From: Verrucomicrobiota bacterium | GTDB taxonomy: Bacteria > Verrucomicrobiota > Verrucomicrobiia > Limisphaerales > Palsa-1400 | Assembly: GCA_049510745.1 (NCBI GenBank) | Contig: JBEKYR010000019.1 | Coordinates: 14,231 to 78,230, forward strand | Direction: 5' to 3' | DNA length: 64,000 nt | Shown here: positions 1 through 64,000 of the stretch, piece by piece | Numbering within the stretch: the first letter of the stretch is position 1 | Layout: every line of letters begins with the position of its first letter | Made by a program: the position numbers and the translations under genes | Notes under the pieces: model-generated | What the model was told of the DNA's origin: nothing | Seen by the model: only the letters and a program-made list of their open reading frames with translations | Databases searched by the model: none

Positions 1-2493
1 CATGTCTTTGCCAACATCCAGACGCCTTTCGCGTTCCGCGTCTTCGCCGGCGACACCTTCACGCGCAGCGTCGCGGTGAAAGTGTGGCCCGCGCCGCGCC
101 TCCAGGACGCGGCCTTCCGCGTGACGCCGCCCGCTTACTGCGGGCTGAAGCCGCAAAGCGTCTCCGGCCCGCCCGCTCCGCTGGCCGTGCTGGCGGGGTC
201 ACAGGTGGAAATCTCCTTTGCCATCCAGCCGCCGGTGCAGTCAGCGACCTGGAAGCTCGGCGGAAATTCGGTGGCCTTCGGCGGCAACAGTTCGCACTGG
301 AAGGCGGTGGCCGCCGTCACCAACTCGGGCGCTTACGAAATTGAGGCGGCCTACCAACTCGGCGGCAAACCCCTGGCCGTTGCGCGCGGCGACGTCCAGA
401 TCATTCCTGACAATCCGCCGGAAGTCGATTTTGTCACCGAAGACCGCAATCGGCTCGTGCAGTTCGGACAGACCCTCCAGCTCGAGATTCTGGCCCGCGA
501 TGATTTCGGCCTGGCCGAGATTGCGGTGGTCGCGCGGCCAACGGAAAAGGACGAGCCGGGCCGCGTGATCAAACGCTGGACCTATCTGGGTCCGCCGGGC
601 AATCCGGGGCCTCTCCGCGAGTCGTTCTCGTGGGTCGTTGATCCGCGCCTGTTCGAGTCCGGCGCCTCTTACTATCTGGAGGCCTTGGCCAATGATTTCC
701 GCCCGGGCGGCCTTCCGTCCCGTTCGCGGCCGATTGTGTTGCGCCTGAAATCCTCGGATGACCTTGCCTTGCGCGACGACGATCCGCTGAAGCCCGCTTT
801 CGACGCGCTCAAACGCGCCAGTGCCGCTCAGGAAAGAGCCACTCGCCTGACGGCGAACCTGCGCACGTACCTTCACGACGTCCTCCAAAAGAACAGCCTG
901 GCCAGCCAGGTCAATGCCGTGAGCGCGCCACAGAACGAAGCGCGCGGTCATGCTTCCGAAGCCCTGTCACTCTTCAGCCAGCAAACCGACGGCAAGCCTT
1001 ACGCCGAGACTTTGTCCGGGCTGGTCCATCACGACATGGCGGCGGCGCAGGACGACCTTCGTTCCCTCTACGGGGCGGCTGAGAGTGGACTGCCCGGCCT
1101 GCTTGCCGGCCTTGAAACACGCCAGGGGCGGATTCTTACCGGTTTGCTCAGTTTGCTGGGCCAGATTGCCGACGCGCGAACCACCCCGCTCAACGCCGTC
1201 GCCGAAGGCAAGAACTCCAATCAAACCCCGGCCACGGACGAGGCCCGGGCGCGCGAATGGATGGAGGAGATGAAGAATTTCGTGGCCGAGCAGGAGCGCC
1301 TTCTGGAGAAGAGCCGCACGCTGGCGGCCAAGGAGCCGGAGGATTTGACTCAGGCCGACGAGGCGGTTCTGGGCGAATTGTCGCGCGACGAGGACAAGTG
1401 GGCCAAGTTTCTGGAGGAGAAACTGACCGATTTCAGCAAACTGCCGCAGCAGGATTTCGCCGATGCGTCCCTGGCGCGGGAGGGCAACTCGGTCTTCCAG
1501 GAGGTGCAGGAGGCCGCCGAGGCGTTGACCCAAAAGAATATCGAATTGGCCGTGCCCCACGAACAATCGGGCCTCGAAAATGCCAAGGAGCTTGTCAACA
1601 ATCTCGAACGCTGGCTGCCCGACACGCCGGACAATATCAAGTGGAGCATGGAGGAACCTCTCGCTCCGACGGACATCGCCCTGGCCGAATTGCCGAAGGA
1701 GCTTGAAGATATTGTGGGCGAATTGCTCGATAAGGAGGAGCAAATGACGCCCGAGGTCGAAGACGTCACCAGTTCCTGGTTGGATTCCGCCGACAAAGAA
1801 GCCGGCTGGGACGCGATCGATGGGCCGATTTCCGACATGAGCACCAAAGGCGTCACCGGAAATCGCCTGCCCAATCAGAACGAAGTCGGCGGACGTTCCG
1901 GCGAAGGCCGCACCGGCCGCAGTCACGGCCAGATGGTTGGCGACACCGCCGAAGGCAAAGGCGGGCGCGAAACGCCGACACGTTTGGAGCCGGAGCCTTT
2001 CGAACAAGGCAGCGTCAAGGACTCCGCGAAAAACGATTCCGGCGGCGCGACCGGCGGCGGCAAATTGTCCGGCTTTGGAGGCGAGGGGCTGCGTGGTCCC
2101 GCCCCGCCGCCGTCGAGCCAAAAACTGCCGCGGCTGGCCGAGCAGCAGGCCAAAATCCGGCAGCAGGCCGAAGCCCTGGCGCTGCAATTGCGCCGCTATC
2201 ACCTCTCCGGCGGCGAATTGGAAACGTCTGTCAACGCCATGAACCGGCTCGAACAAGCCGCGCACAAGGAGGACGGCCTGGGCGTGCGCCGGGCTTTCAG
2301 CCAGGCGGTGAACTCCCTCGGCGCCGCCAAAAATACCGTGCAAAGCCAGGCCGCCGTTCGGCGCGAGCAGGACAAGCTGCCGCCCTGGGTGCGCGAGCAA
2401 ATGCGCGTCGGCGTCCAGGACGGCGTGCCTAAAGGCTATGAGGAAATGGTCGCCGAGTACTATCGCGCGCTGGCCGAAGGAAGAAGCCAATGA
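1..2493 (+). CDS. Large DUF4175-like coiled-coil protein with Ig-like domain, 5'-truncated by the window edge
   Basis: Frame is open from base 1. Contains D-x-P-P-x-V and A-x-D-D-F-G-L motifs, a long helical region, a Gly-rich stretch and a C-terminal VPKGYEEMVAEYYRAL tail typical of such proteins. Confidence 0.6.
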   Translation, partial: HVFANIQTPFAFRVFAGDTFTRSVAVKVWPAPRLQDAAFRVTPPAYCGLKPQSVSGPPAPLAVLAGSQVEISFAIQPPVQSATWKLGGNSVAFGGNSSHWKAVAAVTNSGAYEIEAAYQLGGKPLAVARGDVQIIPDNPPEVDFVTEDRNRLVQFGQTLQLEILARDDFGLAEIAVVARPTEKDEPGRVIKRWTYLGPPGNPGPLRESFSWVVDPRLFESGASYYLEALANDFRPGGLPSRSRPIVLRLKSSDDLALRDDDPLKPAFDALKRASAAQERATRLTANLRTYLHDVLQKNSLASQVNAVSAPQNEARGHASEALSLFSQQTDGKPYAETLSGLVHHDMAAAQDDLRSLYGAAESGLPGLLAGLETRQGRILTGLLSLLGQIADARTTPLNAVAEGKNSNQTPATDEARAREWMEEMKNFVAEQERLLEKSRTLAAKEPEDLTQADEAVLGELSRDEDKWAKFLEEKLTDFSKLPQQDFADASLAREGNSVFQEVQEAAEALTQKNIELAVPHEQSGLENAKELVNNLERWLPDTPDNIKWSMEEPLAPTDIALAELPKELEDIVGELLDKEEQMTPEVEDVTSSWLDSADKEAGWDAIDGPISDMSTKGVTGNRLPNQNEVGGRSGEGRTGRSHGQMVGDTAEGKGGRETPTRLEPEPFEQGSVKDSAKNDSGGATGGGKLSGFGGEGLRGPAPPPSSQKLPRLAEQQAKIRQQAEALALQLRRYHLSGGELETSVNAMNRLEQAAHKEDGLGVRRAFSQAVNSLGAAKNTVQSQAAVRREQDKLPPWVREQMRVGVQDGVPKGYEEMVAEYYRALAEGRSQ

Positions 2494-3140
2494 ACCCCGC
2501 CCTCGTTGCCGCTTTTCTAGTTCTATTGTTGACATCCGTCCCCTGCCCCGCCCAGGCGAATTCGGTTTTGCCTCACGGCGACTTCGAGCAGCCCGACCCG
2601 CGGGACCCCGCCAAGCCGGCCGGATGGGATCGCGTCGATGGCCTGGGCGTTCAGTGGATCGAGGCCCCCGACGCCGCCCACGGAAAGGCCATCCGCATGG
2701 ATACCCGCGTCAGTGAGCAGGCCATGCAGGCGCAATGGGTCAAGCGGGGTCTGACCAATTTGTGGAACATCCCCAAGCCGGAGAAAAATGCGATTGCCGA
2801 AACCTACGGCCTCTCGCTCTATTCCGACCCGATCCCCGTCAAACCCGGCCAGGCCTATCGAATTACGTTTGATTACCAGGGTCCCGACCGCGGGGCCAAG
2901 GTCTGGGTGCGCGGCTGGGGCGTGTTCCAAGGCGAAAAACGGCGGCGCTGGGAAACCACCGTCACCTGCCATTGTACGAATGGCACGTGGACGACCTGCA
3001 CCCAGGTCTTCCATCCCACGCGGGCGCGCCCGGAAGTCACCGAAATGCGGGTGATGCTCTTTGCTTATTATCCCGCGGGCGTCTCATGGTTCGACAACGT
3101 CCGCATCGCGCCAGTCAACGAGCCGGAGAAACCGAAATGA
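2490..3140 (+). CDS. Secreted protein with a carbohydrate-binding/galactose-binding-like jelly-roll domain
   Basis: Signal peptide, HGDFE start motif, PVKPGQAYRITF and WFDNVRI end motif; ATGA overlap with the upstream gene. Confidence 0.6.
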   Translation: MNPALVAAFLVLLLTSVPCPAQANSVLPHGDFEQPDPRDPAKPAGWDRVDGLGVQWIEAPDAAHGKAIRMDTRVSEQAMQAQWVKRGLTNLWNIPKPEKNAIAETYGLSLYSDPIPVKPGQAYRITFDYQGPDRGAKVWVRGWGVFQGEKRRRWETTVTCHCTNGTWTTCTQVFHPTRARPEVTEMRVMLFAYYPAGVSWFDNVRIAPVNEPEKPK

Positions 3141-4285
3141 CGCCCCCCGCGTTAGCTTGGTTCGCCGGCATGATGGATCGTTGTCATGAATTGGCGGAAG
3201 CGGCCAAGGCGCAAGGCCGGCCCATCGTGGGCATGATGTGCGAATTTACGCCGCGCGAAATCATTCTGGCCGCCGGCGCCGTGCCGGTCTGCCTTTGCGG
3301 CGGCTCCGCCGCGACCATCCCGCCGGCGGAGCAATTCCTGCCGGCCAATCTCTGTCCGCTGATCAAGTCCACCTTCGGTTATCACGTCACCGGAAAAAAT
3401 CCGTTTCTGAATTGGGCGGATTTGGTCGTGGCCGAGACGGCCTGTGACGGGAAAAAGAAAATGTTCGAGTTGATGAGCGCCACCAAACCGATGTATGTGC
3501 TCGAACTGCCGCAAAAGGCCGATGACGCCGACGCCCTGGAACATTGGACGCAGGAGGTGCGCAAGTTCAAGGAGCATATCGAGCAACGGTTTCAAACGCG
3601 CGTCACGGACGAAAAACTTCGCGACGCCGCCCGGCTGATGAACCGCGAGCGTGGATTGCGCCGGCAACTGGCCGCCCTGCTGGCGCGCGAGCCGCCGCCG
3701 CTGACGGGACGGCAATTGATTGAGTTCAAAAGCATTATTTCCGGCATCGAAGCGGACCTTCAGCAGTATGAGCGGGCCGTCCAGTGGTTCGGCGACAACC
3801 CCGGTTCTCCCCCGCCCGGCGCCGGGAAAATTCGTGTTCTGCTGACGGGTGTGCCGATTGTCCGCGGCGCGGAGCGGGTTTTGGAACTGATCGAAGACGC
3901 CGGCGCGGTCGTGGTCGCCATGGAGAACTGTACCGGCCTCAAACCGATACTTGACGATGTGGAATTGGACGGGCCGGAGCCTCTTCGCGCCATTGCCCGG
4001 AAATACTACCACCTCCCCTGCTCCGTTATGACGCCGAACACCCGGCGCTTCGACATGCTTCGCTCGCTGGCGGCGAAATTCCGTCCGCATTGCGTCATCG
4101 AGCTGATTTGGCAGGCGTGCCTCACCTACGACATTGAGTCGTTCCACGTCCGCAAACTGGCTGAGGAAGAACTCCGGCTGCCTTACCTGAAAATCACGAC
4201 GGATTATTCGCCGTCGGACTCGGCTCGAATTTCGGCGCGCGTCGAAGCCCTGTTTGAAACGATCCGCGCCAAAGAATCATTATGA
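3137..4285 (+). CDS. Double-cubane-cluster-type anaerobic reductase (2-hydroxyacyl-CoA dehydratase/HgdD family)
   Basis: Cys pattern CEFTP, LCGGS, NLCPLIKS, ETACDGKKKMFE, ENCTG, PCSVMTPN, QACLTY plus TDYS. Start reset to ATG 3137, which overlaps the previous stop. Confidence 0.8.
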   Translation: MTPPALAWFAGMMDRCHELAEAAKAQGRPIVGMMCEFTPREIILAAGAVPVCLCGGSAATIPPAEQFLPANLCPLIKSTFGYHVTGKNPFLNWADLVVAETACDGKKKMFELMSATKPMYVLELPQKADDADALEHWTQEVRKFKEHIEQRFQTRVTDEKLRDAARLMNRERGLRRQLAALLAREPPPLTGRQLIEFKSIISGIEADLQQYERAVQWFGDNPGSPPPGAGKIRVLLTGVPIVRGAERVLELIEDAGAVVVAMENCTGLKPILDDVELDGPEPLRAIARKYYHLPCSVMTPNTRRFDMLRSLAAKFRPHCVIELIWQACLTYDIESFHVRKLAEEELRLPYLKITTDYSPSDSARISARVEALFETIRAKESL

Positions 4286-5088
4286 AATCAGCACCGCAAA
4301 TTCATCTCTCCGATGTCCAGGCCGTTTATTCCGGGCCGGAAGGCCGGCTCTGGGAACTGCTCATGGGCGAACAGATTCACCTCGGCGGTTTCCAGTCCTC
4401 GATGGACCTGGCGCAGCGCGCCGGCATCACCGCCGGCTGGGAGGGCGTTGACCTCTGCTGCTGCACCGGCGCCGGCATGAGGTTTTTGGCGCGCTTCCTC
4501 AACGTGGCGCGCATGACCGGCGTGGACGCCACGCCCGCCGTGCTGGCGCTGGGCCGCCGCCGCTGCGCCGAGGAAGGCCTGGCGGAAAAAATCTCGTTCG
4601 TCGAAGGCAACGCCTGCGCGACTGGCCTGCCTTCCGGCCAGTTCGATTTCGTGTGGGGCGAAGACGCCTGGTGCTACGTCGAGGACAAGGCGAAGTTAAT
4701 CGCCGAAGCGGCCCGGCTGCTCAAACCGCGCGGCAAAATCGTTTTCACCGACTGGATGGAAGGCCCGGCCGGATTGACCGGGGCCGAAGCCGGCCGCTAT
4801 CTCGGTTTCATGAAATTTCCCAACGTGCTCACTCTCGGCGAATACCAGTCGCTGCTCCAGGCCAACGGGTGCGCGGTGCATCTTGCGCAGGATACCGGCC
4901 GCTTTGCCGCCAGCGTGTCGCTTTACCTCGACATGATCGAAAAACAATTGACCTACGACGCGCTGAAGATCATCGGCTTCGACCTCGCGCTGGCGCAAAG
5001 TCTCGCCGGTGAAATGCGTTTTATTCAATCGCTCGCCGAGGCTGGAAAAATCATCCAGGGCCTTATCGTCGCGGACGAACCCCGGTAA
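4282..5088 (+). CDS. Class I SAM-dependent methyltransferase
   Basis: Motif I-like VDLCCCTGAG, GVD, FDFVWGEDAWCYV, LLKPRGKIVFTDW. Confidence 0.85.
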   Translation: MKSAPQIHLSDVQAVYSGPEGRLWELLMGEQIHLGGFQSSMDLAQRAGITAGWEGVDLCCCTGAGMRFLARFLNVARMTGVDATPAVLALGRRRCAEEGLAEKISFVEGNACATGLPSGQFDFVWGEDAWCYVEDKAKLIAEAARLLKPRGKIVFTDWMEGPAGLTGAEAGRYLGFMKFPNVLTLGEYQSLLQANGCAVHLAQDTGRFAASVSLYLDMIEKQLTYDALKIIGFDLALAQSLAGEMRFIQSLAEAGKIIQGLIVADEPR

Positions 5089-5102
5089 AACCAGCGCGGA
5101 AA

Positions 5103-6071
5103 ATGGACGTGTTCCTCACCAGCCCGTGGATTCCCGCCGAATGGATCCGGGCGCACGGCTTGCAGCCGCGGGGCCTCTGGGCGGCGGAAAATCTCCAGGG
5201 CGGCGCGTGGCCGCTTTCCGCCGGCGACTGCGCGTTTGCGGAGGCCGTGGTGCGGTTTGCCGAGGCGCGCACGGATTCCGCCGTGATTTTTTCGACGGCC
5301 TGCGACCAGCTCCGGCGCGGCTTTGACGCCGTCGTTCTCCACGGACAGGGCCGCGCGTTTTTGTTCAACCTGCCGGCCACGTGGCAGACGGCAGCGGCCG
5401 GGCAAATTTTCCGCTCGGAGCTGGAGCGGCTGGGACAATTTCTTTTGTCCATCGGCGGCCGCGCGCCGCCGGCGGAGGCGTTGCGGCAGGACATGTTGCG
5501 TTCCAGCCGGACACGCACGCGTTTGCTCGAATCAGCGCCGGCCAGTTCTCCGCGCGGGTTTGCCGAAGCCGTGGCGCGATTTCATGGCGACGGCTCTTTT
5601 TCGCCGCCGCCGCCGGACGCGCCGACAACTCAAATTCCGCTCGCCCTTGTCGGCGGCCCGTTTCCGGCGCCGCACTGGAAATTGCTGGACGAATTGGAAG
5701 CCGCCGGCGGACGCGTCGCGCTGAACGCCACCGAAACAGGCGAACGCAGCCTGTCGCCGGCGTTTGAATTTGAGGGCGGCGCAAACCATCCGTTCGACGC
5801 GCTGGTCCGCGGCTACTGCGACCACATTATTGACGTGTTCCAGCGGCCGAACACGCGGCTTTATTCCTGGCTGAAGCCGCGGCTGGCATCCCGCCGCGTG
5901 CGCGGCATCGTGCTCTGGCATTTCACCGGCTGCGATCTTTGGCGGGCGGAGGCGCAGACGTTGCGGGAGACTTTTGGCCTGCCGGTCTTGCTGCTCGAAG
6001 CCGGCGGAGAACCGGGCGCCGCGCCGCGCGAAATCAACCGCCTCCAGGCTTTTGTGGAAACGCTCAAATGA
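5103..6071 (+). CDS. Divergent 2-hydroxyacyl-CoA dehydratase-family subunit
   Basis: WIPAEWIRAHG, DCAFAE, STACDQLRR, GCDLW and a C-terminal RLQAFVETL; shorter and with fewer Cys than 3137-4285. Confidence 0.7.
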   Translation: MDVFLTSPWIPAEWIRAHGLQPRGLWAAENLQGGAWPLSAGDCAFAEAVVRFAEARTDSAVIFSTACDQLRRGFDAVVLHGQGRAFLFNLPATWQTAAAGQIFRSELERLGQFLLSIGGRAPPAEALRQDMLRSSRTRTRLLESAPASSPRGFAEAVARFHGDGSFSPPPPDAPTTQIPLALVGGPFPAPHWKLLDELEAAGGRVALNATETGERSLSPAFEFEGGANHPFDALVRGYCDHIIDVFQRPNTRLYSWLKPRLASRRVRGIVLWHFTGCDLWRAEAQTLRETFGLPVLLLEAGGEPGAAPREINRLQAFVETLK

Positions 6072-7453
6072 ACGCTCCGCCGCGCAAATTGAACCTGGAC
6101 CAGTGGGACGACCGCTACGAGCAACTTCGGCGGGACGGCCTGCGCGAACCCGGCTACGGCGGCCCGTTGCGCCGTCATGTCGCCCGCGAGAAGGATTTCC
6201 GGCTGCAACATTTGCAGTTCGACAACTCGCCCGCCGCGCTGCGGCTCTGGAATTTTCTGCTGACGGAAAACGAGCGGCTGCACCAGGCCCGCGCCAACGG
6301 CCACAAACTTGTCGGCACGATGAAAGACCTCGGCACCGTGCCGGTCATGGCGTACGCGCTGCCGGGCATGCGGGCGTTTTATCCGGACGGCGCGTGGTGG
6401 ACGCCCTGCCTGATGGAATGCAGCGACATGCTGTTGCAACAGGCGGAAAAAATGGGCATTGACGCCTCGTTTTGTCCGGTGCGCGCGATGCTGCCGGCCT
6501 TGGTGAATGGCGGGCATTTCCCGCGGCCGGATTTGCTGGTTTGCAGCGCCGGCGCAATCTGCGATGATTTTTCCGCCATCGCGCAACGTCTGGAACATCT
6601 GGGCCATTCCATTCTTTGGTGGGAAATCCCGCGCCGCCGCCCCCCTGCTTTGGGCGAAACGGCCTGCGCGCTGCCGGGCGATCTCGCCGCGCCGAAAATT
6701 CAAGTGGACTGCGTGCGGACGGAATTGCAGCGCGTGGGCAAGGCGCTGGGTGAACTGGCCGGAAAAACCCTGGACAACGACTGTTTGGCAGCTGCGATTC
6801 GCGCGGCCAACCAAGTGCGCCGGCGGCTGGACTCGTTGCGCCGGACCGTTTATTCCGCCGCCGCCGCGCCGCTGCCCGCCCTGGAAATGCTCGTCGCGGA
6901 AATGCTCGCGCTTCATTTCTGCTCCGACCGCGAGGAAACCATCGCCGTGCTCGACGCCTTGCTGGCCGAGGTTGAAGGGCGCGCGCGGCGGAACCAGTTT
7001 GTGGTCAGCGCCAAGGCGGTACGGATTTTCTGGGTGAATCCGGTGGCGGATTTGCGCGCCATGAACTTGCTGGAAGAAATTGGCGGACGCATTTGCGGTT
7101 CGGATTACATGTTCACCCACGCCTTGGATTTGATTCCCGAGAATCTGCCGCCGCTGGAAGCGCTGGCCCGCACCGCGCTGGCCGATTTGATGGTCGGCCC
7201 GACAGCCGAGCGCGCGGCGCGCATCGTCCGCGAATGTCAGGCCAACCGCGCCGAGGCCGTGGTCGTGTCGCGCATTCCCGGCGCGAGCCACTGCGCGCGC
7301 GAGGGAAAAATCATCCTCGAAATTGTGCGGCGAAAGATCGGGATTCCCGCCCTCGAACTTGAAATTCCGCCGGTGTGCGATGCCCTGCGGCCGAGCCTCG
7401 CCTCGCGGTTGCAGGCCCTGGTTGAAACCGCCCAGGCCAGGAGGACAAAATGA
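6068..7453 (+). CDS. 2-hydroxyacyl-CoA dehydratase-family subunit
   Basis: FCPVRA, AICDDF, GASHCARE and RLQALVE end. Start at ATG 6068 overlaps the upstream stop. Confidence 0.7.
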   Translation: MNAPPRKLNLDQWDDRYEQLRRDGLREPGYGGPLRRHVAREKDFRLQHLQFDNSPAALRLWNFLLTENERLHQARANGHKLVGTMKDLGTVPVMAYALPGMRAFYPDGAWWTPCLMECSDMLLQQAEKMGIDASFCPVRAMLPALVNGGHFPRPDLLVCSAGAICDDFSAIAQRLEHLGHSILWWEIPRRRPPALGETACALPGDLAAPKIQVDCVRTELQRVGKALGELAGKTLDNDCLAAAIRAANQVRRRLDSLRRTVYSAAAAPLPALEMLVAEMLALHFCSDREETIAVLDALLAEVEGRARRNQFVVSAKAVRIFWVNPVADLRAMNLLEEIGGRICGSDYMFTHALDLIPENLPPLEALARTALADLMVGPTAERAARIVRECQANRAEAVVVSRIPGASHCAREGKIILEIVRRKIGIPALELEIPPVCDALRPSLASRLQALVETAQARRTK

Positions 7454-8241
7454 TTTGCGCCGGCATCGACGCGGGTTCGCGCTCCATCAAGGCGCTGCTG
7501 TTCGACACCGACCGGGCGCAAGTTCTTGCCTCCGGCCTGGCCGACCAGGGCGTGGAACAAGAACGCCTGGCAGCGGAACTTTTCGCGGCGCTTTTGCGGG
7601 AGGCGGGACTGGAGCGGTCGCGCGTTTCCGGCGTGGTGGCCACCGGCTACGGACGCCATGCCATCCGTTTCGCCGACACCACCATCACCGAGATCACCTG
7701 CCACGCGCGCGGCGTCCACCGGCTGGCGCCGGACGCGCGCACGATTGTCGAGATCGGCGGACAGGACAGCAAGGTCATCTGCCTCGAAGACGGCGGGCGC
7801 GTGCGCGATTTTGCGATGAACGACCGCTGCGCGGCGGGCACGGGACGCTTCCTGGAGATGGTCGCGGCGCGGCTGGACATGAATTGGGAAAAGCTGTCGG
7901 AACTGGCGCGCCAGAGCAAAAAGCCCGCGCTCATCAGCAACATGTGCGTGGTCTTCGCCGAGACGGAAATCATCGGCCTGCTGGCGGACGGCCAGCCGTT
8001 GGCGGACGTGGTGGCCGGCGTGCAAAACGCCATTGCCACCCGCGTGGGGGCGCTGGCCGGGCGGTTCGTTTCGCCGCCGGTTTATTTCACCGGCGGCGTC
8101 GCGTTGCTGGCCGGCATGGCCCGCGCGCTGGAGGAGGTTTTGGCTTGTCCGGTCCGGGTCGCGCCGCGGCCGCAATTCACCGGCGCGCTCGGCGCCGCGC
8201 TGTCCGCCCGCGCGGCCGAGCCGCCCGGCGGCGGCCTATGA
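7450..8241 (+). CDS. Acyl-CoA dehydratase activase / ATP-dependent [4Fe-4S] electron donor (HgdC/BcrAD/BadFG family)
   Basis: GIDAGSRSIK, ATGYGR, TEITCHARG, EIGGQDSK, MNDRCAAGTGRFLE, GALGAAL. Confidence 0.92.
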   Translation: MICAGIDAGSRSIKALLFDTDRAQVLASGLADQGVEQERLAAELFAALLREAGLERSRVSGVVATGYGRHAIRFADTTITEITCHARGVHRLAPDARTIVEIGGQDSKVICLEDGGRVRDFAMNDRCAAGTGRFLEMVAARLDMNWEKLSELARQSKKPALISNMCVVFAETEIIGLLADGQPLADVVAGVQNAIATRVGALAGRFVSPPVYFTGGVALLAGMARALEEVLACPVRVAPRPQFTGALGAALSARAAEPPGGGL

Positions 8242-8313
8242 ACAAATTTTGTGAAATCGGCGAGGGTTTAGGTCTGGCGTTGCCGCTGGTGAAGCGGTAC
8301 CCTGTCTTGGTTC

Positions 8314-9723
8314 ATGCCGGATCAAAAACAGGAATTGCTGCGAGCGCTGCCAGCCATCACTGACTTGCTGAAAAGCGAAACCGCCGCCGGCTGGCTCCGG
8401 CAACATCCGCAGCCGCTTGTGACCGAATGTCTGCGCCGCGCGCTGGCCGGATGGCGGCGGCAAATCCTCGATGACGCCGCCAGCCCTGGCGGCACGGAGC
8501 ACCTCAGCGTTGAGACGGTGCTGGCACAGGCGGAAAAATTTCTCCAGGACGCCACCGAACCGCGCCTGCGCGAAGCCATCAACGCCACCGGCATCATCCT
8601 GCACACCGGCCTGGGCCGGGCGGTTCTGTCGGCGGGCGTGGTGGATTCGATGATGGACGAGTTGAAGGGTTATTGCACGCTGGCCGTGGACCGCGCCTCC
8701 GGCGAACGCGCCGGGCGCGATGAATTGGTGGAATACATCTTGACGGAACTGACCGGCGCCGAGGCGGCCACGGTCGTCAACAATAACGCCGCTGCCACCC
8801 TGCTGGCGCTGGCGGCGCTGGCGGCGCCCAAGGAAGTCATCGTGTCGCGCGGACAGCTCATTGAAATCGGCGGCTCCTTCCGCCTGCCGGAAGTGATGGC
8901 GCAAAGCGGCGCGCGGCTCGTCGAAGTGGGCGCGACCAACCGCACGCATCTCAAGGATTACCAAAGAGCCGTCACGGAAAATACGGCGGCAATCCTGCGG
9001 GCGCATCCCAGCAATTATCGCGTCGTCGGTTTCACCAGCGAAGTCGCGCTGCGCGATCTGGCCGAACTGGCCCACGGCCGCAATTTGATTCTGATGGATG
9101 ATCTCGGCGCGGGCGCGTTGGTGGATTTGAAACGCTTCGGCCTGCCCCACGAGCCGACCGCGCGCGAATCCATCGAAGCCGGCGCGGACGTGGTCCTGTT
9201 CAGCGGGGACAAACTCATCGGCGCCGGCCAGTGCGGCGTGATCGTGGGGCGAAAGGCGTTGATTGAAAGACTCCGCCAACATCCGCTCATGCGCGCCGTC
9301 CGCGTGGACAAAATCTGCCTGATGGTTCTGGAGCGGACGCTGCACCTGTTCCGCGACCCGGCGCGGCTGGCACGCGAGCATCCGATCTACCGCATGATCA
9401 GCACGCCGCCGGAAGAGTTGAAATCGCGCGCCCAGGAACTCGCGCGCCTGATTTCCGCCGAAGCTCCCAAGGCCGGAATTGAAATCGCCGAAAGCGAGGC
9501 CTTCCTCGGCAGCGGCTCGTTGCCGACGGAGGCGATTCCCAGTTTTGTCGTGACGGTTTCCCTGCCGGAAATGAGCGCCGCCGAACTGGCGCGGAGGCTG
9601 CGGTTGGATCGCGCCTGCGTTTTTGGACGCATCGAAAACGACCGGGTCTGCCTGGATGTGCGCACGTTGACCGGCGAACAAGTGCCGGCCGTCGCCGCGG
9701 CCTTTGGCCGTCTCGTCGCATGA
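8314..9723 (+). CDS. selA: L-seryl-tRNA(Sec) selenium transferase
   Basis: INATGIILHTGLGRA, VNNNAAA, SRGQLIEIGGSFRLP, EVGATNRTH, FSGDKLIG (PLP lysine). Confidence 0.97.
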   Translation: MPDQKQELLRALPAITDLLKSETAAGWLRQHPQPLVTECLRRALAGWRRQILDDAASPGGTEHLSVETVLAQAEKFLQDATEPRLREAINATGIILHTGLGRAVLSAGVVDSMMDELKGYCTLAVDRASGERAGRDELVEYILTELTGAEAATVVNNNAAATLLALAALAAPKEVIVSRGQLIEIGGSFRLPEVMAQSGARLVEVGATNRTHLKDYQRAVTENTAAILRAHPSNYRVVGFTSEVALRDLAELAHGRNLILMDDLGAGALVDLKRFGLPHEPTARESIEAGADVVLFSGDKLIGAGQCGVIVGRKALIERLRQHPLMRAVRVDKICLMVLERTLHLFRDPARLAREHPIYRMISTPPEELKSRAQELARLISAEAPKAGIEIAESEAFLGSGSLPTEAIPSFVVTVSLPEMSAAELARRLRLDRACVFGRIENDRVCLDVRTLTGEQVPAVAAAFGRLVA

Positions 9724-11669
9724 CCGCGCTGCGCCGCCACATCATGCTCGGCACCGCCGGGCACGTGGACCACGGCAAGAGCGCGCTGGTCAAGCTGCTC
9801 ACCGGCTGCGAAACCGACACGCTGGCGGAGGAAAAACAGCGCGGCCTCACGATTGACCTCGGCTTCGCGCCCTGCCAGCTCGCGGACAAACGGGTGGTCG
9901 GGGTGGTGGACGTTCCCGGCCACGTGGATTTCATCCGCAACATGGTCGCCGGCGCGCACGGCATCGACGTGGTCATCTTTGTCGTCGCGGCGGACGATGG
10001 CATCATGCCGCAAACGCACGAGCACCTGCACATTCTCACGCTGATGGGGTTGCGCCACGGGCTGGTGGCGCTGACGAAAATTGATCTCGTGGACGCCGCC
10101 CGGCGGGATTTTGTGATCCAGGATTTGCGGCGGCTGCTGGCGGAAACCTTTTTGGCCGGCGCGCCCATTTGTCCGGTCTCCAACGTCACCGGCGAAGGCC
10201 TCGACGATTTTTTTGACGCGTTGAACCGGACCGTGGACGCGTGCGGCGACCGGCCTTGCGCCGGGCCGTTCCGGCTGTGGGTCGAGGATGCGTTCAGCAT
10301 CCGCGGCACGGGCACAGTCGTCACCGGCATTCCCACCCATGGCCGGGTTCGCCCTGGCGACGAGCTTCATCTCTTGCCCGCCGGTCTGGCCGGGCACGTC
10401 CGCCGGATGCAGGTTTATGGCGAGGACGCCGCGGAAGGAAGCGCCGGGGAATGTGTCGCGCTGAACATACCGGAACTGGAGCACGAAGCCGTCCGGCGCG
10501 GCCTGGCTCTCTGCGCTTCAAATATGTTCGAGCCGAGCATGATGGCCGAGGCGGAATTGCAAATTTTGAAATCCATCCAAACCAACATCGAGGACTACCT
10601 CGAAGTGCAACTTCATGTTGGAACCGCCTCGGTCCCGGCGCGCCTGGCGATGCTGGAAAACACCGCCATGACCGGCGGTCAAAGACAATTCGTCCAGCTT
10701 CGCCTCGCCTCACCGCTGCCGCTCGTGCCCGGGGAGCGGTTTGTGGCGCGGGCCAATGTTGCCGGCGCGGGCCTCAGCGGGCTGACGACCATCGGCGGCG
10801 GACAAATTCTCGGCTTGAGCAACGCGCGGTTGCGCCGGAAAAAACCATGGACGCTCGACCTGCTCGCCACCCGGCGCGAAGCCGTCCAGCTTCCGCTGCG
10901 CTGGTGCGAACAGATGGTGCGCGAAAGCGAATCGCCCGCCACCGTGGCCAGCCTCCAAAAAAAATGCTGGAACCGCCCGGAGGAAATCGCCGAAGCGCTC
11001 GAACGGTTGCACGCCGAAAACCGGGTGGTTCAGGCGCCTGGCGGCGGATGGATTCATCGCGCCGCGATGCAAAAGATGGCGGAGAACATTCTCGCCGCCG
11101 TCCAGACTTTTCACGCGGCCAACCCGCAACGCGCCGGCATCAGCCGCGAAGAACTGCAGGCGGCGCTCAAAGCCGATCCCGTTTTTCTGGAGGCGGCGGC
11201 GGAATCGCTGCTGGACTCGAAGCAGATCGAACGCAACGGCGCGCTCTTGGCGCGGGCCGGTTGGAACGCGCGGATTCCAGAGCGCGACCAGCGCTTGTGC
11301 GACCAGATCGCCGCGAAATTGCAGCAAGGCGGCTGCTCCCCTCCGGGCTTGGCCGAACTGGCCGCGTCGGCCAACGAGCCGCTCCCGCGCGTCCTCGCGC
11401 TGGCGCAACTGCTGGCGGAACGCGGCGTGGTGGTGCGGTTGGACGACCAGATTTGGATGCACCGCGACGCCGTGGCGGCCGGCCGGGAAACGGCCCTAAG
11501 ACTTTTCACGCGCGCGCCGGCCTTTTCCACGATGGAATTCCGCGACGCCCTCGGCGTCAGCCGCAAATTCGCCGTGCCGCTGGCGGATTACCTGGACAAA
11601 ATCCGCTTCACCGTCCGCTCCGGCAACAATCGCACGCCGGGAGCGGAAGCCAGAAAACTCTTTCCATGA
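9720..11669 (+). CDS. selB: Selenocysteine-specific translation elongation factor
   Basis: GTAGHVDHGKS, RGLTIDLGF, DVPGH, TKID and the C-terminal winged-helix motif FRDALGVSRKFAVPL. Confidence 0.97.
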   Translation: MTALRRHIMLGTAGHVDHGKSALVKLLTGCETDTLAEEKQRGLTIDLGFAPCQLADKRVVGVVDVPGHVDFIRNMVAGAHGIDVVIFVVAADDGIMPQTHEHLHILTLMGLRHGLVALTKIDLVDAARRDFVIQDLRRLLAETFLAGAPICPVSNVTGEGLDDFFDALNRTVDACGDRPCAGPFRLWVEDAFSIRGTGTVVTGIPTHGRVRPGDELHLLPAGLAGHVRRMQVYGEDAAEGSAGECVALNIPELEHEAVRRGLALCASNMFEPSMMAEAELQILKSIQTNIEDYLEVQLHVGTASVPARLAMLENTAMTGGQRQFVQLRLASPLPLVPGERFVARANVAGAGLSGLTTIGGGQILGLSNARLRRKKPWTLDLLATRREAVQLPLRWCEQMVRESESPATVASLQKKCWNRPEEIAEALERLHAENRVVQAPGGGWIHRAAMQKMAENILAAVQTFHAANPQRAGISREELQAALKADPVFLEAAAESLLDSKQIERNGALLARAGWNARIPERDQRLCDQIAAKLQQGGCSPPGLAELAASANEPLPRVLALAQLLAERGVVVRLDDQIWMHRDAVAAGRETALRLFTRAPAFSTMEFRDALGVSRKFAVPLADYLDKIRFTVRSGNNRTPGAEARKLFP

Positions 11670-13288
11670 AAATTGATTTTGCCAAACGCCGCCGCGTGAT
11701 GGAGCGGTCGCAGCTTCTGGGGCATTGCATCTGCGACGTGCAACGGCCCTGTCCGTGCGATGTGCTTCGTGAACAGAATCTTTGTCCCTGCGCCGGAGAG
11801 CGGCCTGACACGGTTGACATTTCGCAGGTGAAATTGACGCAACTGGCGCGCAATGCCGGGTGCGCCTCCAAGCTCGCACCCGCCGATTTGGACGCGCTGC
11901 TGGGCCGGCTGCCGGCGGTGGAGGACCCGGCGGTGATTTCCGGCCTGGCCGCCGCCGATGACGCGGCGATTTACCGAATGGCGGAGAACCTTTGCCTGGT
12001 GCAGACGGTGGACGTGTTCACGCCTTGCGTGGACGACCCGCGGCTCTTCGGCAAAATCTGCGCGGCCAATTGTCTCTCGGACATCTACGCCATGGGCGGC
12101 GAACCGCGCACGGCTTTGAGCGTGCTGGCGTTTCCTTCCGAAAAACTGCCGGGCGAAATTATTTTTCAAATGCTCGACGGCGCAATGGAGGTTTTCAAGC
12201 AAGCCGGCGTCGCGCTCGTCGGCGGGCACAGCATCAAGGATGATGAAATCAAACTCGGCTTTGCCATCACGGGCCTGATCGATCCCGCCGTGGCCGCCGC
12301 CCTGGATAAGCCCAATGCCGGCGACGCGCTGGTCCTGACCAAACCGCTCGGCACGGGTGTGCTGGCGTTTTGCCGCCAAATCGGGCGCGAGCATCCGGCA
12401 GGCATCGCGGCGGCCGAACTTTCCATGTCCGCGCTGAACCAGGCGGCAGCGGAGGCGATGAAAGAAGCGGGCGCGTCGGCCTGCACGGACGTCACGGGCT
12501 TCGGCCTCTTCGCCCATCTGCTGCGGATGCTGCGGCCGGGCGGACTGGGCGCGGAAATTTTCGCGGAGACGCTGCCGGCCTTCGACGGCGCGATGGACGC
12601 CCTGCGGCAAGGCGTGATTCCGGGCGCGATTGAGCGCAACCGCGAGTATGCCGGCGACGCGCTTCACGTTGCGCCGGGCGTAAACGAGGCCGCGGTGAAC
12701 CTGGGATTCGACGCGCAGACTTCCGGCGGCTTGCTGATCGCCGTTCCGCCGGAGCGGCTGGAACGGTTGCGGCAATCTCTGGCCCGGCGCGGCGCCGGCC
12801 ATTTTGTCATCGGCAAAATCGTTGCTGAAGCCGGACAGATTTATCTTTCAGCGGCCGGCAACAACACGGCGGAAATTTCAAGATTGAATTCAACCCTTCA
12901 ACCGCGGAACATTGATTCCATGACAACACCAAAGAAAAATTCCCCGCCCCGCCACGGCGATTGCTGCGCGGGCGCGGGCGAAACCGCAGCCGGTTCCGCC
13001 GCCGAATCAGAAAAGGCCTTTGACGCGCTGATCCGGTCGGTGCGATCGGCGGGCGCGCTGGATGAAAAGACGAAGGAACTTATTCTGTTCAGCCTGGTCG
13101 TGGGCAGCCGTTGTCAACCATGTTTTGAGGCGCATCTGCGCAAGGCGCGCGAACTGGGCCTCTCGCAGGCGGAACTGGACGAGGCGGCGTGGTGCGCCAT
13201 CGCCCTGGGCGGCGCGCCGGTCATGATGTTTTATCAGGAATGCCTGGAGCGGATTCAATCGGGCAAGGCGGACCGGGCGCGACCTTGA
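11666..13288 (+). CDS. selD: Selenophosphate synthetase (Cys form) with a Cys-rich N-terminal extension and a C-terminal CMD/AhpD-like domain
   Basis: LTQL..AGCASK, DDAAIY, QTVDVFTP, SDIYAMGG, GGHS, LTKPLGTG, TDVTGFGL, DAQTSGGLL. Start set at ATG 11666, overlapping the selB stop. Confidence 0.93.
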   Translation: MKIDFAKRRRVMERSQLLGHCICDVQRPCPCDVLREQNLCPCAGERPDTVDISQVKLTQLARNAGCASKLAPADLDALLGRLPAVEDPAVISGLAAADDAAIYRMAENLCLVQTVDVFTPCVDDPRLFGKICAANCLSDIYAMGGEPRTALSVLAFPSEKLPGEIIFQMLDGAMEVFKQAGVALVGGHSIKDDEIKLGFAITGLIDPAVAAALDKPNAGDALVLTKPLGTGVLAFCRQIGREHPAGIAAAELSMSALNQAAAEAMKEAGASACTDVTGFGLFAHLLRMLRPGGLGAEIFAETLPAFDGAMDALRQGVIPGAIERNREYAGDALHVAPGVNEAAVNLGFDAQTSGGLLIAVPPERLERLRQSLARRGAGHFVIGKIVAEAGQIYLSAAGNNTAEISRLNSTLQPRNIDSMTTPKKNSPPRHGDCCAGAGETAAGSAAESEKAFDALIRSVRSAGALDEKTKELILFSLVVGSRCQPCFEAHLRKARELGLSQAELDEAAWCAIALGGAPVMMFYQECLERIQSGKADRARP

Positions 13289-13400
13289 GCGCAAATGCGG
13301 CGTTTTCCGCTGGAGATCTGCATAACTTGCCAAATCACCAATAAAAGCACGTCTTTCGACTCCAATCTTGGAATAACTTCATGCGAGAATACTTTTGTAT

Positions 13401-13451
13401 AAAGTTATATAAAATAAACGTTGACGTACTTCACTAAAATGGTATAACTTT
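13401..13451 (+). promoter_or_regulatory. Sigma70-type promoter of the vapBC operon with a flanking inverted repeat
   Basis: TTGACG (13421-13426), 16 nt spacer, then TATAAC (13443-13448) preceded by TGn. Inverted repeat AAAGTTATA (13401) / TATAACTTT (13443). Confidence 0.6.
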
Positions 13452-13456
13452 ATGCC

Positions 13457-13702
13457 GTGATTACAACATTTAAAACCGACACGGTTAATTTTGGCGCCAA
13501 AGGCCAGGTGGTCATCCCCCGCCGTCTGCGCAGGGAATTTGAAATTGAGGAGGGGACGAAGGCGCAGGTGTATGTTGAGAACGGCCAGATTGTGCTCAAA
13601 CCGATCACGTCGAAATTCATCAGAAGTTTGCGCGGCTCCTTGAAGGGCACCAAGGCGATGGAAACCTTCATGGCGGAACGGAAGCGGGAAAGGGAATTAT
13701 AA
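13457..13702 (+). CDS. AbrB/MazE/SpoVT-family antitoxin
   Basis: KGQVVIPRRLRREFEIEEG; directly upstream of a PIN toxin. Confidence 0.9.
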   Translation: MITTFKTDTVNFGAKGQVVIPRRLRREFEIEEGTKAQVYVENGQIVLKPITSKFIRSLRGSLKGTKAMETFMAERKREREL

Positions 13703-14103
13703 TGGCCACCAAGGTTCTGGACAGTTGGGCACTCATGGCGCTCTTCAATGAAGAACCCGCCGCCAGCGCGGTGGAAAAACTTCTGGCCCAAGCCGCTGCT
13801 GACCGGCACAAACTTTTGATGAGTGTGGTGAACTGGGGTGAAATTTATTATTCCGTGGCACGCGGAGCTTCCCGCGAAATGGCGGAACAAAAAGCCAAAG
13901 AAATTGCCGCCATGCCCCTTGAGATTGTGCCTGCCGATCTTCACCAGACTCACCAGGCTGCGATTTACAAGGCCGCGTGCAGAATGTCCTACGCCGACTG
14001 CTTTGGCGCGGCCCTGGCCAAGATCAAAAACGCAGAGTTCGTCACCGGCGACCCGGAATTCAAAGAAGTTGAGAAGGAAATAAAAATCAACTGGCTGAAA
14101 TAA
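13702..14103 (+). CDS. vapC: VapC-type PIN-domain toxin
   Basis: VLDSWAL, NWGEIYY, MSYADCF, VTGDPEF. Confidence 0.9.
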   Translation: MATKVLDSWALMALFNEEPAASAVEKLLAQAAADRHKLLMSVVNWGEIYYSVARGASREMAEQKAKEIAAMPLEIVPADLHQTHQAAIYKAACRMSYADCFGAALAKIKNAEFVTGDPEFKEVEKEIKINWLK

Positions 14104-14121
14104 TCGCAGCCCGAGAAAACT

Positions 14122-16416
14122 ATGGCATACGAAGAACTGGTCATTGATCTACTGAAGGCGGAGCGTGAGGAAGACGTTACTGCCGCGCTCACAGTCTATG
14201 GCTTGGAGAAATTCACTGATTCGAATTGGATTCCATATGGGGGAACGCTTTTTGAAAATAATTACGGATTGATAGGGACGCAACAGGCTGATTCGCTTGG
14301 CGCTCTAGTCGAAAAGGTCGTGAATTCGATTGATGCAGTTCTGATGCGGGAATGTCTAGCGAGAAACCTCGATCCCAGAAGTAATCTTGTGCCGCGAACG
14401 ATGAACGAAGCGGCTGAACAGTTCTTGAACATTCCAGAAGGCAATTTAGCCAAGCTGTCTCCAACACAACGGACAGAACTGGCCGAAAAGAATATCAGCA
14501 TCATCGTGACAGGGCAGAAGCCTGACGAAGGCAACCCATGCATCATAGTTGCTGACACCGGAGAGGGACAGAGGCCCGAAGACTTCAAAGACACCCTTGT
14601 TTCATTGCTTCGCAGCAACAAATGTTCTGTCCCGTTTGTTCAGGGCAAATTCAACATGGGCAGTACTGGCAGCCTAGTGTTTTGTAGCCCGAACAAGAAT
14701 TACCAGTTGATCATTTCACGACGTAACGCGGCAATTCCTACAGCCCGAAATTCAAAATGGGGATTCACTTTAATCAGGAAGCGTCCTCCAATGAAGAATG
14801 AGAAGAATGAGCGTTATGAATATCTCGCGCCGAAAGGGAAGATCTGTGAACTCGATCTTGATGAAATCCCAATTTTTCCAGACGCCGAAAATGTGCCCTA
14901 CAAACGCCCAATCAAATGCGGGACGATCGTAAAGCTTTACGAGTATGACCTTCCGAGAAGTATAAAGACGATGGCGACCGCAGATTTCTACCGGGCTTTA
15001 TCAACCAAGCTCTGGACGGTGGTCGTTCCGATGCGAATTTATGAGGCGCGGGGTTACAAAGGTCACACTCTTGAGAGCACGTTTTCTGGGATGAACATCC
15101 GGCTTGAAGATGACAAAGGTGACGTCCTGGAGGAAGGGTTTCCATGCAATTTTACTCTTAATATTCCGAAGGTCGGAATGGTTGATGGGCGCATTTGCCT
15201 ATTCAAAAAGGACGCCGAAATCTCACGTTGGGTAAGTTCACGAGAGGCGATCATTTACACTATTAACGGCCAGTCTCACGGCGCGCTGCCGAATGATTTT
15301 TTCCGACGCCAGTCAGTCAATCTCCCGTGGATACAGAAACAACTCTTGATCAACATTGATTGTTCGCGCCTCGACCAGCAATTGATCAACAGAATGTTTA
15401 TGACCAGTCGCGACAGGCAGCGCGATGTTCAGGAAAAAGACTTCCTAGAGTCTGCCCTGGCCGAATTTGTTCGCAAGCATCCGGGGCTTCGGGAGTGGAA
15501 CGAGCGACGCCACAGAGAAACGGTCGAGGAACAGTTCGTGGAGGAATCAGAAACGATCGAACTATTTGAAAAATTAGTAGCGCAGAATCCAGCACTCGCT
15601 GAGATTCTCGGTGTTGGTCTCAAAATCAAAGTCCCAAAGCCCGGCGAACAGCCGACTTCAAAGTTCGAAGGCCAAAGATTCCCAACGTTTTTGAAACTCG
15701 AAGACGCCCATAACAACGACGATTTCGTCAAAAAGTGTCCCCAGAATTCCTATTGTCGCGTTACTTTATTAACCGATGCGGAAAACGATTATTTGGTCCG
15801 AGCGATTGAGCCGGGGAAACTTATCATCAGACCGGAAGCATTGGTCAAGAGTACTAGCCTCTACAATGGCCGGTTGGAACTGCAACTAGCCCCGGAAAAA
15901 ATGTACGATGTTGGTCACCGTATTGAAGTAAAGGTAATGTTAACCAGCCCGAACTCGACCGAGGGCTACTTTTCAGTTCGGTTTTGGCTGGAGATCGATT
16001 CGCCAGTGCAGCCAAAGAAGAGTCCTCCCAGCCCGCCCAAGCCGCCAAAAGTAACGACCGTGGCCCTGCCTGAAATCAAAGAAATCAAAAAGGATCAATG
16101 GGCCGAGGCTATCGAAATTACTTCCGACGATGATGTCGTGAAGATAATGAAGGACAACCAAGGGACGACTTCTCTCGTGAACATGGATAATCGCCACTAC
16201 CGCCGCTATGTTTACGCCAACCCCAAGCGAGAGCAGGAGATTAGAAACCTCTACAAGATCTCATCAACAATCATGGGGCTTTGGCTGCTCGAACAGGTTG
16301 ATAAAGGTGGTCTCCAGGAGGAAAACCGAAGATCGGTGAGTAACTCACTTGGCCGGCTTCTGCTTCCTTTGGTTGATTCACTAGGGAGCAAGTTGGCTGA
16401 ATTAGAGCAAGGGTAG
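14122..16416 (+). CDS. GHKL (Hsp90/MutL/MORC-like) ATPase-domain protein of unknown function
   Basis: N-box EKVVNSIDA, G1 DTGEG, G2 GKFNMG; visibly lower GC than the flanks. Confidence 0.7.
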   Translation: MAYEELVIDLLKAEREEDVTAALTVYGLEKFTDSNWIPYGGTLFENNYGLIGTQQADSLGALVEKVVNSIDAVLMRECLARNLDPRSNLVPRTMNEAAEQFLNIPEGNLAKLSPTQRTELAEKNISIIVTGQKPDEGNPCIIVADTGEGQRPEDFKDTLVSLLRSNKCSVPFVQGKFNMGSTGSLVFCSPNKNYQLIISRRNAAIPTARNSKWGFTLIRKRPPMKNEKNERYEYLAPKGKICELDLDEIPIFPDAENVPYKRPIKCGTIVKLYEYDLPRSIKTMATADFYRALSTKLWTVVVPMRIYEARGYKGHTLESTFSGMNIRLEDDKGDVLEEGFPCNFTLNIPKVGMVDGRICLFKKDAEISRWVSSREAIIYTINGQSHGALPNDFFRRQSVNLPWIQKQLLINIDCSRLDQQLINRMFMTSRDRQRDVQEKDFLESALAEFVRKHPGLREWNERRHRETVEEQFVEESETIELFEKLVAQNPALAEILGVGLKIKVPKPGEQPTSKFEGQRFPTFLKLEDAHNNDDFVKKCPQNSYCRVTLLTDAENDYLVRAIEPGKLIIRPEALVKSTSLYNGRLELQLAPEKMYDVGHRIEVKVMLTSPNSTEGYFSVRFWLEIDSPVQPKKSPPSPPKPPKVTTVALPEIKEIKKDQWAEAIEITSDDDVVKIMKDNQGTTSLVNMDNRHYRRYVYANPKREQEIRNLYKISSTIMGLWLLEQVDKGGLQEENRRSVSNSLGRLLLPLVDSLGSKLAELEQG

Positions 16417-16592
16417 TTCAAGTCCGCGTCTCCGCGCCTTACAGAAGCTGCGGAATTGAGAGACAGGCTGGAAGCGCTGTCCCACGTTGAGGGGCATTGG
16501 GAACATCGAACTAAACACAAGCCTGGGTTGTTAAACAATCTTCACCCACTTTCAACCTTCACCTTGAGTTTTAGCCACCCTAAAGCGGATCC

Positions 16593-17477
16593 TCACTTTT
16601 GACACTCCTCATTAGACGTGGTTTGCGGCAGGGCAAAGCACGGTTCAATGGCGCCGCAGGTGGCGCATTCCAGGCAGCGGATGCAGCCGGAAACGTTGAC
16701 GGCCTGATCCACTTTCACACCCATCGGGCAGCGGCTGCGGCAGAGGTTGCATTCGACGCATTGCTGCGGATTGAACCGGAGATGAAACAGGCTCAACCGG
16801 TTGAAGAGCGCGAGCAACCCGCCGAGCGGACAAAACACGCGGCACCACGGCCGGTGAATGAAAAGCGCGGCCGCAAGAAAGGAGAGCAAAATGCCGCTCT
16901 TCAACCCGCTCATCAGCCAACCGTTGCCGGCAAGCAGGCTTTGCACGGAGTAAGGCACGCCGGCTTCCAGCGCGCCGGCCGGACAAAGCCGGCAAATGGA
17001 AATGACCTGCCTTTCAAATGGAATGCCGTTGAAACCCAGAATCAGCGGCAGAAGAATCACCAATCCTACCAGAACGAAGTAACGGCCGTAACCGGTCCAG
17101 GACGGCAGGATGATTTTCCGGGTGGTGATTTTGCCGAGCAAGTCCTGGAGAAAACCGAACGGACAAGCCCAGCCGCAAACGATGGAACCGCCGGCCGCGC
17201 CGACGAGCACGAGCACGCCGATCAATAAATACGGCACTTCCCCCGCCACTGGCAGCAGCGCCGCGTAGTTGGCCATCACACCCACCGGGCAGGCGAAGGC
17301 CGAGAGCGGGCACGAGTAACAGTGGAACACGCAGCCGGGAATGCCGTGCAGCCACCGGCCCAGCGGCGCGAGCCACAGGCCGAGAAAACCGGTTTGCACC
17401 CAGGGACGCCAGCGCGAGAGTTTTCGTCCGAGCGCCGCCGGCTTCCATTCAGGGCAATTGGGAACGGGACATTCCAT
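16593..17477 (-). CDS. Membrane-bound polyferredoxin, 4Fe-4S binding protein (NapH/YccM-like)
   Basis: HCYSCP, CPVG, CGWACPFG, CRLCPAG, WCRVFCPLG, CVECNLCRSRCP, CIRCLECATC, with TM segments. Confidence 0.88.
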   Translation of the reverse strand: MECPVPNCPEWKPAALGRKLSRWRPWVQTGFLGLWLAPLGRWLHGIPGCVFHCYSCPLSAFACPVGVMANYAALLPVAGEVPYLLIGVLVLVGAAGGSIVCGWACPFGFLQDLLGKITTRKIILPSWTGYGRYFVLVGLVILLPLILGFNGIPFERQVISICRLCPAGALEAGVPYSVQSLLAGNGWLMSGLKSGILLSFLAAALFIHRPWCRVFCPLGGLLALFNRLSLFHLRFNPQQCVECNLCRSRCPMGVKVDQAVNVSGCIRCLECATCGAIEPCFALPQTTSNEECQK

Positions 17478-17487
17478 GGGAACAGGT

Positions 17488-17506
17488 CGGCCACGCCACG
17501 TGGCCG
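17488..17506 (-). promoter_or_regulatory. Candidate SECIS hairpin for the CPTU protein
   Basis: 7-bp perfect stem; GUGGC loop starts 21 nt after the UGA. Confidence 0.7.
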
Positions 17507-17510
17507 GAAT

Positions 17511-17885
17511 TCATCTTATTCAGGTGGGACAGGGCGTTTTTGCGCCGAGGTCCACGCGGATTTTCCACGCCGGCGGCTGGGTATGGGCCTGTTGTTTGGC
17601 CCAGCGGTCAAGCGCCTCGCCGGGATTGGCCACGGCATCGAGTTTCGGCGGCGGCGGCGGCGCGACTTGGTCCGGGTATTGCAAACCGCCGGAGGAGAAG
17701 GCTTTGACCAACTGCGTTTCCCACGCCGTGTTTCCGTCCGTGGTGTCCACGTTGGTCAGATGCCGCGCGCCGCTAAACAGCAGCGCCGCGCCGGTCAGCG
17801 CGACAACCAAGCCGGACCAGAAATCGTGGTCTTCCCGCGCGCGCGACGCGCGATTGACCGGTGGCTGGGGGACTCGCTTGAACAT
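17511..17885 (-). CDS. Putative small single-TM selenoprotein ending C-P-T-U-I-R (Sec at UGA 17522-17520)
   Basis: ATG 17885 lies just downstream of selC; one hydrophobic helix. The UGA completes a CxxU motif and is followed by hairpin CGGCCAC-GTGGC-GTGGCCG. The next in-frame UGA (17513-17511) is taken as the stop. Confidence 0.7.
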
Positions 17886-17903
17886 GCTACGGATTGGGGA
17901 AAA

Positions 17904-18000
17904 TGGCGGAGGTGGATGGGAATCGAACCCACCTGGGACTTTGTTGAGTCCCACGCTGGTTTTGAAGACCAGGAGCGCCACCAGGTCGCCCCACACCTCC
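17904..18000 (-). tRNA. selC: tRNA-Sec (UCA)
   Basis: 97 nt, GGAGGTG...CACCTCC-GCCA. Anticodon arm CTGGT-CTTCAAA-ACCAG, long variable arm TGGGACT/AGTCCCA, TTCGATT T-loop. Confidence 0.97.
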
Positions 18001-18160
18001 CCGGCGGACCGCCGCGCCGCTGGCCAATGGCAGGCGTGATTGATTTCCGGCGGGCCGCATCACACAGGTATATTGACAGATTGGAGCGGATAACTCAATC
18101 CGAATTTAGTCGCCAGCCGCGCCATAAATGGCAGACTGTTTGCACGTCAGGAAAGAATTT

Positions 18161-18997
18161 ATGGACATTCGAAAAGCCGTCATCACCGCCGCCGGTCCGG
18201 GCCAGCGGACGCTGCCGCTGCAAACGCTGGTTGACCGCGACGGCAAAACCAAGACCGCGCTCGGCATCATCGTGGAGGAGGCGCTCAATTGCGGCGCGGA
18301 GGAAACCTGCGTGGTGGTCCATCCGGGCGACGCCGAGGCCTACCGCGCCGCCGCCGGGCCGCACGGCAAGCGATTGCAGTTCGTGGAGCAGGAGAAGGCG
18401 CTGGGCTACGGCCACGCCGTCTGGTGCGCCCGCGCCTTCACCGGATCGGAGCCGTTTCTGCTCCTGGTCGGCGATCATCTTTATCTGAGCCGGGAGAAAC
18501 GCAGTTGCGCGCGGCAATTGGTCGAGGTCGCCGCGGCCGAGGCCTGCGCCGTTTCCGCCGTGCAGGCCACGCACGAAAGCAAACTGCCCTATTACGGCGT
18601 GGCGGGCGGGCGGCTGGCGGAGAACCGCAAAGGCCTTTACCTCATTTCCGAGGTGCTGGAGAAACCGACCCCGACCGTCGCCGAACAACGCCTCATCGTT
18701 CCCGGATTGCGCGCGGGCCATTATCTTTGTTTTTTCGGGATGCACGTTCTGACGCCGGCGGTGATGGATTTGCTGGGGGCGGAAATGGCCGCCGGCCAGG
18801 CGGCCAGCCTGAGTCAAACACTCGCCAAGCTGGCCAGCCGCGAGCGCTATCTGGCCTGCGAATTACAGGGACGCCGGTTTGACATCGGTTTGAAATACGG
18901 CCTGCTGACCGCGCAACTGGCGCTGGCCCTGAGCAGCCCGGCCCGCTCCGAAGTGCTCGCCGGACTCGTCGAACTCCTCGCCCAGGAACCCCATTGA
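18161..18997 (+). CDS. Sugar-phosphate nucleotidyltransferase (GalU-like)
   Basis: [40 protein letters not shown]. Confidence 0.85.
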
Positions 18998-19005
18998 TCA
19001 CGCGC

Positions 19006-22000
19006 ATGGCCAGCCCGCTCCTCGACATCATCACCTCGGCGGACGCGAGAATTCGCAACCAGCCGCTCGACGCCTTTTGCGCCCGCGCCCCGGCAGATGA
19101 ACTGCTGGCGGCCTGCGCGGAACTGGAGGGCTTCCGCCGCCGCAGCGACAATCTTTACGAGCGCGTCCGCGCGTTGTTCTTCCTTTACGCGATTCACCGT
19201 TTTCATCTGCCGGGGAAACTGCCCGCGGGCGCGGACGGCATGATTCCCTTCAAAGGATTCGAACATCTGCTGCACCGCCGGTTTGAAGAGGCGCTCGACC
19301 AGTTTCTTTCCGCGCAAAAAAGCGGCGGCCCCAGCGACGCCCTTTGCAGCGCGCTGGCCGCCGTGTATCAACGCATCGGCTTTCAGACGCTGGCCGACCA
19401 GGTGCGGCGCAGCGTCCGTTCGGTGCGCGGCAACCAATGGATGTTCCGCATGGGCCATCCGGAGGATCATCCGTTGCGCGTGCGCCCGGAACTGCTGCAA
19501 CGCGGCGCGGACGGCGCCTTCCCCGTGCTGCGCGAACGCACCCCGGTGCGGATGGATTTGAGCCATTCGGGCTGGAGCGACATTTTCTTTCTCGGCATGG
19601 ATTTTCCCGAAGGCGCCCGCGTGCTCAACGTCTCCATTGACCTGGGCGTTCACGGGCGCGACCAGGCGGCGCAGCCGCCGGTGGAGGCCTGCTTGCGGGT
19701 GATTGACGAACCGGTTTTGCGCCTGACCAGCGTGGACCTCGGCGCCACGGCGGAGATCAACAATCTGGCCGAGGTTTTTGATTTCGCCCGCGACTACCTC
19801 GGATTGCTCAAAGCGGCCGTCATCGCTGCCGGCATTGTGCCGCCGGGCATTGAAGGTTCGGGACTCAATCTGGCCGACTTGCTCGCGCGGGTCGCCGGGG
19901 CCGGGCGCGGCCTGGAATTGGTCAGCCACGTCAACGATATTCCGAAAGGCTCGCGCCTGGCGGTCTCGACCAACCTGCTCGCCTCGCTGATTTCCGTCTG
20001 CATGAGGGCCACCGGCCAGGCCAAGTCGCTGACTGGCGCGCTGGCCGAGGAGGAACGGCGCCTGGTGCTGGCGCGCGCGTTGCTGGGCGAATGGCTCGGC
20101 GGCTCGGGCGGCGGCTGGCAGGATTCCGGCGGCGTGTGGCCGGGCATGAAACTCATTTGTGGCGTGACCGCGACGGAAGGCGATCCCGAATTTGGCATCA
20201 GCCGGGGCCGGCTCATGCCGGCGCACCGCATTCTGGATCGCCACGACGTTTCGTCCGAGACGCGCGAGCGTTTGCAGCAAAGCCTCGTGCTCGTCCACGG
20301 CGGCATGGCGCAAAACGTCGGGCCGATCCTCGAAATGGTGACGGAAAAGTATCTGCTCCGTTCCGCCGCCGAATGGGCCGGACGGCAGCAGGCCATCGGG
20401 TTGCTCGATGAAATCGTGTCGGCGCTGCGCGCCGGAGATGTGCGCGGGGTGGGCGCCCTGACCACGCGCAATTTTTGCGAGCCGATCCAAACCATCATTC
20501 CGTGGGCCAGCAACGCCTTCACCGAATCGGTCATCGCGTCCGTGCGGGACGAGTTTGGCGCGGATTTCTGGGGGTTCTGGATGCTCGGCGGCATGTCCGG
20601 CGGCGGGATGGGTTTCATCTTTGAGCCGCAACGCAAGGCGCGGGCGCAGCAGCGGTTGCAGGAAATCATGTCGCAAACCAAGCGCGAACTGCAACACGCG
20701 CTGCCCTTTGCCATGGAGCCGGTGGTCTATGATTTCGCCATCAACGAGCGCGGCACCTGGGCGGACCTGCTGCGCGGCGACGAGGCGTTGCTGCCGCGCG
20801 GCTACTACGCGCTGCATGTTCCGCGCTGGCTGCGGGCCGATCCGCAGGCGCTGACCAGGGCGCAGCGCGCCGAACTGGACAAGTTCGGCGCCGCCTGCCG
20901 CACGCGAACGGAATTGTCCGGCATGATGCAGACGCTCTTCGACCGCCTGCTGCCCCGGCTCAAATCCGAGGGCGGCTCCCAGCAAAGCCTGGCGGAATTG
21001 CTCGAACAAAACGGCTTCGACCGCGTGCAGCATGAGCAGATTCGCGACGATTTGAAAGACGGCCGCATCGGCTTGGCCCAAAACCGCCTGCCCGCCAGCG
21101 CCGACATCAAGGACGTGCAGGATGCCGATGTGTTCAATGCCACCGGGCCGTTGGCGGAGGAATTGCGCCAGGCCGGCCTGGCCGCCCTCGCCCGCGGCGA
21201 ACTGGCGGTGGTCACGCTGGCCGCCGGCGCGGGCAGCCGCTGGACGGAAGGCGCTGGTGTGGTCAAGGCGCTGCATCCGTTCTGCAAATTCAACGGCCTG
21301 CACCGGACGTTCATCGAAACGCACCTGGCCAAGAGCCGCCGTATCGGCCAACTGGCCGGCCAGACGCTGCCGCACTTCTTCACCACCAGCTACCTGACCC
21401 ACGCGGCCACCGAGGAATTCCTGCGCCGGAAGAAAAATCATCATTATCCCGGACCGCTGCTCCTGTCGCCCGGCAGGTCCATCGGGCTGCGGATGATCCC
21501 GATGGTGCGCGACCTGCGCTTTCTCTGGGAGGAGATGCCGCAGCAACGGCTCGACGAGCAGCAGCAAAAAGTGCGCGACAGCCTGCGGGCCGCGCTCCTC
21601 AACTGGGCCCGTTCGGCGGGCGAGGGCGGCGATTACACCGACAATCTCCCGGCCCAATGCCTGCACCCGGTGGGACACTGGTTCGAGGTGCCGAACCTGC
21701 TGCGCAACGGCGTGCTGGCGCGCTTGCTCGCCGAACGTCCGCAGTTGCGGCACCTGATGTTGCACAACATCGACACGCTCGGGGCGGACGCGGACCCGGC
21801 GCTCTTCGGTTTGCATCTGGCGCAGGAGGGCTGCCTGACGTTCGAGGTCATCACGCGCCGGCTGGAGGACCGCGGCGGCGGCCTGGCCCGCGTTAATGGC
21901 CAGGTGCGGCTGGTGGAAGGACTGGCCATGCCGCGCGAGGAGGATGAGTTCCAACTCCGCTTCTACAATTCAAACACCTGCTGGATCGACATCGACAAAC

Positions 22001-22326
22001 TGCTGGCGGTTTTCGGCTTGAGCCGGGCCGACCTTTCCAAGGCGGAACACGTCGCCGCCGCCGTGCGCGCGCTGGCCGCGCGCATGCCGACCTACATCAC
22101 GATCAAGGATGTCAAGAAGCGCTGGGGCCACGGCCAGGAAGACGTGTTCCCGGTCAGCCAGTTTGAGAAACTGTGGGTGAACATGACCGCGTTGCCGGAA
22201 GTGAAAACGCGCTTTGTCGTGGTGCCGCGCCTGCGGGGACAACAGCTCAAGGACCAGGCGCAACTGGACGGCTGGCTGCGCGATGGCTCGGCCGATTTCG
22301 TCAACCAGCTTTGTGCCTGGCCGTGA
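19006..22326 (+). CDS. Bifunctional GHMP-family sugar kinase / UDP-sugar pyrophosphorylase
   Basis: [36 protein letters not shown] in the N-half; [30 protein letters not shown] in the C-half. Confidence 0.8.
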
Positions 22327-22376
22327 ATACGGATTGATATTGCAGTAAGCCCTTCGATTTGCTAATAGCCTGTCTA

Positions 22377-24476
22377 ATGGCAAAGCAAAAGACTGGTGGC
22401 TTATCATGGCGCTGGCTGGGAACCGCCGGGGTGGCTTGCTGGACGTGTGCGCTGTTGGTTGTGCTTTGCTCGGAAAACAGGCTTCGCGCGGCTGATTCTC
22501 TTCTTTCCGGTTCTCCGTCCTCAAACGCCGTCATGGCTGCGCTGGAGTATCAGGAAACAGACTCTGGCGTCATCAACTGGGGCGTTTCCCTGACGCCGCG
22601 GACCAGTCCTTTCAAAAAAGAGCCGGCGGCGGCTTCGGGCAAAATCATTCGCGGCGTTTTGAATTTCGGCGCCGATTCCAGCAACTCCATTCCCTTTCTC
22701 TGGCAGTGCCAGGCGGGAAAACTTTACCTCGACCTCAATCGCAACCAGGATTTGACCGACGATCCCTCCGGCCTGTTCTTGGCGCGCGCCGCGAAGCCGG
22801 ATAATTACCAGACCTTTGCGAACGTCCACCTGCTTTTCAACACCGCTTCCGGCAGGTGCCGGGTGCTGGCGGACCTCTCCTTCTGGGACTACAGTGCGCC
22901 GCCAATTTGCAGCTTCGCGGTGCGCTCGTTCTGGCAAGGCAAACTGAGGTTGCAAGGGCGGGATTGGCAGGTGGGCATCGTCCCGAATATCCTGGACCGA
23001 TCGGGCTTGTTCGAGAACAGCCGGTTGCTGCTGCGTCCCTGGGATAAACGAAGCCAGCCGTTCAACGCGGATGATGGGTTGCTCGCCACTGTTCCCTTCT
23101 CGCGGAAACTTTTTGTGGATGGCCACGCCTATCAACTGGAGTGCGTCGCCCGTTCGCAAGACGGCGAAGCCAGGCCCGCGCTCCAATTCACGGAACAATC
23201 CGTCGCGCTGGGCGAAGTGAAAATCACCGGCCAATTCATCCGCCGCCTTGTTCTGCAGGGCGAGGCGTTCCTGGTGGTGCTCGATCAGCCGGCAGGCGTC
23301 GTGAAAATCCCGGCCGGCAGCTATCACCAGCCCGAGATCCTGCTCGAACAAGACGGCGTCGCGGCCTTCTCCCGCAATTCCGGCCAGTGGCAAATTGGCC
23401 GGCAGATTTCCGTGCGCGACAAGGCACAGGTGGCATTGAACGCGGGCGGGCCGTTGACCAATTCCGTCGCCACCGGCCGCCACGGTCAGGATTTGCGTCT
23501 GGATTATTGCCTGCTCGGCGTGGGCGGCGAAACTTACCAACTGGCCAGGCAAGATCGCTCCAAGCCGCCGGAGTTCGCGGTTTACAAGGGCGGAAAAAAA
23601 ATCGCGTCCGGCAGATTTGAGTTTGGCTGAGGCAACACCTGCTCGCACTCATGGCGAGTGCCTCTCACCGCCGGCGGCAAACTGTCCCTTGTGGCTTCGT
23701 CCGACCTCGGAGCGCTCGGTGCGAAGGAAGGTCCGGCGGTCATCTACGACTGGGTGTTGCCCAGCCTGGCGCCGCTGTTGCTGCCGTGGCTGGTCATTCT
23801 GGGATTGCTCACCTTGAAACGGAATCGTTGCGCGGCCGCGTGGTGGATTTGGCTGCCGCTCGGATATGTGATCGCGTTTACGTTGGCGCCGCTGGACATC
23901 ATGCCCGCGGGAACAGATTTTTTCCTGGATGTCATCGCGGCGCTGGCGGCGGGGCTGGGCGCGGTCTGGCTCCTGACAGATTATCTCCGGCGGCCACATC
24001 GGTTCGTTACGTTTCTGTGCCTCCTGCTCGCCTTGGCCGGTTTCAGCGCGCTGGCCTTTGTGTCCGCACAAAGCTGGAGTTTCACGTCGGAAACATTTGT
24101 GGCCGGCATCGTTCTGGCCGTGGGCGTGGTGGTCAGTGCGGTGGCGTTGAGTCTGGCCGGGCTGATCTGCCGCGGCCGTTATCGTCGCGTCGGCCTTTAT
24201 GGGTGGCTGCTCCTCTTGCTGGCCGTCATCTGGCTGGTGATCACCGGGCCTTTCTTTTTGTTCGCGCTCATCGCTTCAGGCGGAAGAGTGTCTTGGGGCG
24301 GATTCTTTGTTCCCGTTTTTGCGTTGGTGACGCTCCATTTCGCCACCCTGCTGCCGTTCCTGATCCTGTCCTCGGCCAGCCCGTTTTACCGCCAACGGCT
24401 CAAGGCCCTGCTGCACGTCACACCGGAAGCGCCGCCCGTGCTGGCGCCTTTGCCGGATGCCGGTTTAAAAACTTGA
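22377..24476 (+). CDS. Putative exported, membrane-anchored selenoprotein (FEFG-U-GNTC; Sec at UGA 23628-23630) joining track ORFs 22359-23630 and 23658-24476
   Basis: The two ORFs share a frame and are separated by a single UGA with no other stop. The read-through motif matches the paralog at 24508, and a hairpin follows. Architecture is an N-terminal hydrophobic segment, a soluble domain and a multi-TM C-terminus. Confidence 0.8.
23645..23661 (+). promoter_or_regulatory. Candidate SECIS hairpin
   Basis: GCACTC-ATGGC-GAGTGC; loop starts 21 nt after the UGA. Confidence 0.75.
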
Positions 24477-24507
24477 ACTCGATGAACACCAAGCCAACCA
24501 TGATGTT

Positions 24508-25779
24508 ATGAAACTTTCCAAACAACTGTTCCTGGCCGGAATGGTTCTCGCCGGCGCCGCCTTCGCGCAATCCGAGCAATGGCTGGAATACCACACCGGC
24601 GCCGAGGGCCGCGCCTACCAGCAGGTGGAACTGACCACCAATCCGCCCCCCGGCGTCGCTCTGCCGAAGTTCAATGCGCCGCCCTATTTCGCCCGCTGGC
24701 TCACGCCGATGGACCCCGCCGGCGGGCGCTGGCTCTGCCTGGACCGCACGCGCAAGTCCGGACCCTATGACCGGCTGTTCTTTGACAACAACGGCAATGG
24801 CCGGCTGGACGACAAATCGCCCCTCCCGGCGCGGCTGGATTCCTCCTTCGCCTATTTTCCGCCAGCCCGCGTTGTGTTCAAGGGCGAGGACGGGCCGATC
24901 ACCTATCATCTTGTCTTCCGCTTCTATCAATACGAAAAGAATCCCCCGCAATTGCTGGCCTCCTCCGCCGGCTGGTATGAAGGTCTGGTCAATTTCGACG
25001 GCGCGAAAAAGCGCATTCAACTCATCGACGGCAACGTCAACGGCACGTTCAACGACGTCGCCCCGGACCCGTATGACTGCGACCGCGTCCAAGTCGAGGG
25101 CGACAAGACCAGCGAACGGTTTTTGGGCCGGATGCTGGAAGTGGACGGGAAGTTTTACCGGATCGAAGCCGCCCGCGACGGCGCGTTCGTCAAAGTGCAG
25201 AAGGCGGAGAACGTCACCCTCGGCCAGGTGCGTGTGCCGGAAAACATTTCCGAATTCGCCGCCTTCGGCCCGAACGGCCATTTCGTGCGCACACCGGCGG
25301 ACGGCCAATTCACCTTGCCGGCGGGCCATTACCGGATTTTCCACTGGACGATCAGCCGCAAGGATGAAAAGGGCGCGCCGTGGACGCTCTCAGGCTATAA
25401 TTTTCCCAAAACCGCCACCTTCGAGGTCGCCGCCGATAAGACCGCCTTGGTGCAAATCGGTGAGCCGGTGCAAGCCGTGCTCAAGGCGGCGGAGGGCGCC
25501 AAGCGTCAAGTCGATTTCAGCCTCAGCTTCGTGGGCCGGCAAAAGGAATCCATCGAGATGCTGTGCGACGGCCAGCGCCCGCGCGGGCCGAAATTGACGT
25601 TGGCCAACAGCGACGGGACGCTGTGTTATACGAACACTTTCGAGTTTGGATGAGGCGGCGTTTGCTCGCTCTCATGGCGGGAGCCTAAAAATGTGCGGCG
25701 TCCGTTGGTTGGCGGCGTCAAAATTTTCAGCCCGTTCCAGGTGCTGACGAGTCCGTTGACGCTCGCGCCAAAAAAATAA
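24508..25779 (+). CDS. Putative secreted selenoprotein (FEFG-U-GGVC; Sec at UGA 25651-25653)
   Basis: Signal peptide ending AFA. Read-through adds GGVCSLSWREP...APKK and ends at TAA 25779, 12 nt before the next ATG. Has a DNNGNGRLDD loop resembling the paralog's DLNRNQDLTDD. Confidence 0.8.
25668..25684 (+). promoter_or_regulatory. Candidate SECIS hairpin
   Basis: GCTCTC-ATGGC-GGGAGC; loop starts 21 nt after the UGA; compensatory changes relative to 23645-23661. Confidence 0.75.
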
Positions 25780-25791
25780 ACTGATCATCGC

Positions 25792-28700
25792 ATGAAAACG
25801 ACACGGCAATTCCTTCTGGTCTCTGCCGCTTGGGCGCTCCTGGGCGTCAGCACGCACGCCCAGACGCTGGAGCGGGTGGGGGTTCAAAAAGTGGCGGACA
25901 CAGCCACGAACGCTGGCGCGCAAAAACTTACCGGAACGGTCACCGACGCCGCCGGCCATCCCCTGGCCGGCGCGACGGTGGAGTATTGGCGTTACGAGGG
26001 AAATCGGCTCCTGGCGAGTCCCTTGGAATTGATCGGGCAAATCACTACGGAAACGAACGGCGCTTTTGAATTCCAACTCTCGCGGGCGGCCGGATTCCTC
26101 CTGGCACGAAAGCCGGGCCTGGCCCCGGCCTGGATACAATTGGGCCAGCCGTATCCTTCCGTCGGTGACAGGGGAGAGAATTTGATGCTGACTCCGCCCG
26201 CGGCGCTGGCGGGCGTGGTGGTGGACGAAGCGGACAAACCTGTTCCAAACGCCCGGGTTTCCGTGGCCATTGCCATCTCCGAAATGTCGCAGGAGGAGGG
26301 AGCGCGAAGTCTTAATTATTTCACTGGCAAACCCGCGCGCGATTGTTTTGCCGCCCGCACGGATGCCGCCGGCCGTTTCCGCATCGAGAATTTTCCGACC
26401 AATGGCACGGCCGCCCTGACCGTTCAGGCGCCGGGAAAAGCTCTGCGCCAATCACCGCAGGAAGCCGGCGGCATGGACTCGCTGCCTTGGCGCGCGGGCC
26501 AGCAAGACATCAAATTGGTCGTGGAACCGGCCGGCAGCGTCGAAGGAAGGATTATCGTCGAGGGCAGCAATCAACCGCCGCCCGTCGCGCGGCTGACGTT
26601 GCAGCCCGATGGGCCGGGCTTTGCCGCGCTTGACGAGCGCGAGCCGGCGCCATCCGGCGCGGACGGCGCGTTCCAACTCAGCGACGTGCCCGCCGGTTCT
26701 TATCACATTCATGCCGTCTTTGGAACCAATGCCGTTCCGGAATGGGTCGCAGACATGGTTCCAGTTTCGGTTGAGTCCGGCCAACCCACGCGCGGCGTGC
26801 AGGTGACTGCGGTGCGCGGCGGCGTGCTGGAAGTGGCCGTGCTGGGTCAAAATGATCGCAAACCACTGGCGCAAATTATGGTCAATGCCGTCAAGGAGAA
26901 TTTTCAATCCGCCGCCAGTTCGGACAGCAACGGCATCGCTCTCCTGCGGCTGCCGCCTGGAGATTATCAGGTGGCGGCGTTTCGTGAATCCATGCCCGCG
27001 AGCCAGACTCCCGCCAGCGTGGAAGCCGGCAAAACCAACCGCGTGGAGATTGAAATCGCCCCGCCGAGAAAAATCACCGGCATCGTCCGCCAACCGGACG
27101 GCCAGCTGGCGGCGGGGTTGCGGGTGAGATTGGTGGGTGGGTTTGGCCCCGGGGCGGGCGAAGTCAAGACCGATCCCGGCGGCCAGTTTAGTTTGGAATG
27201 GAATCAGCGCCGATTCGGACAGAACGACACGACTGCCTGCGTTCTCGTGCGGGACGCGGAACACAATCTGGCCGTGGCGCAGGACATTGACGAAGACACC
27301 GGCCCGCTCGACCTGAAACTCGCGCCGGGGCTGACGCTGGCGGGCCGGGCGGAATCCGACGGCAAACCCCTCACGAACGCGGCCGCCGCGCTGATTTTCT
27401 TTACCGGCAGAAGGGGCATGCACCTCGCCGGATTGAGCCGCGAAACCAACACGCCGGGCCGGTTTGAAATTCCCGCCATTCCGCCCGGACGAAAATACGG
27501 CGTCCTGGTCTCCGCTCCGGGTTACGGACAGAAGGCGAATTACGATGTGAATGCCGCCGCCGAAGGTGGCCGCATGGAACTGGATCCCTTTGAGCTTAAA
27601 CCTGCCAACCTCAAACTCGCCGGCCAGTTGCTCGACGCGGACGACAAGCCGGTCGCAGGCGCCTATGTGAATCTTTACGGAGAGGGCCAGCCCAGTGCAA
27701 ACGCGCGCACGGACCGCGAGGGTCGCTTCCGCTTCGAGCATGTCTGCGAAGGCCCGGCTCGAATCTCGGCCAACAAGCAGAATTCATTCGGCAATATGTC
27801 GGCGGAAGGCGGCGACACCAACGTCGTTCTGCGGCTCGGTCAAACCCTCAACAACTCCCCGGGTTCCACCGCCCATAAACTCAAAGGCACTGTGACCGAC
27901 CCCGACGGCAAACCCGCCGCCGGCGCGCAGTTGGCGGTGTTTCCGTCCTTTGATGTGAGTTGGACAAAGACCGCGACCAACGGCGCCTTCAGCCTCACTT
28001 GGTCGCTCCAGCCCTGGCAAATGCAGCAGTCAGGCGGCGCCGCGCTGCTGGTGGCCCGCGACCCGGCCCGCAATCTGGCCGCCACCGAAGAGTTGCCGGA
28101 GGAAACCACCAACCTCGACGTGAAATTGAAACCGGCCCTGACCGTCACCGGACTGGTTGAAAAAGATGACGACTCTCCACTCGCGGGCGCGCAGGTCGGT
28201 GTCTGGCTCAAGGCGGGCAACATGTACGACCAGTTGAACCAACAAATGGCTGGGACCGACGCCCAAGGCCGCTACGAAATCAAGTGCCTGCCGCCGGATG
28301 CGTCATACATTGTTTTCGCCACCGCCAGCGGCCACGGTCGAAGCCAGCAGCAAGTTCAGAACGATTCCGAAACAAACCGCGTGGAACTATCGCCCTTCGT
28401 CCTCAAGCTGGCCGACCGTTTTTTGGCCGGCCAGGTGCTCAACGAAAATGACAAGCCCGTTTCCGGCGCGAACGTGTCGTTGAATGGCGAAGACCAGCCC
28501 CAAGCCAGCATGACCACCGACAGCAAGGGCCGCTTTCACTTCCAGGTTTGCGAAGGGCAGGTCCGCCTCTTCGCCAATTCCCCCCAAGGCGGTGAATTCG
28601 CGCAAGCCACCGCCGAAGCGGGCGACACCAACGTCGTGATGACTTTGAGTTCCCAGGCGGGGAATATCCGCGAGACACCGCACCGCGCCTCGCTCAAAGG

Positions 28701-29097
28701 CAGTCCGCTGCCGGACTTGGCGGCCGTCAATCTCGCCGGCGACGCCGCCCCCGCCGGCCAGCCGGTGTTGTTATGCCTGTTCGACGCGGGCCAGCGTTCG
28801 TCGCGACACGTCGTCCACCAGTTGGATGGACAGGCCCCCGCGCTGCGGCAGCAAGGCGTCACGGTGCTGGGCGTTCAAGCCGCGGTCACCAGCGATGACA
28901 TACTCAACGAATGGAAAAGCGCCAGTCCGGTTTCATTCCCGCTCGGACGCGTGGCGGAGAAATCCGAAAAATCAAAATGGGCCTTGGCCGTTCCGGCCTT
29001 GCCGTGGCTGATCCTGGCCGACGCCCATCATCGCATCATCGCCGAAGGCTTCCCGCTCGACGACCTGGACGCGCAGATCAAAACCCTGGCCAAGTGA
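25792..29097 (+). CDS. Secreted protein with repeated carboxypeptidase-regulatory-like beta-sandwich domains and a C-terminal thioredoxin-like fold lacking CxxC
   Basis: Many G-x-V-x-D-x-x-G-x-P-x-x-G-A and TDxxGRF repeats. C-terminal GQPVLLCLFDAGQRSSR...LPWLILAD resembles TlpA/redoxin. Confidence 0.75.
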   Translation: MKTTRQFLLVSAAWALLGVSTHAQTLERVGVQKVADTATNAGAQKLTGTVTDAAGHPLAGATVEYWRYEGNRLLASPLELIGQITTETNGAFEFQLSRAAGFLLARKPGLAPAWIQLGQPYPSVGDRGENLMLTPPAALAGVVVDEADKPVPNARVSVAIAISEMSQEEGARSLNYFTGKPARDCFAARTDAAGRFRIENFPTNGTAALTVQAPGKALRQSPQEAGGMDSLPWRAGQQDIKLVVEPAGSVEGRIIVEGSNQPPPVARLTLQPDGPGFAALDEREPAPSGADGAFQLSDVPAGSYHIHAVFGTNAVPEWVADMVPVSVESGQPTRGVQVTAVRGGVLEVAVLGQNDRKPLAQIMVNAVKENFQSAASSDSNGIALLRLPPGDYQVAAFRESMPASQTPASVEAGKTNRVEIEIAPPRKITGIVRQPDGQLAAGLRVRLVGGFGPGAGEVKTDPGGQFSLEWNQRRFGQNDTTACVLVRDAEHNLAVAQDIDEDTGPLDLKLAPGLTLAGRAESDGKPLTNAAAALIFFTGRRGMHLAGLSRETNTPGRFEIPAIPPGRKYGVLVSAPGYGQKANYDVNAAAEGGRMELDPFELKPANLKLAGQLLDADDKPVAGAYVNLYGEGQPSANARTDREGRFRFEHVCEGPARISANKQNSFGNMSAEGGDTNVVLRLGQTLNNSPGSTAHKLKGTVTDPDGKPAAGAQLAVFPSFDVSWTKTATNGAFSLTWSLQPWQMQQSGGAALLVARDPARNLAATEELPEETTNLDVKLKPALTVTGLVEKDDDSPLAGAQVGVWLKAGNMYDQLNQQMAGTDAQGRYEIKCLPPDASYIVFATASGHGRSQQQVQNDSETNRVELSPFVLKLADRFLAGQVLNENDKPVSGANVSLNGEDQPQASMTTDSKGRFHFQVCEGQVRLFANSPQGGEFAQATAEAGDTNVVMTLSSQAGNIRETPHRASLKGSPLPDLAAVNLAGDAAPAGQPVLLCLFDAGQRSSRHVVHQLDGQAPALRQQGVTVLGVQAAVTSDDILNEWKSASPVSFPLGRVAEKSEKSKWALAVPALPWLILADAHHRIIAEGFPLDDLDAQIKTLAK

Positions 29098-29182
29098 TCG
29101 CCCCAACTTGGCGACGTCTTGGGAGCGCGACCGTCCCGTTCGCCTCCGCCGCCGTCTCGCCGGCGGAAAACTCCCGACGCTA

Positions 29183-29524
29183 TCACGGAACTTTGACCGT
29201 CAAATCCGCGTAATCCGCCTCATGTATCCGAAGACTCTCGCCGGAAACAAACTGCCATCCCTGTGCCCAGCCAAACTCCCTCATCTTCTTCGCCCCGATG
29301 ACGAATTCCGCCTTCTTGGCTTCCCCGGTCGTCGGGCTTCTCGCCTCGACAAGGACCTTTATGGTTGCGTCGGAGTTGTTGTGAATCTGCGCGACTATGC
29401 TGCTGCCAACCGCCGCTTTGCGGAATGACACGGAGACGGGCAAATCCTGCTTTGGCTTGCAACCGCCGGCCAGAGCGGCCAGTGCAATGACGAAGACAAT
29501 TCCGGCAATGATGGCTTTCTTCAT
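29183..29524 (-). CDS. Small putative lipoprotein
   Basis: MKKAII...LAGGC lipobox-like signal. Confidence 0.6.
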   Translation of the reverse strand: MKKAIIAGIVFVIALAALAGGCKPKQDLPVSVSFRKAAVGSSIVAQIHNNSDATIKVLVEARSPTTGEAKKAEFVIGAKKMREFGWAQGWQFVSGESLRIHEADYADLTVKVP

Positions 29525-29732
29525 GCCCTCCATTACGGCAGAACAGCGGAAATCTTGCAAGCCGTCCTTACGCGCCGTCTGTTTTGACGCATTTCGCTTG
29601 TGTTCCTTCGGAAAAACGGCCAAAAGGGTGGCCGGGAATGAAGGTCCATTTTGTTGCCGCGGACAGGCGTCCAGTCCCGGTTGGTTTTTAGGCTTGCCGG
29701 GGTGAAGAGGGACACGTTGCCTTCCCGACGAA

Positions 29733-31571
29733 ATGAAAACGTCTATGAAAACAACAAAAGCATTATTTGGAATTTTCGCCATTATGGCGGCTCTCGCGAT
29801 TCAGACCCAGGCCCAAACTTTTCTCACCAACGGTCTGGTGGCGTATTACCCTTTCAACGGGAATGCGAATGATGCGAGCGGCAATGGCAATAACCTTGCC
29901 AACCATGGCGCAACGCTATGCGCGGACCGATTCGGCAACCCAAATCAAGCATACAGTTTCAATGGGAGCAGTTATCTTGGGTCTTCAACTGTGCCGTTAA
30001 GCCAAATTGACAACTGGACTGTGGTTGCATGGATAAATCTGGCATCGCTCAATCAAGTGGAAGCGTATGTTGTCTGTATGGGTTATGATGATGGCGGTAG
30101 TGGCAATGGATATGCTTTGGGTGTCGCGGGAGGAAACCAGTTGGGCGCGTTTTTTGGCGGCGTAGGCGGTTTTCCCGGCGGATATGTGTTTCCCTCCACC
30201 AACCAATGGTATCAGGTTGTGATGTTGCGAAGTTCTGGATCAACAATGTTCTATGTAAATGGAGTTTTGACAACAAACGGCATTCTAAATACGCCGGGAA
30301 CGCCAACTTCCTTTGAAATCGGTTCAGCCACTGGCATTCGGTTTTTTAACGGAGCAATTGACGACGTTCGCATTTACAACCGTGCCCTCTCGGCTTCAGA
30401 AGTTCAGGAACTTTACCAATACGAGTCGGTGCTCAAATCTTATCAGGCCACTGCCACCGCAGAGGTAATCAACGGGTTTGTGACGGGTGTAACCATTACC
30501 TATCCCGGTTATGGCTACACGAACACGCCGACCGTGACAATCACCGGTGGTGGCGGCAGTGGGGCGCAGGCCGTGGCCGTGGTCAGCAACGGGTTCGTCG
30601 TGGCCATCGACGTTTTGGATGCGGGCGCCGGCTACACCAACACGCCACTAATCGTCATCGACCCGCCTTTGTATCCTTATCCAGCCACAGCCGCCGCCAA
30701 CGTTGTCAACGGGTTTGTGGTCGGCGCCACCATTCTCTATGGCGGTTCTCGCTACACGAACACGCCCACCGTGAAAATCATCGGTGGCGGCGGCAGTGGG
30801 GCGCAGGGCGTGGCCGTGGTCAGCAATGGGTGCGTCGTGGCCATCGACGTTTTGGATGCGGGTTCCGACTACACCAACACACCACTGGTCGTCATCGACC
30901 CGCCTTTTATTCCCAATCCAGTTTTGGGCGTCGTTGAACGCATGTCGTCCCTTGCGTTTTCCAACCTGACCCTTGGAGGTGTTTATCAATTGCAGCAGTT
31001 CGCCGGGGGGTATTATTGGACAAACCAGCCGGTCAACTTCACGGCTACAAACTCTGTCTATACGCAAGTGGTTTCTGGCACGATGGACAGCGGAGAATAC
31101 CGCCTGGTGCTCAGTCCAGTTCCGGCCCAGGCATTCGCTGTGCCGGAGGTGGTCAATGGCTTTGTCGTCGGCGCAACCGTGACGAGCGGCGGCTCCGGCT
31201 ATGTCACCAACCCGACGGTCAGCTTTGTTGGTGGCGGGGGCATCAATGCCGGGGCGGTTTCCCAAATCTCCGGTGGCGTGGTGACGAGCATCACCATCAC
31301 CAACGCAGGCATCGGTTACACCAACACGCCGATAGTTGAAATCGACCCGCCGCCCGCCATCGTCGTGTCACCCACCATCCAAATGGTGATGCGGATGGAT
31401 TCCGCCGATCTGGCTCCGTATGACAATTATCAGATTCAATTCACACCTGCCCTCGGCGGAGCTTGGCGGAATTGGGATGGCGGATTATTCAGCCCGACGG
31501 ACGTGACGAATTCACAATACCTTTTAGTCACGAATACGACAGCGTTTTTCCGCCTGCAATATGTGCCGTGA
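29733..31571 (+). CDS. Secreted LamG/concanavalin-A-like domain protein with G-x-G-Y-T-N-T-P repeats
   Basis: GLVAYYPFNGNANDASGNG, FNGAIDDVRIYNRALSASEV, repeated modules and a C-terminal AFFRL. Confidence 0.85.
   Translation: MKTSMKTTKALFGIFAIMAALAIQTQAQTFLTNGLVAYYPFNGNANDASGNGNNLANHGATLCADRFGNPNQAYSFNGSSYLGSSTVPLSQIDNWTVVAWINLASLNQVEAYVVCMGYDDGGSGNGYALGVAGGNQLGAFFGGVGGFPGGYVFPSTNQWYQVVMLRSSGSTMFYVNGVLTTNGILNTPGTPTSFEIGSATGIRFFNGAIDDVRIYNRALSASEVQELYQYESVLKSYQATATAEVINGFVTGVTITYPGYGYTNTPTVTITGGGGSGAQAVAVVSNGFVVAIDVLDAGAGYTNTPLIVIDPPLYPYPATAAANVVNGFVVGATILYGGSRYTNTPTVKIIGGGGSGAQGVAVVSNGCVVAIDVLDAGSDYTNTPLVVIDPPFIPNPVLGVVERMSSLAFSNLTLGGVYQLQQFAGGYYWTNQPVNFTATNSVYTQVVSGTMDSGEYRLVLSPVPAQAFAVPEVVNGFVVGATVTSGGSGYVTNPTVSFVGGGGINAGAVSQISGGVVTSITITNAGIGYTNTPIVEIDPPPAIVVSPTIQMVMRMDSADLAPYDNYQIQFTPALGGAWRNWDGGLFSPTDVTNSQYLLVTNTTAFFRLQYVP
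30440..30910 (+). repeat. Intragenic tandem duplication (~237-bp period) in the LamG gene
   Basis: Near-identical ggcggcagtggggcgcagg...gtggccatcgacgttttggatgcggg blocks at ~30552 and ~30789; boundaries approximate. Confidence 0.8.
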
Positions 31572-31597
31572 GCGGCACCGTTACGGGCGGGACGGCC

Positions 31598-32305
31598 TCA
31601 TTTGCCCTGCAGTTTCTTGAGTGCCTCCGCCGGAGCGTCGAGTTTGGTTGACCCAATGTCCTTGATCTCAAATGTGCGGGTCATATCAAAGTCCTGCTCT
31701 TCCTGGTCGGGGCCCATAGTGATCTTGCCCTGGAGGTGCGATTCGAACTTGGTCAGCACCCCATCCTTGACCCAATACTTGACGGAACCCTTGGCGTTTT
31801 TGGGGGGCGGCGGCCCATTGGTGCCTTGGCTTGGGCCAAACGTCAGCGAATCCTTGGCTCCCTGGTCGGTCAGGTCGGCGCTGAAGGCTCCGGCTTCGCC
31901 CGCTTTGAGTTCTTTCGCCTTCAGCCGCGTGCTTTCGGCTTCATCGGCGGCCGTGCCGTAACGGGTGATCCACCCGGCCATCATCATGGACATGCCATCG
32001 GATGCGTCGGGCACGCGCCATTCGCCCTCGATCTTGAGGGCGACTTTGTTGCCTTTGAACACGGCGTCCAGGGTGTTGTCGCCCATTTCCTGGGAAATCA
32101 CCGCATAGCCGTCTTTTTCGGTTCGCCCTTTGAGCGGCCCCGGCTCGAAGGGCGCGCCGGGCATCTTCAGGGTCATGGTCCAACTGTAATTGGTCGAGCT
32201 TTTGAGTTTGGCGATGGCGTCCTTGACGGCGTCGCCGGCGGAAGGATCAGCGGCCAGGACGGTTCCGGCGCTCAACGCCGCCACTAAGAAGAGGGCATTT
32301 TTCAT
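31598..32305 (-). CDS. Secreted hypothetical protein
   Basis: Signal peptide MKNALFLVAALSAGTVLA; the longer track start is unlikely. Confidence 0.7.
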   Translation of the reverse strand: MKNALFLVAALSAGTVLAADPSAGDAVKDAIAKLKSSTNYSWTMTLKMPGAPFEPGPLKGRTEKDGYAVISQEMGDNTLDAVFKGNKVALKIEGEWRVPDASDGMSMMMAGWITRYGTAADEAESTRLKAKELKAGEAGAFSADLTDQGAKDSLTFGPSQGTNGPPPPKNAKGSVKYWVKDGVLTKFESHLQGKITMGPDQEEQDFDMTRTFEIKDIGSTKLDAPAEALKKLQGK

Positions 32306-32510
32306 AAGTTTGATACGGTTGTTCATCGGGCAACAGATACCGCCGATGGTGTTTTGTTGCAAACTATTTTGAAAAATCTGTTTTGAATAATCATCGCGGG
32401 TGGGCCGGAGCCGGGATTTTTTCCGTTCCAGAAAACCGGGATGCGCCCCGGGTTCGCCGATCTGTTCCTCCCGGCTTGCCACAGCGGGAGAATGCGGTAA
32501 TCTTTCCGCG

Positions 32511-32885
32511 ATGAGCATGTTCAAAGTGAGCGTCGTCGCGCGCAACACCAAAGACGAAAGTTTGATCGCTCCGCCCGTCGAGGTGCCGGTGGACACCGGC
32601 TCCGAATTGACCTGGCTGCCCAAGGACCTGCTGTCTGGCATCAAGGTGTCGCCGGTGCGCAAACGCGGTTTTACCACCGCCACGAAACAACAGGTGACGC
32701 GCGAGACCGGCTACGCCATTGTCAGCGCCGAGGGTTTTGAAACGGTGGACGAAGTGGTTTTCGCGGAGTCGGGCGACATGACCCTGCTCGGCGTGAGAAC
32801 TTTGGAGGGCTTTGGCGTCATGGTGGACAACATCGCCCATCGGTTTGTTGCCACCACGACGATCGTAGCCGTTGCCGGCCAGTGA
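32511..32885 (+). CDS. Clan AA (retroviral-like) aspartic protease
   Basis: VDTGSELTWLP and LLGVRTLEG. Confidence 0.8.
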   Translation: MSMFKVSVVARNTKDESLIAPPVEVPVDTGSELTWLPKDLLSGIKVSPVRKRGFTTATKQQVTRETGYAIVSAEGFETVDEVVFAESGDMTLLGVRTLEGFGVMVDNIAHRFVATTTIVAVAGQ

Positions 32886-35740
32886 AACCCTGCCCCGCTT
32901 TGGCTGCCGCGTTTTTGGCGGCGGTGGCCGCCTCGGTAACCGCGGCTCCGGCCCAAAGTTCGCTGGAAGATTGCTGGAATAATCCCCCCGTCGAAGCGCG
33001 CCTCCGGGCTTATTGGTGGTGGCTCAACGGCAATGTGACCAGGGAATCCATCACCCATGATCTGGAGGAGATGAAGGCCAAGGGGTTCGGCGGCGCCGTC
33101 ATCTTTGACGCCAATGGCGCGAGCCAGGAAGGCAACGGCCCCGTGCCGCATGGCCCGACTTTTTTTACCCCGGACTGGCGCGAACTTTACAAGCATACCC
33201 TGCGCGAGGCCGATCGGCTTGGCCTGGAAATCAGCCTCAATATCCAAAGCGGCTGGAATCTTGGGGGTCCCATCGTCAAGCGCGAGGATGCCGCCAAGGA
33301 ATATGTCTGGTCCGAAACGAAGCTCACGGGCGGCGCGCGGATCGAGCAGCCTCTGCCTTCGCCCAGGGCGCGGCAACATTTTTACCGGGACACTTTTGTC
33401 GTCGCTTATTCCCTCAAGGCCGGCGCGATTGCGGCCAAGCCGTTGCAGAATTGGAAGCAGAAGGCGTTGCAGGCGCCGCTCCAGCCGTTTTCGACGCCGG
33501 ATTCGTCGCCGTTGTTTGCCGAAATCGCGGCCACGCCGGGCGAGGAAGACGCGCGCACGGTGGGTGTGGTTGATTTGACCGGAAAGCTCGGCGCCGATGG
33601 CGTGTTGCGCTGGGACGCGCCGCCGGGCCAATGGCAGGTCTTGCGTTTCGGCTACACGATAGGCGCCCATGCTGAGGTTTCGACTTCCAGCGAGGGGTGG
33701 AATGGCTACGCCCTCGATGTCTATGACGCGGGCGCGTTTGAGCGTTACTGGGAGGCGATTGTCGAGCCGCTCATTGCCGATGCCGGGCCGCTGGCGGGCC
33801 GCACTTTGAAGTATCTGCACACGGACAGTTGGGAAATCGAACTGGCCAACTGGACGCCGGCGTTGCGCGGGGAATTTCAGAAGCGGCGCGGTTATGACCT
33901 GGCGCCGTGGCTGCCGGCGCTGGCGGGGCGGATTGTCAACAGCCGCGATGAGAGCGACCGTTTCCTGGCCGATTACCGCAAGACGCTGGGCGACCTGGCC
34001 ATCGACAATCATTACCGTTTGTTCTGCGACAAGGCCCACCAGCACGGCCTGCTGATTCATCCCGAATCCGGCGGGCCGCACGCGGTGCCCATCGACGCGC
34101 AACGATGCCTGGGCTGGGACGACGCGCCGATGAGCGAATTCTGGGCGTGGTCGTGGGAGCACCGCATTGGCGACGAGAACCGCTTTTTCATCAAGCAACC
34201 GGCCAGCGCGGCGCACACTTACGGGCACAGGCTGGTCTTCGCCGAGGGATTCACCGACATCGGGCCGCACTGGCAGGAATCGATCTGGTCCAATCTCAAG
34301 CCGTCGTTTGACAAGGCGTTGTGCGAAGGTTTGAACGTGCTGGTGTGGCACGCCTTTGTTTGTTCGCCGGACGACACCGGCATCCCCGGCCAGCAGTATT
34401 TTGCCGGCACGCACCTCAATCCCAAGGTGACGTGGTGGGGGAAGTCGCAGGCCTTTTTCAGCTACATCAACCGCTGCCAGGCCCTGTTGCAACAGGGCCT
34501 GCCCTTCGCCGACGTGCTTTATTATTATGGCGACCACGTCCCGAATTTCGCCCAGTTGAAAAAATCCGATCCTGCGAAAATTCTGCCCGGCTACGACTAC
34601 GACGTGATCACCGAGGAGGCGCTGCTGACGCGCGCCGGCGCGCGCGACGGACAAATCGTCCTGCCCGACGGCATGAGCTACCGCATTCTGGCGCTGCCAA
34701 ACAGGAACTCGCTCTCGCTGCCGGTGCTGCGGAAGTTGAAGGAACTGGTGGCGGCGGGGGCCACGGTCATCGGCCCGCTGCCCGCCGAAGCCAGCGGACT
34801 GCAGAATTATCCAAAGAGCGATGAAACGTTGAAGGGGCTGGCGGGCGAGTTGTATGGCGGCAGCGGCATCATCACCAATCAAACCGCGCGGCAGGTCCTG
34901 CTGGCCAAGGGCCTGGCGCCGGATTTTGAATGGACGGCCAGCAGCGAGACCGGCGCGAAGCCGGAAATCGATTTCATCCATCGCACGGCCGCCGGGGCGG
35001 AGATTTATTTTGTGGCCAATCGTTCCAGCAACGCGGTGGCGCTGGACTGCTCCTTCCGCCTGCATGGCCTGGCGCCGGAATTGTGGGACGCAGTCAGCGG
35101 CGAACACCATTTCGCGGCGGCTTACGCCGAAAAGGCCGGACGCACGACGCTGCCGCTCCATTTGGATCCGTGCGGCTCGATGTTCGTCGTTTTCCGCCAA
35201 GCGGCGGCGCAGGCCCCGCCCGCGGCGTCCGGCAACTGGCCCGAACTGGCGGTGATGAGCGAGCTTTCCGGCCCGTGGACGGTCCACTTTGACGCGCATT
35301 GGGGCGGGCCGGAGTCGGCGCAATTTGACAAACTGGAGAGTTGGACGGCGCGCGCCGAACCCGGCATCAAGTATTATTCCGGCACGGCGGTTTATGTGAA
35401 AACTTTCAATCTGCCTGATTCAAAACTCAAAACTCAAAACTCAAAATTGTTTTTGGACTTGGGCGACGTGCGCGAACTGGCCGGGGTCAAAGTCAACGGC
35501 CGCTCCTGCGGCATCGTCTGGACGCCGCCGTTCCGGGTGGACATCACCGGCGCGGTCAAGCCGGGGGAGAACGCGCTGGAAATCGAGGCGGTGAACTTTT
35601 GGCCCAACCGGATCATTGGCGATCAATCCCTGCCGCCAAACGCGCGGTTCACCCGGACGAACATCCGGCGATTAAGGAAAACCACGCCCCTGATGGAGTC
35701 CGGCCTGCTCGGCCCCGTCCGGCTGCTCTCGGAAAAGTAG
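32882..35740 (+). CDS. Glycoside hydrolase family 106 (alpha-L-rhamnosidase-like)
   Basis: YWWWLNGNVT, SGWNLGGP, HTDSWE, PMSEFW, AEGFT, KYYSGTAVY, SGLLGPVRL. Confidence 0.88.
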   Translation: MKPCPALAAAFLAAVAASVTAAPAQSSLEDCWNNPPVEARLRAYWWWLNGNVTRESITHDLEEMKAKGFGGAVIFDANGASQEGNGPVPHGPTFFTPDWRELYKHTLREADRLGLEISLNIQSGWNLGGPIVKREDAAKEYVWSETKLTGGARIEQPLPSPRARQHFYRDTFVVAYSLKAGAIAAKPLQNWKQKALQAPLQPFSTPDSSPLFAEIAATPGEEDARTVGVVDLTGKLGADGVLRWDAPPGQWQVLRFGYTIGAHAEVSTSSEGWNGYALDVYDAGAFERYWEAIVEPLIADAGPLAGRTLKYLHTDSWEIELANWTPALRGEFQKRRGYDLAPWLPALAGRIVNSRDESDRFLADYRKTLGDLAIDNHYRLFCDKAHQHGLLIHPESGGPHAVPIDAQRCLGWDDAPMSEFWAWSWEHRIGDENRFFIKQPASAAHTYGHRLVFAEGFTDIGPHWQESIWSNLKPSFDKALCEGLNVLVWHAFVCSPDDTGIPGQQYFAGTHLNPKVTWWGKSQAFFSYINRCQALLQQGLPFADVLYYYGDHVPNFAQLKKSDPAKILPGYDYDVITEEALLTRAGARDGQIVLPDGMSYRILALPNRNSLSLPVLRKLKELVAAGATVIGPLPAEASGLQNYPKSDETLKGLAGELYGGSGIITNQTARQVLLAKGLAPDFEWTASSETGAKPEIDFIHRTAAGAEIYFVANRSSNAVALDCSFRLHGLAPELWDAVSGEHHFAAAYAEKAGRTTLPLHLDPCGSMFVVFRQAAAQAPPAASGNWPELAVMSELSGPWTVHFDAHWGGPESAQFDKLESWTARAEPGIKYYSGTAVYVKTFNLPDSKLKTQNSKLFLDLGDVRELAGVKVNGRSCGIVWTPPFRVDITGAVKPGENALEIEAVNFWPNRIIGDQSLPPNARFTRTNIRRLRKTTPLMESGLLGPVRLLSEK
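35420..35447 (+). repeat. Heptamer tandem repeat (TCAAAAC)x3 plus TCAAAAT inside the GH106 CDS
   Basis: Read directly; encodes SKLKTQNSK. Confidence 0.85.
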
Positions 35741-35911
35741 AAGGAGCGAAGCCGGCTTCACACCGGCGTCATTGAGAACTCGACCAATCTCACCAGTTGG
35801 AGCATCCTCGCGCCGCTGTCGGTGACAAATGTTTCCGACCCGGGCAATGCCTGGTTGCTCCAGGCGAATTCTCCGGCGCAGTCCGCACCGGAGTATTTTC
35901 GGATTCACTAG
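35741..35911 (+). pseudogene. Orphan fragment resembling a secreted-protein C-terminal domain
   Basis: Translates ...GVIENSTNLTSWSIL...APEYFRIH* with no ATG. Confidence 0.45.
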
Positions 35912-35955
35912 ATGTGGCCCGGCCTTTGAAATCCGGGATCAAGAAGCAGTCAAAT

Positions 35956-37431
35956 ATGAAAAACTCCGTTCGACGCAAAGTTGGCGCCGACCTGCACCGG
36001 AGCGTCACGCCCGCGGTGCGAGTCGGCCTTTTCGGTATTGGGCTGGACGCTTACTGGCCGCAGTTCCCCGGGTTAAAGCGGCGGCTGGAGAGCTATCTGG
36101 CCGTGGTGGAGAATCAATTAAAGCGGCCCGGCGTCAAGCTGATCAATCTCGGTCTGATCGATACGCCGGCCAAAGCCCTGGAGGCCGGGCACCGGTTCCG
36201 GCGGGAGGACGTGGATTTGATTTTCCTGCACGTGACCACTTACGCGCTTTCGGCCACAGTGCTGCCGGTGGTGCAACGGGCCAAAGTGCCCGTGATTGTT
36301 CTCAATTTGCAGCCGGCGGCGGCCATTGACTACGCCGCGTTCAACAAAATGGGCGACCGCGCGGCCATGACCGCCGAATGGCTGGCCCACTGCGCCGCCT
36401 GCCCCGTGCCGGAAATCGCCAACGTCTTCCAACGCTGCGGCATCCGTTTTCACCAGGTGACCGGAATGTTGCGCGACGACCCGGCCTGCTGGAACGAAAT
36501 CGCAAGCTGGATCGACGCCGCGCAGACGGCCCGCGTCATGGCCCACAATCGCCTGGGGGTGATGGGGCACTACTACGGCGGCATGCTCGATCTTTATTCC
36601 GACTTGACTCAGCAATGCGCCGTTTTTGGCGGGCACATCGAAATGATCGAGGTGGACGAATTGGCGGCCTTGCGGCGCAAGGTCAGCGGAAGCCAGATCG
36701 CGGCGCGGGTGGCGAAGTTTCACCGGCTGTTTGACGTTCAACCGGATTGTCCGGCCGAGGAATTGCGGCGGGCAGCCCGCACGTCGGTCGCATTGGATCG
36801 GCTGGTGCAGGCGCATGATCTGGGTTCCCTGGCCTACTACTACATGGGCGAGGGCAACGCGGAGAACGAGGATGCGATCAGCTCCATCATCCTCGGCAAC
36901 TCGCTCCTGACGGCGCGCGGCATCCCGGTGGCCGGCGAGTACGAAATCAAAAACGCGCAGGCGATGAAGATCATGGACAGCTTTGGCGCGGGCGGGTCCT
37001 TCACCGAATACTACGCCCTGGATTTCACCGACGACGTGGTTTTGATGGGGCACGACGGACCCGGCCACATCGCCATCGCCGAGGGCAAGACCAAAGTGCG
37101 CCCCCTGGGGATTTTCCATGGCAAAGTGGGCCGGGGACTGTCCGTGGAAATGTCGGTCAAACACGGGCCGGTCACGCTCCTTTCGGTGGTGCAAAGCGGG
37201 GATGGGCGGCTGAAACTCTTGTCCGCCCACGCCGAATCGGTGCCGGGTCCGATCCTGGAAATCGGCAACACCAACAGCCGTTATCGCTTTCCGCCGGGGG
37301 CGCGGGAATTTGTCAATCGCTGGAACTCGCACGGCCCGGCCCATCATTGCGCGGTGGGAGTCGGGCACATTGGGGACAAGATCGACAAACTCGCCTCGCT
37401 CCTGGGCATTGAATCGGTGCGCGTGTGTTGA
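35956..37431 (+). CDS. L-fucose/L-arabinose isomerase-family protein
   Basis: GLFGIGLDAYWPQF, AGEYEIKN, SFTEYY, MGHDGPGH, GNTNSRY, GPAHHCAVG. Confidence 0.88.
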   Translation: MKNSVRRKVGADLHRSVTPAVRVGLFGIGLDAYWPQFPGLKRRLESYLAVVENQLKRPGVKLINLGLIDTPAKALEAGHRFRREDVDLIFLHVTTYALSATVLPVVQRAKVPVIVLNLQPAAAIDYAAFNKMGDRAAMTAEWLAHCAACPVPEIANVFQRCGIRFHQVTGMLRDDPACWNEIASWIDAAQTARVMAHNRLGVMGHYYGGMLDLYSDLTQQCAVFGGHIEMIEVDELAALRRKVSGSQIAARVAKFHRLFDVQPDCPAEELRRAARTSVALDRLVQAHDLGSLAYYYMGEGNAENEDAISSIILGNSLLTARGIPVAGEYEIKNAQAMKIMDSFGAGGSFTEYYALDFTDDVVLMGHDGPGHIAIAEGKTKVRPLGIFHGKVGRGLSVEMSVKHGPVTLLSVVQSGDGRLKLLSAHAESVPGPILEIGNTNSRYRFPPGAREFVNRWNSHGPAHHCAVGVGHIGDKIDKLASLLGIESVRVC

Positions 37432-37542
37432 ATTAAAGTCCCGGCTGTGTTTCCTAAAGTTTTTCCGCCGCCCGTCCGATGCCAAAGCGGGACGGTGATG
37501 CTCTCGCGCCGTCCGGCATGACACGAAGCGGGGGTTTACCGA

Positions 37543-39168
37543 ATGAAGAAACAGATTTGTTTCGCCGGCTTTGCCGAGGCGGAAGTGGCCGCGTTGCAGC
37601 CTGCGCTCGCGGCGCTGGGGGGCGCGTGGGAGTGCGTGTTTTCACCCGACGCGGCCTCGGCGCTGGCGGCGCTGGCGGCGGCTCACTTCGACGCGGCGGT
37701 GGCCAACTTGAGCCAGGGCGGAATCAACGATGCGGAACTCCTGCAGCAGGCCGCCGTCCGGCATCCGCGCACGTTGCGGTTTGTGCTGGGAAACGTTGCG
37801 GATCGGGAACTCATTGTCAATTGCATGGGCGCCGCCCATCAGTTCATTTCCAGGCCCTGGAAGCCCGCGGAGCTGGTTTCCATCATTGAGCGCAGCCTGG
37901 CCCTGGATGCCTGGCTCTCCAACGACAAATTGCGTTCGTTTGTGCCGCGGCTGGGAAAGCTTCCCGGCCTGCCGGCCACCTACTTTGAGGTCCTCAAACG
38001 AGCCGAGTCCCCCCATTCCAGCGTCGAGAGCATCGCCGAAGTCATCGCCCGCGATCCGGCCCTGACGGCGCGGCTGCTGCAAATGGTCAACTCCCCCGCT
38101 TGCGGCTTGACCGAAATCATCACCAGTCCGGCCGAGGCGGTTTCCATGTTGGGATTGGAAACGGTCAAATCCCTTGTCCTCTGTTTGCAGTTGTTCGCCT
38201 ACTCCGCTCCGGCGCAGGGGGCGAGCCTTTCGCTGGACCAACTTTGGCGCCACAGTTTCCGCGTGGCCAAACTCGCCTCCAAGATCGTCCTGCGCTGCAT
38301 CGCCAGCGAGCGCATGGCCAGCGACGCCTACACGGCCGGTCTGCTCCACAACATCGGGCAAATCGTTCTGGCCACGAATCTTTCCCGCGAATACTCCGCC
38401 GTGGTCGAAGCCGCCCGCAACCGACAGTGCCCGTTGCAGGAAGCGGAATTGGAACAACTGGGCGTGACCAGCAATCAGGTCGGAGCCTATCTGCTGGGTT
38501 TGTGGGGCATGCCTCTGCCGCTGGTGGAAGCCACGGCCCTCCATCATGCCCCCGCTTCGGCACTGTCAATTGAATTCTCGATGGTCACCGTCGTCCATGT
38601 CGCCAATGTCCTGGCCCACGAGGAAAACGGGCGCGTCAACGGACTGCCCCTTCCGAAACTGGACGCCGATTACCTGGCCACGCTGGAATTGCCAAAAAAG
38701 ACCGACGCCTGGCGCAAACTCCTCGCCGCCGCCCCGCCGCTCAACGAGTCCGGTGGGGAGACTCGCGCCGCGCGCCGCGCGCCCGCAGCGGCGCCCGCGC
38801 AAAAAGAGGGCGCGCGCCCGGCCGGCAAGCTCCTCGTGGTTGCGGGGATCGCCGCGATCCTTGTGGCTGGCGTGGCGCTAAGGCGGAATGTCGTTCCCGT
38901 CCCGCAGCCAGCCGCTCCCGCGGTCGCGGCGGAACTTTCGGCATCGCCGGGAGGAACCGAACCGACCAAACCGTCCACGGACGCGTCACCGTTTAATTCG
39001 ATCACCGTCCAAAGTATTCTTTATAGTGCCGGGCACCCGGTCGCGCTGATCAACGGCCAGGCCCTCGATGTCGGAGAGCGCATCAACGGCGTGCAAGTCA
39101 TCTCGATAGAACCCTCCAACGTGGTCCTGGCCTGCAACGGCGAACAGAAAACGTTCAGGCTAAAGTGA
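37543..39168 (+). CDS. Receiver-like plus HDOD domain protein with a C-terminal TM and GspB/PilP-like domain
   Basis: LPGLP, DPALTARLLQMVNSP, LWRHS, GLLHNIG, LLGLWGMP; a TM segment followed by SILYS..PVALING..VGERING. Confidence 0.78.
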   Translation: MKKQICFAGFAEAEVAALQPALAALGGAWECVFSPDAASALAALAAAHFDAAVANLSQGGINDAELLQQAAVRHPRTLRFVLGNVADRELIVNCMGAAHQFISRPWKPAELVSIIERSLALDAWLSNDKLRSFVPRLGKLPGLPATYFEVLKRAESPHSSVESIAEVIARDPALTARLLQMVNSPACGLTEIITSPAEAVSMLGLETVKSLVLCLQLFAYSAPAQGASLSLDQLWRHSFRVAKLASKIVLRCIASERMASDAYTAGLLHNIGQIVLATNLSREYSAVVEAARNRQCPLQEAELEQLGVTSNQVGAYLLGLWGMPLPLVEATALHHAPASALSIEFSMVTVVHVANVLAHEENGRVNGLPLPKLDADYLATLELPKKTDAWRKLLAAAPPLNESGGETRAARRAPAAAPAQKEGARPAGKLLVVAGIAAILVAGVALRRNVVPVPQPAAPAVAAELSASPGGTEPTKPSTDASPFNSITVQSILYSAGHPVALINGQALDVGERINGVQVISIEPSNVVLACNGEQKTFRLK

Positions 39169-39414
39169 TTTAGCCACCTTGGGCGCAATGAACACATAGA
39201 CAAGCAGTTGCAGAATTTGTGGGCCAGCAAATTGTCTGATCTTTCGGCACGATCATCCCTGTCGGTTAATTCTTCGGTAGGGCGGAGTTGCTGCTCGGGA
39301 GCACGACAAAAAACTTCGCTTGGCCGAATTCATTGGGGATTTGGCAGAATAGTGTATGCGGTCCAAATATACTCCCCCTTGGACGGCCAACCTAATAGAG
39401 GAAACCAGCCTTTT

Positions 39415-39780
39415 CGCGCAGAGGCGCAGAGCGCGCAGAGAAAAACTGTTTTCTTACTCCCTCTCTGCGCCCTTTGCAGTGCTATGTCGGGGAGTTTTGC
39501 TTTTTTAACAAAATTTTCCGACAGGATGAACAAGATGAACAGGATGAAGATGGAAATTCTCTTTTCTGAATCTGTTCTCAATCCTGTTCATCCTGTTCAT
39601 CCTGTCCGTCTTTTTTTGGTTGCGGCTGCCGCGCTGGGCCTCTGTGCGAGTATTCCCACTCGGAGCGTTGTCACGCACCGGGGACGCTTCATTCCCTGGT
39701 CGGCACAACACGAAGAAATTTGTCCTGCTGTTGCGCCCATTCTCTCTTTCTTTGCGCTCCTTGATCTTTGCGGTAATCCT
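39415..39780. repeat. Cluster of REP-like palindromes built from ~9-nt units
   Basis: cgcagaggcgcagagcgcgcagag / ctctctgcgccctttgc, and gacaggatgaacaagatgaacaggat / atcctgttcatcctgttcatcctgtc. Confidence 0.8.
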
Positions 39781-39913
39781 CACTTGCCTCCGAGTTCAAT
39801 TTCGTGACCCAAGCAATGGCCAGCCGGGCAGCAAAACATGCCGAGCTGGACAAGGTGCTCGTCGGTAAGGCACTTTCCAAATGGATCAAAACTCAAACCA
39901 CGAATATAAATAA

Positions 39914-40249
39914 ATGAATATGAACAGCACCGAAAAACTCGCTGAACTCCGGGCACTCCAAGCCAAAGCTGACGTCATCCGCCAAGAACTCGGAATCAGT
40001 CCGCGGGGCCAATTGCTATTTCTGGCAACTCCAGATGCCATCTCCGCCGACGTGGTTGTCGTTGAACCCGACGGATTTGGTGGCGCAACAACAAGCGTTG
40101 TTGAGGGCAACTACCCAGTGGATTACGTTACGAAGTTTGAGAGGACTTTCCCGACTGAGGAAGAAGCTGTCGCGACCGCCGAAGCTCTGGCCTTCCAAGG
40201 CGCCAGCGCAAGCCAGGTCCTCGGCGCTCTTGCAGAGTCCGTTATTTGA
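39914..40249 (+). CDS. Small acidic hypothetical protein
   Basis: 111-aa ORF with an AT-rich upstream region and protein-like composition. Confidence 0.55.
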   Translation: MNMNSTEKLAELRALQAKADVIRQELGISPRGQLLFLATPDAISADVVVVEPDGFGGATTSVVEGNYPVDYVTKFERTFPTEEEAVATAEALAFQGASASQVLGALAESVI

Positions 40250-41174
40250 GGACGCTCGCATACTCTCGCCGAAACTCATCATATACTATGCGCAGCACCT
40301 TTTCGCGGTCTTCTTCGTCGTCAAATTGCTGGCCGAGCTTCATCAATTCAGCTTTCGAAATCGACTGAATCTTCATGTTGATGAGGAATTCCTTGAACTC
40401 TTGCCTGATGTCATCAATGACGAGAATGACGTTTCCATCCTCAAGTCGCTGCCGGTCGAAATTGGCCTGAAGTTCTGACACGATGGCATTGCACGTCTTC
40501 TGGCTTTCGACACGCAATTTCTTGATTTGATAAACCACCCCAAAATTGGTGGAAATGTCCACTCCCTTGTCATGGGCCGCGGCTCGTGAATCTCGATAAA
40601 TTTTGCAGGCAAACTTTTCAAGGTGAACGCGTAAGACTGCGAAACAGATGTACTCGAAGTTAGCGGGATTGATCTCAATATTCTGCTCCAAAAGCTTCAG
40701 GAACGCATCCCGGTCTGCGGCAAGTTGCGCGCGGAACTTCTTGTCCTCAAGCTTCGGAATCTCTCCGAGACGGCCGGCGATGTATTTTTGGATGTTTGAT
40801 TCCATCCAGGGAATCAATTCACGGGCAAATAGTGTGTAAGGAGCGAGCAACTCGTAGCCTTCGTCGAGAGGCTTGAGAACTCGATACTTTGGAAGGGTGC
40901 GCCTTGAATACGCATCCTCCCATTTCGCGCCGAAATGGAGCGAATGTCCCATGAAGTTCTTCAAGTAGCGGACTGCATCCGCGTAAGCTGACTGCGTCTC
41001 CGCTTCTGAGAACTTGGTCTTTCCCGTAGCTTGATGAACTTGGAGGAGGCCGAGAGTCAGTGTTGGCGCGATGACCTTTGTCTTTGAGCGTTTTAACATT
41101 AACGAGAACTCGCGCTGACAATCAGCGAGACCTGTCACTTCCGACCTCTTTTTGGCCTTTATCTGGTTCGCCAT
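40242..41174 (-). CDS. Restriction-endonuclease-like PD-(D/E)xK protein (Mrr/HaeII-like catalytic motif)
   Basis: NFEYICFAVL...HDKGVDISTNFGVVYQIKK; lower GC. Confidence 0.62.
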   Translation of the reverse strand: MANQIKAKKRSEVTGLADCQREFSLMLKRSKTKVIAPTLTLGLLQVHQATGKTKFSEAETQSAYADAVRYLKNFMGHSLHFGAKWEDAYSRRTLPKYRVLKPLDEGYELLAPYTLFARELIPWMESNIQKYIAGRLGEIPKLEDKKFRAQLAADRDAFLKLLEQNIEINPANFEYICFAVLRVHLEKFACKIYRDSRAAAHDKGVDISTNFGVVYQIKKLRVESQKTCNAIVSELQANFDRQRLEDGNVILVIDDIRQEFKEFLINMKIQSISKAELMKLGQQFDDEEDREKVLRIVYDEFRREYASVLK

Positions 41175-41564
41175 ATGAAACAAGCTTACGCAGCAATTCT
41201 CCGTTCTGCGAGCAAATTGCCATTGCCGAAAATGGCTCGAGGTGCGAATCTCAGCCTCCCGAATCGTTCAAGCGACATTGGGGTAGCTTTTTCATCATCA
41301 GCCGGGCCTGCAGCAGTCCTTTTTCGCCGCAATTTCATTACGACCCCGCCAAATCTCACGCCAAAAAAACATCGCGCTTTTCCTTCCGTAGGTTTTGCGA
41401 CTTGACTGAACTGTGCTGAAATCGGGCCATGATACGTTCAATGTCCAAAGGAACGGAGGGTGCCGGTGTGATGCGCTGGCGCCCCGCCGACCGGCATTCA
41501 GCCGAACCGCGAAGCGGCAAAAATTGCCGGTTCGGATCGCGTCCGACCAAGCCTCGGTCAAGGA

Positions 41565-41604
41565 AAATCAAACCAAATCAGACTAAATCAGACTAAATCA
41601 AACC
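41565..41604 (+). repeat. 10-bp tandem repeat AAATCA(A/G)AC(C/T) x4 upstream of proB
   Basis: aaatcaaacc aaatcagact aaatcagact aaatcaaacc. Confidence 0.8.
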
Positions 41605-41766
41605 CCAGAACAACAGGGGGAGGGGGGGGCCAAACCCAGCGGTCAAGCCTGGTCAAATCAAGCCACAGGGGTGGTCCAATCCGTGCCCGTCCATCCAGTC
41701 CATTCATTTGCTCATTCCCAAACTTGTAACTTTGGCCCGTTCACGGCATCCTTTCCCCGAAACGCA

Positions 41767-42840
41767 ATGCACCGTGCTTCGCTAAAAAATGCCACTCGCA
41801 TCGTGGTCAAACTCGGCACCGGCGTCCTGACCGACAGCCGGAAGCAGCCGGATTTGAACCAATTGACCCAGTTGGTCGCGCAGATCGCCGGCGTTCGCGC
41901 CCAGGGGAAACAGGTGGTCATCGTCAGCTCGGGCGCTGTGGGCGCGGGAATGGGGGTCCTGGGCTTTGAGAAACGGCCGGCGGACCTTTCCGCCTTGCAG
42001 GCCTGCGCGGCGGTCGGACAGCCGCGGTTGATGGGGATGTACGAAAAGCTCTTTGGCGAGGCGGGGTGCGGGGTGGCGCAGGTTTTGTTGACGCATAACG
42101 ATCTCGAGCATCACGAGTGCCATCTCAACGCCCGCAACACCCTGGTCACGCTCCTGCGTCACGGAGTCGTGCCGATCATCAATGAAAATGACGCGATCTC
42201 ATTTACGGAATTGAAATTCGGCGACAATGACAAACTGTCCGCGTTGGTCGCGTGCCTTTTGCCCGCTGACGCGCTGATTATTTTGACGACCGTCGATGGG
42301 TTGATCGAGAATTTCGGGAAAGCCAATCCCCGCACCATCAGCGTCGTCCAAAACCTGGACGCGACAGTGGAAAAGATGGCCCGGGGAACCGACAGCGCGA
42401 CGGCGGTGGGCGGGATGGCGTCGAAATTGCAGGCGGCCAAGATGGTGGTGCGCGCCGGGATTCCGCTGATCATCGCTTCGGGCAAAAAGAAGAGCGTGCT
42501 GGCGCGGATTTTGGAGGGCCAGGATGAGGGGACGATGTTTGTCGCCCACCCGGCGAAGTTGGCGGGGCGCAAGCGCTGGATTGCTTTTTTCCATCATACC
42601 AAAGGCGCGCTGTTTGTGGATGACGGCGCGAAAAAGGCGTTGCGCGAGAACGGCAGGAGCCTGCTGCCGCCGGGCGTGGCGCGGTGCGAGGGGGATTTCG
42701 CCGCCGGCGAGGTGGTGCGCATCTGCGATCTCGACGGCACCGAGTTTGCGCGGGGCATTTGCGATTTTGATTCCGGTGTCGTCAGCGCGCGCCAGACCCG
42801 GGAAGTTTTGGTGCATCGGGACAACCTCGTCATCTTGTGA
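41767..42840 (+). CDS. proB: Glutamate 5-kinase
   Basis: VVKLGT, VSSGAVGAG, PIINEND, FGDNDKLSA, GGMASKL and a PUA domain ending VHRDNLV. Confidence 0.96.
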   Translation: MHRASLKNATRIVVKLGTGVLTDSRKQPDLNQLTQLVAQIAGVRAQGKQVVIVSSGAVGAGMGVLGFEKRPADLSALQACAAVGQPRLMGMYEKLFGEAGCGVAQVLLTHNDLEHHECHLNARNTLVTLLRHGVVPIINENDAISFTELKFGDNDKLSALVACLLPADALIILTTVDGLIENFGKANPRTISVVQNLDATVEKMARGTDSATAVGGMASKLQAAKMVVRAGIPLIIASGKKKSVLARILEGQDEGTMFVAHPAKLAGRKRWIAFFHHTKGALFVDDGAKKALRENGRSLLPPGVARCEGDFAAGEVVRICDLDGTEFARGICDFDSGVVSARQTREVLVHRDNLVIL

Positions 42841-43496
42841 TGAAAGAGAATTCCGCCATCGGCGATTTGCTGAAGGTCATGGCCAGATTGCGCTCGCCGC
42901 GAGGCTGTCCCTGGGACCGCGAACAAAACCATGAAACCTTGCGCTACCACGCGGTCGAGGAGGTCTATGAACTGCTCGACGCCATCGAGGCGGGGGACGA
43001 TCACGAGATGGCGGAGGAATTGGGCGATTTGCTTTTGCAGGTGGTGTTCCACTGCCAGTTGGCCCGCGAACGGGGGGCGTTTGACTTCGAGCAGGTGGCG
43101 CGGCGCATCACCGACAAACTTTTGCGGCGGCATCCGCACGTTTTTGGCGCAGTCAAAGTCAAGAATGTGGATGAGGTCTGGGCCAACTGGGAAAAGATCA
43201 AGGCGGCGGAGAAGCACGGCACGCGGCACGCGCGGGCGTCGGCGCTGGACGGAATTCCCAAACATCTGCCGGCCTTGATGCGCGCGGAAAAACTGCTGAA
43301 AAAGGCGCGGAAGGCGAAGCTGCTCGAACCCGCCAAAGGCCCGCGGCCGGCCAAAGGCGCGCTGGCCCGGCGCCTCTTTGAACTGGCGCGCCAGGCCCAG
43401 GCCCGCGGCTGGTCCGCGGAGGATTTGTTGCGCCGCGAAGTCGGGAAACAGGAACGGGCGTTGCGGAGGCGCGAGCGCAGACAAGTTTCAACCTGA
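42837..43496 (+). CDS. mazG: MazG-family nucleoside triphosphate pyrophosphohydrolase (short form)
   Basis: GCPWDREQ, EEVYE, EELGDLLLQVVFH, RRHPHVF. Confidence 0.9.
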   Translation: MMKENSAIGDLLKVMARLRSPRGCPWDREQNHETLRYHAVEEVYELLDAIEAGDDHEMAEELGDLLLQVVFHCQLARERGAFDFEQVARRITDKLLRRHPHVFGAVKVKNVDEVWANWEKIKAAEKHGTRHARASALDGIPKHLPALMRAEKLLKKARKAKLLEPAKGPRPAKGALARRLFELARQAQARGWSAEDLLRREVGKQERALRRRERRQVST

Positions 43497-43544
43497 GAAA
43501 TTCCTTGTCGGCGGGGCGGGCCGGGGTTAGTTAAGCTCCAGTCT

Positions 43545-44654
43545 ATGACGGATCCTCGCTACGCCAAGTTGTCCGATTTGCTGGTCAAGTATTCCCTTGG
43601 CCTGAAGAAAAACGAACGCATTCTGCTGGAGATGACCGACGTGCCGGATGAGTTCACCGTCCAGTTGATGCGCGCGGCGCGGCGGGCCGGCGCCATCCCG
43701 CTGGTGGAAACCCGCCATACCCGCGTCACCCGCGAAGTCCTCCGCGGCGCCACCGGCCCGCACGCCGCCCTGGTGCGGGAGGTGGAACTGTTCCGCATGA
43801 AACGCGTGCAGGCCTACATCGCGGTGCGCGGGGCCGGCAACGCGAGCGAATCGGCCGATGTCCCGAGCGACCTGATGGCGCTCTATTCCAAGGCCACCCG
43901 GCCGGTGCATGATTACCGTGTCAATAAAACGCGCTGGTGCGTCCTGCGCTGGCCGAGCGCGAGCATGGCCCAGGCGGCGAACATGAGCACCGAGGCCTTC
44001 GAGGATTTTTATTTCGACGTTTGCACCATGAATTACCCCAAAATGGCGCGGGCCATGATCCCTTTGCAGAAGCGCATGAACCGCGCCGACCGCGTCCACA
44101 TAAAAGCCCCCGGCACGGACCTGCGCTTCAGCATCAAGGGCATCGGCGCGCTGCTGGCGGAGGGCAAACGCAACATCCCCGACGGCGAGGTGTTCTCGTG
44201 CCCGGTGAAGGACTCGGTGGAGGGCGTCATTCAATACAACACGCCGACGCTTTATGCGGGGACGAAGTTTGAGAATGTCCGGCTGGAGTTCAAGGAGGGG
44301 CGGATCATCCAGGCGACGGCGAACAACACCAAGCGCCTGAACGAAATCCTGGACACCGACGCCGGCGCGCGTTACGTGGGGGAGTTTTCCCTCGGCTTCA
44401 ATCCCTACATTCTCAACCCGATGTGCGATATTTTGTTTGACGAAAAGATCGCCGGCTCGCTCCACTTCACCCCCGGCCAGGCCTACCAGCAGGCGGACAA
44501 CGGCAACCGCTCGGCCGTGCATTGGGACATGGTGCTGATCCAGCGCCGGGAGTGGGGCGGCGGGGAAGTCTGGTTCGACGGCGAACTGATCCGCCGGGAC
44601 GGCCTGTTCGTGCCGCGGGATTTGCAGCCGCTGAATCCGAAGAATCTGAAATAA
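43545..44654 (+). CDS. M29-family aminopeptidase
   Basis: NIPDGEVF, VGEFSLG, LFDEKIAGSLHFTPGQAY, SAVHWDMV. Confidence 0.93.
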   Translation: MTDPRYAKLSDLLVKYSLGLKKNERILLEMTDVPDEFTVQLMRAARRAGAIPLVETRHTRVTREVLRGATGPHAALVREVELFRMKRVQAYIAVRGAGNASESADVPSDLMALYSKATRPVHDYRVNKTRWCVLRWPSASMAQAANMSTEAFEDFYFDVCTMNYPKMARAMIPLQKRMNRADRVHIKAPGTDLRFSIKGIGALLAEGKRNIPDGEVFSCPVKDSVEGVIQYNTPTLYAGTKFENVRLEFKEGRIIQATANNTKRLNEILDTDAGARYVGEFSLGFNPYILNPMCDILFDEKIAGSLHFTPGQAYQQADNGNRSAVHWDMVLIQRREWGGGEVWFDGELIRRDGLFVPRDLQPLNPKNLK

Positions 44655-44659
44655 GCCGT

Positions 44660-45535
44660 TCAGCCCTTGAGGATGACCAGGAACTGCTTCATGGCCGGGG
44701 AGAGCACCTTGTTCTTTTTGTAAATCGCCGCCAGCGGCCGCACCAAGTCCACCCCCTCGATCCTCGCTTCCGCCAGGGTTTGTTTGGCGATTTCCTGCGT
44801 GATCGTCCCCTGCGGCACAAGCGAGATGCCGGCATCGATCTCCACCGCGCGTTTGACCGTCTCAATGTTGTCGAACTCCATCACCGTCTCCACTTGCACA
44901 TTGTGGTCCCGGAGCACCCGGTCGATCGCTTTGCGCGTCGGAATGTCCGGCTCGAAACTGATGAATTTTTGCCCGGCCAATTGCGAGAGCTTGATCGACT
45001 TTGCCTTGGCCAGCGGATGGGTGGGATGGCAGATGAGCACCAGCGTGTCCTTGCGCAAGGGGACCAACTCGATCTTGGGGTCGCGCGTCGGATACGCCAC
45101 CAAGCCCACATCGACCACGTTGCCCAGCACGTCCTCATAGACCTGGTTGGCCCGGCGGTATTCGATGTGGACGTTGACAGTGGGATAGGTCTTGAGAAAC
45201 TTTTTCAAATAGGGCGGCAGCTCGTGCAGGCCGATGCTGTAAATGGTGGCCACGCGAATGGTGCCCGAAATGATGTCCTTGATCTCCTGCAGGCGGTTTT
45301 CGAGCGAGTCGTAGATTTGGATGATCTGCTTGCTGTAGGTGTAGAGCACCTGGCCCTCGCGCGTGAGGCGGAATTTCTTCTTGCTCCGCTCGATGAGGAG
45401 CGACTTGAACTGGCGTTCCAGCGAGCTGATCTGCTGGCTGACGGCCGATTGGGTGACGTTATTGATCTGGGCCGCCTTGGTGAAGCTCTCCGTGTCGGCC
45501 AGATCACAATAAACTTTTAAGCTCTCGATCTGCAT
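44660..45535 (-). CDS. LysR-family transcriptional regulator
   Basis: SFTKAA...TQSAVSQQISSLE HTH plus substrate-binding domain. Confidence 0.95.
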   Translation of the reverse strand: MQIESLKVYCDLADTESFTKAAQINNVTQSAVSQQISSLERQFKSLLIERSKKKFRLTREGQVLYTYSKQIIQIYDSLENRLQEIKDIISGTIRVATIYSIGLHELPPYLKKFLKTYPTVNVHIEYRRANQVYEDVLGNVVDVGLVAYPTRDPKIELVPLRKDTLVLICHPTHPLAKAKSIKLSQLAGQKFISFEPDIPTRKAIDRVLRDHNVQVETVMEFDNIETVKRAVEIDAGISLVPQGTITQEIAKQTLAEARIEGVDLVRPLAAIYKKNKVLSPAMKQFLVILKG

Positions 45536-45676
45536 GCGTTAATTCAACATCCGCGCCAGGATAATGTCAACTTATGATATGGCACAAGTGTTTTTTTGCA
45601 AAAACCGGCCTCTGAAGACCTCACCGCCCCCCACTGGACGCGCCTCCGCGGCGCCCGGTCCAGGGAGCGGGGAGGC

Positions 45677-47974
45677 TTATTCCGAAAGGACCTGTTTGAC
45701 CTTGCGCAAGAGGTCCTGGCTGGTGAAGGGCTTTTGCAGATACCCCTCCTGCTCCGGAGAGTCGGCGGAACGCACGTAGCCGCTGGACCAGAGAATGCGC
45801 GTCCCCGGCTTCAGGCGCAGGATATGCTCAGTCAGTTCCCGTCCGCTCATGCTCGGCATGACCAGGTCGGTGATCACCAGGTCGATCTTTTTCTTCGAGC
45901 CGGAGAATATTTCCAGCGCCTTCTGCCCGCTGTTCGCGGTCAGGACGGTGTAACCGTAGGAGGAGAGGACCATCTGCCCCATCGTCAACAAGAGGTCTTC
46001 GTCATCGACAAAGAGCACCGTCTGGGTGCCGGTCAGGTCGGTGGGCGAAACGGGGGCCTCGCGCACGATCCGCCTGCTGGCCGGCAGATAGAGGCGCACG
46101 GTGGTGCCGACCTCCGGCTGGCTGGAGACCGCCACGCCGCCGCCGTGATTGGTGACGATGCCATAGACCCAGGCCAGGCCCAGCCCGCGATGGCGCGAGC
46201 CTTTGGTGGTAAAGAACGGCTCGAAAATGCGCGGCATCACCTCCGGCGCGATGCCTGCGCCCGTGTCGGAGAGTTCCACGCAGACGTAGTTGCCCGCGTT
46301 CAATTTCGCGGTGTGATCCTGGGTCGGCTCGGACAATTGGAGATTGCGCGTCTGGACGTTGATTTTTCCCTCGGCTTTGATCGCTTCGACGGCGTTTTCC
46401 AAGAGCTTGACGATGGCCTGCTGCATTTTGGCTTCGTCAAAACTGGCGGTAAAAAGTTTCCGCTCCAACTGGCGCGAGAGGGTGATCGGTTTTTGCAGCG
46501 AACCCTGGAAGGCCTCGATGGTCCGTTCCAGCAGATTGTTCAGGTTGCCGGCCACCTGCACCCGCGCGTCTTTTTCCTGGCGGCTGAACGCGGCCAGGTC
46601 GTTGGCGATCTCGGCCGCTTTGGCGGCGGATTTCTCGATCTCCACCAGTGAATTGCGCCAGGGATGGCTGCTTTCGGTCTTGCTCAACAAAAGCGAAGCA
46701 TGCCCCAGAATGCTGGTCAGGGCGTTGTTGAAATCCAGCGCCACCGAGCGCGCCAGTTGCAGGGCGCAATCGAGTTTTTGCTTGTGCGCCAGGCTGGCTT
46801 CCACGGCGGCCGAACCGCCGGCGGCCGCGGCGGGTGGAGCTTCCAGTTTGGGCGGCGGGGCCGCGGGCGCGGCGGGCGCCGGCTCCTTGAGCAATTGGAG
46901 CAAACAAACATCCTCGCGCGCCGTCCCGCACAACTGCGCCACAAACACCGCCGGCAACCCGCTCTTGAGTCCGAACTTCAAGGCGGGCGGCTCCTCGCGC
47001 GGGGGCAGGCTGAGAAACTGCTGGGGCGAGTCCTGGTTTTGGAACGACCAAATCATGGCCAGATTTCCATCCTCCTTTTCGATCCCGGCTCCGAAGGCGC
47101 GCACGGCCGCGCGATTGGCGCGCAACACCTTCCCGGTCTTCGTCACCAGCACCGCAGGCCAATCCGCATTTTGCAGGACAAACTCATCCTCGCCGTTCCC
47201 GGTCGCAACGGGCGGAGGGGATGCCGGCGCCGGCGCCTCACTCCGAACCTCGGCGGGGAACATCTGTAACAGCGCGCCGCCCGCGCCGGCGGCGGGACAT
47301 AATTGCAGCCGGAAAGGCGCCATCGTCCCCTGCTCCACCCGGAATTTCAGAGAAGCCGTGGATTCCTTCCGCGGCTCGGACAACAACTTCTCCAGGGATT
47401 CCGCGTCTTCGCAAGCACACAGCGCCGTCAAAGCGGCGCCTGCGGCCGTCGCCTTTGCGCCAAAGAGACGCTCCGCCGCCTGGTTGGCGCGGACAATGCC
47501 GGCGCGCGCGTCCACCAGCAAGACCGCCCAGCTTGCGTTAGCCAGGCCAAACGGCAGGCTGCCCTTCTCCGCGGCGGCGGATGGGACAGGCGGCGGAAGA
47601 GCCTCTTTGGGCGGCGGCGCATACGACAATTCCGGAAAAGCCGCGCCGGAATCCTTGAACAATTGCAAAACCAAATATGGATGACCCTCCCGCACCACCT
47701 TGACCAGATGAGCGACGAACTCCGCCGTGCCGCCGCCCGCGACGCGCAGTTTGACCCGGGTTGTTCCGCCATTGGACGGATCGCGCAGCAGACTGTCCAG
47801 CGGCGTCTGGTTTGCCTGGTCCCAGATCGAAGCCAGGTCGGGGCGGTCCGGGCGGCTGGAGAAGTCAAAGACGCGGCGCGCCGCCTGATTGATCCGGCGA
47901 ATGCTGCCGTTTTCCTCCAGGAGCATGGCCGGCCAGGCCGCTTGTTCGAGAACGAAATCCGTTTCGCGCTTCAT
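45677..47974 (-). CDS. Hybrid PAS-like / histidine-kinase-like / receiver protein with the H-box His replaced by Leu
   Basis: VALDFNNAL H-box, NAVEA, DTGAGI, IFEPFFTTK, GLGL; receiver VDDE...ITDLVMP; three PAS-like repeats. Confidence 0.88.
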   Translation of the reverse strand: MKRETDFVLEQAAWPAMLLEENGSIRRINQAARRVFDFSSRPDRPDLASIWDQANQTPLDSLLRDPSNGGTTRVKLRVAGGGTAEFVAHLVKVVREGHPYLVLQLFKDSGAAFPELSYAPPPKEALPPPVPSAAAEKGSLPFGLANASWAVLLVDARAGIVRANQAAERLFGAKATAAGAALTALCACEDAESLEKLLSEPRKESTASLKFRVEQGTMAPFRLQLCPAAGAGGALLQMFPAEVRSEAPAPASPPPVATGNGEDEFVLQNADWPAVLVTKTGKVLRANRAAVRAFGAGIEKEDGNLAMIWSFQNQDSPQQFLSLPPREEPPALKFGLKSGLPAVFVAQLCGTAREDVCLLQLLKEPAPAAPAAPPPKLEAPPAAAAGGSAAVEASLAHKQKLDCALQLARSVALDFNNALTSILGHASLLLSKTESSHPWRNSLVEIEKSAAKAAEIANDLAAFSRQEKDARVQVAGNLNNLLERTIEAFQGSLQKPITLSRQLERKLFTASFDEAKMQQAIVKLLENAVEAIKAEGKINVQTRNLQLSEPTQDHTAKLNAGNYVCVELSDTGAGIAPEVMPRIFEPFFTTKGSRHRGLGLAWVYGIVTNHGGGVAVSSQPEVGTTVRLYLPASRRIVREAPVSPTDLTGTQTVLFVDDEDLLLTMGQMVLSSYGYTVLTANSGQKALEIFSGSKKKIDLVITDLVMPSMSGRELTEHILRLKPGTRILWSSGYVRSADSPEQEGYLQKPFTSQDLLRKVKQVLSE

Positions 47975-48046
47975 CCTGCGAGGGGAAGACTACCCTTTTT
48001 TGCGGAGGGCACCAAACAAAATTGGCGGGAAGTTGACCAAGCCCTC

Positions 48047-48529
48047 TCAAGGCAATGGGCCGAGCCGCGGATCAGCCTTGAACACCCGGTGCTTGCCGAT
48101 GCTGATCTTTTTAAAGTCCGGATGCGCGGGATTCAGGATATAGTTGAACTCTTCCGGCACGACCGCACTGGGCAGTTTCAGCACGGCGGATCTCCCGGAG
48201 CGCACCCAATTGTCGCCAACAGCCGCGTTGGTTTTCGGGTAAGGCCACCGCTTCCAGCCCGCGGGCAGTTTCGGGGGTGACCAGACCAGGGCGGCATCGA
48301 ACTCGATTTCAATAATGACCGACCGAGGCGCCGGCCACTGGGTCAAATTAGCCCTCCATTCGAGGATCGCCAATGAGATCGCACTGGATGTGTAAACAAC
48401 AGCGACTCCCGTGGAATTCCAACGGCCGCTATACTGCCAAGCCCCGTCGCCTGAAAACGCGGCGCCAACGAATTGACGTTTCAGGATGCGGTAAGCTTGA
48501 ATTCGCACCCCTGAGGCAACGCGGTTCAT
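48047..48529 (-). CDS. RES-domain toxin
   Basis: FSGDGA...GRWNS, VYTS, AILE, PSAVVP..NYILNP.H. Confidence 0.9.
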   Translation of the reverse strand: MNRVASGVRIQAYRILKRQFVGAAFSGDGAWQYSGRWNSTGVAVVYTSSAISLAILEWRANLTQWPAPRSVIIEIEFDAALVWSPPKLPAGWKRWPYPKTNAAVGDNWVRSGRSAVLKLPSAVVPEEFNYILNPAHPDFKKISIGKHRVFKADPRLGPLP

Positions 48530-48951
48530 GAATAGACGCCGTGCTCGATTCGACCCAAAATGTTATCCAACTCCCGCAGGCCGACCGCCGTTCGCGCGTA
48601 CGCCAGCGGGGTTGCCCAACCCAGAGCCTGAATGGGATTCTTAAACCAGTGAATGGCGGCGGGTTCGCTTTCGAGCACATTCACCGCGCGATAAAACAGC
48701 CGGGAAAGCTCCCAAAGCCGCTCAGACTCGTTCAAGTTGAGCAATCCCTCATCCAGACGGCGCTGAAAGGTCCGCGGATTCAGACGCAGCAATCCGGCCA
48801 TATCCTCCAGAGTGACTTCAAATTTGTGGGCCAACTCGCGCGCCAGCGATGCCGGCAAGCCGTTGGTAATGGCCTCAATGAGTTGCGCTTGGGGGAGTTC
48901 TTCAAGCTCCGTGAGCGTCTCCACGCTTTTGTCTGCAATTTCGTTTGCCAT
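48526..48951 (-). CDS. Xre/MbcA/ParS-type antitoxin
   Basis: HTH region, WFKNPIQALGWATPL and a LGRIEHGVYS end; overlaps the RES gene start. Confidence 0.9.
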   Translation of the reverse strand: MANEIADKSVETLTELEELPQAQLIEAITNGLPASLARELAHKFEVTLEDMAGLLRLNPRTFQRRLDEGLLNLNESERLWELSRLFYRAVNVLESEPAAIHWFKNPIQALGWATPLAYARTAVGLRELDNILGRIEHGVYS

Positions 48952-49083
48952 TCTGTCAGTCAGGATACGCCAAATTGTCCATCTGTCAAGGGCAGACAAC
49001 CGCTTGAGACCTGGGTGGGCGCATCTCAGCAACTCAGTCACCCGTCAGGACTTCGGGAGCCAGCGCCTCGATCCACCCTGGAA

Positions 49084-49213
49084 AATGACGAATGACGAAA
49101 CCCGAATGTCTAAAGAATGCTCAAATGACTCAATGACGAAAAGTCGGCCCGCCTGAATTTCGTCATTGGGGCTTCGTCATTCCTTCGTCATTAGAGCTTA
49201 GACATTCGTCATT
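49084..49213. repeat. Long imperfect palindrome of AATGACG(AA) units
   Basis: aatgacgaatgacgaa...aatgacgaa mirrored by ttcgtcatt repeated four times. Confidence 0.85.
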
Positions 49214-49478
49214 CTTGCGGGCCTGTCGGCGGCCAGTCATAAACACTCATTGCCAATAGGGTTGCTAAAAATCGGGATGCGCCCGTTGTCGGTCGAAGAT
49301 TGGGGTTTCATGGGCGGCGTTGTCAGAGGAGTGTGAAGCTGTGCCCACAGAGAAGCAATTTGACCGGCGCGCGTTCGGGTTATGGATGAATTTTTTTGAT
49401 TTTCCTTGCGTTTGCCGTGGAATTCCTTTAAGGTGCTTTTGGGAATCGGGTTTTGAAGTGCGAAAGGCACATGACAGT

Positions 49479-50141
49479 ATGGCGGGTTTAACTTCAGCGC
49501 GTCCGACCGGGTCCGGGGATTCGAACGCGGCAGGGCGGCGTTTGCTTCACATTCCGGTCATTCACAGCCAGGCGGAGATGGGCAGCCTCAGTCCCACAAT
49601 CCAGGCAATCACGGTGCGGAAGCTGGGCGCCAAAGGATGGGAGCGCAACGTGAGCTTGATTGATGGCATCTGGACGCAAATCGAGCAAACGATTGACCGC
49701 TGGTCGCTGCCCTACGAGAAAGTGCGCCTCTACCAGGATGGGTTGCCGGTATGCGGGCGGGAACTGGAGATTGTCTCGGAACTGGCCAAGGCCGGCAGCC
49801 GCAACCACCAACTGCTGCTGCGCCTCAAGGAACGCGGCGCCACCCTGATGGGAACCGAATCGGCCGGCCTGCTGGTGCAGGAGTATAATCTGAGCAAACA
49901 AATGCTGGCAGCCAACGACTCGGCGACGGCTGCGCGCTGGGAGTCCCGCCACCAGGAGAGCAGCCGTTCCTTGCTCAAACGCCGCGACCAAGCCATCGCC
50001 GAACGGATCAACCACACGCTCTGCCGGGGTGAAATCGGCCTGTTGTTTTTGGGGATGTTACATTCCTTGGAGCGCTGGCTGGCTCAGGACATCCAGGTCA
50101 CCCATCCGCTTTATCCGCCATCTTTGGGGGGACACTCATGA
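49479..50141 (+). CDS. Hypothetical protein of the gas vesicle regulatory operon
   Basis: HIPVIHS, LYQDGLP, RDQAIAERI, FLGMLH; coupled to the NtrC-type gene. Confidence 0.65.
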   Translation: MAGLTSARPTGSGDSNAAGRRLLHIPVIHSQAEMGSLSPTIQAITVRKLGAKGWERNVSLIDGIWTQIEQTIDRWSLPYEKVRLYQDGLPVCGRELEIVSELAKAGSRNHQLLLRLKERGATLMGTESAGLLVQEYNLSKQMLAANDSATAARWESRHQESSRSLLKRRDQAIAERINHTLCRGEIGLLFLGMLHSLERWLAQDIQVTHPLYPPSLGGHS

Positions 50142-51562
50142 CCACTAGCAAGGAGAAAAGCCAGGTTCTGATTGTGGACGACGAGGAGGCGATCTGCAAG
50201 TTGATCTCCCATTTGCTGGAGCAGGAGGGGTTTGCCCCGCTGGTGGCGCTGGACGGAAAGACGGCGCTGCAACAAGTGCGCACGGCGTCGCCCGACATGA
50301 TGATCGTGGACCTGAAGCTGCCGGATTTGGACGGGCTGGAAATCCTTCGGCAGGCCAAAGCCCTGGATGAGGACCTGCCGGTGGTGATTTTGACCGCCCA
50401 TGCGAAAGTCCACGGGGCAGTGGAGGCGATGCGGGCGGCCGCTTTCGATTATCTGGCCAAACCCTACGACCATCAGGAACTGCTACAGGTCGTCCGCCGC
50501 GCCCTGGCCCAACGGCACCTGAGCCTGAAGGTCAAACGGCTGGCCCGCCAGAACAACACCAGCCATGATCTGACGGAGATCATGGGTCCCAGCGCGGCCA
50601 TCGGGCGGCTGATCGAGGACCTGAACTGCGTCGCCAAATCCAACTTCAGCGTCGTCATCATCGGGGAAACCGGCTCGGGCAAAGAAATCGTGGCGCAAGC
50701 CATTCACGGGAGCGGCCCGCGGGCCAAAGGCCCGTTTGTGCCGGTGGATGCCGGCGCAATTCCGGAGACGCTTTTTGAGGCGGAATTGTTCGGGCACGAA
50801 AAAGGGGCCTTTACCGGCGCGGTCGGCCGCAGGCCGGGCCGTTTTGAGCAGGCCAACGGGGGCACGCTCTTCCTGGACGAGGTCTTGAACATGCCGCTGG
50901 CCGCGCAGGCGAAAGTGCTCCGGGCGCTGCAAGAGAAGTCCTTTTGCCGGGTCGGCGGCACACAGCCAATCAAGATTGACGTGCGGGTGCTGGCGGCGGG
51001 CAACCAGGATTTGGATGCGGCCGTGGCGGCGGGACGGTTGCGGGCGGACCTCTTCTATCGGTTGAACGAGTTCACGCTGCGGATTCCGCCGTTGCGAGAG
51101 CGCAAGGAGGACTTGCTCTACCTGGCGAAGCGGTTCCTGGATTTGACCAACCAGGAATTGAAAAAAGCGGTGCAAGGGTTTTCCGAGCCGGCCATCCGGG
51201 TGCTGCTCGATCACCCGTGGCCGGGGAATGTGCGCCAATTGCGCTCGACCATCCGGCGGGCCGTGTTGCTGGCCGGCGAGGTGGTGACCGAACAGCATTT
51301 GGATGTTCTTCGCGAGAACAATGAGGCTTGGCGGCGCGCGGCCTCACCCGTCAAGGCGCAAGGCGCGTCCGCCGGCGAGCTTTCGCTCAAGGAAATCGTG
51401 GCCCAAAGCAGGATGCTCGTGGAGCGGGAGGTCCTGTCACAGACATTGCGTCAAACAGGCGGCAACAAAGCCAAGGCCGCACGCCTGCTTCGAGTGGACT
51501 ACAAAACGATTCAATCGAAGATCAAACGTTACGGGATAGACACAAATGAGGAAACACAATGA
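50138..51562 (+). CDS. Sigma-54-dependent response regulator (NtrC family, GvrA-like)
   Basis: Receiver domain, GETGSGKE, ELFGHEKGAFTGA, WPGNVRQL and a Fis-type HTH. Confidence 0.95.
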   Translation: MTTSKEKSQVLIVDDEEAICKLISHLLEQEGFAPLVALDGKTALQQVRTASPDMMIVDLKLPDLDGLEILRQAKALDEDLPVVILTAHAKVHGAVEAMRAAAFDYLAKPYDHQELLQVVRRALAQRHLSLKVKRLARQNNTSHDLTEIMGPSAAIGRLIEDLNCVAKSNFSVVIIGETGSGKEIVAQAIHGSGPRAKGPFVPVDAGAIPETLFEAELFGHEKGAFTGAVGRRPGRFEQANGGTLFLDEVLNMPLAAQAKVLRALQEKSFCRVGGTQPIKIDVRVLAAGNQDLDAAVAAGRLRADLFYRLNEFTLRIPPLRERKEDLLYLAKRFLDLTNQELKKAVQGFSEPAIRVLLDHPWPGNVRQLRSTIRRAVLLAGEVVTEQHLDVLRENNEAWRRAASPVKAQGASAGELSLKEIVAQSRMLVEREVLSQTLRQTGGNKAKAARLLRVDYKTIQSKIKRYGIDTNEETQ

Positions 51563-52080
51563 AAAAAAAGAACCCAGGCAAAAATGAACCCGCGGGCGAA
51601 GCCGGCGGCAGTATTGGAGGCATCCTGTCGGGACTGACCGGCTTGGTGGAAAGGCTCAACGAGCTGGCGGAAACGGGCGGCGAACTGCGGCGCGGCGGCG
51701 AGATTCACGGCGCCGGCAAGGGGCTGAAAGGCATCTACGGATTTACGGTGAAGGTCGGCTTGGGCGAAGAGGGGGCGCACGTCGAGCCGTTCGGAAACAT
51801 TCGCACCGACAAGGCCACCGGCCAGCCGGTGGTGGAGGAAATCCGGGAACCGGTTGTGGACCTGTTCGAGGAGAAAGACCACCTGCTGATTGTGGCCGAG
51901 ATGCCGGGGATCGGGGCCGCGGACGTGCGGCTGGAGGTCAAGGACGACGTGCTGACGATCACGGCAACCAAAGGCGACAAGAAGTACCGCAAAGAGATGC
52001 TCCTGCCCGGCAGTTATCCCAGGGAAAAAATGGGCCTCTCGTGCAACAACGGGGTGCTGGAAATCAAGTGTGTCAAATGA
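51559..52080 (+). CDS. Hsp20/alpha-crystallin-family protein (GvpH-like)
   Basis: EPFGNIR, REPVVDLFEE, AEMPG, NNGVLEI. Confidence 0.85.
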   Translation: MKKKNPGKNEPAGEAGGSIGGILSGLTGLVERLNELAETGGELRRGGEIHGAGKGLKGIYGFTVKVGLGEEGAHVEPFGNIRTDKATGQPVVEEIREPVVDLFEEKDHLLIVAEMPGIGAADVRLEVKDDVLTITATKGDKKYRKEMLLPGSYPREKMGLSCNNGVLEIKCVK

Positions 52081-52094
52081 AGGGAGTCTGACCT

Positions 52095-54245
52095 ATGGAT
52101 AAAACGGAATCCGCGCCCCTCAAACTCAAAGTGACGGAGGCCATCGTCAAAGACGTGGGGCGTGCTCTGGCGCGCATCGGGCCGGAAGACATGGAGCGGC
52201 TGCAAGTGGCCATTGGGGACACCGTCGAAGTGGCCGGCAAACGGGCCACCGTTTGCAAAGTGATGCCCGCCTACAAGGAACTGCGGGGCCAATCGCGCGT
52301 GCAACTGGACGGCCTGACCCGTGAGAACGCCGGGGCCGCGCTCGATGAGTTTGTCCAGATGCGCAAAATGGCCGTGCGCCCGGCCCAGCGCATCGGGCTG
52401 GCGCCGCTGACGATCGCGCCCGACGGCCGGGACCTGCAATACATCGGCAGACTGTTGGACGGCCTGCCGGTGCAGGCGGGAGACCGGATTCGGGCGGCGT
52501 TGTTTGGCAGCCGTTCCGCCGATTTCAAGGTGGAAAACACGCTGCCGCGCGGGCCGGTGCTGATTGTTCCGACAACCGAACTGGTGATCGGCAAGGCGGA
52601 GGTCAAGGAGCGCGCCCGGATGGCTGTGCCCTATGAAGACATCGGCGGCCTCAAGCCGCAGATGCACCGCATCCGGGAGATGATTGAACTGCCGCTGCGT
52701 TACCCGGAAGTGTTCGAGCGGCTGGGCATCGACGCGCCCAAAGGCGTGCTTCTGCACGGCCCGCCCGGTTGCGGCAAGACGCTCATCGCGCGGGCCATCG
52801 CGCATGAAACCGAAGCCCAATTCTTTGCCGTGAGCGGGCCGGAGATCATCCACAAATTCTACGGCGAGAGCGAGGCGCATTTGCGCAAGGTCTTCGACGA
52901 GGCGACGCGCCAGGGGCCGAGTATCATTTTTCTGGATGAGATAGACGCCATTGCGCCGCGGCGGGAGCAGGTGGTCGGCGAGGTGGAAAAACGGGTGGTC
53001 GCCCAACTCCTGGCGCTGATGGACGGGCTGAACAAACGGCAGAATGTCATTGTCATCGGCGCCACCAACATTCCCAACGCCTTGGACCCGGCGTTGCGGC
53101 GGCCCGGCCGATTTGACCGGGAGATCGCGATTCCGATTCCGGACCGCCACGGGCGGCTGGACATCCTGGAGATCCACAGCCGGGGCATGCCATTGAAGCC
53201 GGATGTGGATATGAGCCGTCTGGCGGAGATCACGCATGGATTTGTCGGCGCGGACCTGGAGGCGCTCTGCCGGGAGGCGGCGATGATTTGCCTGCGGGAC
53301 ATTCTGGCCGACCTGGATTTTTCCCTGGCCAAAATTCCCTACGAGCGTCTGGCCAAACTGGAAGTGCGCATGGACCATTTCCTGACCGCCCTGCGGGAGG
53401 TCGAACCGTCGGCCATCCGGGAGGTGTTTGTCGAAGTGCCCAATGTGCGGTGGAGCGATGTCGGCGGGCTGGCCCGGCTGAAACAACGGCTGATGGAAGC
53501 CGTCGAGTGGCCGTTGCGTTACGCGCCGCTCTTTGAGCAGGCGGGAGTGCGCCCGCCCAAGGGCCTCCTGCTCTCCGGCCCGCCCGGCTGCGGGAAGACG
53601 CTTTTGGCCAAAGCCATCGCCAACGAAAGCCAGGTGAATTTCATTTCGGTCAAAGGCCCGGCGCTGCTCTCAAAATATGTCGGCGAATCGGAGCGGCAGG
53701 TGCGCGACGTGTTTCGCAAGGCCCGGCAGGCGGCGCCGTGCATCATTTTCTTTGACGAACTGGACGCTTTGATGCCGGCGCGCGGCGGCGCGGTTTCGGA
53801 CACGCCGGTGACGGACCGTGTGTTGAGCCAATTCCTGGCGGAGTTGGACGGCATCGAAGAACTCAAAGGCGTTTTGGTGCTCGGGGCCACCAACCGGCTG
53901 GATCGGCTGGATCCGGCGCTGCTCCGGCCCGGCCGTTTTGACGAAGTGGTGGAAATCCCGCTGTCGGAGGAACCGGAGCGGCGCGAAATTTTTGAAGTCC
54001 ATCTGCGCGGCAAACCGGTGGCGCGGAACGTCAAAATCAGCGACTTGGCGGCCAGGAGCGAGGGCTTCAGCGGGGCGCAAATCGCGTCGGTCTGCAATCT
54101 GGCGGCGCTCCGGGCGGTGCGCCGGGCGGTGGCGCTGGCCGGCGGCGGGGACACTGGCAAAGCGCCCGCGGCGCCTCAGGCCAAGGCGCTGATCGAGGCG
54201 GATGATTTGGAAGCCGCGCTGGCGGAAGTTTCTCCCAAGCCATGA
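52095..54245 (+). CDS. CDC48/VCP-family double-ring AAA+ ATPase
   Basis: CDC48 N-domain, YEDIGGL, two GPPGCGKTL Walker A motifs, RPGRFD twice. Confidence 0.95.
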   Translation: MDKTESAPLKLKVTEAIVKDVGRALARIGPEDMERLQVAIGDTVEVAGKRATVCKVMPAYKELRGQSRVQLDGLTRENAGAALDEFVQMRKMAVRPAQRIGLAPLTIAPDGRDLQYIGRLLDGLPVQAGDRIRAALFGSRSADFKVENTLPRGPVLIVPTTELVIGKAEVKERARMAVPYEDIGGLKPQMHRIREMIELPLRYPEVFERLGIDAPKGVLLHGPPGCGKTLIARAIAHETEAQFFAVSGPEIIHKFYGESEAHLRKVFDEATRQGPSIIFLDEIDAIAPRREQVVGEVEKRVVAQLLALMDGLNKRQNVIVIGATNIPNALDPALRRPGRFDREIAIPIPDRHGRLDILEIHSRGMPLKPDVDMSRLAEITHGFVGADLEALCREAAMICLRDILADLDFSLAKIPYERLAKLEVRMDHFLTALREVEPSAIREVFVEVPNVRWSDVGGLARLKQRLMEAVEWPLRYAPLFEQAGVRPPKGLLLSGPPGCGKTLLAKAIANESQVNFISVKGPALLSKYVGESERQVRDVFRKARQAAPCIIFFDELDALMPARGGAVSDTPVTDRVLSQFLAELDGIEELKGVLVLGATNRLDRLDPALLRPGRFDEVVEIPLSEEPERREIFEVHLRGKPVARNVKISDLAARSEGFSGAQIASVCNLAALRAVRRAVALAGGGDTGKAPAAPQAKALIEADDLEAALAEVSPKP

Positions 54246-55159
54246 ACGAAGAATCCAACGGCGCGTTTTACGTTTACGGGTTCACGCAGGCCGGCCTCGT
54301 GCCGGAAGCCGCGGAGGCGGCGATGAGTGAGGGCGGGGTTTCCGCAAGCCTTGCCAGCGCCGGGATTGATGAGCCGCACGCGCCATTTTTCCGGCGCAAC
54401 GGGAGAGTGGCGGCGGTCTTGAGCCGGGTTTCGCAATCTGAATTCTGCGGGCCAACCGGTGAAAAGAATCTGCAAGACCTGGCCTGGCTGGCCTCGCGCG
54501 CCTACCGGCACCAGGCCGTGCTGGAGCAGGTGATGCGCCTGGGCGCGGTGTTGCCGGCGCGGTTCGGCACGCTTTTTTCCTCGACGGCAAGCCTGGAAAG
54601 TTTTATGCGGCGACATGAAGCCGCCATGGCCCGGTTTCTGGAGCGCGTGCGCGGCCAGGAGGAATGGGCGGTGAAGGGCTTCCTGGATCAGGGGCGCGCG
54701 GAGGCGGAGTGGCTGGCTCGCCGGCGGTCAGAGGAGTCATGCCGGTCGGATGGGCCGCCCGGCGCGGCCTACTTGCGGGAACAAAGCCTGCGGATGCAAG
54801 CCAGGCAGGAATTGGACGACCGGCTCGCGGAGGCGTGCGGCGACCTCTTGGACGAGTTAAATCGCCTGGCTTCTGAAATTGTCCCGCGCCGGATTCTGGC
54901 GCGCGAAACACCGGACACGGCGCGGGAGATGGTGCTGAATTGGGCGGTGCTGTTGCCGTCAGCGGCGGTGGGGGATTTTCGCGGCCGGATCGAACGCGTG
55001 AACGCGGAACAAAATTCCGGCGGACTGGCTTTGGAAGTGTCTGGTCCCTGGCCCCCCTACAGTTTCTGTCCGGTCCTGGAAGCGGAGTCGGCGTCGGAAG
55101 GGGCCATAGTGGAGAAGGAAAGCCATGAGCGGAGAGAATGCGGATACAAAGCGGGATGA
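54242..55159 (+). CDS. GvpL/GvpF-family gas vesicle protein
   Basis: YVYG, VLPARFGTLF, EWAVK, SGPWPPYSF. Confidence 0.9.
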   Translation: MNEESNGAFYVYGFTQAGLVPEAAEAAMSEGGVSASLASAGIDEPHAPFFRRNGRVAAVLSRVSQSEFCGPTGEKNLQDLAWLASRAYRHQAVLEQVMRLGAVLPARFGTLFSSTASLESFMRRHEAAMARFLERVRGQEEWAVKGFLDQGRAEAEWLARRRSEESCRSDGPPGAAYLREQSLRMQARQELDDRLAEACGDLLDELNRLASEIVPRRILARETPDTAREMVLNWAVLLPSAAVGDFRGRIERVNAEQNSGGLALEVSGPWPPYSFCPVLEAESASEGAIVEKESHERRECGYKAG

Positions 55160-56591
55160 CAGCCTCTACGAGATGCTGTTGAATGCGATTCCATCGTCGG
55201 TATTGCTGATCGGGCGGGATTTGCGGATCACGTTGGCGAACCGCAATTTTCTGGAAAGGTGCCGGCGCACCAAGGAAGAGACGCTGGATCGGCGGTTGCC
55301 GGAGGTTTTTCCGCCCGCGATTTTGGATCACACGGAGATTGTGCGGCGCATTCAAAGCGTTTTTGCGACCAACACGCCAACCACCGGCGAGAGAATCACC
55401 TACCGCGCGCCGGGCGGACTGATGCGGATTTACTACTACCGGGTCCTCCCCTTGCCGGACCGGGACAATGTGGAGTTTGCCATCCTGGTGATGGAGGACG
55501 TGACGGAACGGGAGCGTTTGAGCGAGGACATCCGGCGGATGGAGCGGCACCTGAGGATCGTGGTGGAGAGCACCAGCGAAATCATTCTATCGACCGACAC
55601 CGAGGGCCGGATACTCAGTTGGAACCAATCCGCCGAGCAGATTTCCGGCTACACCCCGCAGGAAGTGGAAGGGAAGCACTTTTGGGAGTTTTGCGCCCCG
55701 GAGCATCAGGCCGGCGTGCGCCGGTTGTTTTCCGAACCGCAAGCGGCGAAAAGCTCGCAACGGCCGGAATGGAATTTGGTGACGAAAAGCGGCAAAGAGG
55801 TTCCCGTGTCCTGGATTTGTTCGCCCATGATGGACGACCGGGGCGAAACCATCGGCATTGTGGCGGTCGGGCGGAACCTGACGGAAAGCTTCAAGCTCGA
55901 AGCGCAATTGTTGCAGGCCCAAAAGCTGGCGGCCCTCGGGGTGATGGCCGGCGGCATTGCGCATGAGTTGCGCAATCCCCTGGCGATCTGTTCCTCCGCC
56001 GCCCAGTTCCTGATGCAGGAGGAAATCACGCCGGAGTTCCGCCGCCAGTGCGCCCAAAAGATGCAACAGGGAATGCAACGGGCCTCCGGCATCATCGAAC
56101 ACCTCTTGAAATTCACGCGGCCTTCCGAGCGGGGCGACCGGGTCAAGTTGGACCTGGTGACCGTCCTGAAAGAAACGCTGGCGTTGGTGGCCGACCAGGC
56201 CAAGATTCAAAATATAAACGTCCGGGCACAACTGCCCGATGCGCCCGCGTTCGTGGATGGGGACGCTCACCTGCTCCAACAGGTATTCATGAACCTGTTC
56301 TTGAACGCCATCCACGCCATGCCCACCGGGGGCCAACTTGGGGTGGTCGTCGAGACGGCCCTCCACCAGGTCAGCGTCCGGGTGACCGACACCGGGCACG
56401 GCATCGCGGCGGCGGACCTGGGCAACATTTTCGATCCGTTCTACTCGAAGTCCAACGGCAGAAGAGGCACCGGCCTGGGTCTGCCGCTTTGCTACGCCGT
56501 TGTCAAACAGCACGCCGGCACCATTGAGGTGGACAGCGCGACCGGACAAGGCAGCACCTTCACGGTGCGATTGGACCTGAGCGCGGACTGA
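55125..56591 (+). CDS. PAS-PAS sensor histidine kinase (GvrB-like)
   Basis: GIAHELRNPL, QVFMNLFLNA, DTGHGI, GTGLGL. Confidence 0.92.
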   Translation: MSGENADTKRDDSLYEMLLNAIPSSVLLIGRDLRITLANRNFLERCRRTKEETLDRRLPEVFPPAILDHTEIVRRIQSVFATNTPTTGERITYRAPGGLMRIYYYRVLPLPDRDNVEFAILVMEDVTERERLSEDIRRMERHLRIVVESTSEIILSTDTEGRILSWNQSAEQISGYTPQEVEGKHFWEFCAPEHQAGVRRLFSEPQAAKSSQRPEWNLVTKSGKEVPVSWICSPMMDDRGETIGIVAVGRNLTESFKLEAQLLQAQKLAALGVMAGGIAHELRNPLAICSSAAQFLMQEEITPEFRRQCAQKMQQGMQRASGIIEHLLKFTRPSERGDRVKLDLVTVLKETLALVADQAKIQNINVRAQLPDAPAFVDGDAHLLQQVFMNLFLNAIHAMPTGGQLGVVVETALHQVSVRVTDTGHGIAAADLGNIFDPFYSKSNGRRGTGLGLPLCYAVVKQHAGTIEVDSATGQGSTFTVRLDLSAD

Positions 56592-56607
56592 TTCCTGAAG
56601 CGGAGCG

Positions 56608-56991
56608 ATGAGCCGCGAATACCTCATTGTGGATGACGAGCCGGACCTATGCTGGGCCTTGGAGAATCTTTTGGCCTCCAAAGGGCTGCCTTGTCAAAAA
56701 GCCCAGACCGCCCAGGCGGCGCTGGACTTGATGAAGGCGCACCGGTTCCAACTCGCGTTCCTGGATGTCACCCTGCCGGATATGGACGGGCTGGAATTGG
56801 CCAGGCGTTTGCGCAAGCTGGACCCCTCGCTGCGCTTCGTAATCGTCTCCGGGTACCTTAACAATGAAGCGGTGGCCGTGGCCCAGGCCCAGGCCGAAGG
56901 GCTGATTTGCGCCTGCATCAACAAACCTTTCCTGCACGAAGAAATCCTCAGCGTCATCGAGGACTTGGCGGCCGAGGACGGGGCGCCGTGA
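56608..56991 (+). CDS. Single-domain response regulator (GvrC-like)
   Basis: IVDDE, FLDVTLPDMDG, KPF. Confidence 0.9.
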   Translation: MSREYLIVDDEPDLCWALENLLASKGLPCQKAQTAQAALDLMKAHRFQLAFLDVTLPDMDGLELARRLRKLDPSLRFVIVSGYLNNEAVAVAQAQAEGLICACINKPFLHEEILSVIEDLAAEDGAP

Positions 56992-57010
56992 GGAGAGGCC
57001 GCCACGCCAG

Positions 57011-57217
57011 TAGGGAGTGCGCGCCAGGGAACCCATTCCCTAGAAGGCGTCCGGCGGGCCGTGGCTGAATCCAGGAACCGGCGGAAAGCCCGGTGAATGG
57101 GACGGCCCGCAGGCGGCGGCAACTCCTCCCCCGGACATGGCATGACCTATGCAGGGGTTGTCGGCGAGAACGATTCCAGGTGTTCTGGAAGGGTCATAAG
57201 TAAGCGAAACATTAAAA
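57011..57217 (+). promoter_or_regulatory. gvpA upstream block: palindromic enhancer candidate plus sigma-54 promoter (copy 1)
   Basis: GGGAACCCATTCCC near 57027; TGGCATGACCTATGCA at 57138-57153 (GG-N10-GC). Confidence 0.85.
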
Positions 57218-57229
57218 AGAAGAACGAAT

Positions 57230-57448
57230 ATGGCAAAAGTCACAAAAGCAACAGACTCCTCGAGTCTGGCGGAAGTGGTGGATCGAATTCTTGACAAGGG
57301 CATCGTGATTGATGTCTGGGCCAAGGTTTCACTGGTCGGAATCGAGCTGGTTTCCATTGAAGCCCGCGTCGTCATCGCCTCCGTTGAGACGTACTTGAAG
57401 TATGCCGAGGCCATCGGCCTGACGGCGACCGCGGCAGCCCCTGCCTAA
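57230..57448 (+). CDS. gvpA: Major gas vesicle structural protein
   Basis: [53 protein letters not shown]. Confidence 0.98.
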
Positions 57449-57451
57449 ACA

Positions 57452-57500
57452 AGGCGGAGGCGGAAAGTGTCGGGCGGGGAATTGATTCCCTTCTCCGCCT
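57452..57500 (+). terminator. Stem-loop after gvpA (possible attenuator or mRNA stabiliser)
   Basis: aggcggag...ctccgcct enclosing gggaattgattccc; no U-tract. Confidence 0.4.
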
Positions 57501-57547
57501 GACGCCACGGCGCAACCGGGAATCCTCGAACCAGGAAAGGTTTTTGC

Positions 57548-57955
57548 ATGACAAGTAATTTAACCAATGACATGGAGCGGTTGTGCGGCCAAATCGCGGC
57601 GTTGCGGGACAGCCGCGCGGACCTGATGAGCCACCTCGCGGAAGCCCGCGTGGAAATGCAGGCGGCGGTCAGCCAGATGGTGGGCGGCTTCGGAGAGGCC
57701 CGATCCGAGATGGCCAAACAAACCAGAGCCGAACTGGGCGGATTTGTCGCGCGCGTCAAGGAAACGGTGACCGAGCTGCGGCAAACGGTCGCCAAGTTGC
57801 AGGAGGAGTTCCGGGATGACCTGGCGGGCGCCCACCGGGCGTGGCATGGCGCCAGCGCCGGGCACCGTCCGGCGCCAACGGTCTTAAAGACGTCGTTTCG
57901 GGCTGAGGAACCGTCCGACGAGTCGGCGCCCAAAGCAAAGAGGAAGAAACGGTAG
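57548..57955 (+). CDS. Helical GvpC-like gas vesicle protein
   Basis: Amphipathic helical sequence positioned between gvpA and gvpN. Confidence 0.6.
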   Translation: MTSNLTNDMERLCGQIAALRDSRADLMSHLAEARVEMQAAVSQMVGGFGEARSEMAKQTRAELGGFVARVKETVTELRQTVAKLQEEFRDDLAGAHRAWHGASAGHRPAPTVLKTSFRAEEPSDESAPKAKRKKR

Positions 57956-58136
57956 GAGCGGCGCGCCGCCGCCGTTTCTCGGGACAGTTCGGCCCCAATG
58001 ACCGGGTTTTGGAATGGGATGGGTTGCATGGAATGGCTCCGCACGAAAGCGGTTGGGAGACTATCGGTCATTGGGGCTGCTCCGACCCGGATGCCCCCGG
58101 CCCCTTAATCAACGATAAAAACACTGACGCTTCCGC

Positions 58137-59174
58137 ATGAATGTTCGCAACTCCAAAGCGCCCGGAAAAGAAAGGGTGGAAAGCGCCCCCGACACCTTTT
58201 TGCCCGAACCGAGCAACGGGTTTGTGACGACGCCGTTTGTGGAGCAGATCGCAAAGCGGGCGCTGACCTATTTGCAGGCGGGCTATCCGATCCATTTCGC
58301 CGGCGCCGCCGGCACGGGCAAAACCACGGTGGCGTTTCACGTGGCCGCGCAACTGGGCCGGCCGGTGTCGCTCATCCACGGGGACGATGACTTCGGCAGT
58401 TCGGACCTCGTCGGCCAGGACAGCGGCTACCGCAGGCACAAGGTCATTGACAACTACATCCATTCGGTTGTCAAAACCGAGGAGGAGATGAAGTCGCTGT
58501 GGCTGGAAAACCGGCTCACGACCGCCTGCCAAAACGGGGACACGCTCATCTACGACGAATTCAACCGCTCGCGGCCTGAAGCCAACAATCCGTTTCTGAG
58601 CATCTTTTCCGAGCGCATCCTGAACCTGCCCAAGCTGCGCCGCTCCGGCGGCGGCTACTTGCAGGTGCATCCGGAGTTCCGCGCCATTTTTACCTCCAAT
58701 CCGGAAGAATACGCCGGGGTCCATAAAACCCAGGACGCTTTGATGGACCGGCTGATTACCATTCAACTGGAACACTACGACCGGGAGACGGAGGTTGAGA
58801 TCACCATCGCCCGCTCCGGCATCGGCCCGGACGACGCCGCCATCATCGTGGACCTGGTGCGCAAGCTGCGGCGCGTCGGCGTGAGCAACAGCCGGCCAAC
58901 CATCCGCGCCTGCATCGCCATCGCCCGCGTGCTGACTTTGCGCGGCGTGCATGCCCAGCCGGAGGATTCCATCTTTCAATGGGTCTGCCGCGATGTGCTG
59001 AATTCGGAAACGGCCAAGGTCACTCGTGACGGCCGCTCCATCATGCCCCAGAAGGTGGAGGAAGCCTTGCTCGGCGGTCTGCGCGCCCCGGCGGCTGCCA
59101 TCCCGCCCATATCCCCTGCCCCGCGCCCTGCCACCAAGAAAGGAAACGGCCAATGCCTCCTCCAAAACGAATAA
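58137..59174 (+). CDS. gvpN: Gas vesicle AAA+ protein GvpN
   Basis: GAAGTGKTT, VIDNYIHSV, YDEFNRSRPEANN, TSNPEEYAGVHKTQDALMDR. Confidence 0.95.
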   Translation: MNVRNSKAPGKERVESAPDTFLPEPSNGFVTTPFVEQIAKRALTYLQAGYPIHFAGAAGTGKTTVAFHVAAQLGRPVSLIHGDDDFGSSDLVGQDSGYRRHKVIDNYIHSVVKTEEEMKSLWLENRLTTACQNGDTLIYDEFNRSRPEANNPFLSIFSERILNLPKLRRSGGGYLQVHPEFRAIFTSNPEEYAGVHKTQDALMDRLITIQLEHYDRETEVEITIARSGIGPDDAAIIVDLVRKLRRVGVSNSRPTIRACIAIARVLTLRGVHAQPEDSIFQWVCRDVLNSETAKVTRDGRSIMPQKVEEALLGGLRAPAAAIPPISPAPRPATKKGNGQCLLQNE

Positions 59175-59488
59175 TTCGCGGCGTCAAAGACATCCGCACC
59201 CGTTCCGGCACGCCGGACCAGGTGATTGTGCCTTACAAGGCCTACATGGCGATCACCGCCCTGGAGATGGAAAAATTCCGTCGCGAAACGGAACGCGAAA
59301 ACCTGACGCTCCGCTTGAACAACGTCAACGCCCGGCTCCAGACGGTGGAGTCGGAAAAAGCGGCCCTGTTGCAGCGCCTGGGCAAGGAAACAGGCGGCCG
59401 GCCCCTGCGGCGGCCGATCAAATCTTCCCGGCCAATCCGGGATTGTCTTGCGGCGGGCACTGCCGGCGGATTCAAATTCCAGTATTGA
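59153..59488 (+). CDS. GvpV-like small basic coiled-coil protein
   Basis: KAYMAITALEMEKFRRETER; located after gvpN. Confidence 0.65.
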   Translation: MPPPKRIIRGVKDIRTRSGTPDQVIVPYKAYMAITALEMEKFRRETERENLTLRLNNVNARLQTVESEKAALLQRLGKETGGRPLRRPIKSSRPIRDCLAAGTAGGFKFQY

Positions 59489-59512
59489 CACTGTTGCCAC
59501 GGAGTCAGAGCC

Positions 59513-60292
59513 ATGAACACGACTTCCGAATCCGGCCCGCTCAAGGGCGGAGAATACCTTTATGCCATCGCGGCCCTCGGCAAGGACCGCGCCTACGATG
59601 TGGCGGGCATTGACGGCGGCGCCGTTTATAGTGTCCGCCATGGCCCCGTGGCGGCGGTGGTCAGTGATTGCGCCCGGCAAAAACTCCGCCCGGAACGCGC
59701 CCACCTGGCGGCCCACAAAGAAGTCCTCCAGCGGCTGATGCTGGACGGCACCGTGCTGCCGATGGCCTTCGGCACCATTGCCGACGATGTGAAAGCGGTG
59801 CGGCGGCTGCTGGCGCTCAACCAGGAAGTTTTTATGGAACAACTCGAGCGCGTGGCGGGCAAGGTCGAGATGGGTCTGCGCGTGAAGTGGGACGTGCCGA
59901 ATATCTTCGAGTATTTCATTGATATTCACGCCGAATTGCGCGCCGCGCGCGACCGTTTGCTGGGGAACCAGCGCGAACCGCGCCCCGAGGACAAGATCGA
60001 ACTGGGGCAATTGTTCGACCGCATCCTCAACGAAGACCGCGCCGCCCATTCTGAAAAGCTGGAGGAGGCGCTGGCGCCCTGCTGCGCCGAAATCAAGCGG
60101 TCGCCGCTCCGCAACGTCAACGAGGTGGCCAATCTTAATTGCCTGGTCGCGCGCCACGAGCAAAAGCAACTGGAAGAGGCGGTTTTCCAGGCCGCCAGCC
60201 TGTTTGACAACAACTACGCCTTCGATCTGAACGGACCGTGGGCGCCCCACAATTTCGTGGAGATGGACCTCAAACTCAACGGCCGCAAATGA
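59513..60292 (+). CDS. gvpF: GvpF/GvpL-family protein
   Basis: YLYAI, VLPMAFG, KIELGQLF, GPWAPHNFV. Confidence 0.88.
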   Translation: MNTTSESGPLKGGEYLYAIAALGKDRAYDVAGIDGGAVYSVRHGPVAAVVSDCARQKLRPERAHLAAHKEVLQRLMLDGTVLPMAFGTIADDVKAVRRLLALNQEVFMEQLERVAGKVEMGLRVKWDVPNIFEYFIDIHAELRAARDRLLGNQREPRPEDKIELGQLFDRILNEDRAAHSEKLEEALAPCCAEIKRSPLRNVNEVANLNCLVARHEQKQLEEAVFQAASLFDNNYAFDLNGPWAPHNFVEMDLKLNGRK

Positions 60293-60304
60293 ACCGGATG
60301 CCCG

Positions 60305-60565
60305 ATGCTGCTCCTGGACAAACTCCTGCTCTCTCCCCTTTACGCCACCGTCTGGGCGGCCCGCCAGGTCCATTACGCCATCCAACAAGAGCAGGCGGCG
60401 GAACCGGAGCGCATTACCGCCGACTTGAGCGAGCTTTACATGATGCTGGAAACAGGCCGGCTGGCCGAAGCGGAATTCATTGCCCGCGAAAAGGAGCTGC
60501 TCGACCAGTTGGACCGGATTGAGGAGCGGGAGAACGGCTCCAACAAGACCAGAGAAGGGAGATGA
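60305..60565 (+). CDS. gvpG: Gas vesicle protein GvpG
   Basis: LLLDKLLLSP, LSELYMMLETG..EAEF..REKELLDQL. Confidence 0.88.
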   Translation: MLLLDKLLLSPLYATVWAARQVHYAIQQEQAAEPERITADLSELYMMLETGRLAEAEFIAREKELLDQLDRIEERENGSNKTREGR

Positions 60566-62508
60566 GCGCGCCGGCTCCATCCTTCCTGGCGGACCAGGGG
60601 ATCAGACTCCTGCTCTTCGGCGGCAAGGGAGGAGTGGGAAAAACCTCGTGCGCCACGGCGACGGCGCTGCAACTGGCCAGAGACTCTCCCGGAACGGCTT
60701 TTCTTCTGGCCTCCACCGACCCGGCCCACTCGGTGATGGACAGTCTGGCGGGGGCAGTGCCGCCGTCCAATTTGCAGGTCATTGAATTGGACGCCCGGGA
60801 ATGTCTGGCCGCCTTCAAGTGCCGGCACGGCCCCAAGCTCTACGCCATTGCCTCGCGGGGGACCTTTCTCGACCACTACGACATCAGCCGCTTTTTGGAC
60901 CTTTCCCTGCCGGGGTTGGACGAACTGATGGCTTCGCTGGAAATCGCCGGCTGGGTCGCCGCCCGGCGTTACCAAACCATCGTGGTGGACACCGCGCCCA
61001 CCGGCCACACGCTCCGATTGCTGGCCATGCCCGCGTTGCTCCACAACTGGCTCGGAGCCCTGGACGCTTTGCTGGCCAAACACCGCTACATGAGACAGCT
61101 CTTCAGCGGCGCGGTTAATCGCGACGAGATTGATGTCTTCCTGGAGGAACTGGCCGGCTCTGTCAAACAGATGGAAGCCTTGCTCCGGGATTCCAGGCAG
61201 AGCCGGTTTGTGCCCGTGATGCTGGCCGAACAGATGAGCCTCGGCGAAACCCGCGCCCTGCTGGCGGAACTGCAACGCGCGCAGGTGCCGGTCAACGATA
61301 TTGTCGTCAACCGGCTGTTGCCGGAGAATGAATGCCCGGTTTGCGCGGACGGGCGCGTCCAGCAAAGCCGCATCTTGAATGAGATACTCAGCAGCCGCGA
61401 TTTGTCCCCGTACGCCTGGTGGGGCGTGCCCCTGTATCCGAAAGAAGTTTGCGGCGCCGACGGCCTGCTTGCGTTTTGGGGAGGATTGACGCGCCTGACC
61501 CGGATGCCGGTTTGTCCTGAAACGCCAATTCCCCCGAACCGTCCGCGGGTGGAAAGGGCGGCCCGCCCGCCCGGCGAACAATCGTTGCTGCTCTTCGCCG
61601 GCAAAGGCGGCGTGGGCAAGACCACCCTGGCCTGCGCCACCAGTGTGCGTTTGGCCCAGGACTCGCCCGCCCGCGAGGTGCTGCTTTTTTCCACCGACCC
61701 CGCCCACTCGCTGGCCGACTGCCTGGGAGCGCCGGTCGGCCCCGCGCCAAAACGGATTTGTCCCGGGCTGACGGCGCTGGAGATTGACGCCGAAGCCGAA
61801 TTTCGCGCCCTGAAGCAACTTTACAGCGAGGAGTTGCAGTCCTTCCTCAGCTCGCTCTTGCCGGAAATGGACCTGGCCTTTGACAGGGAAGCGATGGAAC
61901 GGATTGTGGACCTTTCGCCGCCAGGGCTGGACGAAGTCATGGCCCTGGCCCGCGTGATGGACCTCTGCGACCAACACCATTACCGCACCCTGGTGCTGGA
62001 CTCCGCGCCCACCGGGCATCTGATCCGGCTGCTGGAAACGCCGGAGTTGGTTGATTGCTGGTTGAAGGTCTTTTTTGGCCTGTTCCTCAAATACAAACAG
62101 ATTTTTCGCCTGCCCAAGGTGTCGCAACGGCTGGTGGAAATATCGAAAGCCCTCAAACGCCTGCGGGCGCTGCTGGCCGATCCGGCCCAGTGCGCCCTTT
62201 ACGGCGTGGCCATCCTCACGGAGATGGCCTTTGAAGAAACGAAAGACCTGTGGGCGGCCTGCCAGCGGATGCAGGTCAACGCGCCGTTGCTCTTCCTCAA
62301 TCTGGCCACGCCGCCGGGCGACTGCCGTTTGTGCTCCGCGCTCCGGCGCCAGGAATCTGTTATCGGACAAAAATTCCGGCGGGCGTTCCCCGCCGCGGCG
62401 CAAGTCGTGGTTTATCGGCGCGGGGAGCCTCGCGGTTTGGAGCGTTTGGGCGAACTCGGCCAGGAACTCTATGCCGCCCCAGTCACAACGGAGGCGAACC
62501 ATGCGTGA
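60562..62508 (+). CDS. Tandem ArsA/Get3-family ATPase
   Basis: Two GKGGVGKT, STDPAHS and D(T/S)APTGH halves; CPVC and CRLC. Confidence 0.92.
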   Translation: MSAPAPSFLADQGIRLLLFGGKGGVGKTSCATATALQLARDSPGTAFLLASTDPAHSVMDSLAGAVPPSNLQVIELDARECLAAFKCRHGPKLYAIASRGTFLDHYDISRFLDLSLPGLDELMASLEIAGWVAARRYQTIVVDTAPTGHTLRLLAMPALLHNWLGALDALLAKHRYMRQLFSGAVNRDEIDVFLEELAGSVKQMEALLRDSRQSRFVPVMLAEQMSLGETRALLAELQRAQVPVNDIVVNRLLPENECPVCADGRVQQSRILNEILSSRDLSPYAWWGVPLYPKEVCGADGLLAFWGGLTRLTRMPVCPETPIPPNRPRVERAARPPGEQSLLLFAGKGGVGKTTLACATSVRLAQDSPAREVLLFSTDPAHSLADCLGAPVGPAPKRICPGLTALEIDAEAEFRALKQLYSEELQSFLSSLLPEMDLAFDREAMERIVDLSPPGLDEVMALARVMDLCDQHHYRTLVLDSAPTGHLIRLLETPELVDCWLKVFFGLFLKYKQIFRLPKVSQRLVEISKALKRLRALLADPAQCALYGVAILTEMAFEETKDLWAACQRMQVNAPLLFLNLATPPGDCRLCSALRRQESVIGQKFRRAFPAAAQVVVYRRGEPRGLERLGELGQELYAAPVTTEANHA

Positions 62509-63094
62509 TTTCCCCCCCCAGCGAACCCGGCACATTTCCTTGTGCGAAGCCTTGGATCGCGTCCTGAACACCGGCGTCGTGGCGCTCGGCGACGTGACGT
62601 TGTCGGTGGCCGACGTGGACCTGATTTACCTGGGGCTGCAACTGGTCGTCACTTCCATTGAAAGCGGCCGGGAACTCGCTCCGGCAACCGCCGGGCCGCA
62701 ACTTGGCCCCGATTCGCGCGGCGGCCCGCGACTGATGCCAAGAGAGGAAAGGCCAGCCATTCCTGTAGTAGAGCGGCCCCCCGGCTCGTCTGTTTCCGGT
62801 GCCACTGGCGAAGAAACCGAACTCATTGCCGACGCCATTGCCAGCGCCGATTCCGACCGGAAAAAGAATGGGCTGGGGCAATTGGTTTTGACCTTGATGA
62901 AACTCCTTCACGAGCTGCTCAAACGCCAGGCCCTCCGGCGCATCGAAGGCGGCGCCCTCACCGCGGCCCAGATCGAGCGGATGGGCGTGACGCTCATGAA
63001 CCAAGCCCGCGAGATTGAGAGGCTGCGGAAAGATTTCGGCCTGCCGGAAGAAGACCTGAACCTCGACCTCGGCCCGCTGGGCAAACTGCTCTGA
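62501..63094 (+). CDS. gvpK: GvpA/GvpS-like domain fused to GvpK
   Basis: N-half LCEALDRVLNTGVVALGDVTLSVADVDL; C-half GLGQLVLTLMKLLHELLKRQALRR...LNLDLGPLGKLL. Confidence 0.85.
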   Translation: MRDFPPQRTRHISLCEALDRVLNTGVVALGDVTLSVADVDLIYLGLQLVVTSIESGRELAPATAGPQLGPDSRGGPRLMPREERPAIPVVERPPGSSVSGATGEETELIADAIASADSDRKKNGLGQLVLTLMKLLHELLKRQALRRIEGGALTAAQIERMGVTLMNQAREIERLRKDFGLPEEDLNLDLGPLGKLL

Positions 63095-63098
63095 CACC

Positions 63099-63431
63099 AT
63101 GACCTCGCAACGACACATCGAACATTCCACCAGCGGCGCCACCTTGGCCGACCTGCTCGAACGAATCCTGGATAAAGGCATCGTCATCGCCGGCGACATC
63201 AAGGTGAAGATCGTGGACATCGAGTTGCTGACCATCCAGATTCGGCTGCTGGTCTGTTCGGTTGACAAGGCCAAGGAGATCGGCGTGGATTGGTGGGTCA
63301 ATCACCCCGCTTTCAGCCGTCACCAGCAAGAGCAGCTCTCGGACTCCGTTTTCAAGCTCGAAGAACGGCTGGCCCGGATCGAGACGCGCTTGCCCGCCCC
63401 GGCTCCAGCCGGTTCTCCCAAGGCGCCATGA
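63099..63431 (+). CDS. gvpJ: GvpJ (GvpA-family) protein
   Basis: [19 protein letters not shown]...LLVCSVDKAKEIGVDWW. Confidence 0.88.
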   Translation: MTSQRHIEHSTSGATLADLLERILDKGIVIAGDIKVKIVDIELLTIQIRLLVCSVDKAKEIGVDWWVNHPAFSRHQQEQLSDSVFKLEERLARIETRLPAPAPAGSPKAP

Positions 63432-63578
63432 TGCCGCCACCGGCGCCGGAGATTTTTTCTTCTTGTCATTTTTTCAAAAGCCCGGGCCGGCTATTTGCCG
63501 CCGCGCTTGCCGTTGTTCTCCCCTGCCCTTTTGCCGTTTCCTTCTCAAGAAACCACTGATGAGAAATGCGGGCTAATA

Positions 63579-63785
63579 TAGGGAGCGCCGGCCAGGGAAC
63601 CAATTCCCTAGAAGGCCGCCGGCGGGCCGCGGCTGAATCTGAAAACCGGCGGAAAGCCCAATGAATGGAACGGCATCGCCAGGCGGCGGCAGTCTCCCCC
63701 CGACATGGCATGACCTATGCGCAAGCAACGGGCGAGAACGATTCCAGGTTTCCTTGAAGGGTCATAAGTGAGCGAAACATCAAAA
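63579..63785 (+). promoter_or_regulatory. Second copy of the gvpA upstream block with a sigma-54 promoter
   Basis: Colinear with 57011-57217; GGGAACCAATTCCC, and TGGCATGACCTATGC at 63706-63720. Confidence 0.85.
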
Positions 63786-63887
63786 TCAAAGAATGTGAAA
63801 CGCCCGGTTCAACCAAGCTGCATTCTTCCGCCCATGCCGCACCCGCCTGTTCGTATAACGACTGCTAAGAGAACATTAACCACACGT

Positions 63888-64000
63888 ATGAAAATTACCG
63901 CCCTAAAAAGACAAACGCGTCGATATGCGCTCAACCAGATTGAATTGCCGGCAGGAAGACCGGAACCCGTCCACGCTGACCGGCGCCAAGTGCCGACCGA
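63888..64000 (+). CDS. Possible ORF start (MKITALKRQTRRY...), truncated by the window end
   Basis: ATG after an A-rich leader; open to the end of the window; too short to assign. Confidence 0.3.
   Translation, partial: MKITALKRQTRRYALNQIELPAGRPEPVHADRRQVPT

Follow-up and report, generated by a model that had tools for sequence, protein, structure and literature searches.

A selenocysteine-dependent four-module gene set of Verrucomicrobiota and Planctomycetota with a possible role in selenium handling

Positions 2490-29097 of the 64,000-nucleotide stretch analysed here (the window) bring together genes for Fe-S reduction, selenocysteine (Sec) insertion and exported selenoproteins, raising the question of whether they form one system and what that system would handle. 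Profile searches and comparison across relatives' genomes resolve the interval into four conserved modules. Module I comprises a double-cubane cluster protein (DCCP), a methyltransferase, two HgdD-like subunits and an activase; Module II selA, selB, a SelD-AhpD fusion and tRNA-Sec; Module III a small membrane protein with a terminal Cys-Pro-Thr-Sec (CPT-Sec) and a NapH-like Fe-S membrane protein; and Module IV the exported paralogues Q and R (FEFG-Sec-G-x-x-C) and the 1101-aa beta-sandwich protein S (Table 1). About five to seven further genes are non-members. We consider it highly probable that the modules are one functionally coupled system. The fuller description, a conserved Sec-dependent four-module system of the PVC superphylum, interspersed with unrelated genes and equipped with a selenium-handling mechanism, is held at just short of an even chance.

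Table 1. Features of the interval, with positions in the window.
Feature	Position	Strand	Basis or remark
DCCP	3137..4285	+	NF040772 401 bits, cut-off 350; start at ATG 3137 inferred
Class-I SAM-dependent methyltransferase	4282..5088	+	Pfam Methyltransf_11/25
HgdD-like subunit 2	5103..6071	+	PF06050, 1.2e-23
HgdD-like subunit 3	6080..7453	+	PF06050, 3.2e-33; start approximate, ORF open from 5939
ATP-dependent activase, HgdC/BcrAD type	7450..8241	+	PF01869 4.4e-57; TIGR00241 238 bits, cut-off 125
SelA	8314..9723	+	PF03841, 1.4e-137
SelB	9720..11669	+	GTP_EFTU and SelB winged-helix domains
SelD-AhpD fusion	11699..13288	+	TIGR00476 322 bits, ahpD_dom
NapH/MauN-like membrane Fe-S protein	16593..17477	-	Fer4_5
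SECIS-like hairpin, CPT-Sec gene	17489..17505	-	GGCCAC-GUGGC-GUGGCC
CPT-Sec protein, 124 aa, single-pass membrane	17511..17885	-	Ends C-P-T-Sec-I-R; Sec codon 17520-17522
tRNA-Sec (selC)	17904..18000	-	ARAGORN; Rfam RF01852 70.7 bits
Q	22359..24476	+	Sec codon 23628-23630; start uncertain, ATG at 22377
SECIS-like hairpin, Q	23645..23661	+	
R, secreted 423-aa Q paralogue	24508..25779	+	FEFG-Sec-GGVC-SLSWREP; Sec codon 25651-25653
SECIS-like hairpin, R	25668..25684	+	
S, secreted, 1101 aa	25792..29097	+	Pfam: seven CarboxypepD_reg beta-sandwich repeats
Non-member genes	2490-3140, PIN pair, 14122-16416, 18128-18997, 18994-22326		Conserved with the set in 0-1/80 loci

The double-cubane reductase, two further HgdD-family subunits, activase and methyltransferase named in the original prediction all hold up in profile searches. 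The closest solved relatives of the DCCP are PDB 6eno and 7yyl (E about 1e-59), the DCCP/DCCP-R system of Carboxydothermus hydrogenoformans. The curated HMM and sequence place both in the same family, with seven cluster cysteines (here C-X18-C-X18-C-X29-C-X161-C-X29-C-X32-C) and an HgdC-type partner ATPase; the present operon differs in adding two HgdD-like subunits, a methyltransferase and SelD. HgdD-like subunit 2 is syntenic in every operon compared, and a sequence search of solved structures returned no relative of subunit 3. The methyltransferase has its top NCBIfam match in the DVU_1556 family (60 bits, under the cut-off of 155), alongside weak ArsM-type matches. It is kept in the operon in 9/10 relatives' genomes with DCCP over cut-off, a tally that includes G021, whose operon is split over L038 and L039; only G008 lacks it. 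All three Planctomycetota operons contain it.

The operon is physically merged with selA, selB and the SelD-AhpD fusion. SelD is of the Cys type and is extended at its N terminus by a Cys-rich segment; an AhpD/CMD domain with C-Q-P-C follows at the C terminus. Among the relatives, the full-length fusion is confined to the 11 that are DCCP-positive and is present in each; the eight other SelD-bearing relatives all lack the AhpD domain, and their selD genes have an in-frame TGA (Sec type) in five cases, TAA in one and no stop in two. Together with tRNA-Sec, the profiles confirm the expected full Sec machinery. The absence of classical selenoenzymes noted for the window extends to the 94%-complete, 5.6-Mb assembly: two Molybdopterin and 14 AhpC-TSA matches have no in-frame stop, while the GrdB search, which found no match, is uninformative because its control likewise matched nowhere. 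Neither SelU nor YqeB nor any selenoprotein beyond Q, R and CPT-Sec was found in this assembly, in keeping with the earlier proposal that the machinery chiefly serves the proteins encoded here. It seems to serve mainly these three.

The three candidates are, on sequence evidence, true selenoproteins. Their UGA codons (23628, 25651 and, on the minus strand, 17522) are all conserved in relatives. Downstream, 28 sequences from the three genes align gap-free from the UGA with a common 6-bp stem at +18 to +34, in which three of six pairs show double compensatory changes. A SECIS covariance model run over the 5.6-Mb genome matches only the three UGA sites at E<=5e-6, the next hit having E=4. The two families they represent appear in none of the catalogues compared (NCBIfam, Pfam and a 2026 catalogue).

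In Module III, the predicted polyferredoxin proves to be NapH-like, with CX3CP motifs, two ferredoxin motifs and 24 invariant Cys/Pro positions. It shares the membrane-segment CX3CP motifs and two C-terminal 4Fe-4S ferredoxin motifs with the NapH/MauN/NosR/CcoG polyferredoxins. However, it scores only 44.5 bits against the curated NapH model TIGR02163 (cut-off 213), has no Nap, Nos or Mau genes nearby and is paired with a small C-terminal Cys-x-Thr-Sec protein. An ORF ending C-[PSL]-T-Sec-x-x-stop lies directly upstream of NapH in 35/36 loci from both phyla, an arrangement that marks the CPT-Sec gene as an obligate partner. That gene occurs in 10/41 relatives, with one TGA each. The anticipated secreted thioredoxin-fold protein did not materialize, as no ORF of positions 1-32000 has a thioredoxin-type Pfam match; the CPT-Sec protein is a single-pass membrane protein with Cys-Pro-Thr-Sec three residues from its end. 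In its AF2 model (pLDDT 70), residues 12-41 form a helix and the tail falls below 50. Six CPT-Sec proteins drawn from both phyla gave no match to the CD1871A family of CXXC small proteins (NF040920), even at E<=10.

Q combines an exported beta-rich domain bearing FEFG-Sec-GNTC with a C-terminal polytopic membrane region, which looks like an anchor rather than a transporter because none of its polar, Cys or His residues is conserved. Strong R matches occur in 10/41 relatives, each with exactly one TGA beyond which the alignment continues, and E-x-G-Sec-G-G-x-C-x-L-S-W-R-E-P is invariant down to 38% identity. Among the best 150 database representatives, 127 stop at the Gly before Sec. S adjoins R in 51/80 loci.

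The redox-type motifs of these exported proteins could suit a periplasmic selenol/thiol reductase relay, DsbD/TlpA-like, running from the NapH-like protein through CPT-Sec to Q and R and acting on damaged or disulfide-bonded envelope proteins or on extracellular oxidants. CPT-Sec, NapH, Q and R do share a strand in G189 and G240. The tie between DCCP and SelD would then have a separate cause, such as a selenium-containing cluster; a Se-bridged double cubane has been raised in print as a formal possibility (bioRxiv 10.1101/2022.07.06.499078). Such a relay is nevertheless rather improbable. R shows no thioredoxin-like fold: Foldseek finds no match, and its top VIA matches are Ig-like sandwiches (Z 6.7 and 6.1). 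Sec is nearly obligatory, with TGA in 130/131 motif genes across 80/80 loci and almost no Cys forms, which is unusual for thiol-disulfide oxidoreductases. The relay also leaves unexplained why a special SelD-AhpD fusion tracks the set.

The components co-occur, reshuffled side by side, in two phyla, Verrucomicrobiota and Planctomycetota, against the possibility that they neither co-occur nor cluster elsewhere. Among 41 relatives, all 10 R-positive genomes fall within the 11 DCCP-positive ones, and within the window's own family the CPT-Sec genome set equals the DCCP set; in a phylum sample of 301 genomes, 12 are DCCP-positive, 17 SelA-positive, and 8/8 R-positive genomes are among the 12, all these counts being inflated by shared ancestry and uncorrected for kinship. 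The exceptions are G021, G102, G185 and G293 (DCCP and SelA, no R match), G266 (DCCP over cut-off, no SelA match) and G343 (R, no DCCP match). Juxtaposition varies within Verrucomicrobiota: Modules I and II adjoin in G000, G002, G006, G008, G014, G021, G030 and G293, and G213 has DCCP, a short R-like gene, an S-like gene, NapH, SelA and SelB within 14 kb. In Planctomycetota, G341 reads MTase-DCCP-Hgd2-Hgd3-activase-SelD/AhpD-CPTU-NapH, then Q, and G342 and G344 are alike.

In none of 80 loci does DCCP, MTase, Hgd2 or Hgd3 come within 10 kb of R, so Modules I and IV are linked only via the sel genes and by genome-level co-occurrence. This separation, the missing kinship correction and a patchy spread (modules in only 1/4 genomes of genus g3, the one exception having every module, on four contigs) would fit an island of clustered sel and selenoprotein genes gained or lost whole, with DCCP as an anaerobe-typical passenger and no functional unity. 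We regard this as very unlikely. G017 keeps all four modules although they lie on four contigs, membership persists while gene order reshuffles between families and phyla, and R, CPT-Sec and the AhpD fusion are likewise missing from the seven relatives that use Sec but have no DCCP.

A general link between DCCP and selenium or SelD had been published before: Haft and Gwadz (bioRxiv 10.1101/2022.07.06.499078; J Bacteriol 2023) tie 955/970 NF040772 proteins to SelD by profiling. The selenocysteine-assisted organometallic (SAO) locus they describe likewise encodes several selenoproteins that are exported or membrane-bound, depends strictly on the Sec machinery, is restricted to anaerobes and is linked genome-wide, often physically too, to an NF040772 DCCP with its activase; DCCP occurs in every SAO genome, and in 21/52 it lies no more than 5 kb from the locus (bioRxiv 10.1101/2022.07.06.499078). 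By the logic they propose, our exported selenoproteins would chaperone an organometallic or metalloid compound (e.g. As, Hg, Te) inward, with selenium as tool rather than cargo; inside, DCCP and the HgdD pair would reduce it as electron sink or for energy, and the methyltransferase would form or re-form a methyl-metal(loid) bond. The methyltransferase's fixed place in the operon, its ArsM-type matches and the peat habitat agree with this, yet we think it unlikely. All nine Sao families are absent (SaoC gave no match, nor did its control anywhere; SaoP gave a generic match below cut-off), and an ABC transporter, a MerB-like lyase and the metal-binding CU/CC dipeptides are lacking, the motifs here being Sec-x-x-x-Cys and Cys-x-x-Sec. 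Instead there are a NapH-like Fe-S protein, an HgdD-like heterodimer, a SAM methyltransferase and a SelD-AhpD fusion in the operon, in Verrucomicrobiota and Planctomycetota hosts. The presence of SelD inside the DCCP operon speaks for selenium being a substrate or product. The type 1 mlp clusters of anaerobes, read as selenium salvage, also combine DCCP and its reductase, selABCD and methyl-transfer enzymes (PMC10418091); as described there, these are corrinoid methyltransferases and corrinoid proteins, mostly of Firmicutes, in contrast to the SAM-type enzyme and exported selenoproteins here.

We tentatively favour, at somewhat less than even odds, a system that acts on selenium itself, or on a chalcogen or metalloid closely related to it, and that may thereby couple Fe-S reduction in the cytoplasm to redox chemistry at the cell surface. 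Outside the cytoplasm, poorly available selenium would be captured as Se-Se or Se-S adducts by the Sec/Cys loops that Q and R carry on Ig-like scaffolds, and S may serve as a scaffold for binding. At the membrane, the flexible C-P-T-Sec tail would relay selenium or resolve adducts, with the NapH-like Fe-S protein holding it in the reduced state. Inside the cell, very low-potential electrons would pass from the ATP-driven activase to DCCP and the HgdD-like pair, which would use them to reduce the imported species to selenide. The AhpD CxxC domain would pass this selenide to SelD, and the methyltransferase would dispose of or modify any surplus.

This mechanism is consistent with the genome having no other detected selenium use, with the occurrence of the stretch in peat and wetland metagenomes and with the published NF040772-SelD tie. 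Against it, using selenium solely to acquire selenium is a circular arrangement unless some further benefit comes from DCCP or the surface proteins, an assimilatory role for the SAM methyltransferase is not apparent, and the membrane region of Q is anchor-like. The Fe-S clusters of E. coli NapH face the cytoplasm, which sits ill with a NapH-like protein reducing an outward-facing tail. Its recurrence in two bacterial phyla makes the set a concrete handle for testing what DCCP-type reductases do with selenium.

Gene content of the interval 2490-29097 was established from ORF lists together with Pfam and NCBIfam searches. The plus-strand genes from the double-cubane-type HgdD protein (DCCP) to SelD overlap or are tightly packed, in a window whose G+C content is 58-66% except for one 48% stretch at 14-16 kb. 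DCCP contains seven cysteines in the published order, with spacings X18, X18, X29, X161, X29 and X32; the strict ligand pattern reported for the family, CX19CX18-19CX29CX166-170CX32-34CX32C (Haft and Gwadz, bioRxiv 10.1101/2022.07.06.499078), is not matched. The selA, selB, selD and tRNA-Sec genes are all encoded in the genome, and two sugar-nucleotide genes lie between tRNA-Sec and Q, the first of two exported FEFG-Sec paralogues. The extension that precedes the SelD core has the form C-I-C-x5-C-P-C-x9-C-P-C and no Pfam match; its CPC motifs are reminiscent of the ferredoxin-thioredoxin-reductase type.

Features of the window (positions in window nucleotides)
Feature	Position	Strand	Remarks
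DCCP-type HgdD protein	3137-4285	+	NF040772, 401.1 bits (cut-off 350); PDB 6eno and 7yyl, E ~1e-59
Class-I SAM methyltransferase	4282-5088	+	
HgdD-like protein	5103-6071	+	
HgdD-like protein	~6080-7453	+	
HgdC-type activase, near DCCP	7450-8241	+	TIGR00241, 238 bits
SelA	8314-9723	+	
SelB	9720-11669	+	
SelD-AhpD	11699-13288	+	Cys active site; N-terminal Cys-rich extension; C-terminal AhpD/CMD domain with C-Q-P-C
SelD N-terminal extension	11699-11830		
Low-GC insertion	13457-16416		
NapH-like Fe-S membrane protein	16593-17477	-	
Small CPT-Sec gene	17511-17885	-	End K-T-P-C-P-T-TGA-I-R-TGA
tRNA-Sec		-	Rfam, 70.7 bits
Q	22359-24476	+	
R	24508-25779	+	
S	3' of R	+	1101-aa CarboxypepD_reg repeat protein
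GH106 alpha-L-rhamnosidase	32501-35740		GH2-type sugar-binding domain
gvpF/L and gvpG	59489-60562		In-frame TGA candidate at 60290

None of the other loci compared has the low-GC (0.48) insertion that separates selD from the NapH-like gene here. Within it lie an 81-aa ORF and genes for a PIN-domain toxin and for a 764-aa protein whose only match, to HATPase_c_3, is faint; PADLOC, applied to the PIN pair and the 764-aa gene, returned no match. Further downstream, the window encodes an alpha-L-rhamnosidase. A scan for promoters and terminators stayed at chance level.

Judged from their sequences, Q, R and the small membrane protein CPT-Sec are real selenoproteins, as the original prediction had proposed: all three have a conserved in-frame UGA, conserved coding past it and a shared, compensated hairpin. 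Under translation table 11, Q and R stop at FEFG-TGA, and both run on in frame as G-x-x-C-S-x-S-W-R. R has matches in 10 of 41 related genomes; every strong one has a single TGA, and its alignment extends to the last residues of the query. In an 11-sequence alignment, E-x-G-Sec-G-G-x-C-x-L-S-W-R-E-P is the best-conserved stretch of R, even at 38% identity. All 120 database matches listed, of 598, stop at FEFG, and a profile search covering 1.84 billion proteins gave 2310 matches, of whose best 150 representatives 127 end at the aromatic-Gly before Sec; at least hundreds of public records have these selenoprotein genes split or truncated by gene callers. Six full-length database relatives lack Sec at the Sec site and have no Cys there either. 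Of 131 motif genes at 80 loci in GTDB species genomes, 130 have TGA and one has Cys, the lone variant (among loci L058-L137) reading FEYG-C-GGTC. Cys homologues at the Sec position are usual for bacterial selenoproteins, but they are not required. The CPT-Sec gene has TGA in each of the 10 relatives (of 41) that carry it, and its invariant core, found in both phyla (Verrucomicrobiota and Planctomycetota), is P-x-x-C-[PS]-T-Sec plus two residues, followed by a stop.

Aligned from the UGA, 28 sequences of Q, R and CPT-Sec need no gaps, and they have in common a 6-bp stem at +18 to +34 whose five-base loop mostly reads AUGGC; double compensatory changes occur in three of the six stem pairs. With a covariance model built from these sequences, the three sites are the only matches at E<=5e-6 in the 5.6-Mb genome, and the next one has E=4; because its training set consisted of these genes, the model could miss other SECIS shapes. 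A strict pattern scan concurs, with 15 matches of which only these three are in plausible frames. Codon-usage scans for selenoproteins were noisy and insensitive, missed the known sites and were used only to pick the candidate at 60290. This was rejected: gvpF/L is followed by gvpG in the same frame, and the intervening TGA is an ordinary stop, not Sec.

FEFG-Sec and CPT-Sec both lack matches in Pfam and NCBIfam searches. The AF2 model of R is all-beta (pLDDT 80, pTM 0.70) with a low-confidence Sec loop; with this model Foldseek returned nothing informative (TM<=0.15) and VIA only Ig-like sandwiches (Z 6.7 and 6.1). The C-terminal membrane region of Q contains no conserved polar or Cys residues. 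A short FEFG-Sec form of ~290-340 aa with an N-terminal membrane-helix anchor occurs at four loci (L041, L045, L046, L047), with the motif [FL]-[ED]-[YA]-G-Sec-G-G-[ST]-[CL]; the copy in genome G213 is without the Cys. In protein P0153, a BlaR1/M56-like membrane domain (HELAH motif) precedes a fused R-domain relative that has no Sec or Cys; this suggests that the R-type scaffold may also serve as a sensor domain.

CPT-Sec had been predicted to be a thioredoxin-fold oxidoreductase. This description does not hold: the protein has no thioredoxin-type domain match, its dyad sits three residues from the C-terminus, and the AF2 model (pLDDT 70) consists of one long membrane helix followed by a disordered tail. 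A thioredoxin fold is absent from the interval, and none of six CPT-Sec proteins matched the CD1871A family NF040920 at E<=10. The partner of CPT-Sec is the NapH-like protein, which scores 44.5 bits against the NapH/MauN model TIGR02163, under the cut-off of 213, and matches only Pfam Fer4_5. The two genes are adjacent in every case in our synteny comparison, and a C-[PSL]-T-Sec ORF lies directly ahead of NapH in 35 of 36 loci.

The components are inherited together. Among the 41 relatives, DCCP over cut-off is present in 11 and SelA over cut-off in 16; all 10 R-positive relatives have DCCP, and within the window's family the CPT-Sec and DCCP sets coincide. One relative (G021) has DCCP, CPT-Sec and SelA without R, and another (G030) has R and DCCP while searches for CPT-Sec and SelA matched nothing. 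In genus g3 three of four genomes have none of the modules, and the fourth has the complete set, distributed over four contigs. The genomes with the full SelD-AhpD fusion are precisely the 11 that have DCCP; eight others have the SelD core only, five of them with an in-frame TGA and thus with a Sec-type SelD. Two SelD classes are therefore seen in the order: Cys-type SelD-AhpD in DCCP-positive genomes versus a shorter, TGA-bearing Sec-type in genomes that use Sec without DCCP (G005, G018, G027, G028, G029).

An even sample of the phylum (301 genomes) gave R-family matches in eight genomes, DCCP over cut-off in 12 and SelA in 17, and all eight R-positive genomes are positive for both DCCP and SelA. 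DCCP and SelA occur without R in G102, G185 and G293, and DCCP without SelA in G266. Hypergeometric probabilities uncorrected for kinship are 3e-13 overall and 0.007 among SelA-positive genomes; shared descent makes the genomes non-independent, so both values exaggerate the association. Five Planctomycetota genomes bear R; DCCP is over cut-off in three of them, broken in one and missing from one.

Gene order divides the locus into recurrent units. Q-R-S form one unit; around R, in 80 loci (44 Verrucomicrobiota-type and 36 Planctomycetota records), the neighbours are Q in 61, S in 51, NapH in 36 and SelD in 16. DCCP, the methyltransferase and the two HgdD-like subunits Hgd2 and Hgd3 neighbour R in none, as do the other window genes A, B, K, L, P and T; window gene O does so in one. 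The order selA-selB-selD follows the DCCP operon in six genomes (G000, G002, G006, G008, G014, G021), and SelD is directly 3' of that operon in G030 and G293. CPT-Sec-NapH-Q-R lie on one strand in G189 and G240, and in G213 activase-DCCP, a short R-like gene, an S-like gene, NapH, SelA and SelB fall within 14 kb. In G341, SelB and SelA are divergent from a run of methyltransferase-DCCP-Hgd2-Hgd3-activase-SelD/AhpD-CPT-Sec-NapH, followed by Q; G342 and G344 have the same six-gene operon adjoining selA-selB. In G008 (L035, L024) the DCCP operon is without the methyltransferase, and two Q paralogues stand in tandem.

Hgd2 of G030 (contig C11, locus L034, ~5095) has an in-frame TGA at CDQMRRA-TGA-DAL. 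This is probably not Sec, there being no SECIS-like hairpin 3' of the TGA and varied residues at this position elsewhere (Cys in G014; Phe, Ala, Val, Leu or Met in others); it is probably an error or a pseudogene.

No other selenium use was found in this genome. In-frame stops are absent from its two Molybdopterin and 14 AhpC-TSA matches, SelU and YqeB were not found, and the sole CMD match is the SelD fusion; a search for GrdB was uninformative, its control matching nowhere. As to the selenocysteine-assisted organometallic (SAO) locus, the search for SaoC (NF040734) was unmatched here, as was its control everywhere, and the model of the Sec-type permease SaoP (NF040733) gave a match of 109 bits, short of its cut-off of 295.

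Haft and Gwadz (bioRxiv 10.1101/2022.07.06.499078) report that 955 of 970 strong NF040772 proteins come from SelD genomes, a near-perfect tie presented as an unexplained correlation, and link DCCP to the SAO selenoprotein locus; PMC10418091 describes DCCP as 'provisionally linked to selenium metabolism' and adjoining selABCD in Firmicutes clusters. The tie between DCCP and selenium is therefore already published. Table 1 of a 2026 review (PMC13188914; 119 families) contains no family fitting FEFG-Sec or CPT-Sec, and full-text literature searches for either returned nothing. What our comparison adds is SelD within the DCCP operon in two phyla, beside two unlisted Sec families (Sec in 130 of 131 genes) and a membrane Fe-S partner.

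The sequences show which genes are present, their signals for read-through, their pairing and their joint inheritance; the direction of flow through the system is our inference. We favour capture of selenium or another chalcogen outside the cell and its ATP-driven reduction to selenide inside, because the reductase operon itself encodes a SelD with a thiol-carrier domain, because no other selenium use is visible in the genome, and because selenide formation, as described in the literature, requires strong reductants. Selenium capture as a reading has weak points: it is circular, leaves the methyltransferase without explanation and lacks a transporter signature.

Our tentative proposal, to which we give distinctly less than even chances, is that PVC bacteria of anoxic habitats have a dedicated selenium-harvesting pathway. 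Obligate surface selenoproteins (FEFG-Sec and CPT-Sec), reduced via the NapH-like protein, would pick up insoluble or organic selenium, and ATP-driven DCCP with an HgdD-like partner would then make selenide for the specialised SelD-AhpD. Double-cubane proteins reduce very inert molecules, and we know of no natural substrate for them. The correlation between DCCP and SelD becomes a defined gene set open to deletion, expression and assay, and one carrier, 'Anaerohalosphaeraceae bacterium U12dextr', whose record is not labelled as a MAG, may be cultured, which would make such tests possible. If true, the proposal would give double-cubane proteins their first physiological role and explain their published tie to SelD.

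Follow-up and report, generated by a model that had tools for sequence, protein, structure and literature searches.

A probable selenocysteine-tailed membrane protein encoded between tRNA-Sec and a NapH-like polyferredoxin in Verrucomicrobia

The window, i.e., the whole 64,000-nt stretch of verrucomicrobial DNA that was analyzed, contains the selenocysteine (Sec) machinery genes selC, selA, selB, and selD (Table 1). On the minus strand, the tRNA-Sec gene is followed after 18 nt (17903-17886) by an ORF of 121 codons, a conserved hairpin, and a gene for a NapH-like membrane polyferredoxin. An earlier note on this DNA had described tRNA-Sec, an 18-nt spacer, a 124-aa ORF with a single transmembrane (TM) segment ending in KTPCPT-UGA-IR-UGA, and then a 4Fe-4S membrane protein, and the coordinates agreed with this description. 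The tRNA-Sec scored 70.7 bits against Rfam RF01852 (gathering score 47). At 28 of 32 distinct related loci, a same-strand tRNA-Sec lay 12-452 nt 5' of the small-gene start codon, and in an order-wide sample of 401 genomes it was located no more than 1.5 kb upstream at 19 of 27 small-protein/polyferredoxin loci. Metatranscriptome contigs from four runs (90-95% alike) spanned parts of the polyferredoxin gene and the tRNA, not the small ORF, and six runs matched only small portions of the window. A low-GC insert was observed at 13450-16416; it gave no PADLOC match and no repeats were found at its flanks.

Table 1. Coordinates of the genes and of the hairpin discussed in the text (window numbering)
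Feature	Position	Strand	Details
selA	8314..9723	+	TIGR00474, E 1.2e-161, above cut-off
selB	9720..11669	+	TIGR00475, E 1.3e-95, above cut-off
Cys-type selD with C-terminal AhpD/CMD domain carrying CxxC	11831..13288	+	TIGR00476, E 1.7e-95; CMD/ahpD_dom matches
NapH-like membrane polyferredoxin	16593..17477	-	294 aa, ATG at 17477, stop at 16593; Pfam Fer4_5
Putative SECIS-like hairpin, 3' UTR of small gene	17488..17506	-	CGGCCACG-UGG-CGUGGCCG; folding and covariation
Small selenoprotein gene (predicted)	17511..17885	-	sequence; codon comparison over 58 distinct loci
selC (tRNA-Sec)	17904..18000	-	anticodon TCA, CCA encoded; ARAGORN and Rfam RF01852
Exported or membrane selenoprotein candidate	22359..24476	+	...RFEFG-U-GNTCSHSWR..., UGA 23628-23630
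Exported selenoprotein candidate, paralogue of the 22359..24476 product	24508..25779	+	...TFEFG-U-GGVCSLSWR..., UGA 25651-25653

The small ORF starts with ATG at 17885 and runs for 121 codons to ...GAKTPCPT at 17523. The following codons are TGA (17522-17520), ATA, AGA, and a terminal TGA (17513-17511). With the first TGA read as Sec, the product would have 124 aa with Sec at codon 122. The predicted protein has a PQPP motif in its N-terminal part, followed by a single TM helix, a folded domain of 80 residues, and the tail Cys119-Pro-Thr-Sec122; in the AlphaFold2 model (pLDDT 88.4), the hydrophobic membrane helix was placed at residues 22-40. Column entropy at codon positions 1, 2, and 3 was 0.487, 0.375, and 0.881, i.e., a coding signature. 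Residues P8, C119, P120, and T121 were invariant across 45 diverse homologues.

No Pfam or NCBIfam family was matched by the small protein. When this protein and the distant copy from a relative, G036, were compared with NCBIfam at E <= 10, no match was found, one chance match aside. PDB sequence searches with the small-protein and polyferredoxin profiles gave no relative. The fold search with the small-protein model reached a best E of 1.3, and ESM Atlas gave no usable match. In total 336 homologues were found, all annotated as hypothetical and truncated at CPT, and the best 120 of the 336 all end in CPT. Among 1.84 billion representatives, the profile matched 89 sequences, of which 68 end in CPT, 3 end in CxT, and 18 are fragments or unrelated. 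None of these 89 continued past CPT and none was a Cys-containing homologue, so the Sec/Cys alignment criterion is inapplicable to this protein. From 401 genomes of the phylum, nearly all outside the order, only two chance-level matches were obtained, both inside long ORFs. These sequence comparisons point to a so far unannotated family in one order of Verrucomicrobia. The full-text literature searched held no description of the family; it may be mentioned in Haft and Tolstoy 2025.

The codon after Cys-Pro-Thr was TGA at all 58 distinct related loci, which shows the C-terminal CxxU described in the earlier note to be conserved. Homologues ending in CPT-TAA or CPT-TAG, named there as counter-evidence, numbered 0 of 58. 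The codons around the TGA were variable, i.e., Cys was TGT in 34 loci and TGC in 24, and four Pro codons and four Thr codons were used. An in-frame stop lay exactly two codons past the TGA in 57 of the 58 loci, and this terminal stop drifted among TAA (34), TGA (21), and TAG (3). The two tail codons varied mainly at the third position, with ATA/ATT/ATC/ATG/GTG/GTA in the first and AAA/AAG in the second. With a constant TGA among variable Cys, Pro, Thr, and terminal stop codons, the pattern is far beyond chance. A metagenome search that permitted TGA, TAA, TAG, or TGG after CPT returned seven stretches from a lineage only about 30% identical, and all seven had TGA. Among the genomes that could be checked, the small gene was found only in those with Sec machinery. 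The UGA is thus very probably read as selenocysteine, and the product would be a genuine selenoprotein.

The TGA could instead be an ordinary stop, in which case the protein would end at Thr121 and the hairpin would regulate, process, or couple the downstream polyferredoxin gene. TGA is the commonest stop in the window (21 of 30 long ORFs), CPT is the protein end in every gene caller, and the hairpin lies 11-14 nt 5' of the polyferredoxin start in most loci. However, a TGA fixed at every locus beside a next stop that drifts among three codons argues against this reading, which also leaves the fixed two-codon distance and the codon-like tail variation without a reason. The confinement to genomes with Sec machinery, where checkable, and the same hairpin type 3' of two other window UGAs, whose read-through appears demonstrable from their homologues, also speak against it. 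An ordinary stop is therefore a very improbable explanation.

The hairpin of the small gene begins 13-14 nt past the UGA, beyond the terminal stop codon, and folds with an MFE of -15.9 kcal/mol (z -3.04). The family consensus is a 6-7 bp stem with the loop R-Y-G-G-C. Over 32 loci, 94.6% of cells paired, against 20-53% with the partner slid; both sides changed in 4 of 7 pairs, and none of 500 shuffles reached the covariation score. With a covariance model of these loci, the element was recovered immediately 3' of CPT at 18 loci from other families (E <= 1e-5), and in the model-fitted alignment 95.5% of cells paired with double changes in 6 of 7 pairs. Comparison of the loci shows a hairpin that would act as a SECIS-like element aiding UGA decoding.

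The published bacterial SECIS model, as quoted in PMC13188914, has a loop of 3-9 nt, a stem of 4-16 bp, G at the first two loop positions, a UGA-to-loop distance of 16-37 nt, and an MFE <= -7.5 kcal/mol. With a loop of 3-5 nt, a stem of 6-8 bp, a UGA-to-loop distance of 20-21 nt, and the MFE given above, the hairpin was within the limits for loop size, stem length, spacing, and energy. The G-position rule was satisfied by the window loop UGG and only loosely by relatives with the loop AYGGC. This loop is found in most relatives and has its Gs at loop positions 3-4, not the first two. In this window the first and last loop bases pair, and such pairing would rescue the rule.

A genome-wide screen for UGA and hairpin was also conducted, and the idea that the small protein is the only selenoprotein of this genome was rejected because the screen gave two more selenoproteins in the window. 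Their recoded UGAs share a 14-nt spacer, a 6-bp stem, and the loop AUGGC, i.e., GCACUC-AUGGC-GAGUGC at 23645-23661 for the first gene and GCUCUC-AUGGC-GGGAGC at 25668-25684 for the second. The first product has a polytopic C-terminal membrane part, and the second has a signal-peptide-like N-terminus by eye. These FEFG-U proteins matched no Pfam or NCBIfam family. Homologues with one in-frame TGA within a full-length match were present in 11 of 61 relatives. Since the paralogues conserve GxxCSxSWRxP and the full-length homologues each carry one TGA, translation beyond the FEFG-U UGAs is evident from comparison. Of six common selenoprotein families, FdhA, CMD, AhpC-TSA, Redoxin, and Thioredoxin had matches in this genome without an in-frame TGA, and Rdx gave no match.

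The small protein resembles the UXX-star families NF041114 and NF041211, which are listed in Table 1 of PMC13188914. As in those families, the small protein has U-x-x-stop at its C-terminus (57 of 58 loci), which puts Sec at the third residue from the end, and its SECIS is found past the stop codon. Proteins of this type look complete when truncated because of the position of Sec. However, the small protein had no HMM match to NF041114 or NF041211 even at E <= 10. It also differs in being membrane-anchored, in the invariant Cys-Pro-Thr before its Sec, and in its fixed pairing with a polyferredoxin. With Sec three residues from its end and no Cys counterpart, such a family would be expected to escape methods for finding selenoproteins that rely on Cys homologues, as presented in PMC12013277.

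The polyferredoxin matched Pfam Fer4_5 with an E of 2.8e-13. Its scores were below the family cut-offs of TIGR02163 (NapH/MauN; 44.5 bits vs 213.05), NosR (NF046105; 45.3 vs 1000), and PRK09477 (33.4 vs 234). About four TM helices were predicted. In 26 sequences, the invariant Cys residues were C49/C53/C56/C63, C101/C105 (CX3CP), C162/C165, and C212/C216 (CX3CP), together with two C-terminal 4Fe-4S motifs, C240/243/246/250 and C265/268/271/274. Mean K+R of successive segments alternated, i.e., 4.85, 0.0, 3.08, 1.85, and 4.58. Residues 57-79 are hydrophobic enough for a helix; in that case C49-C56 would shift to the cytoplasmic side. The AlphaFold2 model (pLDDT 40.4) was too poor to use.

The NapH, NosR, and MauN families are regarded as electron carriers between the membrane or cytoplasm and partners in the periplasm. 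The polyferredoxin shares with them about four TM helices, two CX3CP motifs at cytoplasmic helix ends, and the two C-terminal 4Fe-4S motifs. It differs in its scores far below the cut-offs, in its selenoprotein partner, and in the two loops predicted to face outward, which hold six more invariant Cys. Its annotated neighbours included no nap, nos, or mau genes, which is a further difference.

The two genes were consistently found together. The polyferredoxin was located 3' of the small gene in 32 of 32 distinct loci, and among 61 relatives the small protein and a polyferredoxin orthologue (E <= 2.6e-160) occurred in the same set of 11 genomes. In the 401 genomes of the order, the polyferredoxin was encoded in 27, and all 27 also had the small protein (25 matched by its profile, and two with a divergent CPT-TGA ORF directly upstream). 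No genome of the 401 had the small protein without the polyferredoxin. The genes were adjacent in 26 of the 27, and at least 13 GTDB families were represented. These counts overstate the support, because related genomes are not independent, and the linkage could largely reflect one inherited or transferred locus. By comparison, the genomic pairing of the two proteins is obligate, and they are likely to be a functional pair.

Complex prediction for the two proteins gave an ipSAE of 0.58 against 0.00 for the best control, which falls in the weak band without an interface. In the ipSAE benchmark, that mark was attained by 58 of 80 solved complexes and by 2 of 110 mismatched pairs; among those attaining it, 7 of the 80 solved complexes and both passing mismatches had 0.60 or under. 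The runs agreed in at least 81% of contacts, and the pLDDT of the partners was at least 65. The modelling weakly supports physical binding of the pair.

The polyferredoxin and the small ORF share one reading frame in this window and both stops are TGA. If both were read through, a single small-protein/polyferredoxin fusion would be produced. This implication of the shared frame did not survive comparison. Over the 32 distinct loci, the relative frame was 0 in 16, +1 in 11, and +2 in 5, the gap between the genes ranged from 27 to 563 nt, and the second stop was TAA or TAG in 37 of 58 loci. With a frame that varies from relative to relative and a tail closed mostly by TAA, the shared frame is incidental. 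The fusion was rejected, and its probability is close to nil.

For the side of the membrane faced by the CxxU, which the earlier note had left to topology prediction, one indication was obtained. K+R was higher before the small-protein helix than after it in 37 of 45 homologues. By the positive-inside rule, this charge bias would place the Cys/Sec tail outside the cytoplasm.

The best explanation of the whole is that the Sec-tailed protein and the polyferredoxin form a transmembrane electron relay, with a probability of roughly 0.6. In such a relay, the hairpin just past the real stop would help to read the UGA of codon 122 as selenocysteine. The small protein would be anchored by its one N-terminal helix, with the conserved N-terminus (PQPP..R..E.R) in the cytoplasm and with the folded domain and the flexible Cys-Pro-Thr-Sec-x-x tail outside. 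Its fixed partner would be the four-helix NapH-like polyferredoxin of the adjacent downstream gene. Electrons would enter the two cytoplasmic 4Fe-4S clusters of the polyferredoxin, cross the membrane via its many invariant Cys-Pro motifs, and arrive at the tail, where a Cys119-Sec122 selenenylsulfide would be reduced. This tail may then serve as a swinging reductant of extracytoplasmic targets, of which the FEFG-U-GxxC selenoproteins are the likeliest. The redox relay role itself, taken as one part of this explanation, has about even odds.

The FEFG-U family (window UGAs at 23628 and 25651) followed the pair in its distribution; the earlier note had named exported selenoproteins as possible targets. 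It was present in 11 of 12 pair-positive relatives and in 0 of 49 others. In the order, it was found in 24 of the 401 genomes, i.e., in 20 of the 27 with the pair and in 4 of the 374 without it. It was undetected in 7 of the 27 pair-positive genomes and present without the pair in 4. The exported FEFG-U-GxxC selenoproteins as the relay target are a tentative proposal.

Two known systems may be compared with the proposed relay. Animal thioredoxin reductase has a C-terminal Gly-Cys-Sec-Gly tail. By analogy, a flexible C-terminal tail that bears a Cys/Sec pair could carry electrons to substrates from a redox centre buried in the protein. Unlike in that flavoprotein, the tail here belongs to a polypeptide of its own with a membrane anchor, the motif is CxxU in place of CU, and an iron-sulfur membrane protein is the presumed donor. 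DsbD and CcdA are transmembrane thiol relays that supply redox proteins on the outer side with reducing power from the cytoplasm. The likeness to them is limited to the way of working, as neither protein of the pair matched such a Pfam family, and the proposed donor chemistry is iron-sulfur, whereas that of DsbD/CcdA is thioredoxin.

The selD gene of the window is a fusion, with the SelD domain at 11831-12754 and the CMD domain at 13007-13228; the 5' boundary is a putative start. The sequence reads ...NAGCASK... and ...CQPC.... In relatives, the SelD-AhpD gene is convergent and directly after the polyferredoxin. The AhpD domain followed SelD at 10 of 10 pair-positive SelD loci and at 0 of 13 pair-negative loci, and 10 of the 13 pair-negative loci had SelD with an in-frame TGA. 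Among selA-positive relatives, 12 of 21 were without the pair. In G036, tRNA-Sec, selD, and selB are present, and the pair, the sel genes, and the FEFG-U gene are on three different contigs, all kept. Comparison shows the pair to be co-inherited with a distinct Sec machinery, in which a Cys-SelD is fused to AhpD. A similar case is that of the Tso and SAO operons (PMC13188914), in which a number of functionally uncharacterised selenoprotein genes stay together within a lineage. The small protein and the FEFG-U proteins had no match to the Tso (TsoA, B, C, X, Y) or Sao NCBIfam models.

This arrangement bears on the main rival to the relay, i.e., selenium acquisition. The outer Cys/Sec tail would trap oxidised or elemental selenium as a mixed selenosulfide, and electrons from the polyferredoxin would release selenide for the Cys-type SelD-AhpD inside the cell. 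The pair would then belong to the Sec machinery and not be a user of it. Its position within the sel locus, with selC directly upstream in 28 of 32 and 19 of 27 loci, fits such a role, as do selD-AhpD and selB convergent directly downstream of the pair in many relatives and in the distant metagenomic lineage. The strict association with the Cys-SelD-AhpD fusion, where pair-negative loci mostly have Sec-type SelD, fits as well. According to a 2026 review (PMC13188914), prokaryotes have no known transport system that is specific for selenium and of high affinity. However, the linkage is weak evidence, because selenoprotein genes commonly cluster with sel genes, and in G036 the pair is on another contig than selD and selC. 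An uptake component that itself needs selenium would be circular, the conserved set has no transporter, and the sequences have no selenium-specific feature. Selenium acquisition is thus unlikely. Less likely still is a fuller form, in which the pair is a dedicated selenium-acquisition reductase at the front end of a co-inherited module of selC, selA, selB, Cys-SelD-AhpD, the membrane pair, and the exported selenoproteins. Under it, the Sec of the tail would be irreplaceable by Cys because the tail handles selenium itself. If true, it would be the first specific prokaryotic selenium uptake or reduction system described.

Metal or metalloid handling is a further alternative to the electron relay. 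Cys-x-x-Sec would bind a soft metal (Hg, Cu, As), and the polyferredoxin would be a membrane metal reductase. CcoG is a related polyferredoxin that acts as a membrane copper reductase. Cys-Pro motifs are typical of metal sites, and such motifs are present in the polyferredoxin. In the 2026 review (PMC13188914), the Sec near the C-terminus of the SaoB, SaoC, and UXX-star families is considered a possible metal ligand, and a link to Hg or As is noted for many selenoproteins discovered of late. However, the conserved neighbourhood showed no mer, ars, or cop genes, and there was no HMM match to NCBIfam metal-binding selenoprotein families. This alternative is improbable.

The small selenoprotein family was missed so far, as hundreds of database entries are hypothetical proteins cut at CPT. 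It is unusual that Sec is never replaced by Cys, and the family is suited to asking what selenium does that sulfur cannot. The fixed pair offers a two-protein system for the study of electron hand-over by membrane iron-sulfur proteins that are widespread yet poorly understood. Within one order, two Sec systems are seen, i.e., one with Sec-type SelD and one with Cys-SelD-AhpD, the membrane pair, and exported selenoproteins. These observations suggest a selenium-dependent process of the cell envelope, so far unrecognised, in Verrucomicrobia that abound in soil and peat.

The tRNA-Sec gene, the small ORF after it and the polyferredoxin gene further downstream were located in the window. Every detail of the locus in the earlier note was right, i.e., the tRNA-Sec, the 18-nt spacer, the ORF ending in Cys-Pro-Thr-TGA (CPT-TGA) and the NapH-like 4Fe-4S membrane protein. 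The small ORF and the polyferredoxin gene are called the pair. The polyferredoxin showed likeness to NapH/MauN and NosR below curated cut-offs only.

Features of the selenium locus and of the FEFG-U genes in the window
Feature	Position	Strand	Description
selA	8314-9723	plus	opposite strand to the small ORF, just beyond the pair
selB	9720-11669	plus	opposite strand to the small ORF, just beyond the pair
selD fused to AhpD/CMD domain	about 11831-13288	plus	opposite strand to the small ORF
Polyferredoxin	17477-16593	minus	294-residue membrane protein; starts 11 bases past the hairpin; Pfam Fer4_5, E 2.8e-13
Hairpin CGGCCACG-UGG-CGUGGCCG	17506-17488	minus	13-14 bases past the first TGA of the small ORF
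Small ORF	start 17885	minus	18-nt spacer after tRNA-Sec; 121 codons to ...GAKTPCPT, then TGA ATA AGA TGA
tRNA-Sec gene	17904-18000	minus	ARAGORN; Rfam RF01852, 70.7 bits
FEFG-U paralogue 1	22359-24476	plus	UGA at 23628; ...FEFG-U-GNTCSHSWR...; polytopic membrane C-terminal part
FEFG-U paralogue 2	24508-25779	plus	UGA at 25651; ...FEFG-U-GGVCSLSWR...

A low-GC insert of 3.3 kb (13450-16416; GC 0.48 vs about 0.63), missing in relatives, separates selD from the polyferredoxin gene. It contains a 167-aa ORF (minus strand) and a 764-aa ORF (plus strand), the latter with a weak HATPase_c_3 match alone (E 0.006). No PADLOC match and no direct repeats at its flanks were found. Directly 5' of selA (2972-8241, plus strand) lie double-cubane-cluster reductase-like genes, a class I methyltransferase and an acyl-CoA dehydratase-type activase. 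By eye, the ORFs around 51559-52080 and 59513-60292 (plus strand) resemble small heat-shock/GvpH-type and GvpF/L-type gas-vesicle proteins, and the TGAs checked there are seemingly ordinary stops.

Loci were collected from 10 same-family relatives, 31 species-representative genomes, seven metagenome contigs (a lineage merely about 30% identical), 27 order-sample genomes and one unlinked copy. After duplicate removal, 58 distinct loci were left. TGA directly followed the CPT codons in all 58. The preceding codons varied, i.e., Cys was TGT in 34 and TGC in 24, and Pro and Thr each used four codons. In 57 of 58 loci a second in-frame stop was placed exactly two codons past the TGA (TAA 34, TGA 21, TAG 3 across the set), and the two codons between varied as coding codons do (ATA/ATT/ATC/ATG/GTG/GTA/CTG, then AAA/AAG/CAC/AGA). 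A metagenome pattern search that permitted any stop, or TGG, after CPT returned seven stretches, all with TGA. The earlier note had named homologues ending CPT-TAA or CPT-TAG as evidence against selenocysteine; these were absent from the 58 loci, so the objection fails. That the TGA is an ordinary stop codon is the less likely reading; TGA closes 21 of 30 long ORFs in the window (TAA 6, TAG 3) and is thus common, yet not fixed elsewhere. The small ORF is well supported by these comparisons as a selenoprotein gene. One locus (L045, 4001-4520) crosses all three frames by two apparent frameshifts and still ends TPCPT-TGA-IK-TAA, which would reflect misassembly or decay of the copy.

The hairpin after the TGA was compared across the window's own family (32 distinct loci). 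Of the cells for the seven proposed pairs, 94.6% were paired; sliding the 3' partner lowered this to 20-53%. Two-sided changes occurred at four pairs, and the covariation score was reached by none of 500 shuffles. A covariance model from this set also matched 18 loci from other families (E <= 1e-5), with the element placed immediately past CPT. In its alignment 95.5% of cells were paired with double changes at six of seven pairs, figures which lean towards the model because the alignment was fitted to it. The stems differed, e.g., GGCCAC/GUGGCC, GGUUGC/GCAACC, GCAGUC/GACUGC and GCCAUC/GAUGGC, around a common R-Y-G-G-C loop. In loop size, stem length, spacing and energy, the hairpin agrees with the bacterial SECIS model as set out in PMC13188914; it follows the G-position rule stated there in the window, and only loosely in relatives with an AYGGC loop. 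The spacer between hairpin and polyferredoxin start is lengthened to 121-563 nt by tandem aaggctr runs in loci L002, L003, L008, L027 and L031.

The same hairpin type was searched genome-wide as a UGA with at least 60 open codons before and a YGG-loop hairpin after, which gave 169 matches. Two of them, which serve as an internal control, lie inside the window with identical architecture, i.e., 14-nt spacer, 6-bp stem and AUGGC loop, and this is evidently the hairpin type that SelB of this organism would use. They belong to the FEFG-U paralogues, candidate exported selenoproteins, whose sequence after the UGA is conserved between the two (FEFG-U-GxxCSxSWR). Full-length homologues in other genomes have one TGA each; in the order, 24 of 401 genomes carry the family, almost always with a single TGA. 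The two window proteins matched nothing in Pfam or NCBIfam and are probably another unannotated selenoprotein family. In genome G000 (contig C20, minus strand, index 35192), a UGA with 90 open codons before and 46 after is followed 13 nt downstream by a 7-bp stem with an AUGGC loop. It is possibly a fourth selenoprotein gene with this SECIS type.

Among 61 relatives, the small protein and a polyferredoxin orthologue (E <= 2.6e-160) occurred together in 11 genomes, and at this threshold neither occurred without the other. In a twelfth, G036, from another family, the polyferredoxin is 48% identical, and the divergent small ORF immediately 5' of its gene closes with ...AACPT-TGA-GGG-AGC-TAA. When the order was sampled evenly (401 genomes), the polyferredoxin was found in 27 genomes from at least 13 GTDB families. 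The small-protein profile matched 25, all within these 27, and in the remaining two a CPT-TGA ORF immediately precedes the polyferredoxin gene. The two genes are neighbours in 26 of the 27; in G564, the small gene and hairpin are on a different contig. A sample of the phylum (401 genomes, nearly all from outside the order) yielded no credible match. A fusion of the two proteins was excluded, with relative frame 0 in 16, +1 in 11 and +2 in five of 32 loci and gaps of 27-563 nt. Complex prediction lends weak support (ipSAE 0.58 vs best control 0.00; no interface reported); 58 of 80 solved complexes and two of 110 mismatches attain this mark, and values of 0.60 or under cover seven of the 80 only, plus both passing mismatches. 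At least 81% of contacts agreed between runs, with partner pLDDT of at least 65. By the genome comparisons, the fixed pairing is well supported.

The small protein had 336 homologues in a collection of 5.8 billion proteins; the best 120 of 336 all end in CPT, and where a source name exists it is "hypothetical". When 1.84 billion representatives were searched with a profile, 89 matched; 68 end in CPT, three in CHT, CYT or CRT, and the other 18 are fragmentary, frameshifted or unrelated. None of the 89 runs beyond CPT, so no Cys form was seen. Only P8, C119, P120 and T121 are invariant in 45 diverse members (Q7, R15, E18 and G39 near-invariant), and column entropy by codon position was 0.487/0.375/0.881. 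In the AlphaFold2 model (pLDDT 88.4), a confident one, the N-terminus is extended and leads into helix 22-40, which is followed by a small alpha/beta domain and a free tail. PDB sequence search and fold search gave no relative (best fold E 1.3), and no Pfam or NCBIfam model matched, UXX-star and Tso included. Entries in Table 1 of PMC13188914, a 2026 catalogue that covers 119 selenoprotein families of prokaryotes, come with domain identifiers, chiefly from Pfam or NCBIfam. Full-text searches gave no description of the family, and a mention in Haft and Tolstoy 2025 is possible.

The K+R content was higher in the N-terminal than in the C-terminal helix flank in 37 of 45 homologues, a bias which would place the N-terminus of the small protein inside and its domain and Cys/Sec tail outside. 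Mean K+R also alternates along the polyferredoxin (N-terminus 4.85, loop 1 0.0, loop 2 3.08, loop 3 1.85, after helix 4 4.58). On this pattern, its two CX3CP motifs and both 4Fe-4S motifs would face the cytoplasm, and the invariant C49, C53, C56, C63, C162 and C165 would fall in outward loops. Another topology is possible because residues 57-79 are hydrophobic. The AlphaFold2 model of the polyferredoxin was unusable (pLDDT 40.4).

The best-supported reading is that the pair may form a two-protein transmembrane electron relay. The polyferredoxin would take up electrons at its cytoplasmic clusters and move them through its own Cys-Pro motifs. They would reduce, outside the cytoplasm, a Cys119/Sec122 selenenylsulfide on the flexible tail of the small selenoprotein. 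The tail would act in the manner of the Cys-Sec tail at the C-terminus of thioredoxin reductase, and the pair in that of DsbD, with no homology to either. From the tail, electrons would pass most plausibly to the co-inherited exported selenoproteins. Metal handling by the pair is less likely. The selenium-dependent membrane relay proposed in the earlier note is partly supported; comparison speaks well for the selenoprotein and the pairing, and the relay and its target we infer.

FEFG-U proteins were found in 11 of 12 pair-positive relatives vs none of 49 others. In the order sample, both were present in 20 genomes, the pair only in seven, FEFG-U only in four and neither in 370; several discordant genomes are 57-89% complete. 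Because related genomes are not independent, these counts and those for the sel genes below describe a cohesive module and are not statistical proof. selA occurs in 21 of 61 relatives, 12 of them without the pair, so the pair is not needed for Sec use as such. In many relatives, and also in the metagenomic lineage of about 30% identity, selD-AhpD and selB immediately follow the polyferredoxin gene in convergent orientation. A Cys-type SelD followed by an AhpD domain was encoded at 10 of 10 pair-positive loci, vs an AhpD fusion at none of 13 pair-negative loci, 10 of which have an in-frame TGA within SelD. Across the order (loci L085-L108), SelD is of two kinds, Cys-type and AhpD-fused in genomes with the pair, and unfused, mostly with an in-frame TGA, in Sec users without it. 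In the fused kind, the AhpD/CMD domain has CxxC and the linker a CC motif. The tight link of the pair with sel genes and SelD type favours the main rival, in which the pair would reduce selenium species to serve SelD-AhpD, but this need for selenium would be circular and the pair is unlinked in G036, where all three module parts are present on three contigs (C11, C12, C48). The electron relay remains the better reading. On sequence comparison, the small protein represents a new selenoprotein family, its fixed partner is new as well, and the two belong to a selenium module, not described before, in one order of Verrucomicrobiota.

Follow-up and report, generated by a model that had tools for sequence, protein, structure and literature searches.

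The canonical SECIS of E. coli carries the loop GGUC. Species-specific pairs of SelB and SECIS are known, for example in E. coli as compared with Desulfomicrobium or Moorella. Sec at the C-terminus is found in proteins of the thioredoxin reductase type, and redox selenoproteins typically have their Sec in CxxU and U-x-x-x-C contexts. The published bacterial consensus (Zhang and Gladyshev 2005), as summarised in PMC13188914, requires at least one G at loop position 1 or 2 and allows an apical loop of 3–9 nt, an upper stem of 4–16 bp and a UGA-to-loop distance of 16–37 nt, with a folding energy of -7.5 kcal/mol or lower and a position within the coding region. The discovery of bacterial selenoproteins is described as relying on the SECIS consensus and on Sec/Cys pairs.

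The window, which is the whole 64-kb stretch of DNA analysed, carries selA, selB, selD and tRNA-Sec together with three UGA genes. The plus strand contains selA (8314..9723, 538 bits), a selB of divergent type (9720..11669) with the C-terminal motif SRKFAVPLADYLDK, and a selD fused to an AhpD/CMD-like domain (11672..13288, start approximate). On the minus strand, tRNA-Sec with the anticodon UCA (17904..18000) lies 18 nt upstream of a small gene (17511..17885) that encodes 121 residues, a predicted Sec (residue 122, UGA at 17520..17522) and two further residues before the real stop, a second TGA at 17511-17513. The small protein has one hydrophobic stretch that, judged by eye, resembles a single membrane span, and its C-terminus, …AKTPCPT-U-IR-stop, forms a CxxU motif. 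Directly 3' of it, also on the minus strand, is a gene for a NapH/MauN-like membrane polyferredoxin (16593..17477).

The other two UGA genes are paralogs on the plus strand that share 24% identity (E 4e-8) and the motif FEFG-U-GGxCSxSWRxP. The long paralog (22359..24476, start codon uncertain) encodes about 705 residues with an in-frame UGA at 23628..23630 (predicted Sec residue 424) in the motif FEFG-U-GNTCSHSWRVP. A hydrophobic stretch at the N-terminus, interpreted as a signal or anchor, is followed by a beta-rich domain, the UGA motif and a hydrophobic C-terminal extension; 52 of 54 loci have this tail after the domain, and the corresponding frames of relatives encode about 690–710 residues with a single TGA each. 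The short paralog (24508..25779, true stop TAA at 25777-25779) encodes 423 residues, 41 of them after the Sec position (predicted residue 382, UGA at 25651..25653). Its N-terminal hydrophobic helix resembles a signal peptide by eye, and its AlphaFold2 model is an all-beta fold (pLDDT 95.9). Both are predicted to be exported beta-sandwich proteins with the motif G-U-x-G-x-C-x-x-S-W-R. A 1101-residue protein with CarboxypepD_reg-like repeats (25792..29097, plus strand) is a conserved neighbour of the paralogs.

Each UGA is followed by a hairpin. Hairpin 1 (GCACUC/AUGGC/GAGUGC, 23645..23661, plus strand) and hairpin 2 (GCUCUC/AUGGC/GGGAGC, 25668..25684, plus strand) begin 14 nt after the UGAs of the long and the short paralog, respectively. 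Hairpin 3 (CGGCCAC/GUGGC/GUGGCCG, 17488..17506, minus strand) begins 13 nt after the UGA of the small gene. The first-pass annotation had given these letters and positions correctly, including a loop that starts at the 21st base after the A of the TGA at all three sites, an A-U to U-A and a U-A to U-G difference between stems 1 and 2, and a third hairpin beyond the probable stop, the real stop lying two codons after the UGA. Its claim that this distance is exactly 21 was borne out in the large family, to which the paralogs belong, where the spacer is 20 nt at 135 of 135 sites; it does not extend to the small family, in which the spacer varies from 19 to 23 nt (20 nt in 53 of 83 sites, 21 in 20, 19 in 5, 22 in 3 and 23 in 2).

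Like canonical bacterial SECIS, these elements are stem-loops just 3' of an in-frame UGA, with conserved loop guanines and presumed reading by the C-terminal domain of SelB. The 5-nt loop, the stem of 6–7 bp and the UGA-to-loop distance of 19–23 nt against the allowed 16–37 nt are all within the limits as summarised, as are the consensus folding terms of the two families, -8.5 and -11.1 kcal/mol, against the threshold of -7.5 kcal/mol. However, the loop is R-Y-G-G-C with an invariant GG at positions 3-4, whereas the canonical loop has G[G/U] at positions 1-2. AUGGC and ACGGC loops fail the summarised rule of a G at position 1 or 2, which the GUGGC variants alone satisfy (6 small-family and 15 large-family sites). 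Moreover, no bulged U is evident here, and the spacer of 20 nt compares with 18 nt in the Sec-formate dehydrogenases of relatives. The hairpins of both paralogs lie inside the coding region, while that of the small gene lies after the true stop and is untranslated. In this one gene the element resembles archaeal and eukaryotic 3'-UTR SECIS in its location outside the translated region, but it is still a hairpin of bacterial type, set a short and fixed distance from the UGA, and has no kink-turn or GAA_A features. The small protein itself, with C-x-x-U, two residues and a stop, is like the C-terminal CxxU or 'UXX-star' selenoproteins named in a review table; it differs in that it has no Pfam or NCBIfam match, is predicted to be membrane-anchored and is encoded between tRNA-Sec and a NapH-like gene.

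Judging from these sequence comparisons, it is very probable that the hairpins represent a variant class of bacterial SECIS, present in three selenoprotein genes. The class would be defined by a G+C-rich stem of 6–7 bp, a closing C-G pair and a 5-nt R-Y-G-G-C loop about 20 nt (19–23) after the UGA. The first-pass reading of a SECIS common to non-homologous genes is supported by the retention of the in-frame UGAs in all homologues found, covariation also where the hairpin is non-coding, the absence of the element after other stops of this genome and the adjoining Sec genes. SelA and SelD would make Sec-tRNA(Sec) that is loaded onto the cluster's own divergent SelB; the last winged-helix domain of SelB would bind the loop, and SelB would deliver Sec to the UGA that is positioned, at this fixed distance, in the A site of the ribosome.

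The possibility was considered that the UGA is read through as Trp, Cys or Arg by a near-cognate tRNA, with the hairpin as a generic stimulator. The selenium in these proteins is predicted from sequence, and Cys homologues that would argue for a redox-active chalcogen at the UGA position were not found: Cys occupies this position at 0 of 135 distinct large-family sites, and there is no Cys homologue among the best 150 representatives, five of which extend across the site and have G, R, S, R and L there. The usual Sec/Cys-pair criterion is therefore inapplicable. However, read-through without Sec is very unlikely, since most loci show linkage of the UGA genes to tRNA-Sec, selA, selB and selD, the CxxU and U-x-x-x-C contexts are those of redox selenoproteins and the hairpin geometry is that of the bacterial SECIS as summarised. 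Furthermore, TGA is the commonest ordinary stop in this genome, terminating 3,136 of 5,811 open frames that have 100 or more codons and coding-like codon usage, which indicates that there is no global reassignment. The gene order is also conserved, with tRNA-Sec directly 5' of the small gene in 43 of 51 loci, the NapH-like gene 3' of it in 50 of 51 and the CarboxypepD_reg-like neighbour beside the paralogs in 60 of 77.

It is very unlikely that the hairpins have no recoding role, being a by-product of the conserved peptide C-S-x-S-W-R-x-P in the paralogs and an unrelated regulatory, processing or terminator element behind the small gene, with a coincidental likeness of the loops. The loop UGG is indeed the Trp codon of the paralogs, and 10 nt separate the end of hairpin 3 from the napH-like start codon. 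In addition, a whole-genome search for TGA-N20-RTGGC with a stem of at least 5 bp returned 15 sites, of which 12 are out-of-frame TGAs inside other genes and represent chance matches. However, when the 5,811 frame ends were scanned for a hairpin with a closing C-G and an RYGGC loop 18–22 nt after the stop, it was found after 3 of 3,136 TGA, 0 of 1,631 TAA and 0 of 1,044 TAG ends. The three TGA ends are exactly the three sites described here, in agreement with the earlier remark that the other TGA stops inspected lack the element. A test set beforehand, whether the pattern is equally common after TAA or TAG, gave a negative answer (0 of 2,675).

The TGA is kept in the small gene of 11 genomes, and the 83 aligned distinct sites, which were filtered for TGA, all keep it. 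At these non-coding sites the loop, the closing pair and the distance from the UGA are maintained with covariation; the GG at loop positions 3-4 and the closing C-G are present in 83 of 83. The loops are AUGGC, ACGGC, AUGGA or AAGGU in 77 and GUGGC in 6. The stems fall into 21 haplotypes. Across the 83 sites, 95.7% of stem cells pair, as compared with at most 55.6% when the partners are slid, and double changes occur at 5 of 7 pairs (36 cells). The observed pairing and double-change values were reached by 0 of 500 shuffles, a statistic that is inflated by the relatedness of the sequences. An intrinsic terminator was ruled out, as a T-rich tail is present in 0 of 83 sites.

The large family was found in 11 of 61 relatives with one TGA in every match, and TGA is present at 135 of 135 distinct sites. 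All stem cells are paired, 666 of 666 in 111 sites and 810 of 810 in the wider set of 135, and the loop is AUGGC or AUGGA in 120 and GUGGC in 15. Compensatory changes occur at three pairs (CG/UA/UG, UA/AU and CG/UA/UG), and some alter the protein on both sides of the stem (His..Val vs Leu..Glu, Tyr..Val(GUA), Tyr(UAU)..Ile). The stem types are few, three codon pairings covering all 111 sites, so that only a few independent compensatory events are represented. Synonymous positions are frozen at the paired and loop bases only. The codon before x of C-S-x-S-W-R ends in G at 111 of 111 sites; the stem Ser codon is TCA or TCG only, although TCA makes up 5% of Ser codons here, and the Arg codon is CGA, CGG or AGA only, although CGC and CGT make up 55%. 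In the neighbouring Gly, Cys and Pro codons, all or both synonyms are in use. The concern raised with the original observation, that protein constraint contributes to the hairpins of the paralogs, is answered by these frozen positions and by the untranslated hairpin of the small gene.

The secondary structure was also evaluated by folding. Single-sequence minimum-energy folds in this genome gave the proposed hairpin at site 3 only, while at sites 1 and 2 alternative structures were preferred (z -2.74 and -1.49). The 40-nt single-sequence folds had energies of -15.2 to -16.1 kcal/mol, in part for alternative structures. De novo folding of 111 large-family and 83 small-family sites with RNAalifold returned the exact 6-bp hairpin with a 5-nt loop in both families.

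Database entries are about 381 aa for the best 120 large-family matches and mostly about 121 aa, with some up to 176 aa, for the best 120 small-family matches, and 15 of 15 aligned small-family proteins stop at CPT, before the UGA site. That the UGAs are ordinary stops, with the downstream DNA separate or untranslated, is nevertheless hardly credible, for while gene callers end both families at the UGA in these best matches and 145 of the best 150 large-family representatives end at or before the site, the in-frame peptide after it is conserved (GGxCSxSWRxP and 30 more residues, with WREPKNVxRPL… in the short paralog), the 270-residue hydrophobic extension of the long paralog continues in the same frame with no conserved start of its own, and the second stop exactly two codons on in 83 of 83 small-gene sites (TAA in 66, TGA in 14, TAG in 3) would be unexplained if the first stop terminates.

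The C-terminal SelB motif RK[FY]A.PL.DY.D[KR] is present in 11 of 11 SelBs from genomes that carry these genes, whereas 0 of 8 other SelBs have it. In relatives, five genes for Sec-formate dehydrogenase show the canonical GGUCU loop with an 18-nt spacer, and the SelBs of these relatives do not have the motif. This correlation, which spans two or three clades and so few independent events, is consistent with reading of the RYGGC hairpin by the SelB of this cluster. In three genomes with the UGA genes (G014, G019 and G029), which are 87%, 78% and 64% complete, respectively, selB was not detected. As in the species-specific pairs, the SECIS sequence and the C-terminal winged-helix domain of SelB co-vary across lineages; here, however, both classes occur inside a single taxonomic order and even a single family-level group, and the variant class accompanies a particular gene cluster. 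The element had been called lineage-specific. It does follow the SelB type and the gene cluster, but it does not follow taxonomy, since the RYGGC type also occurs in Planctomycetota, and within the same family-level group some members have the canonical one.

No Pfam family was found for either protein family at E values up to 0.01, and NCBIfam at E values up to 1 gave two chance-level matches only, far under the cut-offs (15.4 bits vs 366 for the small protein and 12.6 vs 109 for the long paralog). The three UGA genes are predicted to be previously unrecorded selenoprotein genes, in families so far with no selenoprotein record. The large family comprises 1,261 representative clusters at 50% identity, and the small family 337 clusters at 90% identity, typically of 120–121 aa. 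The failure of these genes in both the SECIS-consensus and the Sec/Cys-pair tests would account for the presence of large families in databases solely as truncated 'hypothetical proteins'.

The small gene, the paralogs, the NapH-like polyferredoxin and the SelD-AhpD fusion form a conserved cluster, for which a role in extracytoplasmic redox can be offered as a speculative guess. A broader proposal, which we regard as tentative and somewhat doubtful, treats the cluster as a transferable and self-contained 'selenium island'. Its own tRNA-Sec, SelA, SelD-AhpD fusion and divergent SelB, co-evolved with the RYGGC SECIS as a natural second SelB-SECIS specificity class, might then serve solely three or four Sec-only proteins with no Cys counterparts that together make up an extracytoplasmic redox chain, fed by NapH, in Verrucomicrobiota and Planctomycetota of peat and sediment.

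The loop type and the matching SelB motif would define a second SECIS class that would improve selenoprotein annotation. It would also offer a ready comparison for RNA recognition by SelB and perhaps a non-cross-reacting pair for engineered Sec insertion. If the element of the small gene works, it would be a natural bacterial SECIS acting from untranslated RNA after U-x-x-stop. Finally, the association of the cluster with a NapH-like ferredoxin points towards a selenium-dependent process of peatland bacteria that is as yet unexplored.

The three sites were found as the first-pass annotation had described them. Each UGA is followed after 13-14 nt by a stem of 6-7 bp closing a 5-nt loop, AUGGC at sites 1 and 2 (UGA 23628-23630 and 25651-25653, plus strand) and GUGGC at site 3 (UGA 17522-17520, minus strand; hairpin at 17506-17488), and the loop begins 21 nt downstream of the A in the TGA. 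The machinery for selenocysteine (Sec) lies in the same window, positions 14231-78230 of contig C19 in this 5.6 Mb genome (60% G+C): selA at 8314-9723, selB at 9720-11669, selD at about 11672-13288 (plus strand) and tRNA-Sec at 17904-18000 (minus strand). The C-terminus of SelD carries an AhpD/CMD-like domain (residues ~446-519) that weakly matches the AhpD domains of known selenoproteins; the fused gene has no in-frame stop between 11672 and 13288. Genes for a 2-hydroxyglutaryl-CoA dehydratase D-component-like protein and a BadF/BadG/BcrA/BcrD-type activator ATPase (5939-8241, plus strand) adjoin selA upstream. A 764-residue open frame at 14122-16416 (plus strand) sits between selD and the NapH-like gene; its sole match, to HATPase_c_3, is weak (E 0.006), and it is not conserved in the clusters of relatives.

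The possibility was considered that site 3 is a chance match. The open frame that leads up to TGA 17522, however, is a genuine gene, which starts 18 nt after tRNA-Sec and encodes 121 residues with one hydrophobic stretch that, read by eye, resembles a membrane span. The C-terminus would read …AKTPCPT-U-I-R-stop, a CxxU motif (U, Sec). There are 337 database homologues, typically of 120-121 aa, and 15/15 of those aligned end at CPT. Together with its TGA the gene was found in 11 of 61 relatives, a set almost identical to the genomes with the paralogs of sites 1 and 2. Across 83 distinct sites, two codons (IK in 52) separate the UGA from the real stop (TAA 66, TGA 14, TAG 3). The proposal that hairpin 3 lies beyond the probable stop of the gene was thus borne out, the hairpin being in untranslated RNA. 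Site 3 is therefore no chance match but a genuine third case, in a gene non-homologous to the paralogs. In the source genome, the NapH-like gene begins with an ATG that lies 15 codons downstream and shares its reading frame with both TGAs of the small gene (17477-17522, minus strand). This match was taken as a coincidence because spacing and frame differ in several relatives.

Sites 1 and 2 belong to a long and a short paralog with 24% identity (E 4e-8). Reading the TGA as Sec would join 22359-23630 to a hydrophobic stretch downstream in the same frame, giving a long protein of about 705 aa, and would extend the short paralog, 24508-25653, to the TAA at 25777-25779, giving 423 aa. The motif common to both is FEFG-U-GG(V/T)CS(L/H)SWR(E/V)P. 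A Pfam search of both paralogs gave no match, and an NCBIfam search nothing near family cut-offs. Homologues are present in 11 of 61 related genomes, the source genome included, and exactly one TGA occurs in 22 of the 23 matches listed from them; the exception spans only residues 73-207, upstream of the Sec site. Close homologues carry Verrucomicrobiota/Limisphaerales names in the databases. The database proteins end at the UGA, the best 120 of 589 matches being about 381 aa long. When 1.84 billion representatives were searched exhaustively, 1,261 matched at E 0.001 or better. Of the 150 best matches, 145 do not extend beyond the Sec site; in the five that do, the Sec column holds G, R, S, R and L, and in no case Cys. 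These five (P0369, P0265, P0342, P0365 and P0368) are distant homologues with 27-37% identity, and four of them also lack the downstream Cys. P0369 has Leu at the Sec position and keeps the rest of the motif (YG-L-SGTCTLSWREP).

In genome and metagenome loci taken together, the TGA was present at 135/135 distinct large-family sites, including members from Phycisphaerae, Sedimentisphaerales, Pirellulales and one Omnitrophota bin. Two loci with both paralogs, L080 and L099, are labelled as a Bifidobacteriaceae bin and Candidatus Omnitrophota; the former label probably reflects an error in binning, since the genes there are 64% identical to the Verrucomicrobial ones. Among the 135 sites is also a third class of paralog, seen at L117, L063, L152, L052 and some 20 other loci. 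Its proteins are about 500 aa long and carry the motif MPFG-U-DGTCGYSWR, the same hairpin recurs there in a 7-bp form, and in many relatives the gene lies near the cluster on the opposite strand. This class was not found in the source genome.

The hairpins were then evaluated as RNA structures. In the alignment of 83 distinct small-family sites, where the hairpin is non-coding, 95.7% of cells pair, compared with at most 55.6% for slid partners. Changes on both sides occur at 5 of the 7 pairs (36 cells), with 13 further pair types, and the observed values were reached by 0/500 shuffles, a significance overstated by such controls because the sequences are related. There are 21 stem haplotypes, and a closing C-G pair and GG at loop positions 3-4 are found in 83/83. 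The loops are AUGGC (48), ACGGC (24), GUGGC (6), AUGGA (4) and AAGGU (1). A scan listed a terminator-like site at 17487-17507 on the plus strand; an intrinsic terminator was rejected, as a T-rich tail on the small gene's own strand is present in 0/83 relatives.

In the coding hairpin of the large family, 666/666 cells pair in the alignment of 111 sites and 810/810 in the wider set of 135, from few independent stem types. The compensations change the encoded amino acids: CAC..GUG (His..Val), CUC..GAG (Leu..Glu), UAC..GUA (Tyr..Val) and UAU..AUA (Tyr..Ile). Within stem and loop, the third positions of codons are frozen. The codon preceding position x is NCG or TTG, with G as third base in 111/111; Ser is encoded by TCA (97) or TCG (14) and Arg by CGA (76), CGG (34) or AGA (1), while all or both synonyms are used for the flanking Gly, Cys and Pro. 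In the source genome TCA makes up 5% of Ser codons, and CGC and CGT together 55% of Arg codons. RNAalifold recovered the claimed hairpin de novo from each alignment. Single-sequence folds of sites 1 and 2 preferred other structures, which counts against the hairpin there. An Rfam search matched no SECIS (selenocysteine insertion sequence) family, at gathering scores or at E up to 10.

The first-pass annotation had named an equal frequency after other stops as evidence against the element. Python scans were run over the whole genome and 1.5 Mb of loci. At 5,811 ends of coding-like frames, with a spacer of 18-22 nt, the hairpin followed 3/3,136 TGA, 0/1,631 TAA and 0/1,044 TAG, the three being the claimed sites, so the element withstood that test. 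The genome has 15 TGA-N20-RTGGC hairpins, 12 of them at out-of-frame TGAs within other genes; other matches with weakly positive coding scores had broken frames or a gene in another frame. The proposed check on whether known selenoproteins such as formate dehydrogenase are recovered gave an informative negative: in this genome an in-frame stop is absent from molybdopterin oxidoreductase, AhpC-TSA, thioredoxin, CMD, glutathione peroxidase and SelD, and queries from these six families found no further selenoproteins. Codon-usage scoring on either side of every TGA did not separate true from false sites, the two real sites scoring only 0.10-0.28 downstream. A blastp comparison of 4,009 TGA-spanning peptides with all open frames gave no convincing selenoprotein among Sec/Cys pairs within the genome. 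An aligned Cys at E <1e-6 was obtained at 30 sites, which were put down to low-complexity or antisense artefacts; one of them, a kinase-like paralogue of 77% identity where contig C77 ends, looks like a pseudogene or assembly end.

According to PMC13188914, the bacterial SECIS consensus has a loop of 3-9 nt, a stem of 4-16 bp, a G at loop position 1 or 2, a spacing of 16-37 nt and a folding energy no higher than -7.5 kcal/mol. The present element, with its RYGGC loop, fits all of these save the G rule. The Sec-formate dehydrogenases of relatives have a canonical SECIS: UGA, 12 nt, a 6-bp stem and a GGUCU loop, with an 18-nt spacer. Five such alpha-subunit genes were found (L186, L187, L189, L190 and L191), two of which come from members of the same family-level group. 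Sec-formate dehydrogenase is absent from the genomes with the cluster and from five Planctomycete genomes with the large family, and none of the genomes examined has both loop types.

SelB differs as well. Seven SelBs of the cluster type share 72-100% identity with one another and 29-39% with all others, including 33% with those of the same-family genomes G013 and G005. The last winged-helix region, which in solved SelB-RNA structures touches the loop of the SECIS, reads RK[FY]A.PL.DY.D[KR] in 11/11 SelBs from genomes with these genes; those listed under this motif are seven Verrucomicrobial SelBs, that of G036 and four from Planctomycetes. Among 8 others the region reads SRR[VI]..P.LE[KR].DR[DE]G in 7 and RKIMVPFLEL in G039. 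On these sequences, the distinct SelB type co-occurs with the RYGGC element, a correlation over two or three clades and not proof of recognition.

The usual gene order, taken from 77 loci of 9 kb or more, is the long paralog (54) with a membrane tail (52), the short paralog (64), a CarboxypepD_reg-repeat protein (60), tRNA-Sec, the small selenoprotein gene (51) and a NapH-like ferredoxin (50), ending with selD-CMD (36), selB (25) and selA (20) on the other strand. The tRNA-Sec is directly upstream of the small gene in 43/51 loci. The source genome has a rearranged order. AlphaFold2 predicted an all-beta, multi-sandwich structure for the short paralog (pLDDT 95.9), and a fold search with this model gave 0 PDB matches at E 0.001 or better (TM-scores <=0.18). 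As the likeness is only that of generic tandem beta-sandwiches, with no significant PDB neighbour, any function has to be read from context. There, the CxxU and U-x-x-x-C motifs of proteins that are exported or in the membrane, beside a NapH-like protein, suggest an extracytoplasmic redox chain.

Taken together, these results support the reading of the hairpins as a variant of SECIS, presumably bound by SelB, through which Sec would be inserted at the UGA. The two protein families, with three genes here, seem to be selenoproteins that have gone unrecorded and lack Cys counterparts. Literature searches and passages of PMC13188914, PMC1088965, PMC12013277 and PMC13326102 mention neither these families nor similar selenoproteins of Verrucomicrobiota or Planctomycetota; supplementary tables, or Haft and Tolstoy 2025 (PMC12013261), could list them. 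As the larger result, the element marks two putative selenoprotein families; it also co-occurs with a distinct type of SelB.

Follow-up and report, generated by a model that had tools for sequence, protein, structure and literature searches.

Two tandem genes with an in-frame UGA in a Verrucomicrobiota bacterium very probably encode exported selenoproteins of an uncatalogued family

Two neighbouring genes of a Verrucomicrobiota bacterium, referred to here as gene 1 (type b) and gene 2 (type a), very probably encode exported selenoproteins of a large uncatalogued family, with a SECIS inside the open reading frame and a probable Sec/Cys redox pair. We regard this as a genuine new selenoprotein family, in agreement with a preliminary description of the locus as a candidate for an undescribed one, which is now supported by a conserved TGA, a SECIS, the Sec machinery and Cys homologs. 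Selenium-containing peptides, Sec insertion and expression have yet to be observed, and no RNA run among the public sequencing runs is listed as holding the stretch. In the mechanism that we propose, the in-frame UGA would be decoded as selenocysteine by SelB and tRNA-Sec, encoded 4–14 kb upstream, under the direction of a compact SECIS (6-bp stem, R-U-G-G-C loop) lying within the coding sequence. On this model the Sec, flanked as E-[FY]-G-U-G-x-x-C with W-x-x-P further on, would lie close to the end of an extracytoplasmic, beta-rich C-terminal domain, which is possibly Ig-like, though without structural data on its fold.

Gene layout, topology and the neighbouring Sec machinery

Both genes lie in the window, by which we mean the whole stretch of DNA analysed (64,000 nucleotides; Table 1). 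The preliminary description, made from the sequence alone, had noted that both reading frames stop at FEFG-TGA and continue beyond it, and this was borne out: past the TGA, gene 1 reads GNTCSHSWRVP... until a TGA at 24474-24476, and gene 2 reads GGVCSLSWREP..., 41 further residues in all, until a TAA at 25777-25779. Its other structural claims held as well. Read-through of gene 1 gives the expected protein of about 699 residues, the multi-TM C-terminus being a 7-TM tail; read-through of gene 2 leaves only 12 nt, instead of 138, before the next gene, which starts at ATG 25792; selA, selB, selD and selC were each located in the window; and the similarity continues past the stop, since the two read-through proteins align across the TGA (24% identity over 327 residues, E 2e-8). 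Genes 1 and 2 are paralogs, and we consider their membership in one family demonstrated. Gene 1 was taken to start at ATG 22377, with an alternative TTG at 22359, and gene 2 at ATG 24508; the latter has a signal peptide, MKLSKQLFLAGMVLAGAAFA/Q, and its Sec is residue 382.

Table 1. Coordinates of the features discussed, counted from the first nucleotide of the window.
Feature	Position	Strand	Remarks
selA	8314..9723	+	538.6 bits
selB	9720..11669	+	321.3 bits
selD (matched part, no in-frame stop)	about 11831..12754	+	323.8 bits
tRNA-Sec (selC)	17904..18000	-	ARAGORN; Rfam 70.7 bits
Gene 1 (type b), 699 aa + stop codon	22377..24476	+	N-terminal signal/anchor, periplasmic beta-rich region, 7-TM C-terminal domain
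Gene 1 conserved Sec-loop domain segment, -45 to +41 around Sec	23493..23753	+	part of profile A3
Gene 1 Sec codon (UGA), Sec418	23628..23630	+	motif FEFG-U-GNTC
Gene 1 SECIS hairpin	23645..23661	+	stem GCACUC/GAGUGC (6 bp), loop AUGGC
Gene 1 7-TM domain, residues 460-666	23754..24374	+	
Gene 2 (type a), soluble exported, 423 aa + stop codon	24508..25779	+	
Gene 2 Sec codon (UGA)	25651..25653	+	motif FEFG-U-GGVC
Gene 2 SECIS hairpin	25668..25684	+	stem GCUCUC/GGGAGC (6 bp, one G-U pair), loop AUGGC
Gene 3, 1101 aa, CarboxypepD_reg-repeat protein	25792..29097	+	C-terminal thioredoxin-like domain

The topology of gene 1 could be demonstrated: an N-terminal anchor is followed by a 427-residue outside loop containing the Sec and then by seven TMs, whose K/R-rich loops alternate on the cytoplasmic side. 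The 7-TM domain has no Pfam match; an N-R motif that follows TM1, a cytoplasmic C-R-x-x-Y loop and an S-P-F-Y-R-x-R tail are conserved in it. An N-terminal hydrophobic segment is present in 105 of 123 complete family N-termini. The extracytoplasmic location proposed earlier for both proteins is thus supported by signal or anchor sequences and by the positive-inside topology. The Sec domain is predicted to be tethered to the 7-TM domain in gene 1 and to end a soluble periplasmic protein in gene 2.

Gene 3 is conserved beside type-a genes. Its thioredoxin-like domain has F-D-A-G-Q-R-S-S-R where a CxxC is expected, and its redoxin match (E 0.018) lies below the cut-off. As a single query against the Verrucomicrobiota sample, this domain was found in 0/8 other holders of the family and 0/292 non-holders, and only in genome G000 (2 copies), so that the query lends no support from co-occurrence.

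Evidence for recoding

A chance in-frame TGA is excluded, because the homolog matches that cover the site in 41 related genomes keep one: 23 of 25 have exactly one in-frame TGA at the site and reach residues 395-423 of 423, the remaining two covering N-terminal parts only. Profile matches have exactly one in-frame TGA in 14/14 cases among 301 Verrucomicrobiota genomes and in 60/69 among 301 Planctomycetota genomes. A motif pattern permitting TGA, TGC or TGT returned TGA in 138/138 matches, a count that is biased in that the pattern included the SECIS-encoded S-W-R-x-P, which is dispensable for Cys forms. The only invariant columns around the Sec are E, G, U, G, C, W and P. The homologs of E-[FY]-G-TGA type with conserved downstream sequence that the preliminary description had looked to for support therefore exist. 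A third pattern match in the same genome (C22:45461) was dismissed as chance, being antisense to an ABC-ATPase gene and without a hairpin.

The sequence beyond the TGA behaves as part of the same protein. Of 153 ORFs, 42 have an extension of exactly 41 aa, whereas in type-b ORFs the extension is a TM domain of about 270-325 aa (TM domain in 33 of 120 pattern loci), and at three loci (L091, L105 and L060) F5_F8_type_C and Laminin_G_3 domains (E 1.2e-30) follow the TGA in frame. Among 10 orthologs, variation at the three codon positions is 0.251/0.197/0.370 downstream against 0.242/0.161/0.359 upstream, and judged by this pattern the downstream stretch is coding. It is difficult to reconcile with a UGA that is a true stop, after which a separate ORF or a regulatory RNA hairpin would account for the conservation and the proteins would end at FEFG, that the downstream part never leaves the frame, is often without a start of its own and often of exactly 41 aa, that it shows coding substitutions and aligns to stop-free homologs across the site, that no terminator-like site follows either TGA, and that TGA forms are limited to genomes in which Sec machinery is present. 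We give this explanation very little credence, even if a GTG-start ORF can be called at 23658 downstream of gene 1 and every public gene call among the matches listed ends at the UGA (120/120 gene 2 and 120/120 gene 1 homologs). Such truncation at FEFG is what the preliminary description had anticipated of standard annotation: hundreds of public entries are truncated 'hypothetical proteins', and gene-1-type members appear as one protein split into two calls.

That the TGAs are sequencing or assembly errors, an outcome that would have refuted the initial proposal, can be set aside for practical purposes. Nothing was found in its favour; both codons are bridged with 0 differences by contigs from independent public runs of peat metagenomes (TGA1 by X2, X5 and X6, TGA2 by X2 and X6), no variant at either codon is among the variant rows listed, and different assemblies show the same codon conserved at over 150 loci.

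Each UGA is followed by a hairpin whose stem begins 14 nt past the codon and which consists of a 6-bp stem and a 5-nt R-U-G-G-C loop. The usual distance from UGA to SECIS loop in bacteria is about 16-37 nt, and the window hairpins fall within this range. Each of the six pairs forms in 149-152 of 152 sequences, and changes on both sides are seen in 4/6 pairs, with compensatory types U-A 76, C-G 60 and U-G 14 at one pair and A-U 101 and U-A 38 at another. Paired cells amount to 99.1%, a value attained by none of 500 shuffles (87.1%), and fall to 23-68% when the stem partner is slid; synonymous sites within the hairpin are frozen (NNG 149/152, NNC 150/152). On the strength of this covariation across sequences we take the SECIS hairpin to be real and its structure to be demonstrated. 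The RNAalifold consensus folding energy of the 6-bp hairpin is only -5.6 kcal/mol, single-sequence folds of the two 63-nt window stretches are not better than shuffles (z -1.1 and -0.7), and their MFE structures differ from the covariation-supported stem; no Rfam SECIS family was found at either site, whether at the gathering threshold or at E <= 10.

Because the SECIS overlaps conserved protein residues, its base-pair covariation surfaces as amino-acid covariation (Y/H..V versus L..E, S..R versus T..S), and much of the S-x-S-W-R-x-P motif after the Sec is shaped by the hairpin and not by protein function alone. The canonical bacterial SECIS of the E. coli fdhF type, as presented in PMC13188914 and PMC12013277, is likewise an in-ORF stem-loop just after the UGA with G residues in its apical loop. 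The window SECIS differs from it in having a very compact core, in being nearly invariant across phyla and in overlapping conserved residues.

The restriction of TGA forms to Sec-competent genomes was demonstrated in two phyla. In Verrucomicrobiota (301 genomes, 17 of them selB-positive), all 9 family holders are selB-positive, so the family occurs in 0/284 selB-negative genomes; more than half of the selB-positive genomes sampled carry it. In Planctomycetota (301 genomes), 22 of 23 TGA holders are selB-positive and the 23rd has selA and a tRNA-Sec, the latter 1.2 kb from the gene. The confinement to genomes with Sec machinery that the preliminary description had proposed as a check is thereby met by 9/9 and 23/23 holders. 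A full selB was not found in four TGA-form genomes (G014, G019, G475 and G341), each of which has selA and/or tRNA-Sec: G014 has a frameshifted selA, a selB fragment and tRNA-Sec, and G019, which is 78% complete, has tRNA-Sec. Of the 120 pattern loci, 15 have selB, 14 have selA and 10 have selD within 8 kb. The family occurs in Verrucomicrobiota, Planctomycetota, Kiritimatiellia, Hydrogenedentota and others, including many soil and water bacteria.

These data also bear on the idea that near-cognate suppression or a reassigned code places a standard amino acid (Trp, Gly, Cys or Arg) at the UGA. W, G, R, S or L do stand at the site in database homologs, and UGA-to-Trp reassignment in some Verrucomicrobiota is reported in PMC13462651, but TGA is an ordinary stop here, ending gene 1 and many family ORFs, a dedicated hairpin with covariation follows the codon, every holder has selB, selA or tRNA-Sec, and one G form, from a Tepidisphaeraceae MAG (NCBI nr), is a true sense codon if table 11 is assumed. 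We therefore consider a standard amino acid most improbable, and the recoding of UGA as Sec demonstrated by comparison.

Cys homologs and the role of the Sec/Cys pair

Cys-for-Sec homologs, a further point on which the initial proposal had been staked, exist: among the 94 database proteins spanning the site, Cys stands there in 30, and 24 of these have a further Cys at +4. Because the other 64 have neither Sec nor Cys, the domain can exist without Sec/Cys chemistry. Two Planctomycetota genomes with Cys forms only (G570 and G417) yielded no selA, no selB and no convincing tRNA-Sec, and the Cys forms L141 and L142 sit in genomes without detectable Sec machinery. A FastTree tree of 240 domain segments has 9 Sec/Cys changes and 49 changes for three states, versus a shuffled mean of 83.5; with an alignment of 73 columns, neither the direction nor the number of changes can be fixed, and the tree is a hint only.

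In the proposed mechanism, Sec and Cys+4 would constitute a redox-active selenol/thiol pair that forms a selenylsulfide, their proximity being without structural data, and that exchanges electrons with thioredoxin-fold partners; selenylsulfide, redox role and partners are all inferred. An AhpC-TSA/Redoxin fusion is found in 11 of 30 Cys forms versus 0 of 64 forms with other residues. The fused domain carries FFCxCxxC, the solved structures closest to it are 'thioredoxin family protein' entries, and its NCBIfam match is ResA. The redox inference rests on these fusions, found in Cys forms only: a canonical redoxin lies within 8 kb of Sec forms at only 2 of 140 loci. No relatives of the Cys-plus-redoxin form P0140 were found in metagenome contigs.

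It is possible, if rather unlikely, that these are genuine selenoproteins in which U-x-x-x-C binds or chaperones metals or metalloids, such as Cu, Hg, As or Se species, without any redox relay. CxxxC is the Cu-binding motif of Sco proteins, where it is kept reduced by TlpA-type redoxins; by this analogy the fused redoxin fits equally well. Sec/Cys pairs also occur in exposed loops of metal-handling selenoproteins, according to Table 1 of PMC13188914, and recurrent neighbours include an ArsM-like/DVU_1556-like methyltransferase (9/120 loci), double-cubane reductases (13/120) and NapH-type polyferredoxins (16/120). However, no conserved His or Met accompanies the Sec/Cys pair, and no metal-transport gene is consistently adjacent. 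The preliminary inference of a redox or metal site thus remains an inference; its redox half is strengthened by the redoxin fusions, and nothing separates redox from metal binding. We conclude that the pair probably forms a periplasmic Sec/Cys redox loop, with an unknown substrate.

Relation to known systems and wider reading

The read-through proteins have no relevant match in Pfam or NCBIfam, including its selenoprotein models, even at E <= 1, so the screen for novelty that the preliminary description had suggested was passed; nor do the Cys homologs match there apart from their redoxin part. A catalogue of 119 families of 2026 contains no family with this motif, those defined only by cd or PTHR identifiers being outside the HMM scan. 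No account of the family or its motif was found in the literature searched, which did not extend to the supplementary S9 Table of PMC4807772, with its Planctomycetes selenoprotein candidates, or to BSepDB Table S2, either of which could list a member.

Like known Sec/Cys redox selenoproteins, the window proteins have a Sec close to a Cys in a presumed redox motif, an extracytoplasmic or predicted extracytoplasmic location, an in-ORF bacterial SECIS and Cys homologs. They differ in their U-x-x-x-C motif, as opposed to UxxC, CxxU or UGC, and in that the Sec lies in a beta-rich C-terminal domain without a Pfam model and without a thioredoxin-fold match; genes 1 and 2 gave no HMM match to thioredoxin-fold redoxins (AhpC-TSA / Redoxin / TlpA-ResA), and a redoxin domain occurs only as a fusion partner of Cys forms. 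DUF1573 is common in Planctomycetes and is a beta-sandwich. The DUF1573 domain selenoprotein (PF07610, UGC motif) is also an uncharacterised selenoprotein family, to judge from Table 1 of PMC13188914. Membership was rejected, there being no PF07610 match at E <= 1 and both the motif and its position in the protein being different.

With the N-terminal Ig-like domain of DsbD and the TlpA-ScoI pair (CxxxC), a thioredoxin-like domain keeps reduced a periplasmic beta-sandwich in the one case and a CxxxC in the other. The window proteins may work in a similar way, and gene 1 shares with DsbD the joining of such a domain to a membrane domain. A DsbD/CcdA-like transmembrane electron conduit was rejected, with no HMM match and no conserved intramembrane Cys pair: unlike in DsbD, the only conserved Cys of the 7-TM domain is a cytoplasmic one, and a transmembrane electron supply is unproven. 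A CuA-like site was rejected for want of His or Met.

More tentatively, as a reading that we hold to be possible rather than probable, the family may be what the Sec machinery chiefly serves in many PVC bacteria. In the source genome no Sec form of FdhA, SelD, AhpC/Prx, thioredoxin or SelW was found, the family is carried by more than half of the selB-positive Verrucomicrobiota sampled, and some Planctomycetota have 8 copies. The same reading holds that a dedicated periplasmic selenol system may comprise a soluble member, a member anchored by the 7-TM domain and a thioredoxin-like scaffold without CxxC, that the SECIS is so closely merged with the active-site loop that its base pairing dictates residues, and that Sec is ancestral and repeatedly lost; the loss would proceed through single-base changes of TGA, and 71 of the 94 stop-free homologs have C, G, R, S, L or W at the Sec site. 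It would offer a concrete reason for PVC bacteria of peat and sediment to keep a costly Sec machinery.

The family would extend the roughly 119 known prokaryotic selenoprotein families and subfamilies by one that spans several phyla with many paralogs, whose members are exported and not of thioredoxin fold, and whose lineages are absent from discussion in the accessible parts of the selenoproteome papers. Models of the family and its SECIS would correct annotation in all the lineages named above. The case shows a SECIS constraining protein sequence, and such families can escape screens that depend on plentiful Cys homologs or on SECIS models of the canonical type, a limitation stated in the deep-Sep paper (PMC12013277).

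Searches for remoter relatives gave little. With the truncated gene 2, the Atlas gave nothing but '(Fragment)' clusters without names, all from Planctomycetota and Verrucomicrobiota, and a PDB search with profile A3 only a collagen adhesin (E 0.51). Among Ig-like domains of bacteria (Big_7 / Kre9_KNH-like), none is a direct Pfam match to the window proteins; weak matches of the family profile fall on Y-S-W-x-V-P segments in giant repeat proteins with Kre9_KNH and Big_7 domains.

Reading through the in-frame TGA codons

The preliminary description had read the two tandem genes 1 and 2 as exported selenoproteins whose open reading frames stop prematurely at a shared FEFG-TGA, and the sequence features on which this reading rests were confirmed (see table). 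Continued in the same frame through GNTCSHSWRVP..., gene 1 encodes a protein of 699 aa, with seven transmembrane helices (TMs) predicted in the claimed multi-TM C-terminus after Sec, whereas gene 2 continues with GGVCSLSWREP... for 41 residues, so that its distance to the next gene falls from 138 to 12 nt. The two read-through proteins align as paralogs across the TGA (24% identity, E 2e-8), and selA, selB, selD, and the gene for tRNA-Sec all lie inside the window, as had been stated. An assembly error is excluded, as contigs from independent peat-metagenome runs bridge both TGA codons with zero differences.

Features of the window discussed in the text
Feature	Position	Strand	Remark
HGD-D/double-cubane-like gene	5939-7453		directly upstream of selA-selB-selD, with activase
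BcrAD/BadFG-type activase of the double-cubane-like gene	7450-8241		directly upstream of selA-selB-selD
764-aa ORF	14122-16416		between selD and NapH-like gene
NapH/MauN-type polyferredoxin	16593-17477	-	adjoins tRNA-Sec
Gene 1, read-through	22377-24476	+	from ATG; ends with TGA 24474-24476
Gene 1, in-frame TGA	23628-23630	+	FEFG-TGA
Gene 1, SECIS hairpin	23645-23661	+	
Gene 2, read-through	24508-25779	+	from ATG; ends with TAA 25777-25779
Gene 2, in-frame TGA	25651-25653	+	FEFG-TGA
Gene 2, SECIS hairpin	25668-25684	+	
Laminin_G_3 protein	29733-31571		separate protein, two genes downstream

Public gene calls for homologs all end at the TGA, among the best 120 of 598 for gene 2 and the best 120 of 392 for gene 1; they cover at most 90% and 59% of the respective read-through proteins and, if named at all, are called only "hypothetical protein". 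Both the codon and the sequence beyond it are conserved. Six-frame searches of 41 related genomes gave 25 matches, of which 23 have a single TGA each and reach the query's end, the remaining two being N-terminal parts only. Codon-position variation among ten gene-2 orthologs is alike downstream (0.251/0.197/0.370) and in the upstream coding region (0.242/0.161/0.359). The extension is exactly 41 aa long in 42 of 153 distinct read-through ORFs, and in gene-1-type ORFs it comprises ~270-325 aa of TM domain. At three loci (L091, L105, and L060) the frame after the TGA encodes recognised extracellular domains, namely F5/8 type C and, with E 1.2e-30, Laminin_G_3. The Sec domain of some gene-2-type members runs on into F5/8 type C and Laminin_G_3 (ConA-like lectin) domains, which, together with the nearby Laminin_G_3 protein in the window, suggests a link to surface glycan binding.

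One genome per species was also scanned with the DNA pattern E-[FY]-G-(TGA/TGC/TGT)-G-x-x-C-x-x-[ST]-W-[RS]-x-P, which gave at least 120 loci with 138 matches. TGA occurs in all 138 matches listed, a count that is biased because the pattern contains residues imposed by the SECIS, the RNA hairpin after the UGA. Titled records among the matches belong to Planctomycetota (Phycisphaerae, Sedimentisphaerales, Pirellulales, Planctomycetaceae, Brocadiaceae, and Thermoguttaceae) and to Verrucomicrobiota, Kiritimatiellia, Hydrogenedentota, Omnitrophota, Sumerlaeota, Riflebacteria, a Spirochaetia MAG, and an Acidobacteriota MAG.

The hairpin after the UGA

Numbered from the U of the UGA (position 0), the stem pairs positions 17-22 with 28-33 around a loop R-U-G-G-C, and each of the six pairs is formed in 149-152 of 152 distinct sequences. 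The search pattern fixes positions 12-14, 21-22, 24-28, and 33-34; the covarying positions are free in it (15-20, 23, and 29-32). The bases vary at pairs 18-32 (U-A 76, C-G 60, U-G 14), 19-31 (A-U 101, U-A 38, G-U 5, G-C 4), and 21-29 (U-A 128, U-G 16, A-U 7). In a 150-row alignment four of the six pairs change on both sides, and 99.1% of the cells are paired, compared to 87.1% in shuffles, none of 500 of which reached the observed value, and sliding the partner strand lowers pairing to 23-68%. RNAalifold recovers the inner five pairs. Synonymous sites are frozen as well, codon 15-17 being NNG in 149 of 152 sequences and codon 18-20 NNC in 150 of 152, and the apparent covariation in the protein (Y/H...V versus L...E; S...R versus T...S) therefore reflects base pairing. 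Folding of the two window sequences alone was not significant, and Rfam has no family over either hairpin.

Sec machinery and Cys homologs across genomes

The preliminary description had expected UGA forms to be confined to genomes with the Sec machinery, and a family profile search in an even sample of 301 Verrucomicrobiota and in 301 Planctomycetota supports this expectation. In Verrucomicrobiota the family occurs in 9 of 301 genomes, all 14 matches having one TGA, and all nine holders are among the 17 genomes with selB above the cut-off; the family is therefore found in none of the 284 selB-negative genomes. Of the 301 Planctomycetota, 214 are positive for selB. The family occurs in 26 of the 301, in up to eight copies per genome (G520 and G567), with one TGA in 60 of 69 matches. 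TGA forms are present in 23 genomes, all but one of them selB-positive (22); the remaining genome, G475 (2.1 Mb), carries selA, and its tRNA-Sec gene (G475:C85:2591-2686) is 1.2 kb away from its family gene. Three Planctomycetota genomes have stop-free forms only: in G570 and G417 these are Cys forms (FEYS-C-GGVC), and neither genome showed selA, selB above the cut-off, or a convincing tRNA-Sec, while G454 carries a Glu form and has tRNA-Sec. Two close relatives of the window's genome hold the family without a selB match, one with a split selA (G014) and one 78% complete (G019); both have tRNA-Sec, and in G014 its gene (G014:C17:179946-180038) lies ~0.3 kb from the family gene. Within an 8-kb stretch around the family genes, selB was found 15, selA 14, and selD 10 times among the 120 pattern loci listed.

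A profile of the segment from -45 to +41 gave 223 matches (E <= 1e-3) among 1.84 billion representative proteins. The site was examined in the best 150 of these, of which 36 end at ...E-[FY]-G and 94 span the Sec site; the residue there is C (30), G (13), R (10), S (9), L (6), P (4), W (3), or another one (19). The Cys-for-Sec homologs that had been anticipated thus exist, and 24 of the 30 also retain the Cys four residues after the site (+4). Some non-Cys forms, at least, are real, since one G form (P0123) is a named NCBI nr record from a Tepidisphaeraceae MAG and the cluster of one R form (P0125) comprises 14 members. In 71 of the 94 spanning proteins the site residue is one base change from TGA, which hints at repeated loss of Sec, although the codons themselves are not visible in protein records. 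The Cys forms keep W+8 (28/30) and P+11 (27/30), but S+7 in only 9 and R+9 in only 11 of 30, a pattern that fits S+7 and R+9 being imposed by the SECIS. At locus L144 (G537:C442), a single contig carries a run of stop-free non-Cys domain paralogs, and the same genome also has three TGA forms.

Novelty, possible function, and the selenium island

Neither Pfam nor NCBIfam matches genes 1 and 2, in agreement with the earlier failure to recognize a family, and neither matches the TM domain of gene 1 or the Cys homologs beyond their redoxin part. As far as the accessible parts of these sources go, the 119 families and subfamilies of prokaryotic selenoproteins catalogued in 2026 (PMC13188914) include neither one with U-x-x-x-C nor a similar exported one, and the catalogue does not mention Planctomycetes or Verrucomicrobia; nearly all its families have NCBIfam or Pfam models, none of which matches the window proteins. 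BSepDB (PMC13326102) is, from what is accessible, a compilation of known families only, and the deep-Sep paper (PMC12013277) notes that such screens discard candidates without Cys homologs. Literature searches by motif string and topic did not find the family, but supplements, which lay outside the search, could hold a candidate. We rate genes 1 and 2 as a new selenoprotein family, in the absence of selenium data. The family is unusual in being exported, in not having a thioredoxin fold, in its many paralogs, and in a SECIS merged with the motif of the inferred active site.

The proposed extracytoplasmic location agrees with the predicted topology of gene 1, in which an anchor (14-32) follows a K/R-rich start, residues 33-459 including the Sec domain lie outside, and seven TMs fall within 460-666; the loops at 479-490, 534-543, and 594-610 as well as the tail, all K/R-rich, lie inside. 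Gene 2 has a classical signal peptide (A-F-A/Q). An AhpC-TSA/Redoxin domain immediately follows the loop domain in all five Cys forms tested, and a local model found the fusion, with the motif FFCxCxxC, in 11 of 30 Cys forms and in none of 64 other forms. Entries for the closest solved relatives of the fused redoxin bear the name "thioredoxin family protein"; its NCBIfam match is ResA. Gene 3 (25792-29097), downstream of gene 2, encodes a CarboxypepD_reg-repeat protein of 1101 aa, adjoins gene-2-type members in 24 loci, Planctomycetota among them, and has a thioredoxin-like C-terminus in which CxxC is replaced by [FW]-D-x-x-Q-R-[PS]-S-R. We infer a periplasmic redox loop of Sec and Cys+4 with thioredoxin-fold partners, the substrate of which has not been identified; the main rival is that the same two residues form a metal or metalloid site. 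For an Ig-like fold of the Sec domain there is no more than a hint, from weak matches of the family profile to Kre9_KNH/Big_7 repeat proteins.

The replacement motif of gene 3 is conserved across Verrucomicrobiota and Planctomycetota loci, its domain retains the L-P-W loop, and the genome has a second copy of this domain (52% identity) at another site (G000:C75:3120-3548).

The window's genome has a complete Sec machinery, and a non-exhaustive check found no Sec forms of FdhA, SelD, AhpC/Prx, thioredoxin, or SelW: FdhA (best 102 bits) and SelD have no stop, TGA occurs in 0 of 14 AhpC-TSA and 0 of 14 thioredoxin matches, and Rdx/SelW gave no match. Genes 1 and 2 may therefore be the main reason that the machinery is kept.

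The sel genes belong to a "selenium island" that recurs (the window, L047, L135, L111, and other loci). Of the 120 pattern loci listed, 16 have NapH-like genes, 13 have double-cubane reductases (NF040772; 428 bits in L135), and 9 have a DVU_1556/ArsM-like methyltransferase. Haft and Gwadz (bioRxiv 10.1101/2022.07.06.499078) have already reported that double-cubane proteins are linked to SelD. The 764-aa ORF of the window has no Pfam or NCBIfam match. In Planctomycetota loci (L096 and nine others), the SelD near family genes carries a Cys-rich N-terminal extension, ...GHCICDPKRPCPCD...GICPCAG....
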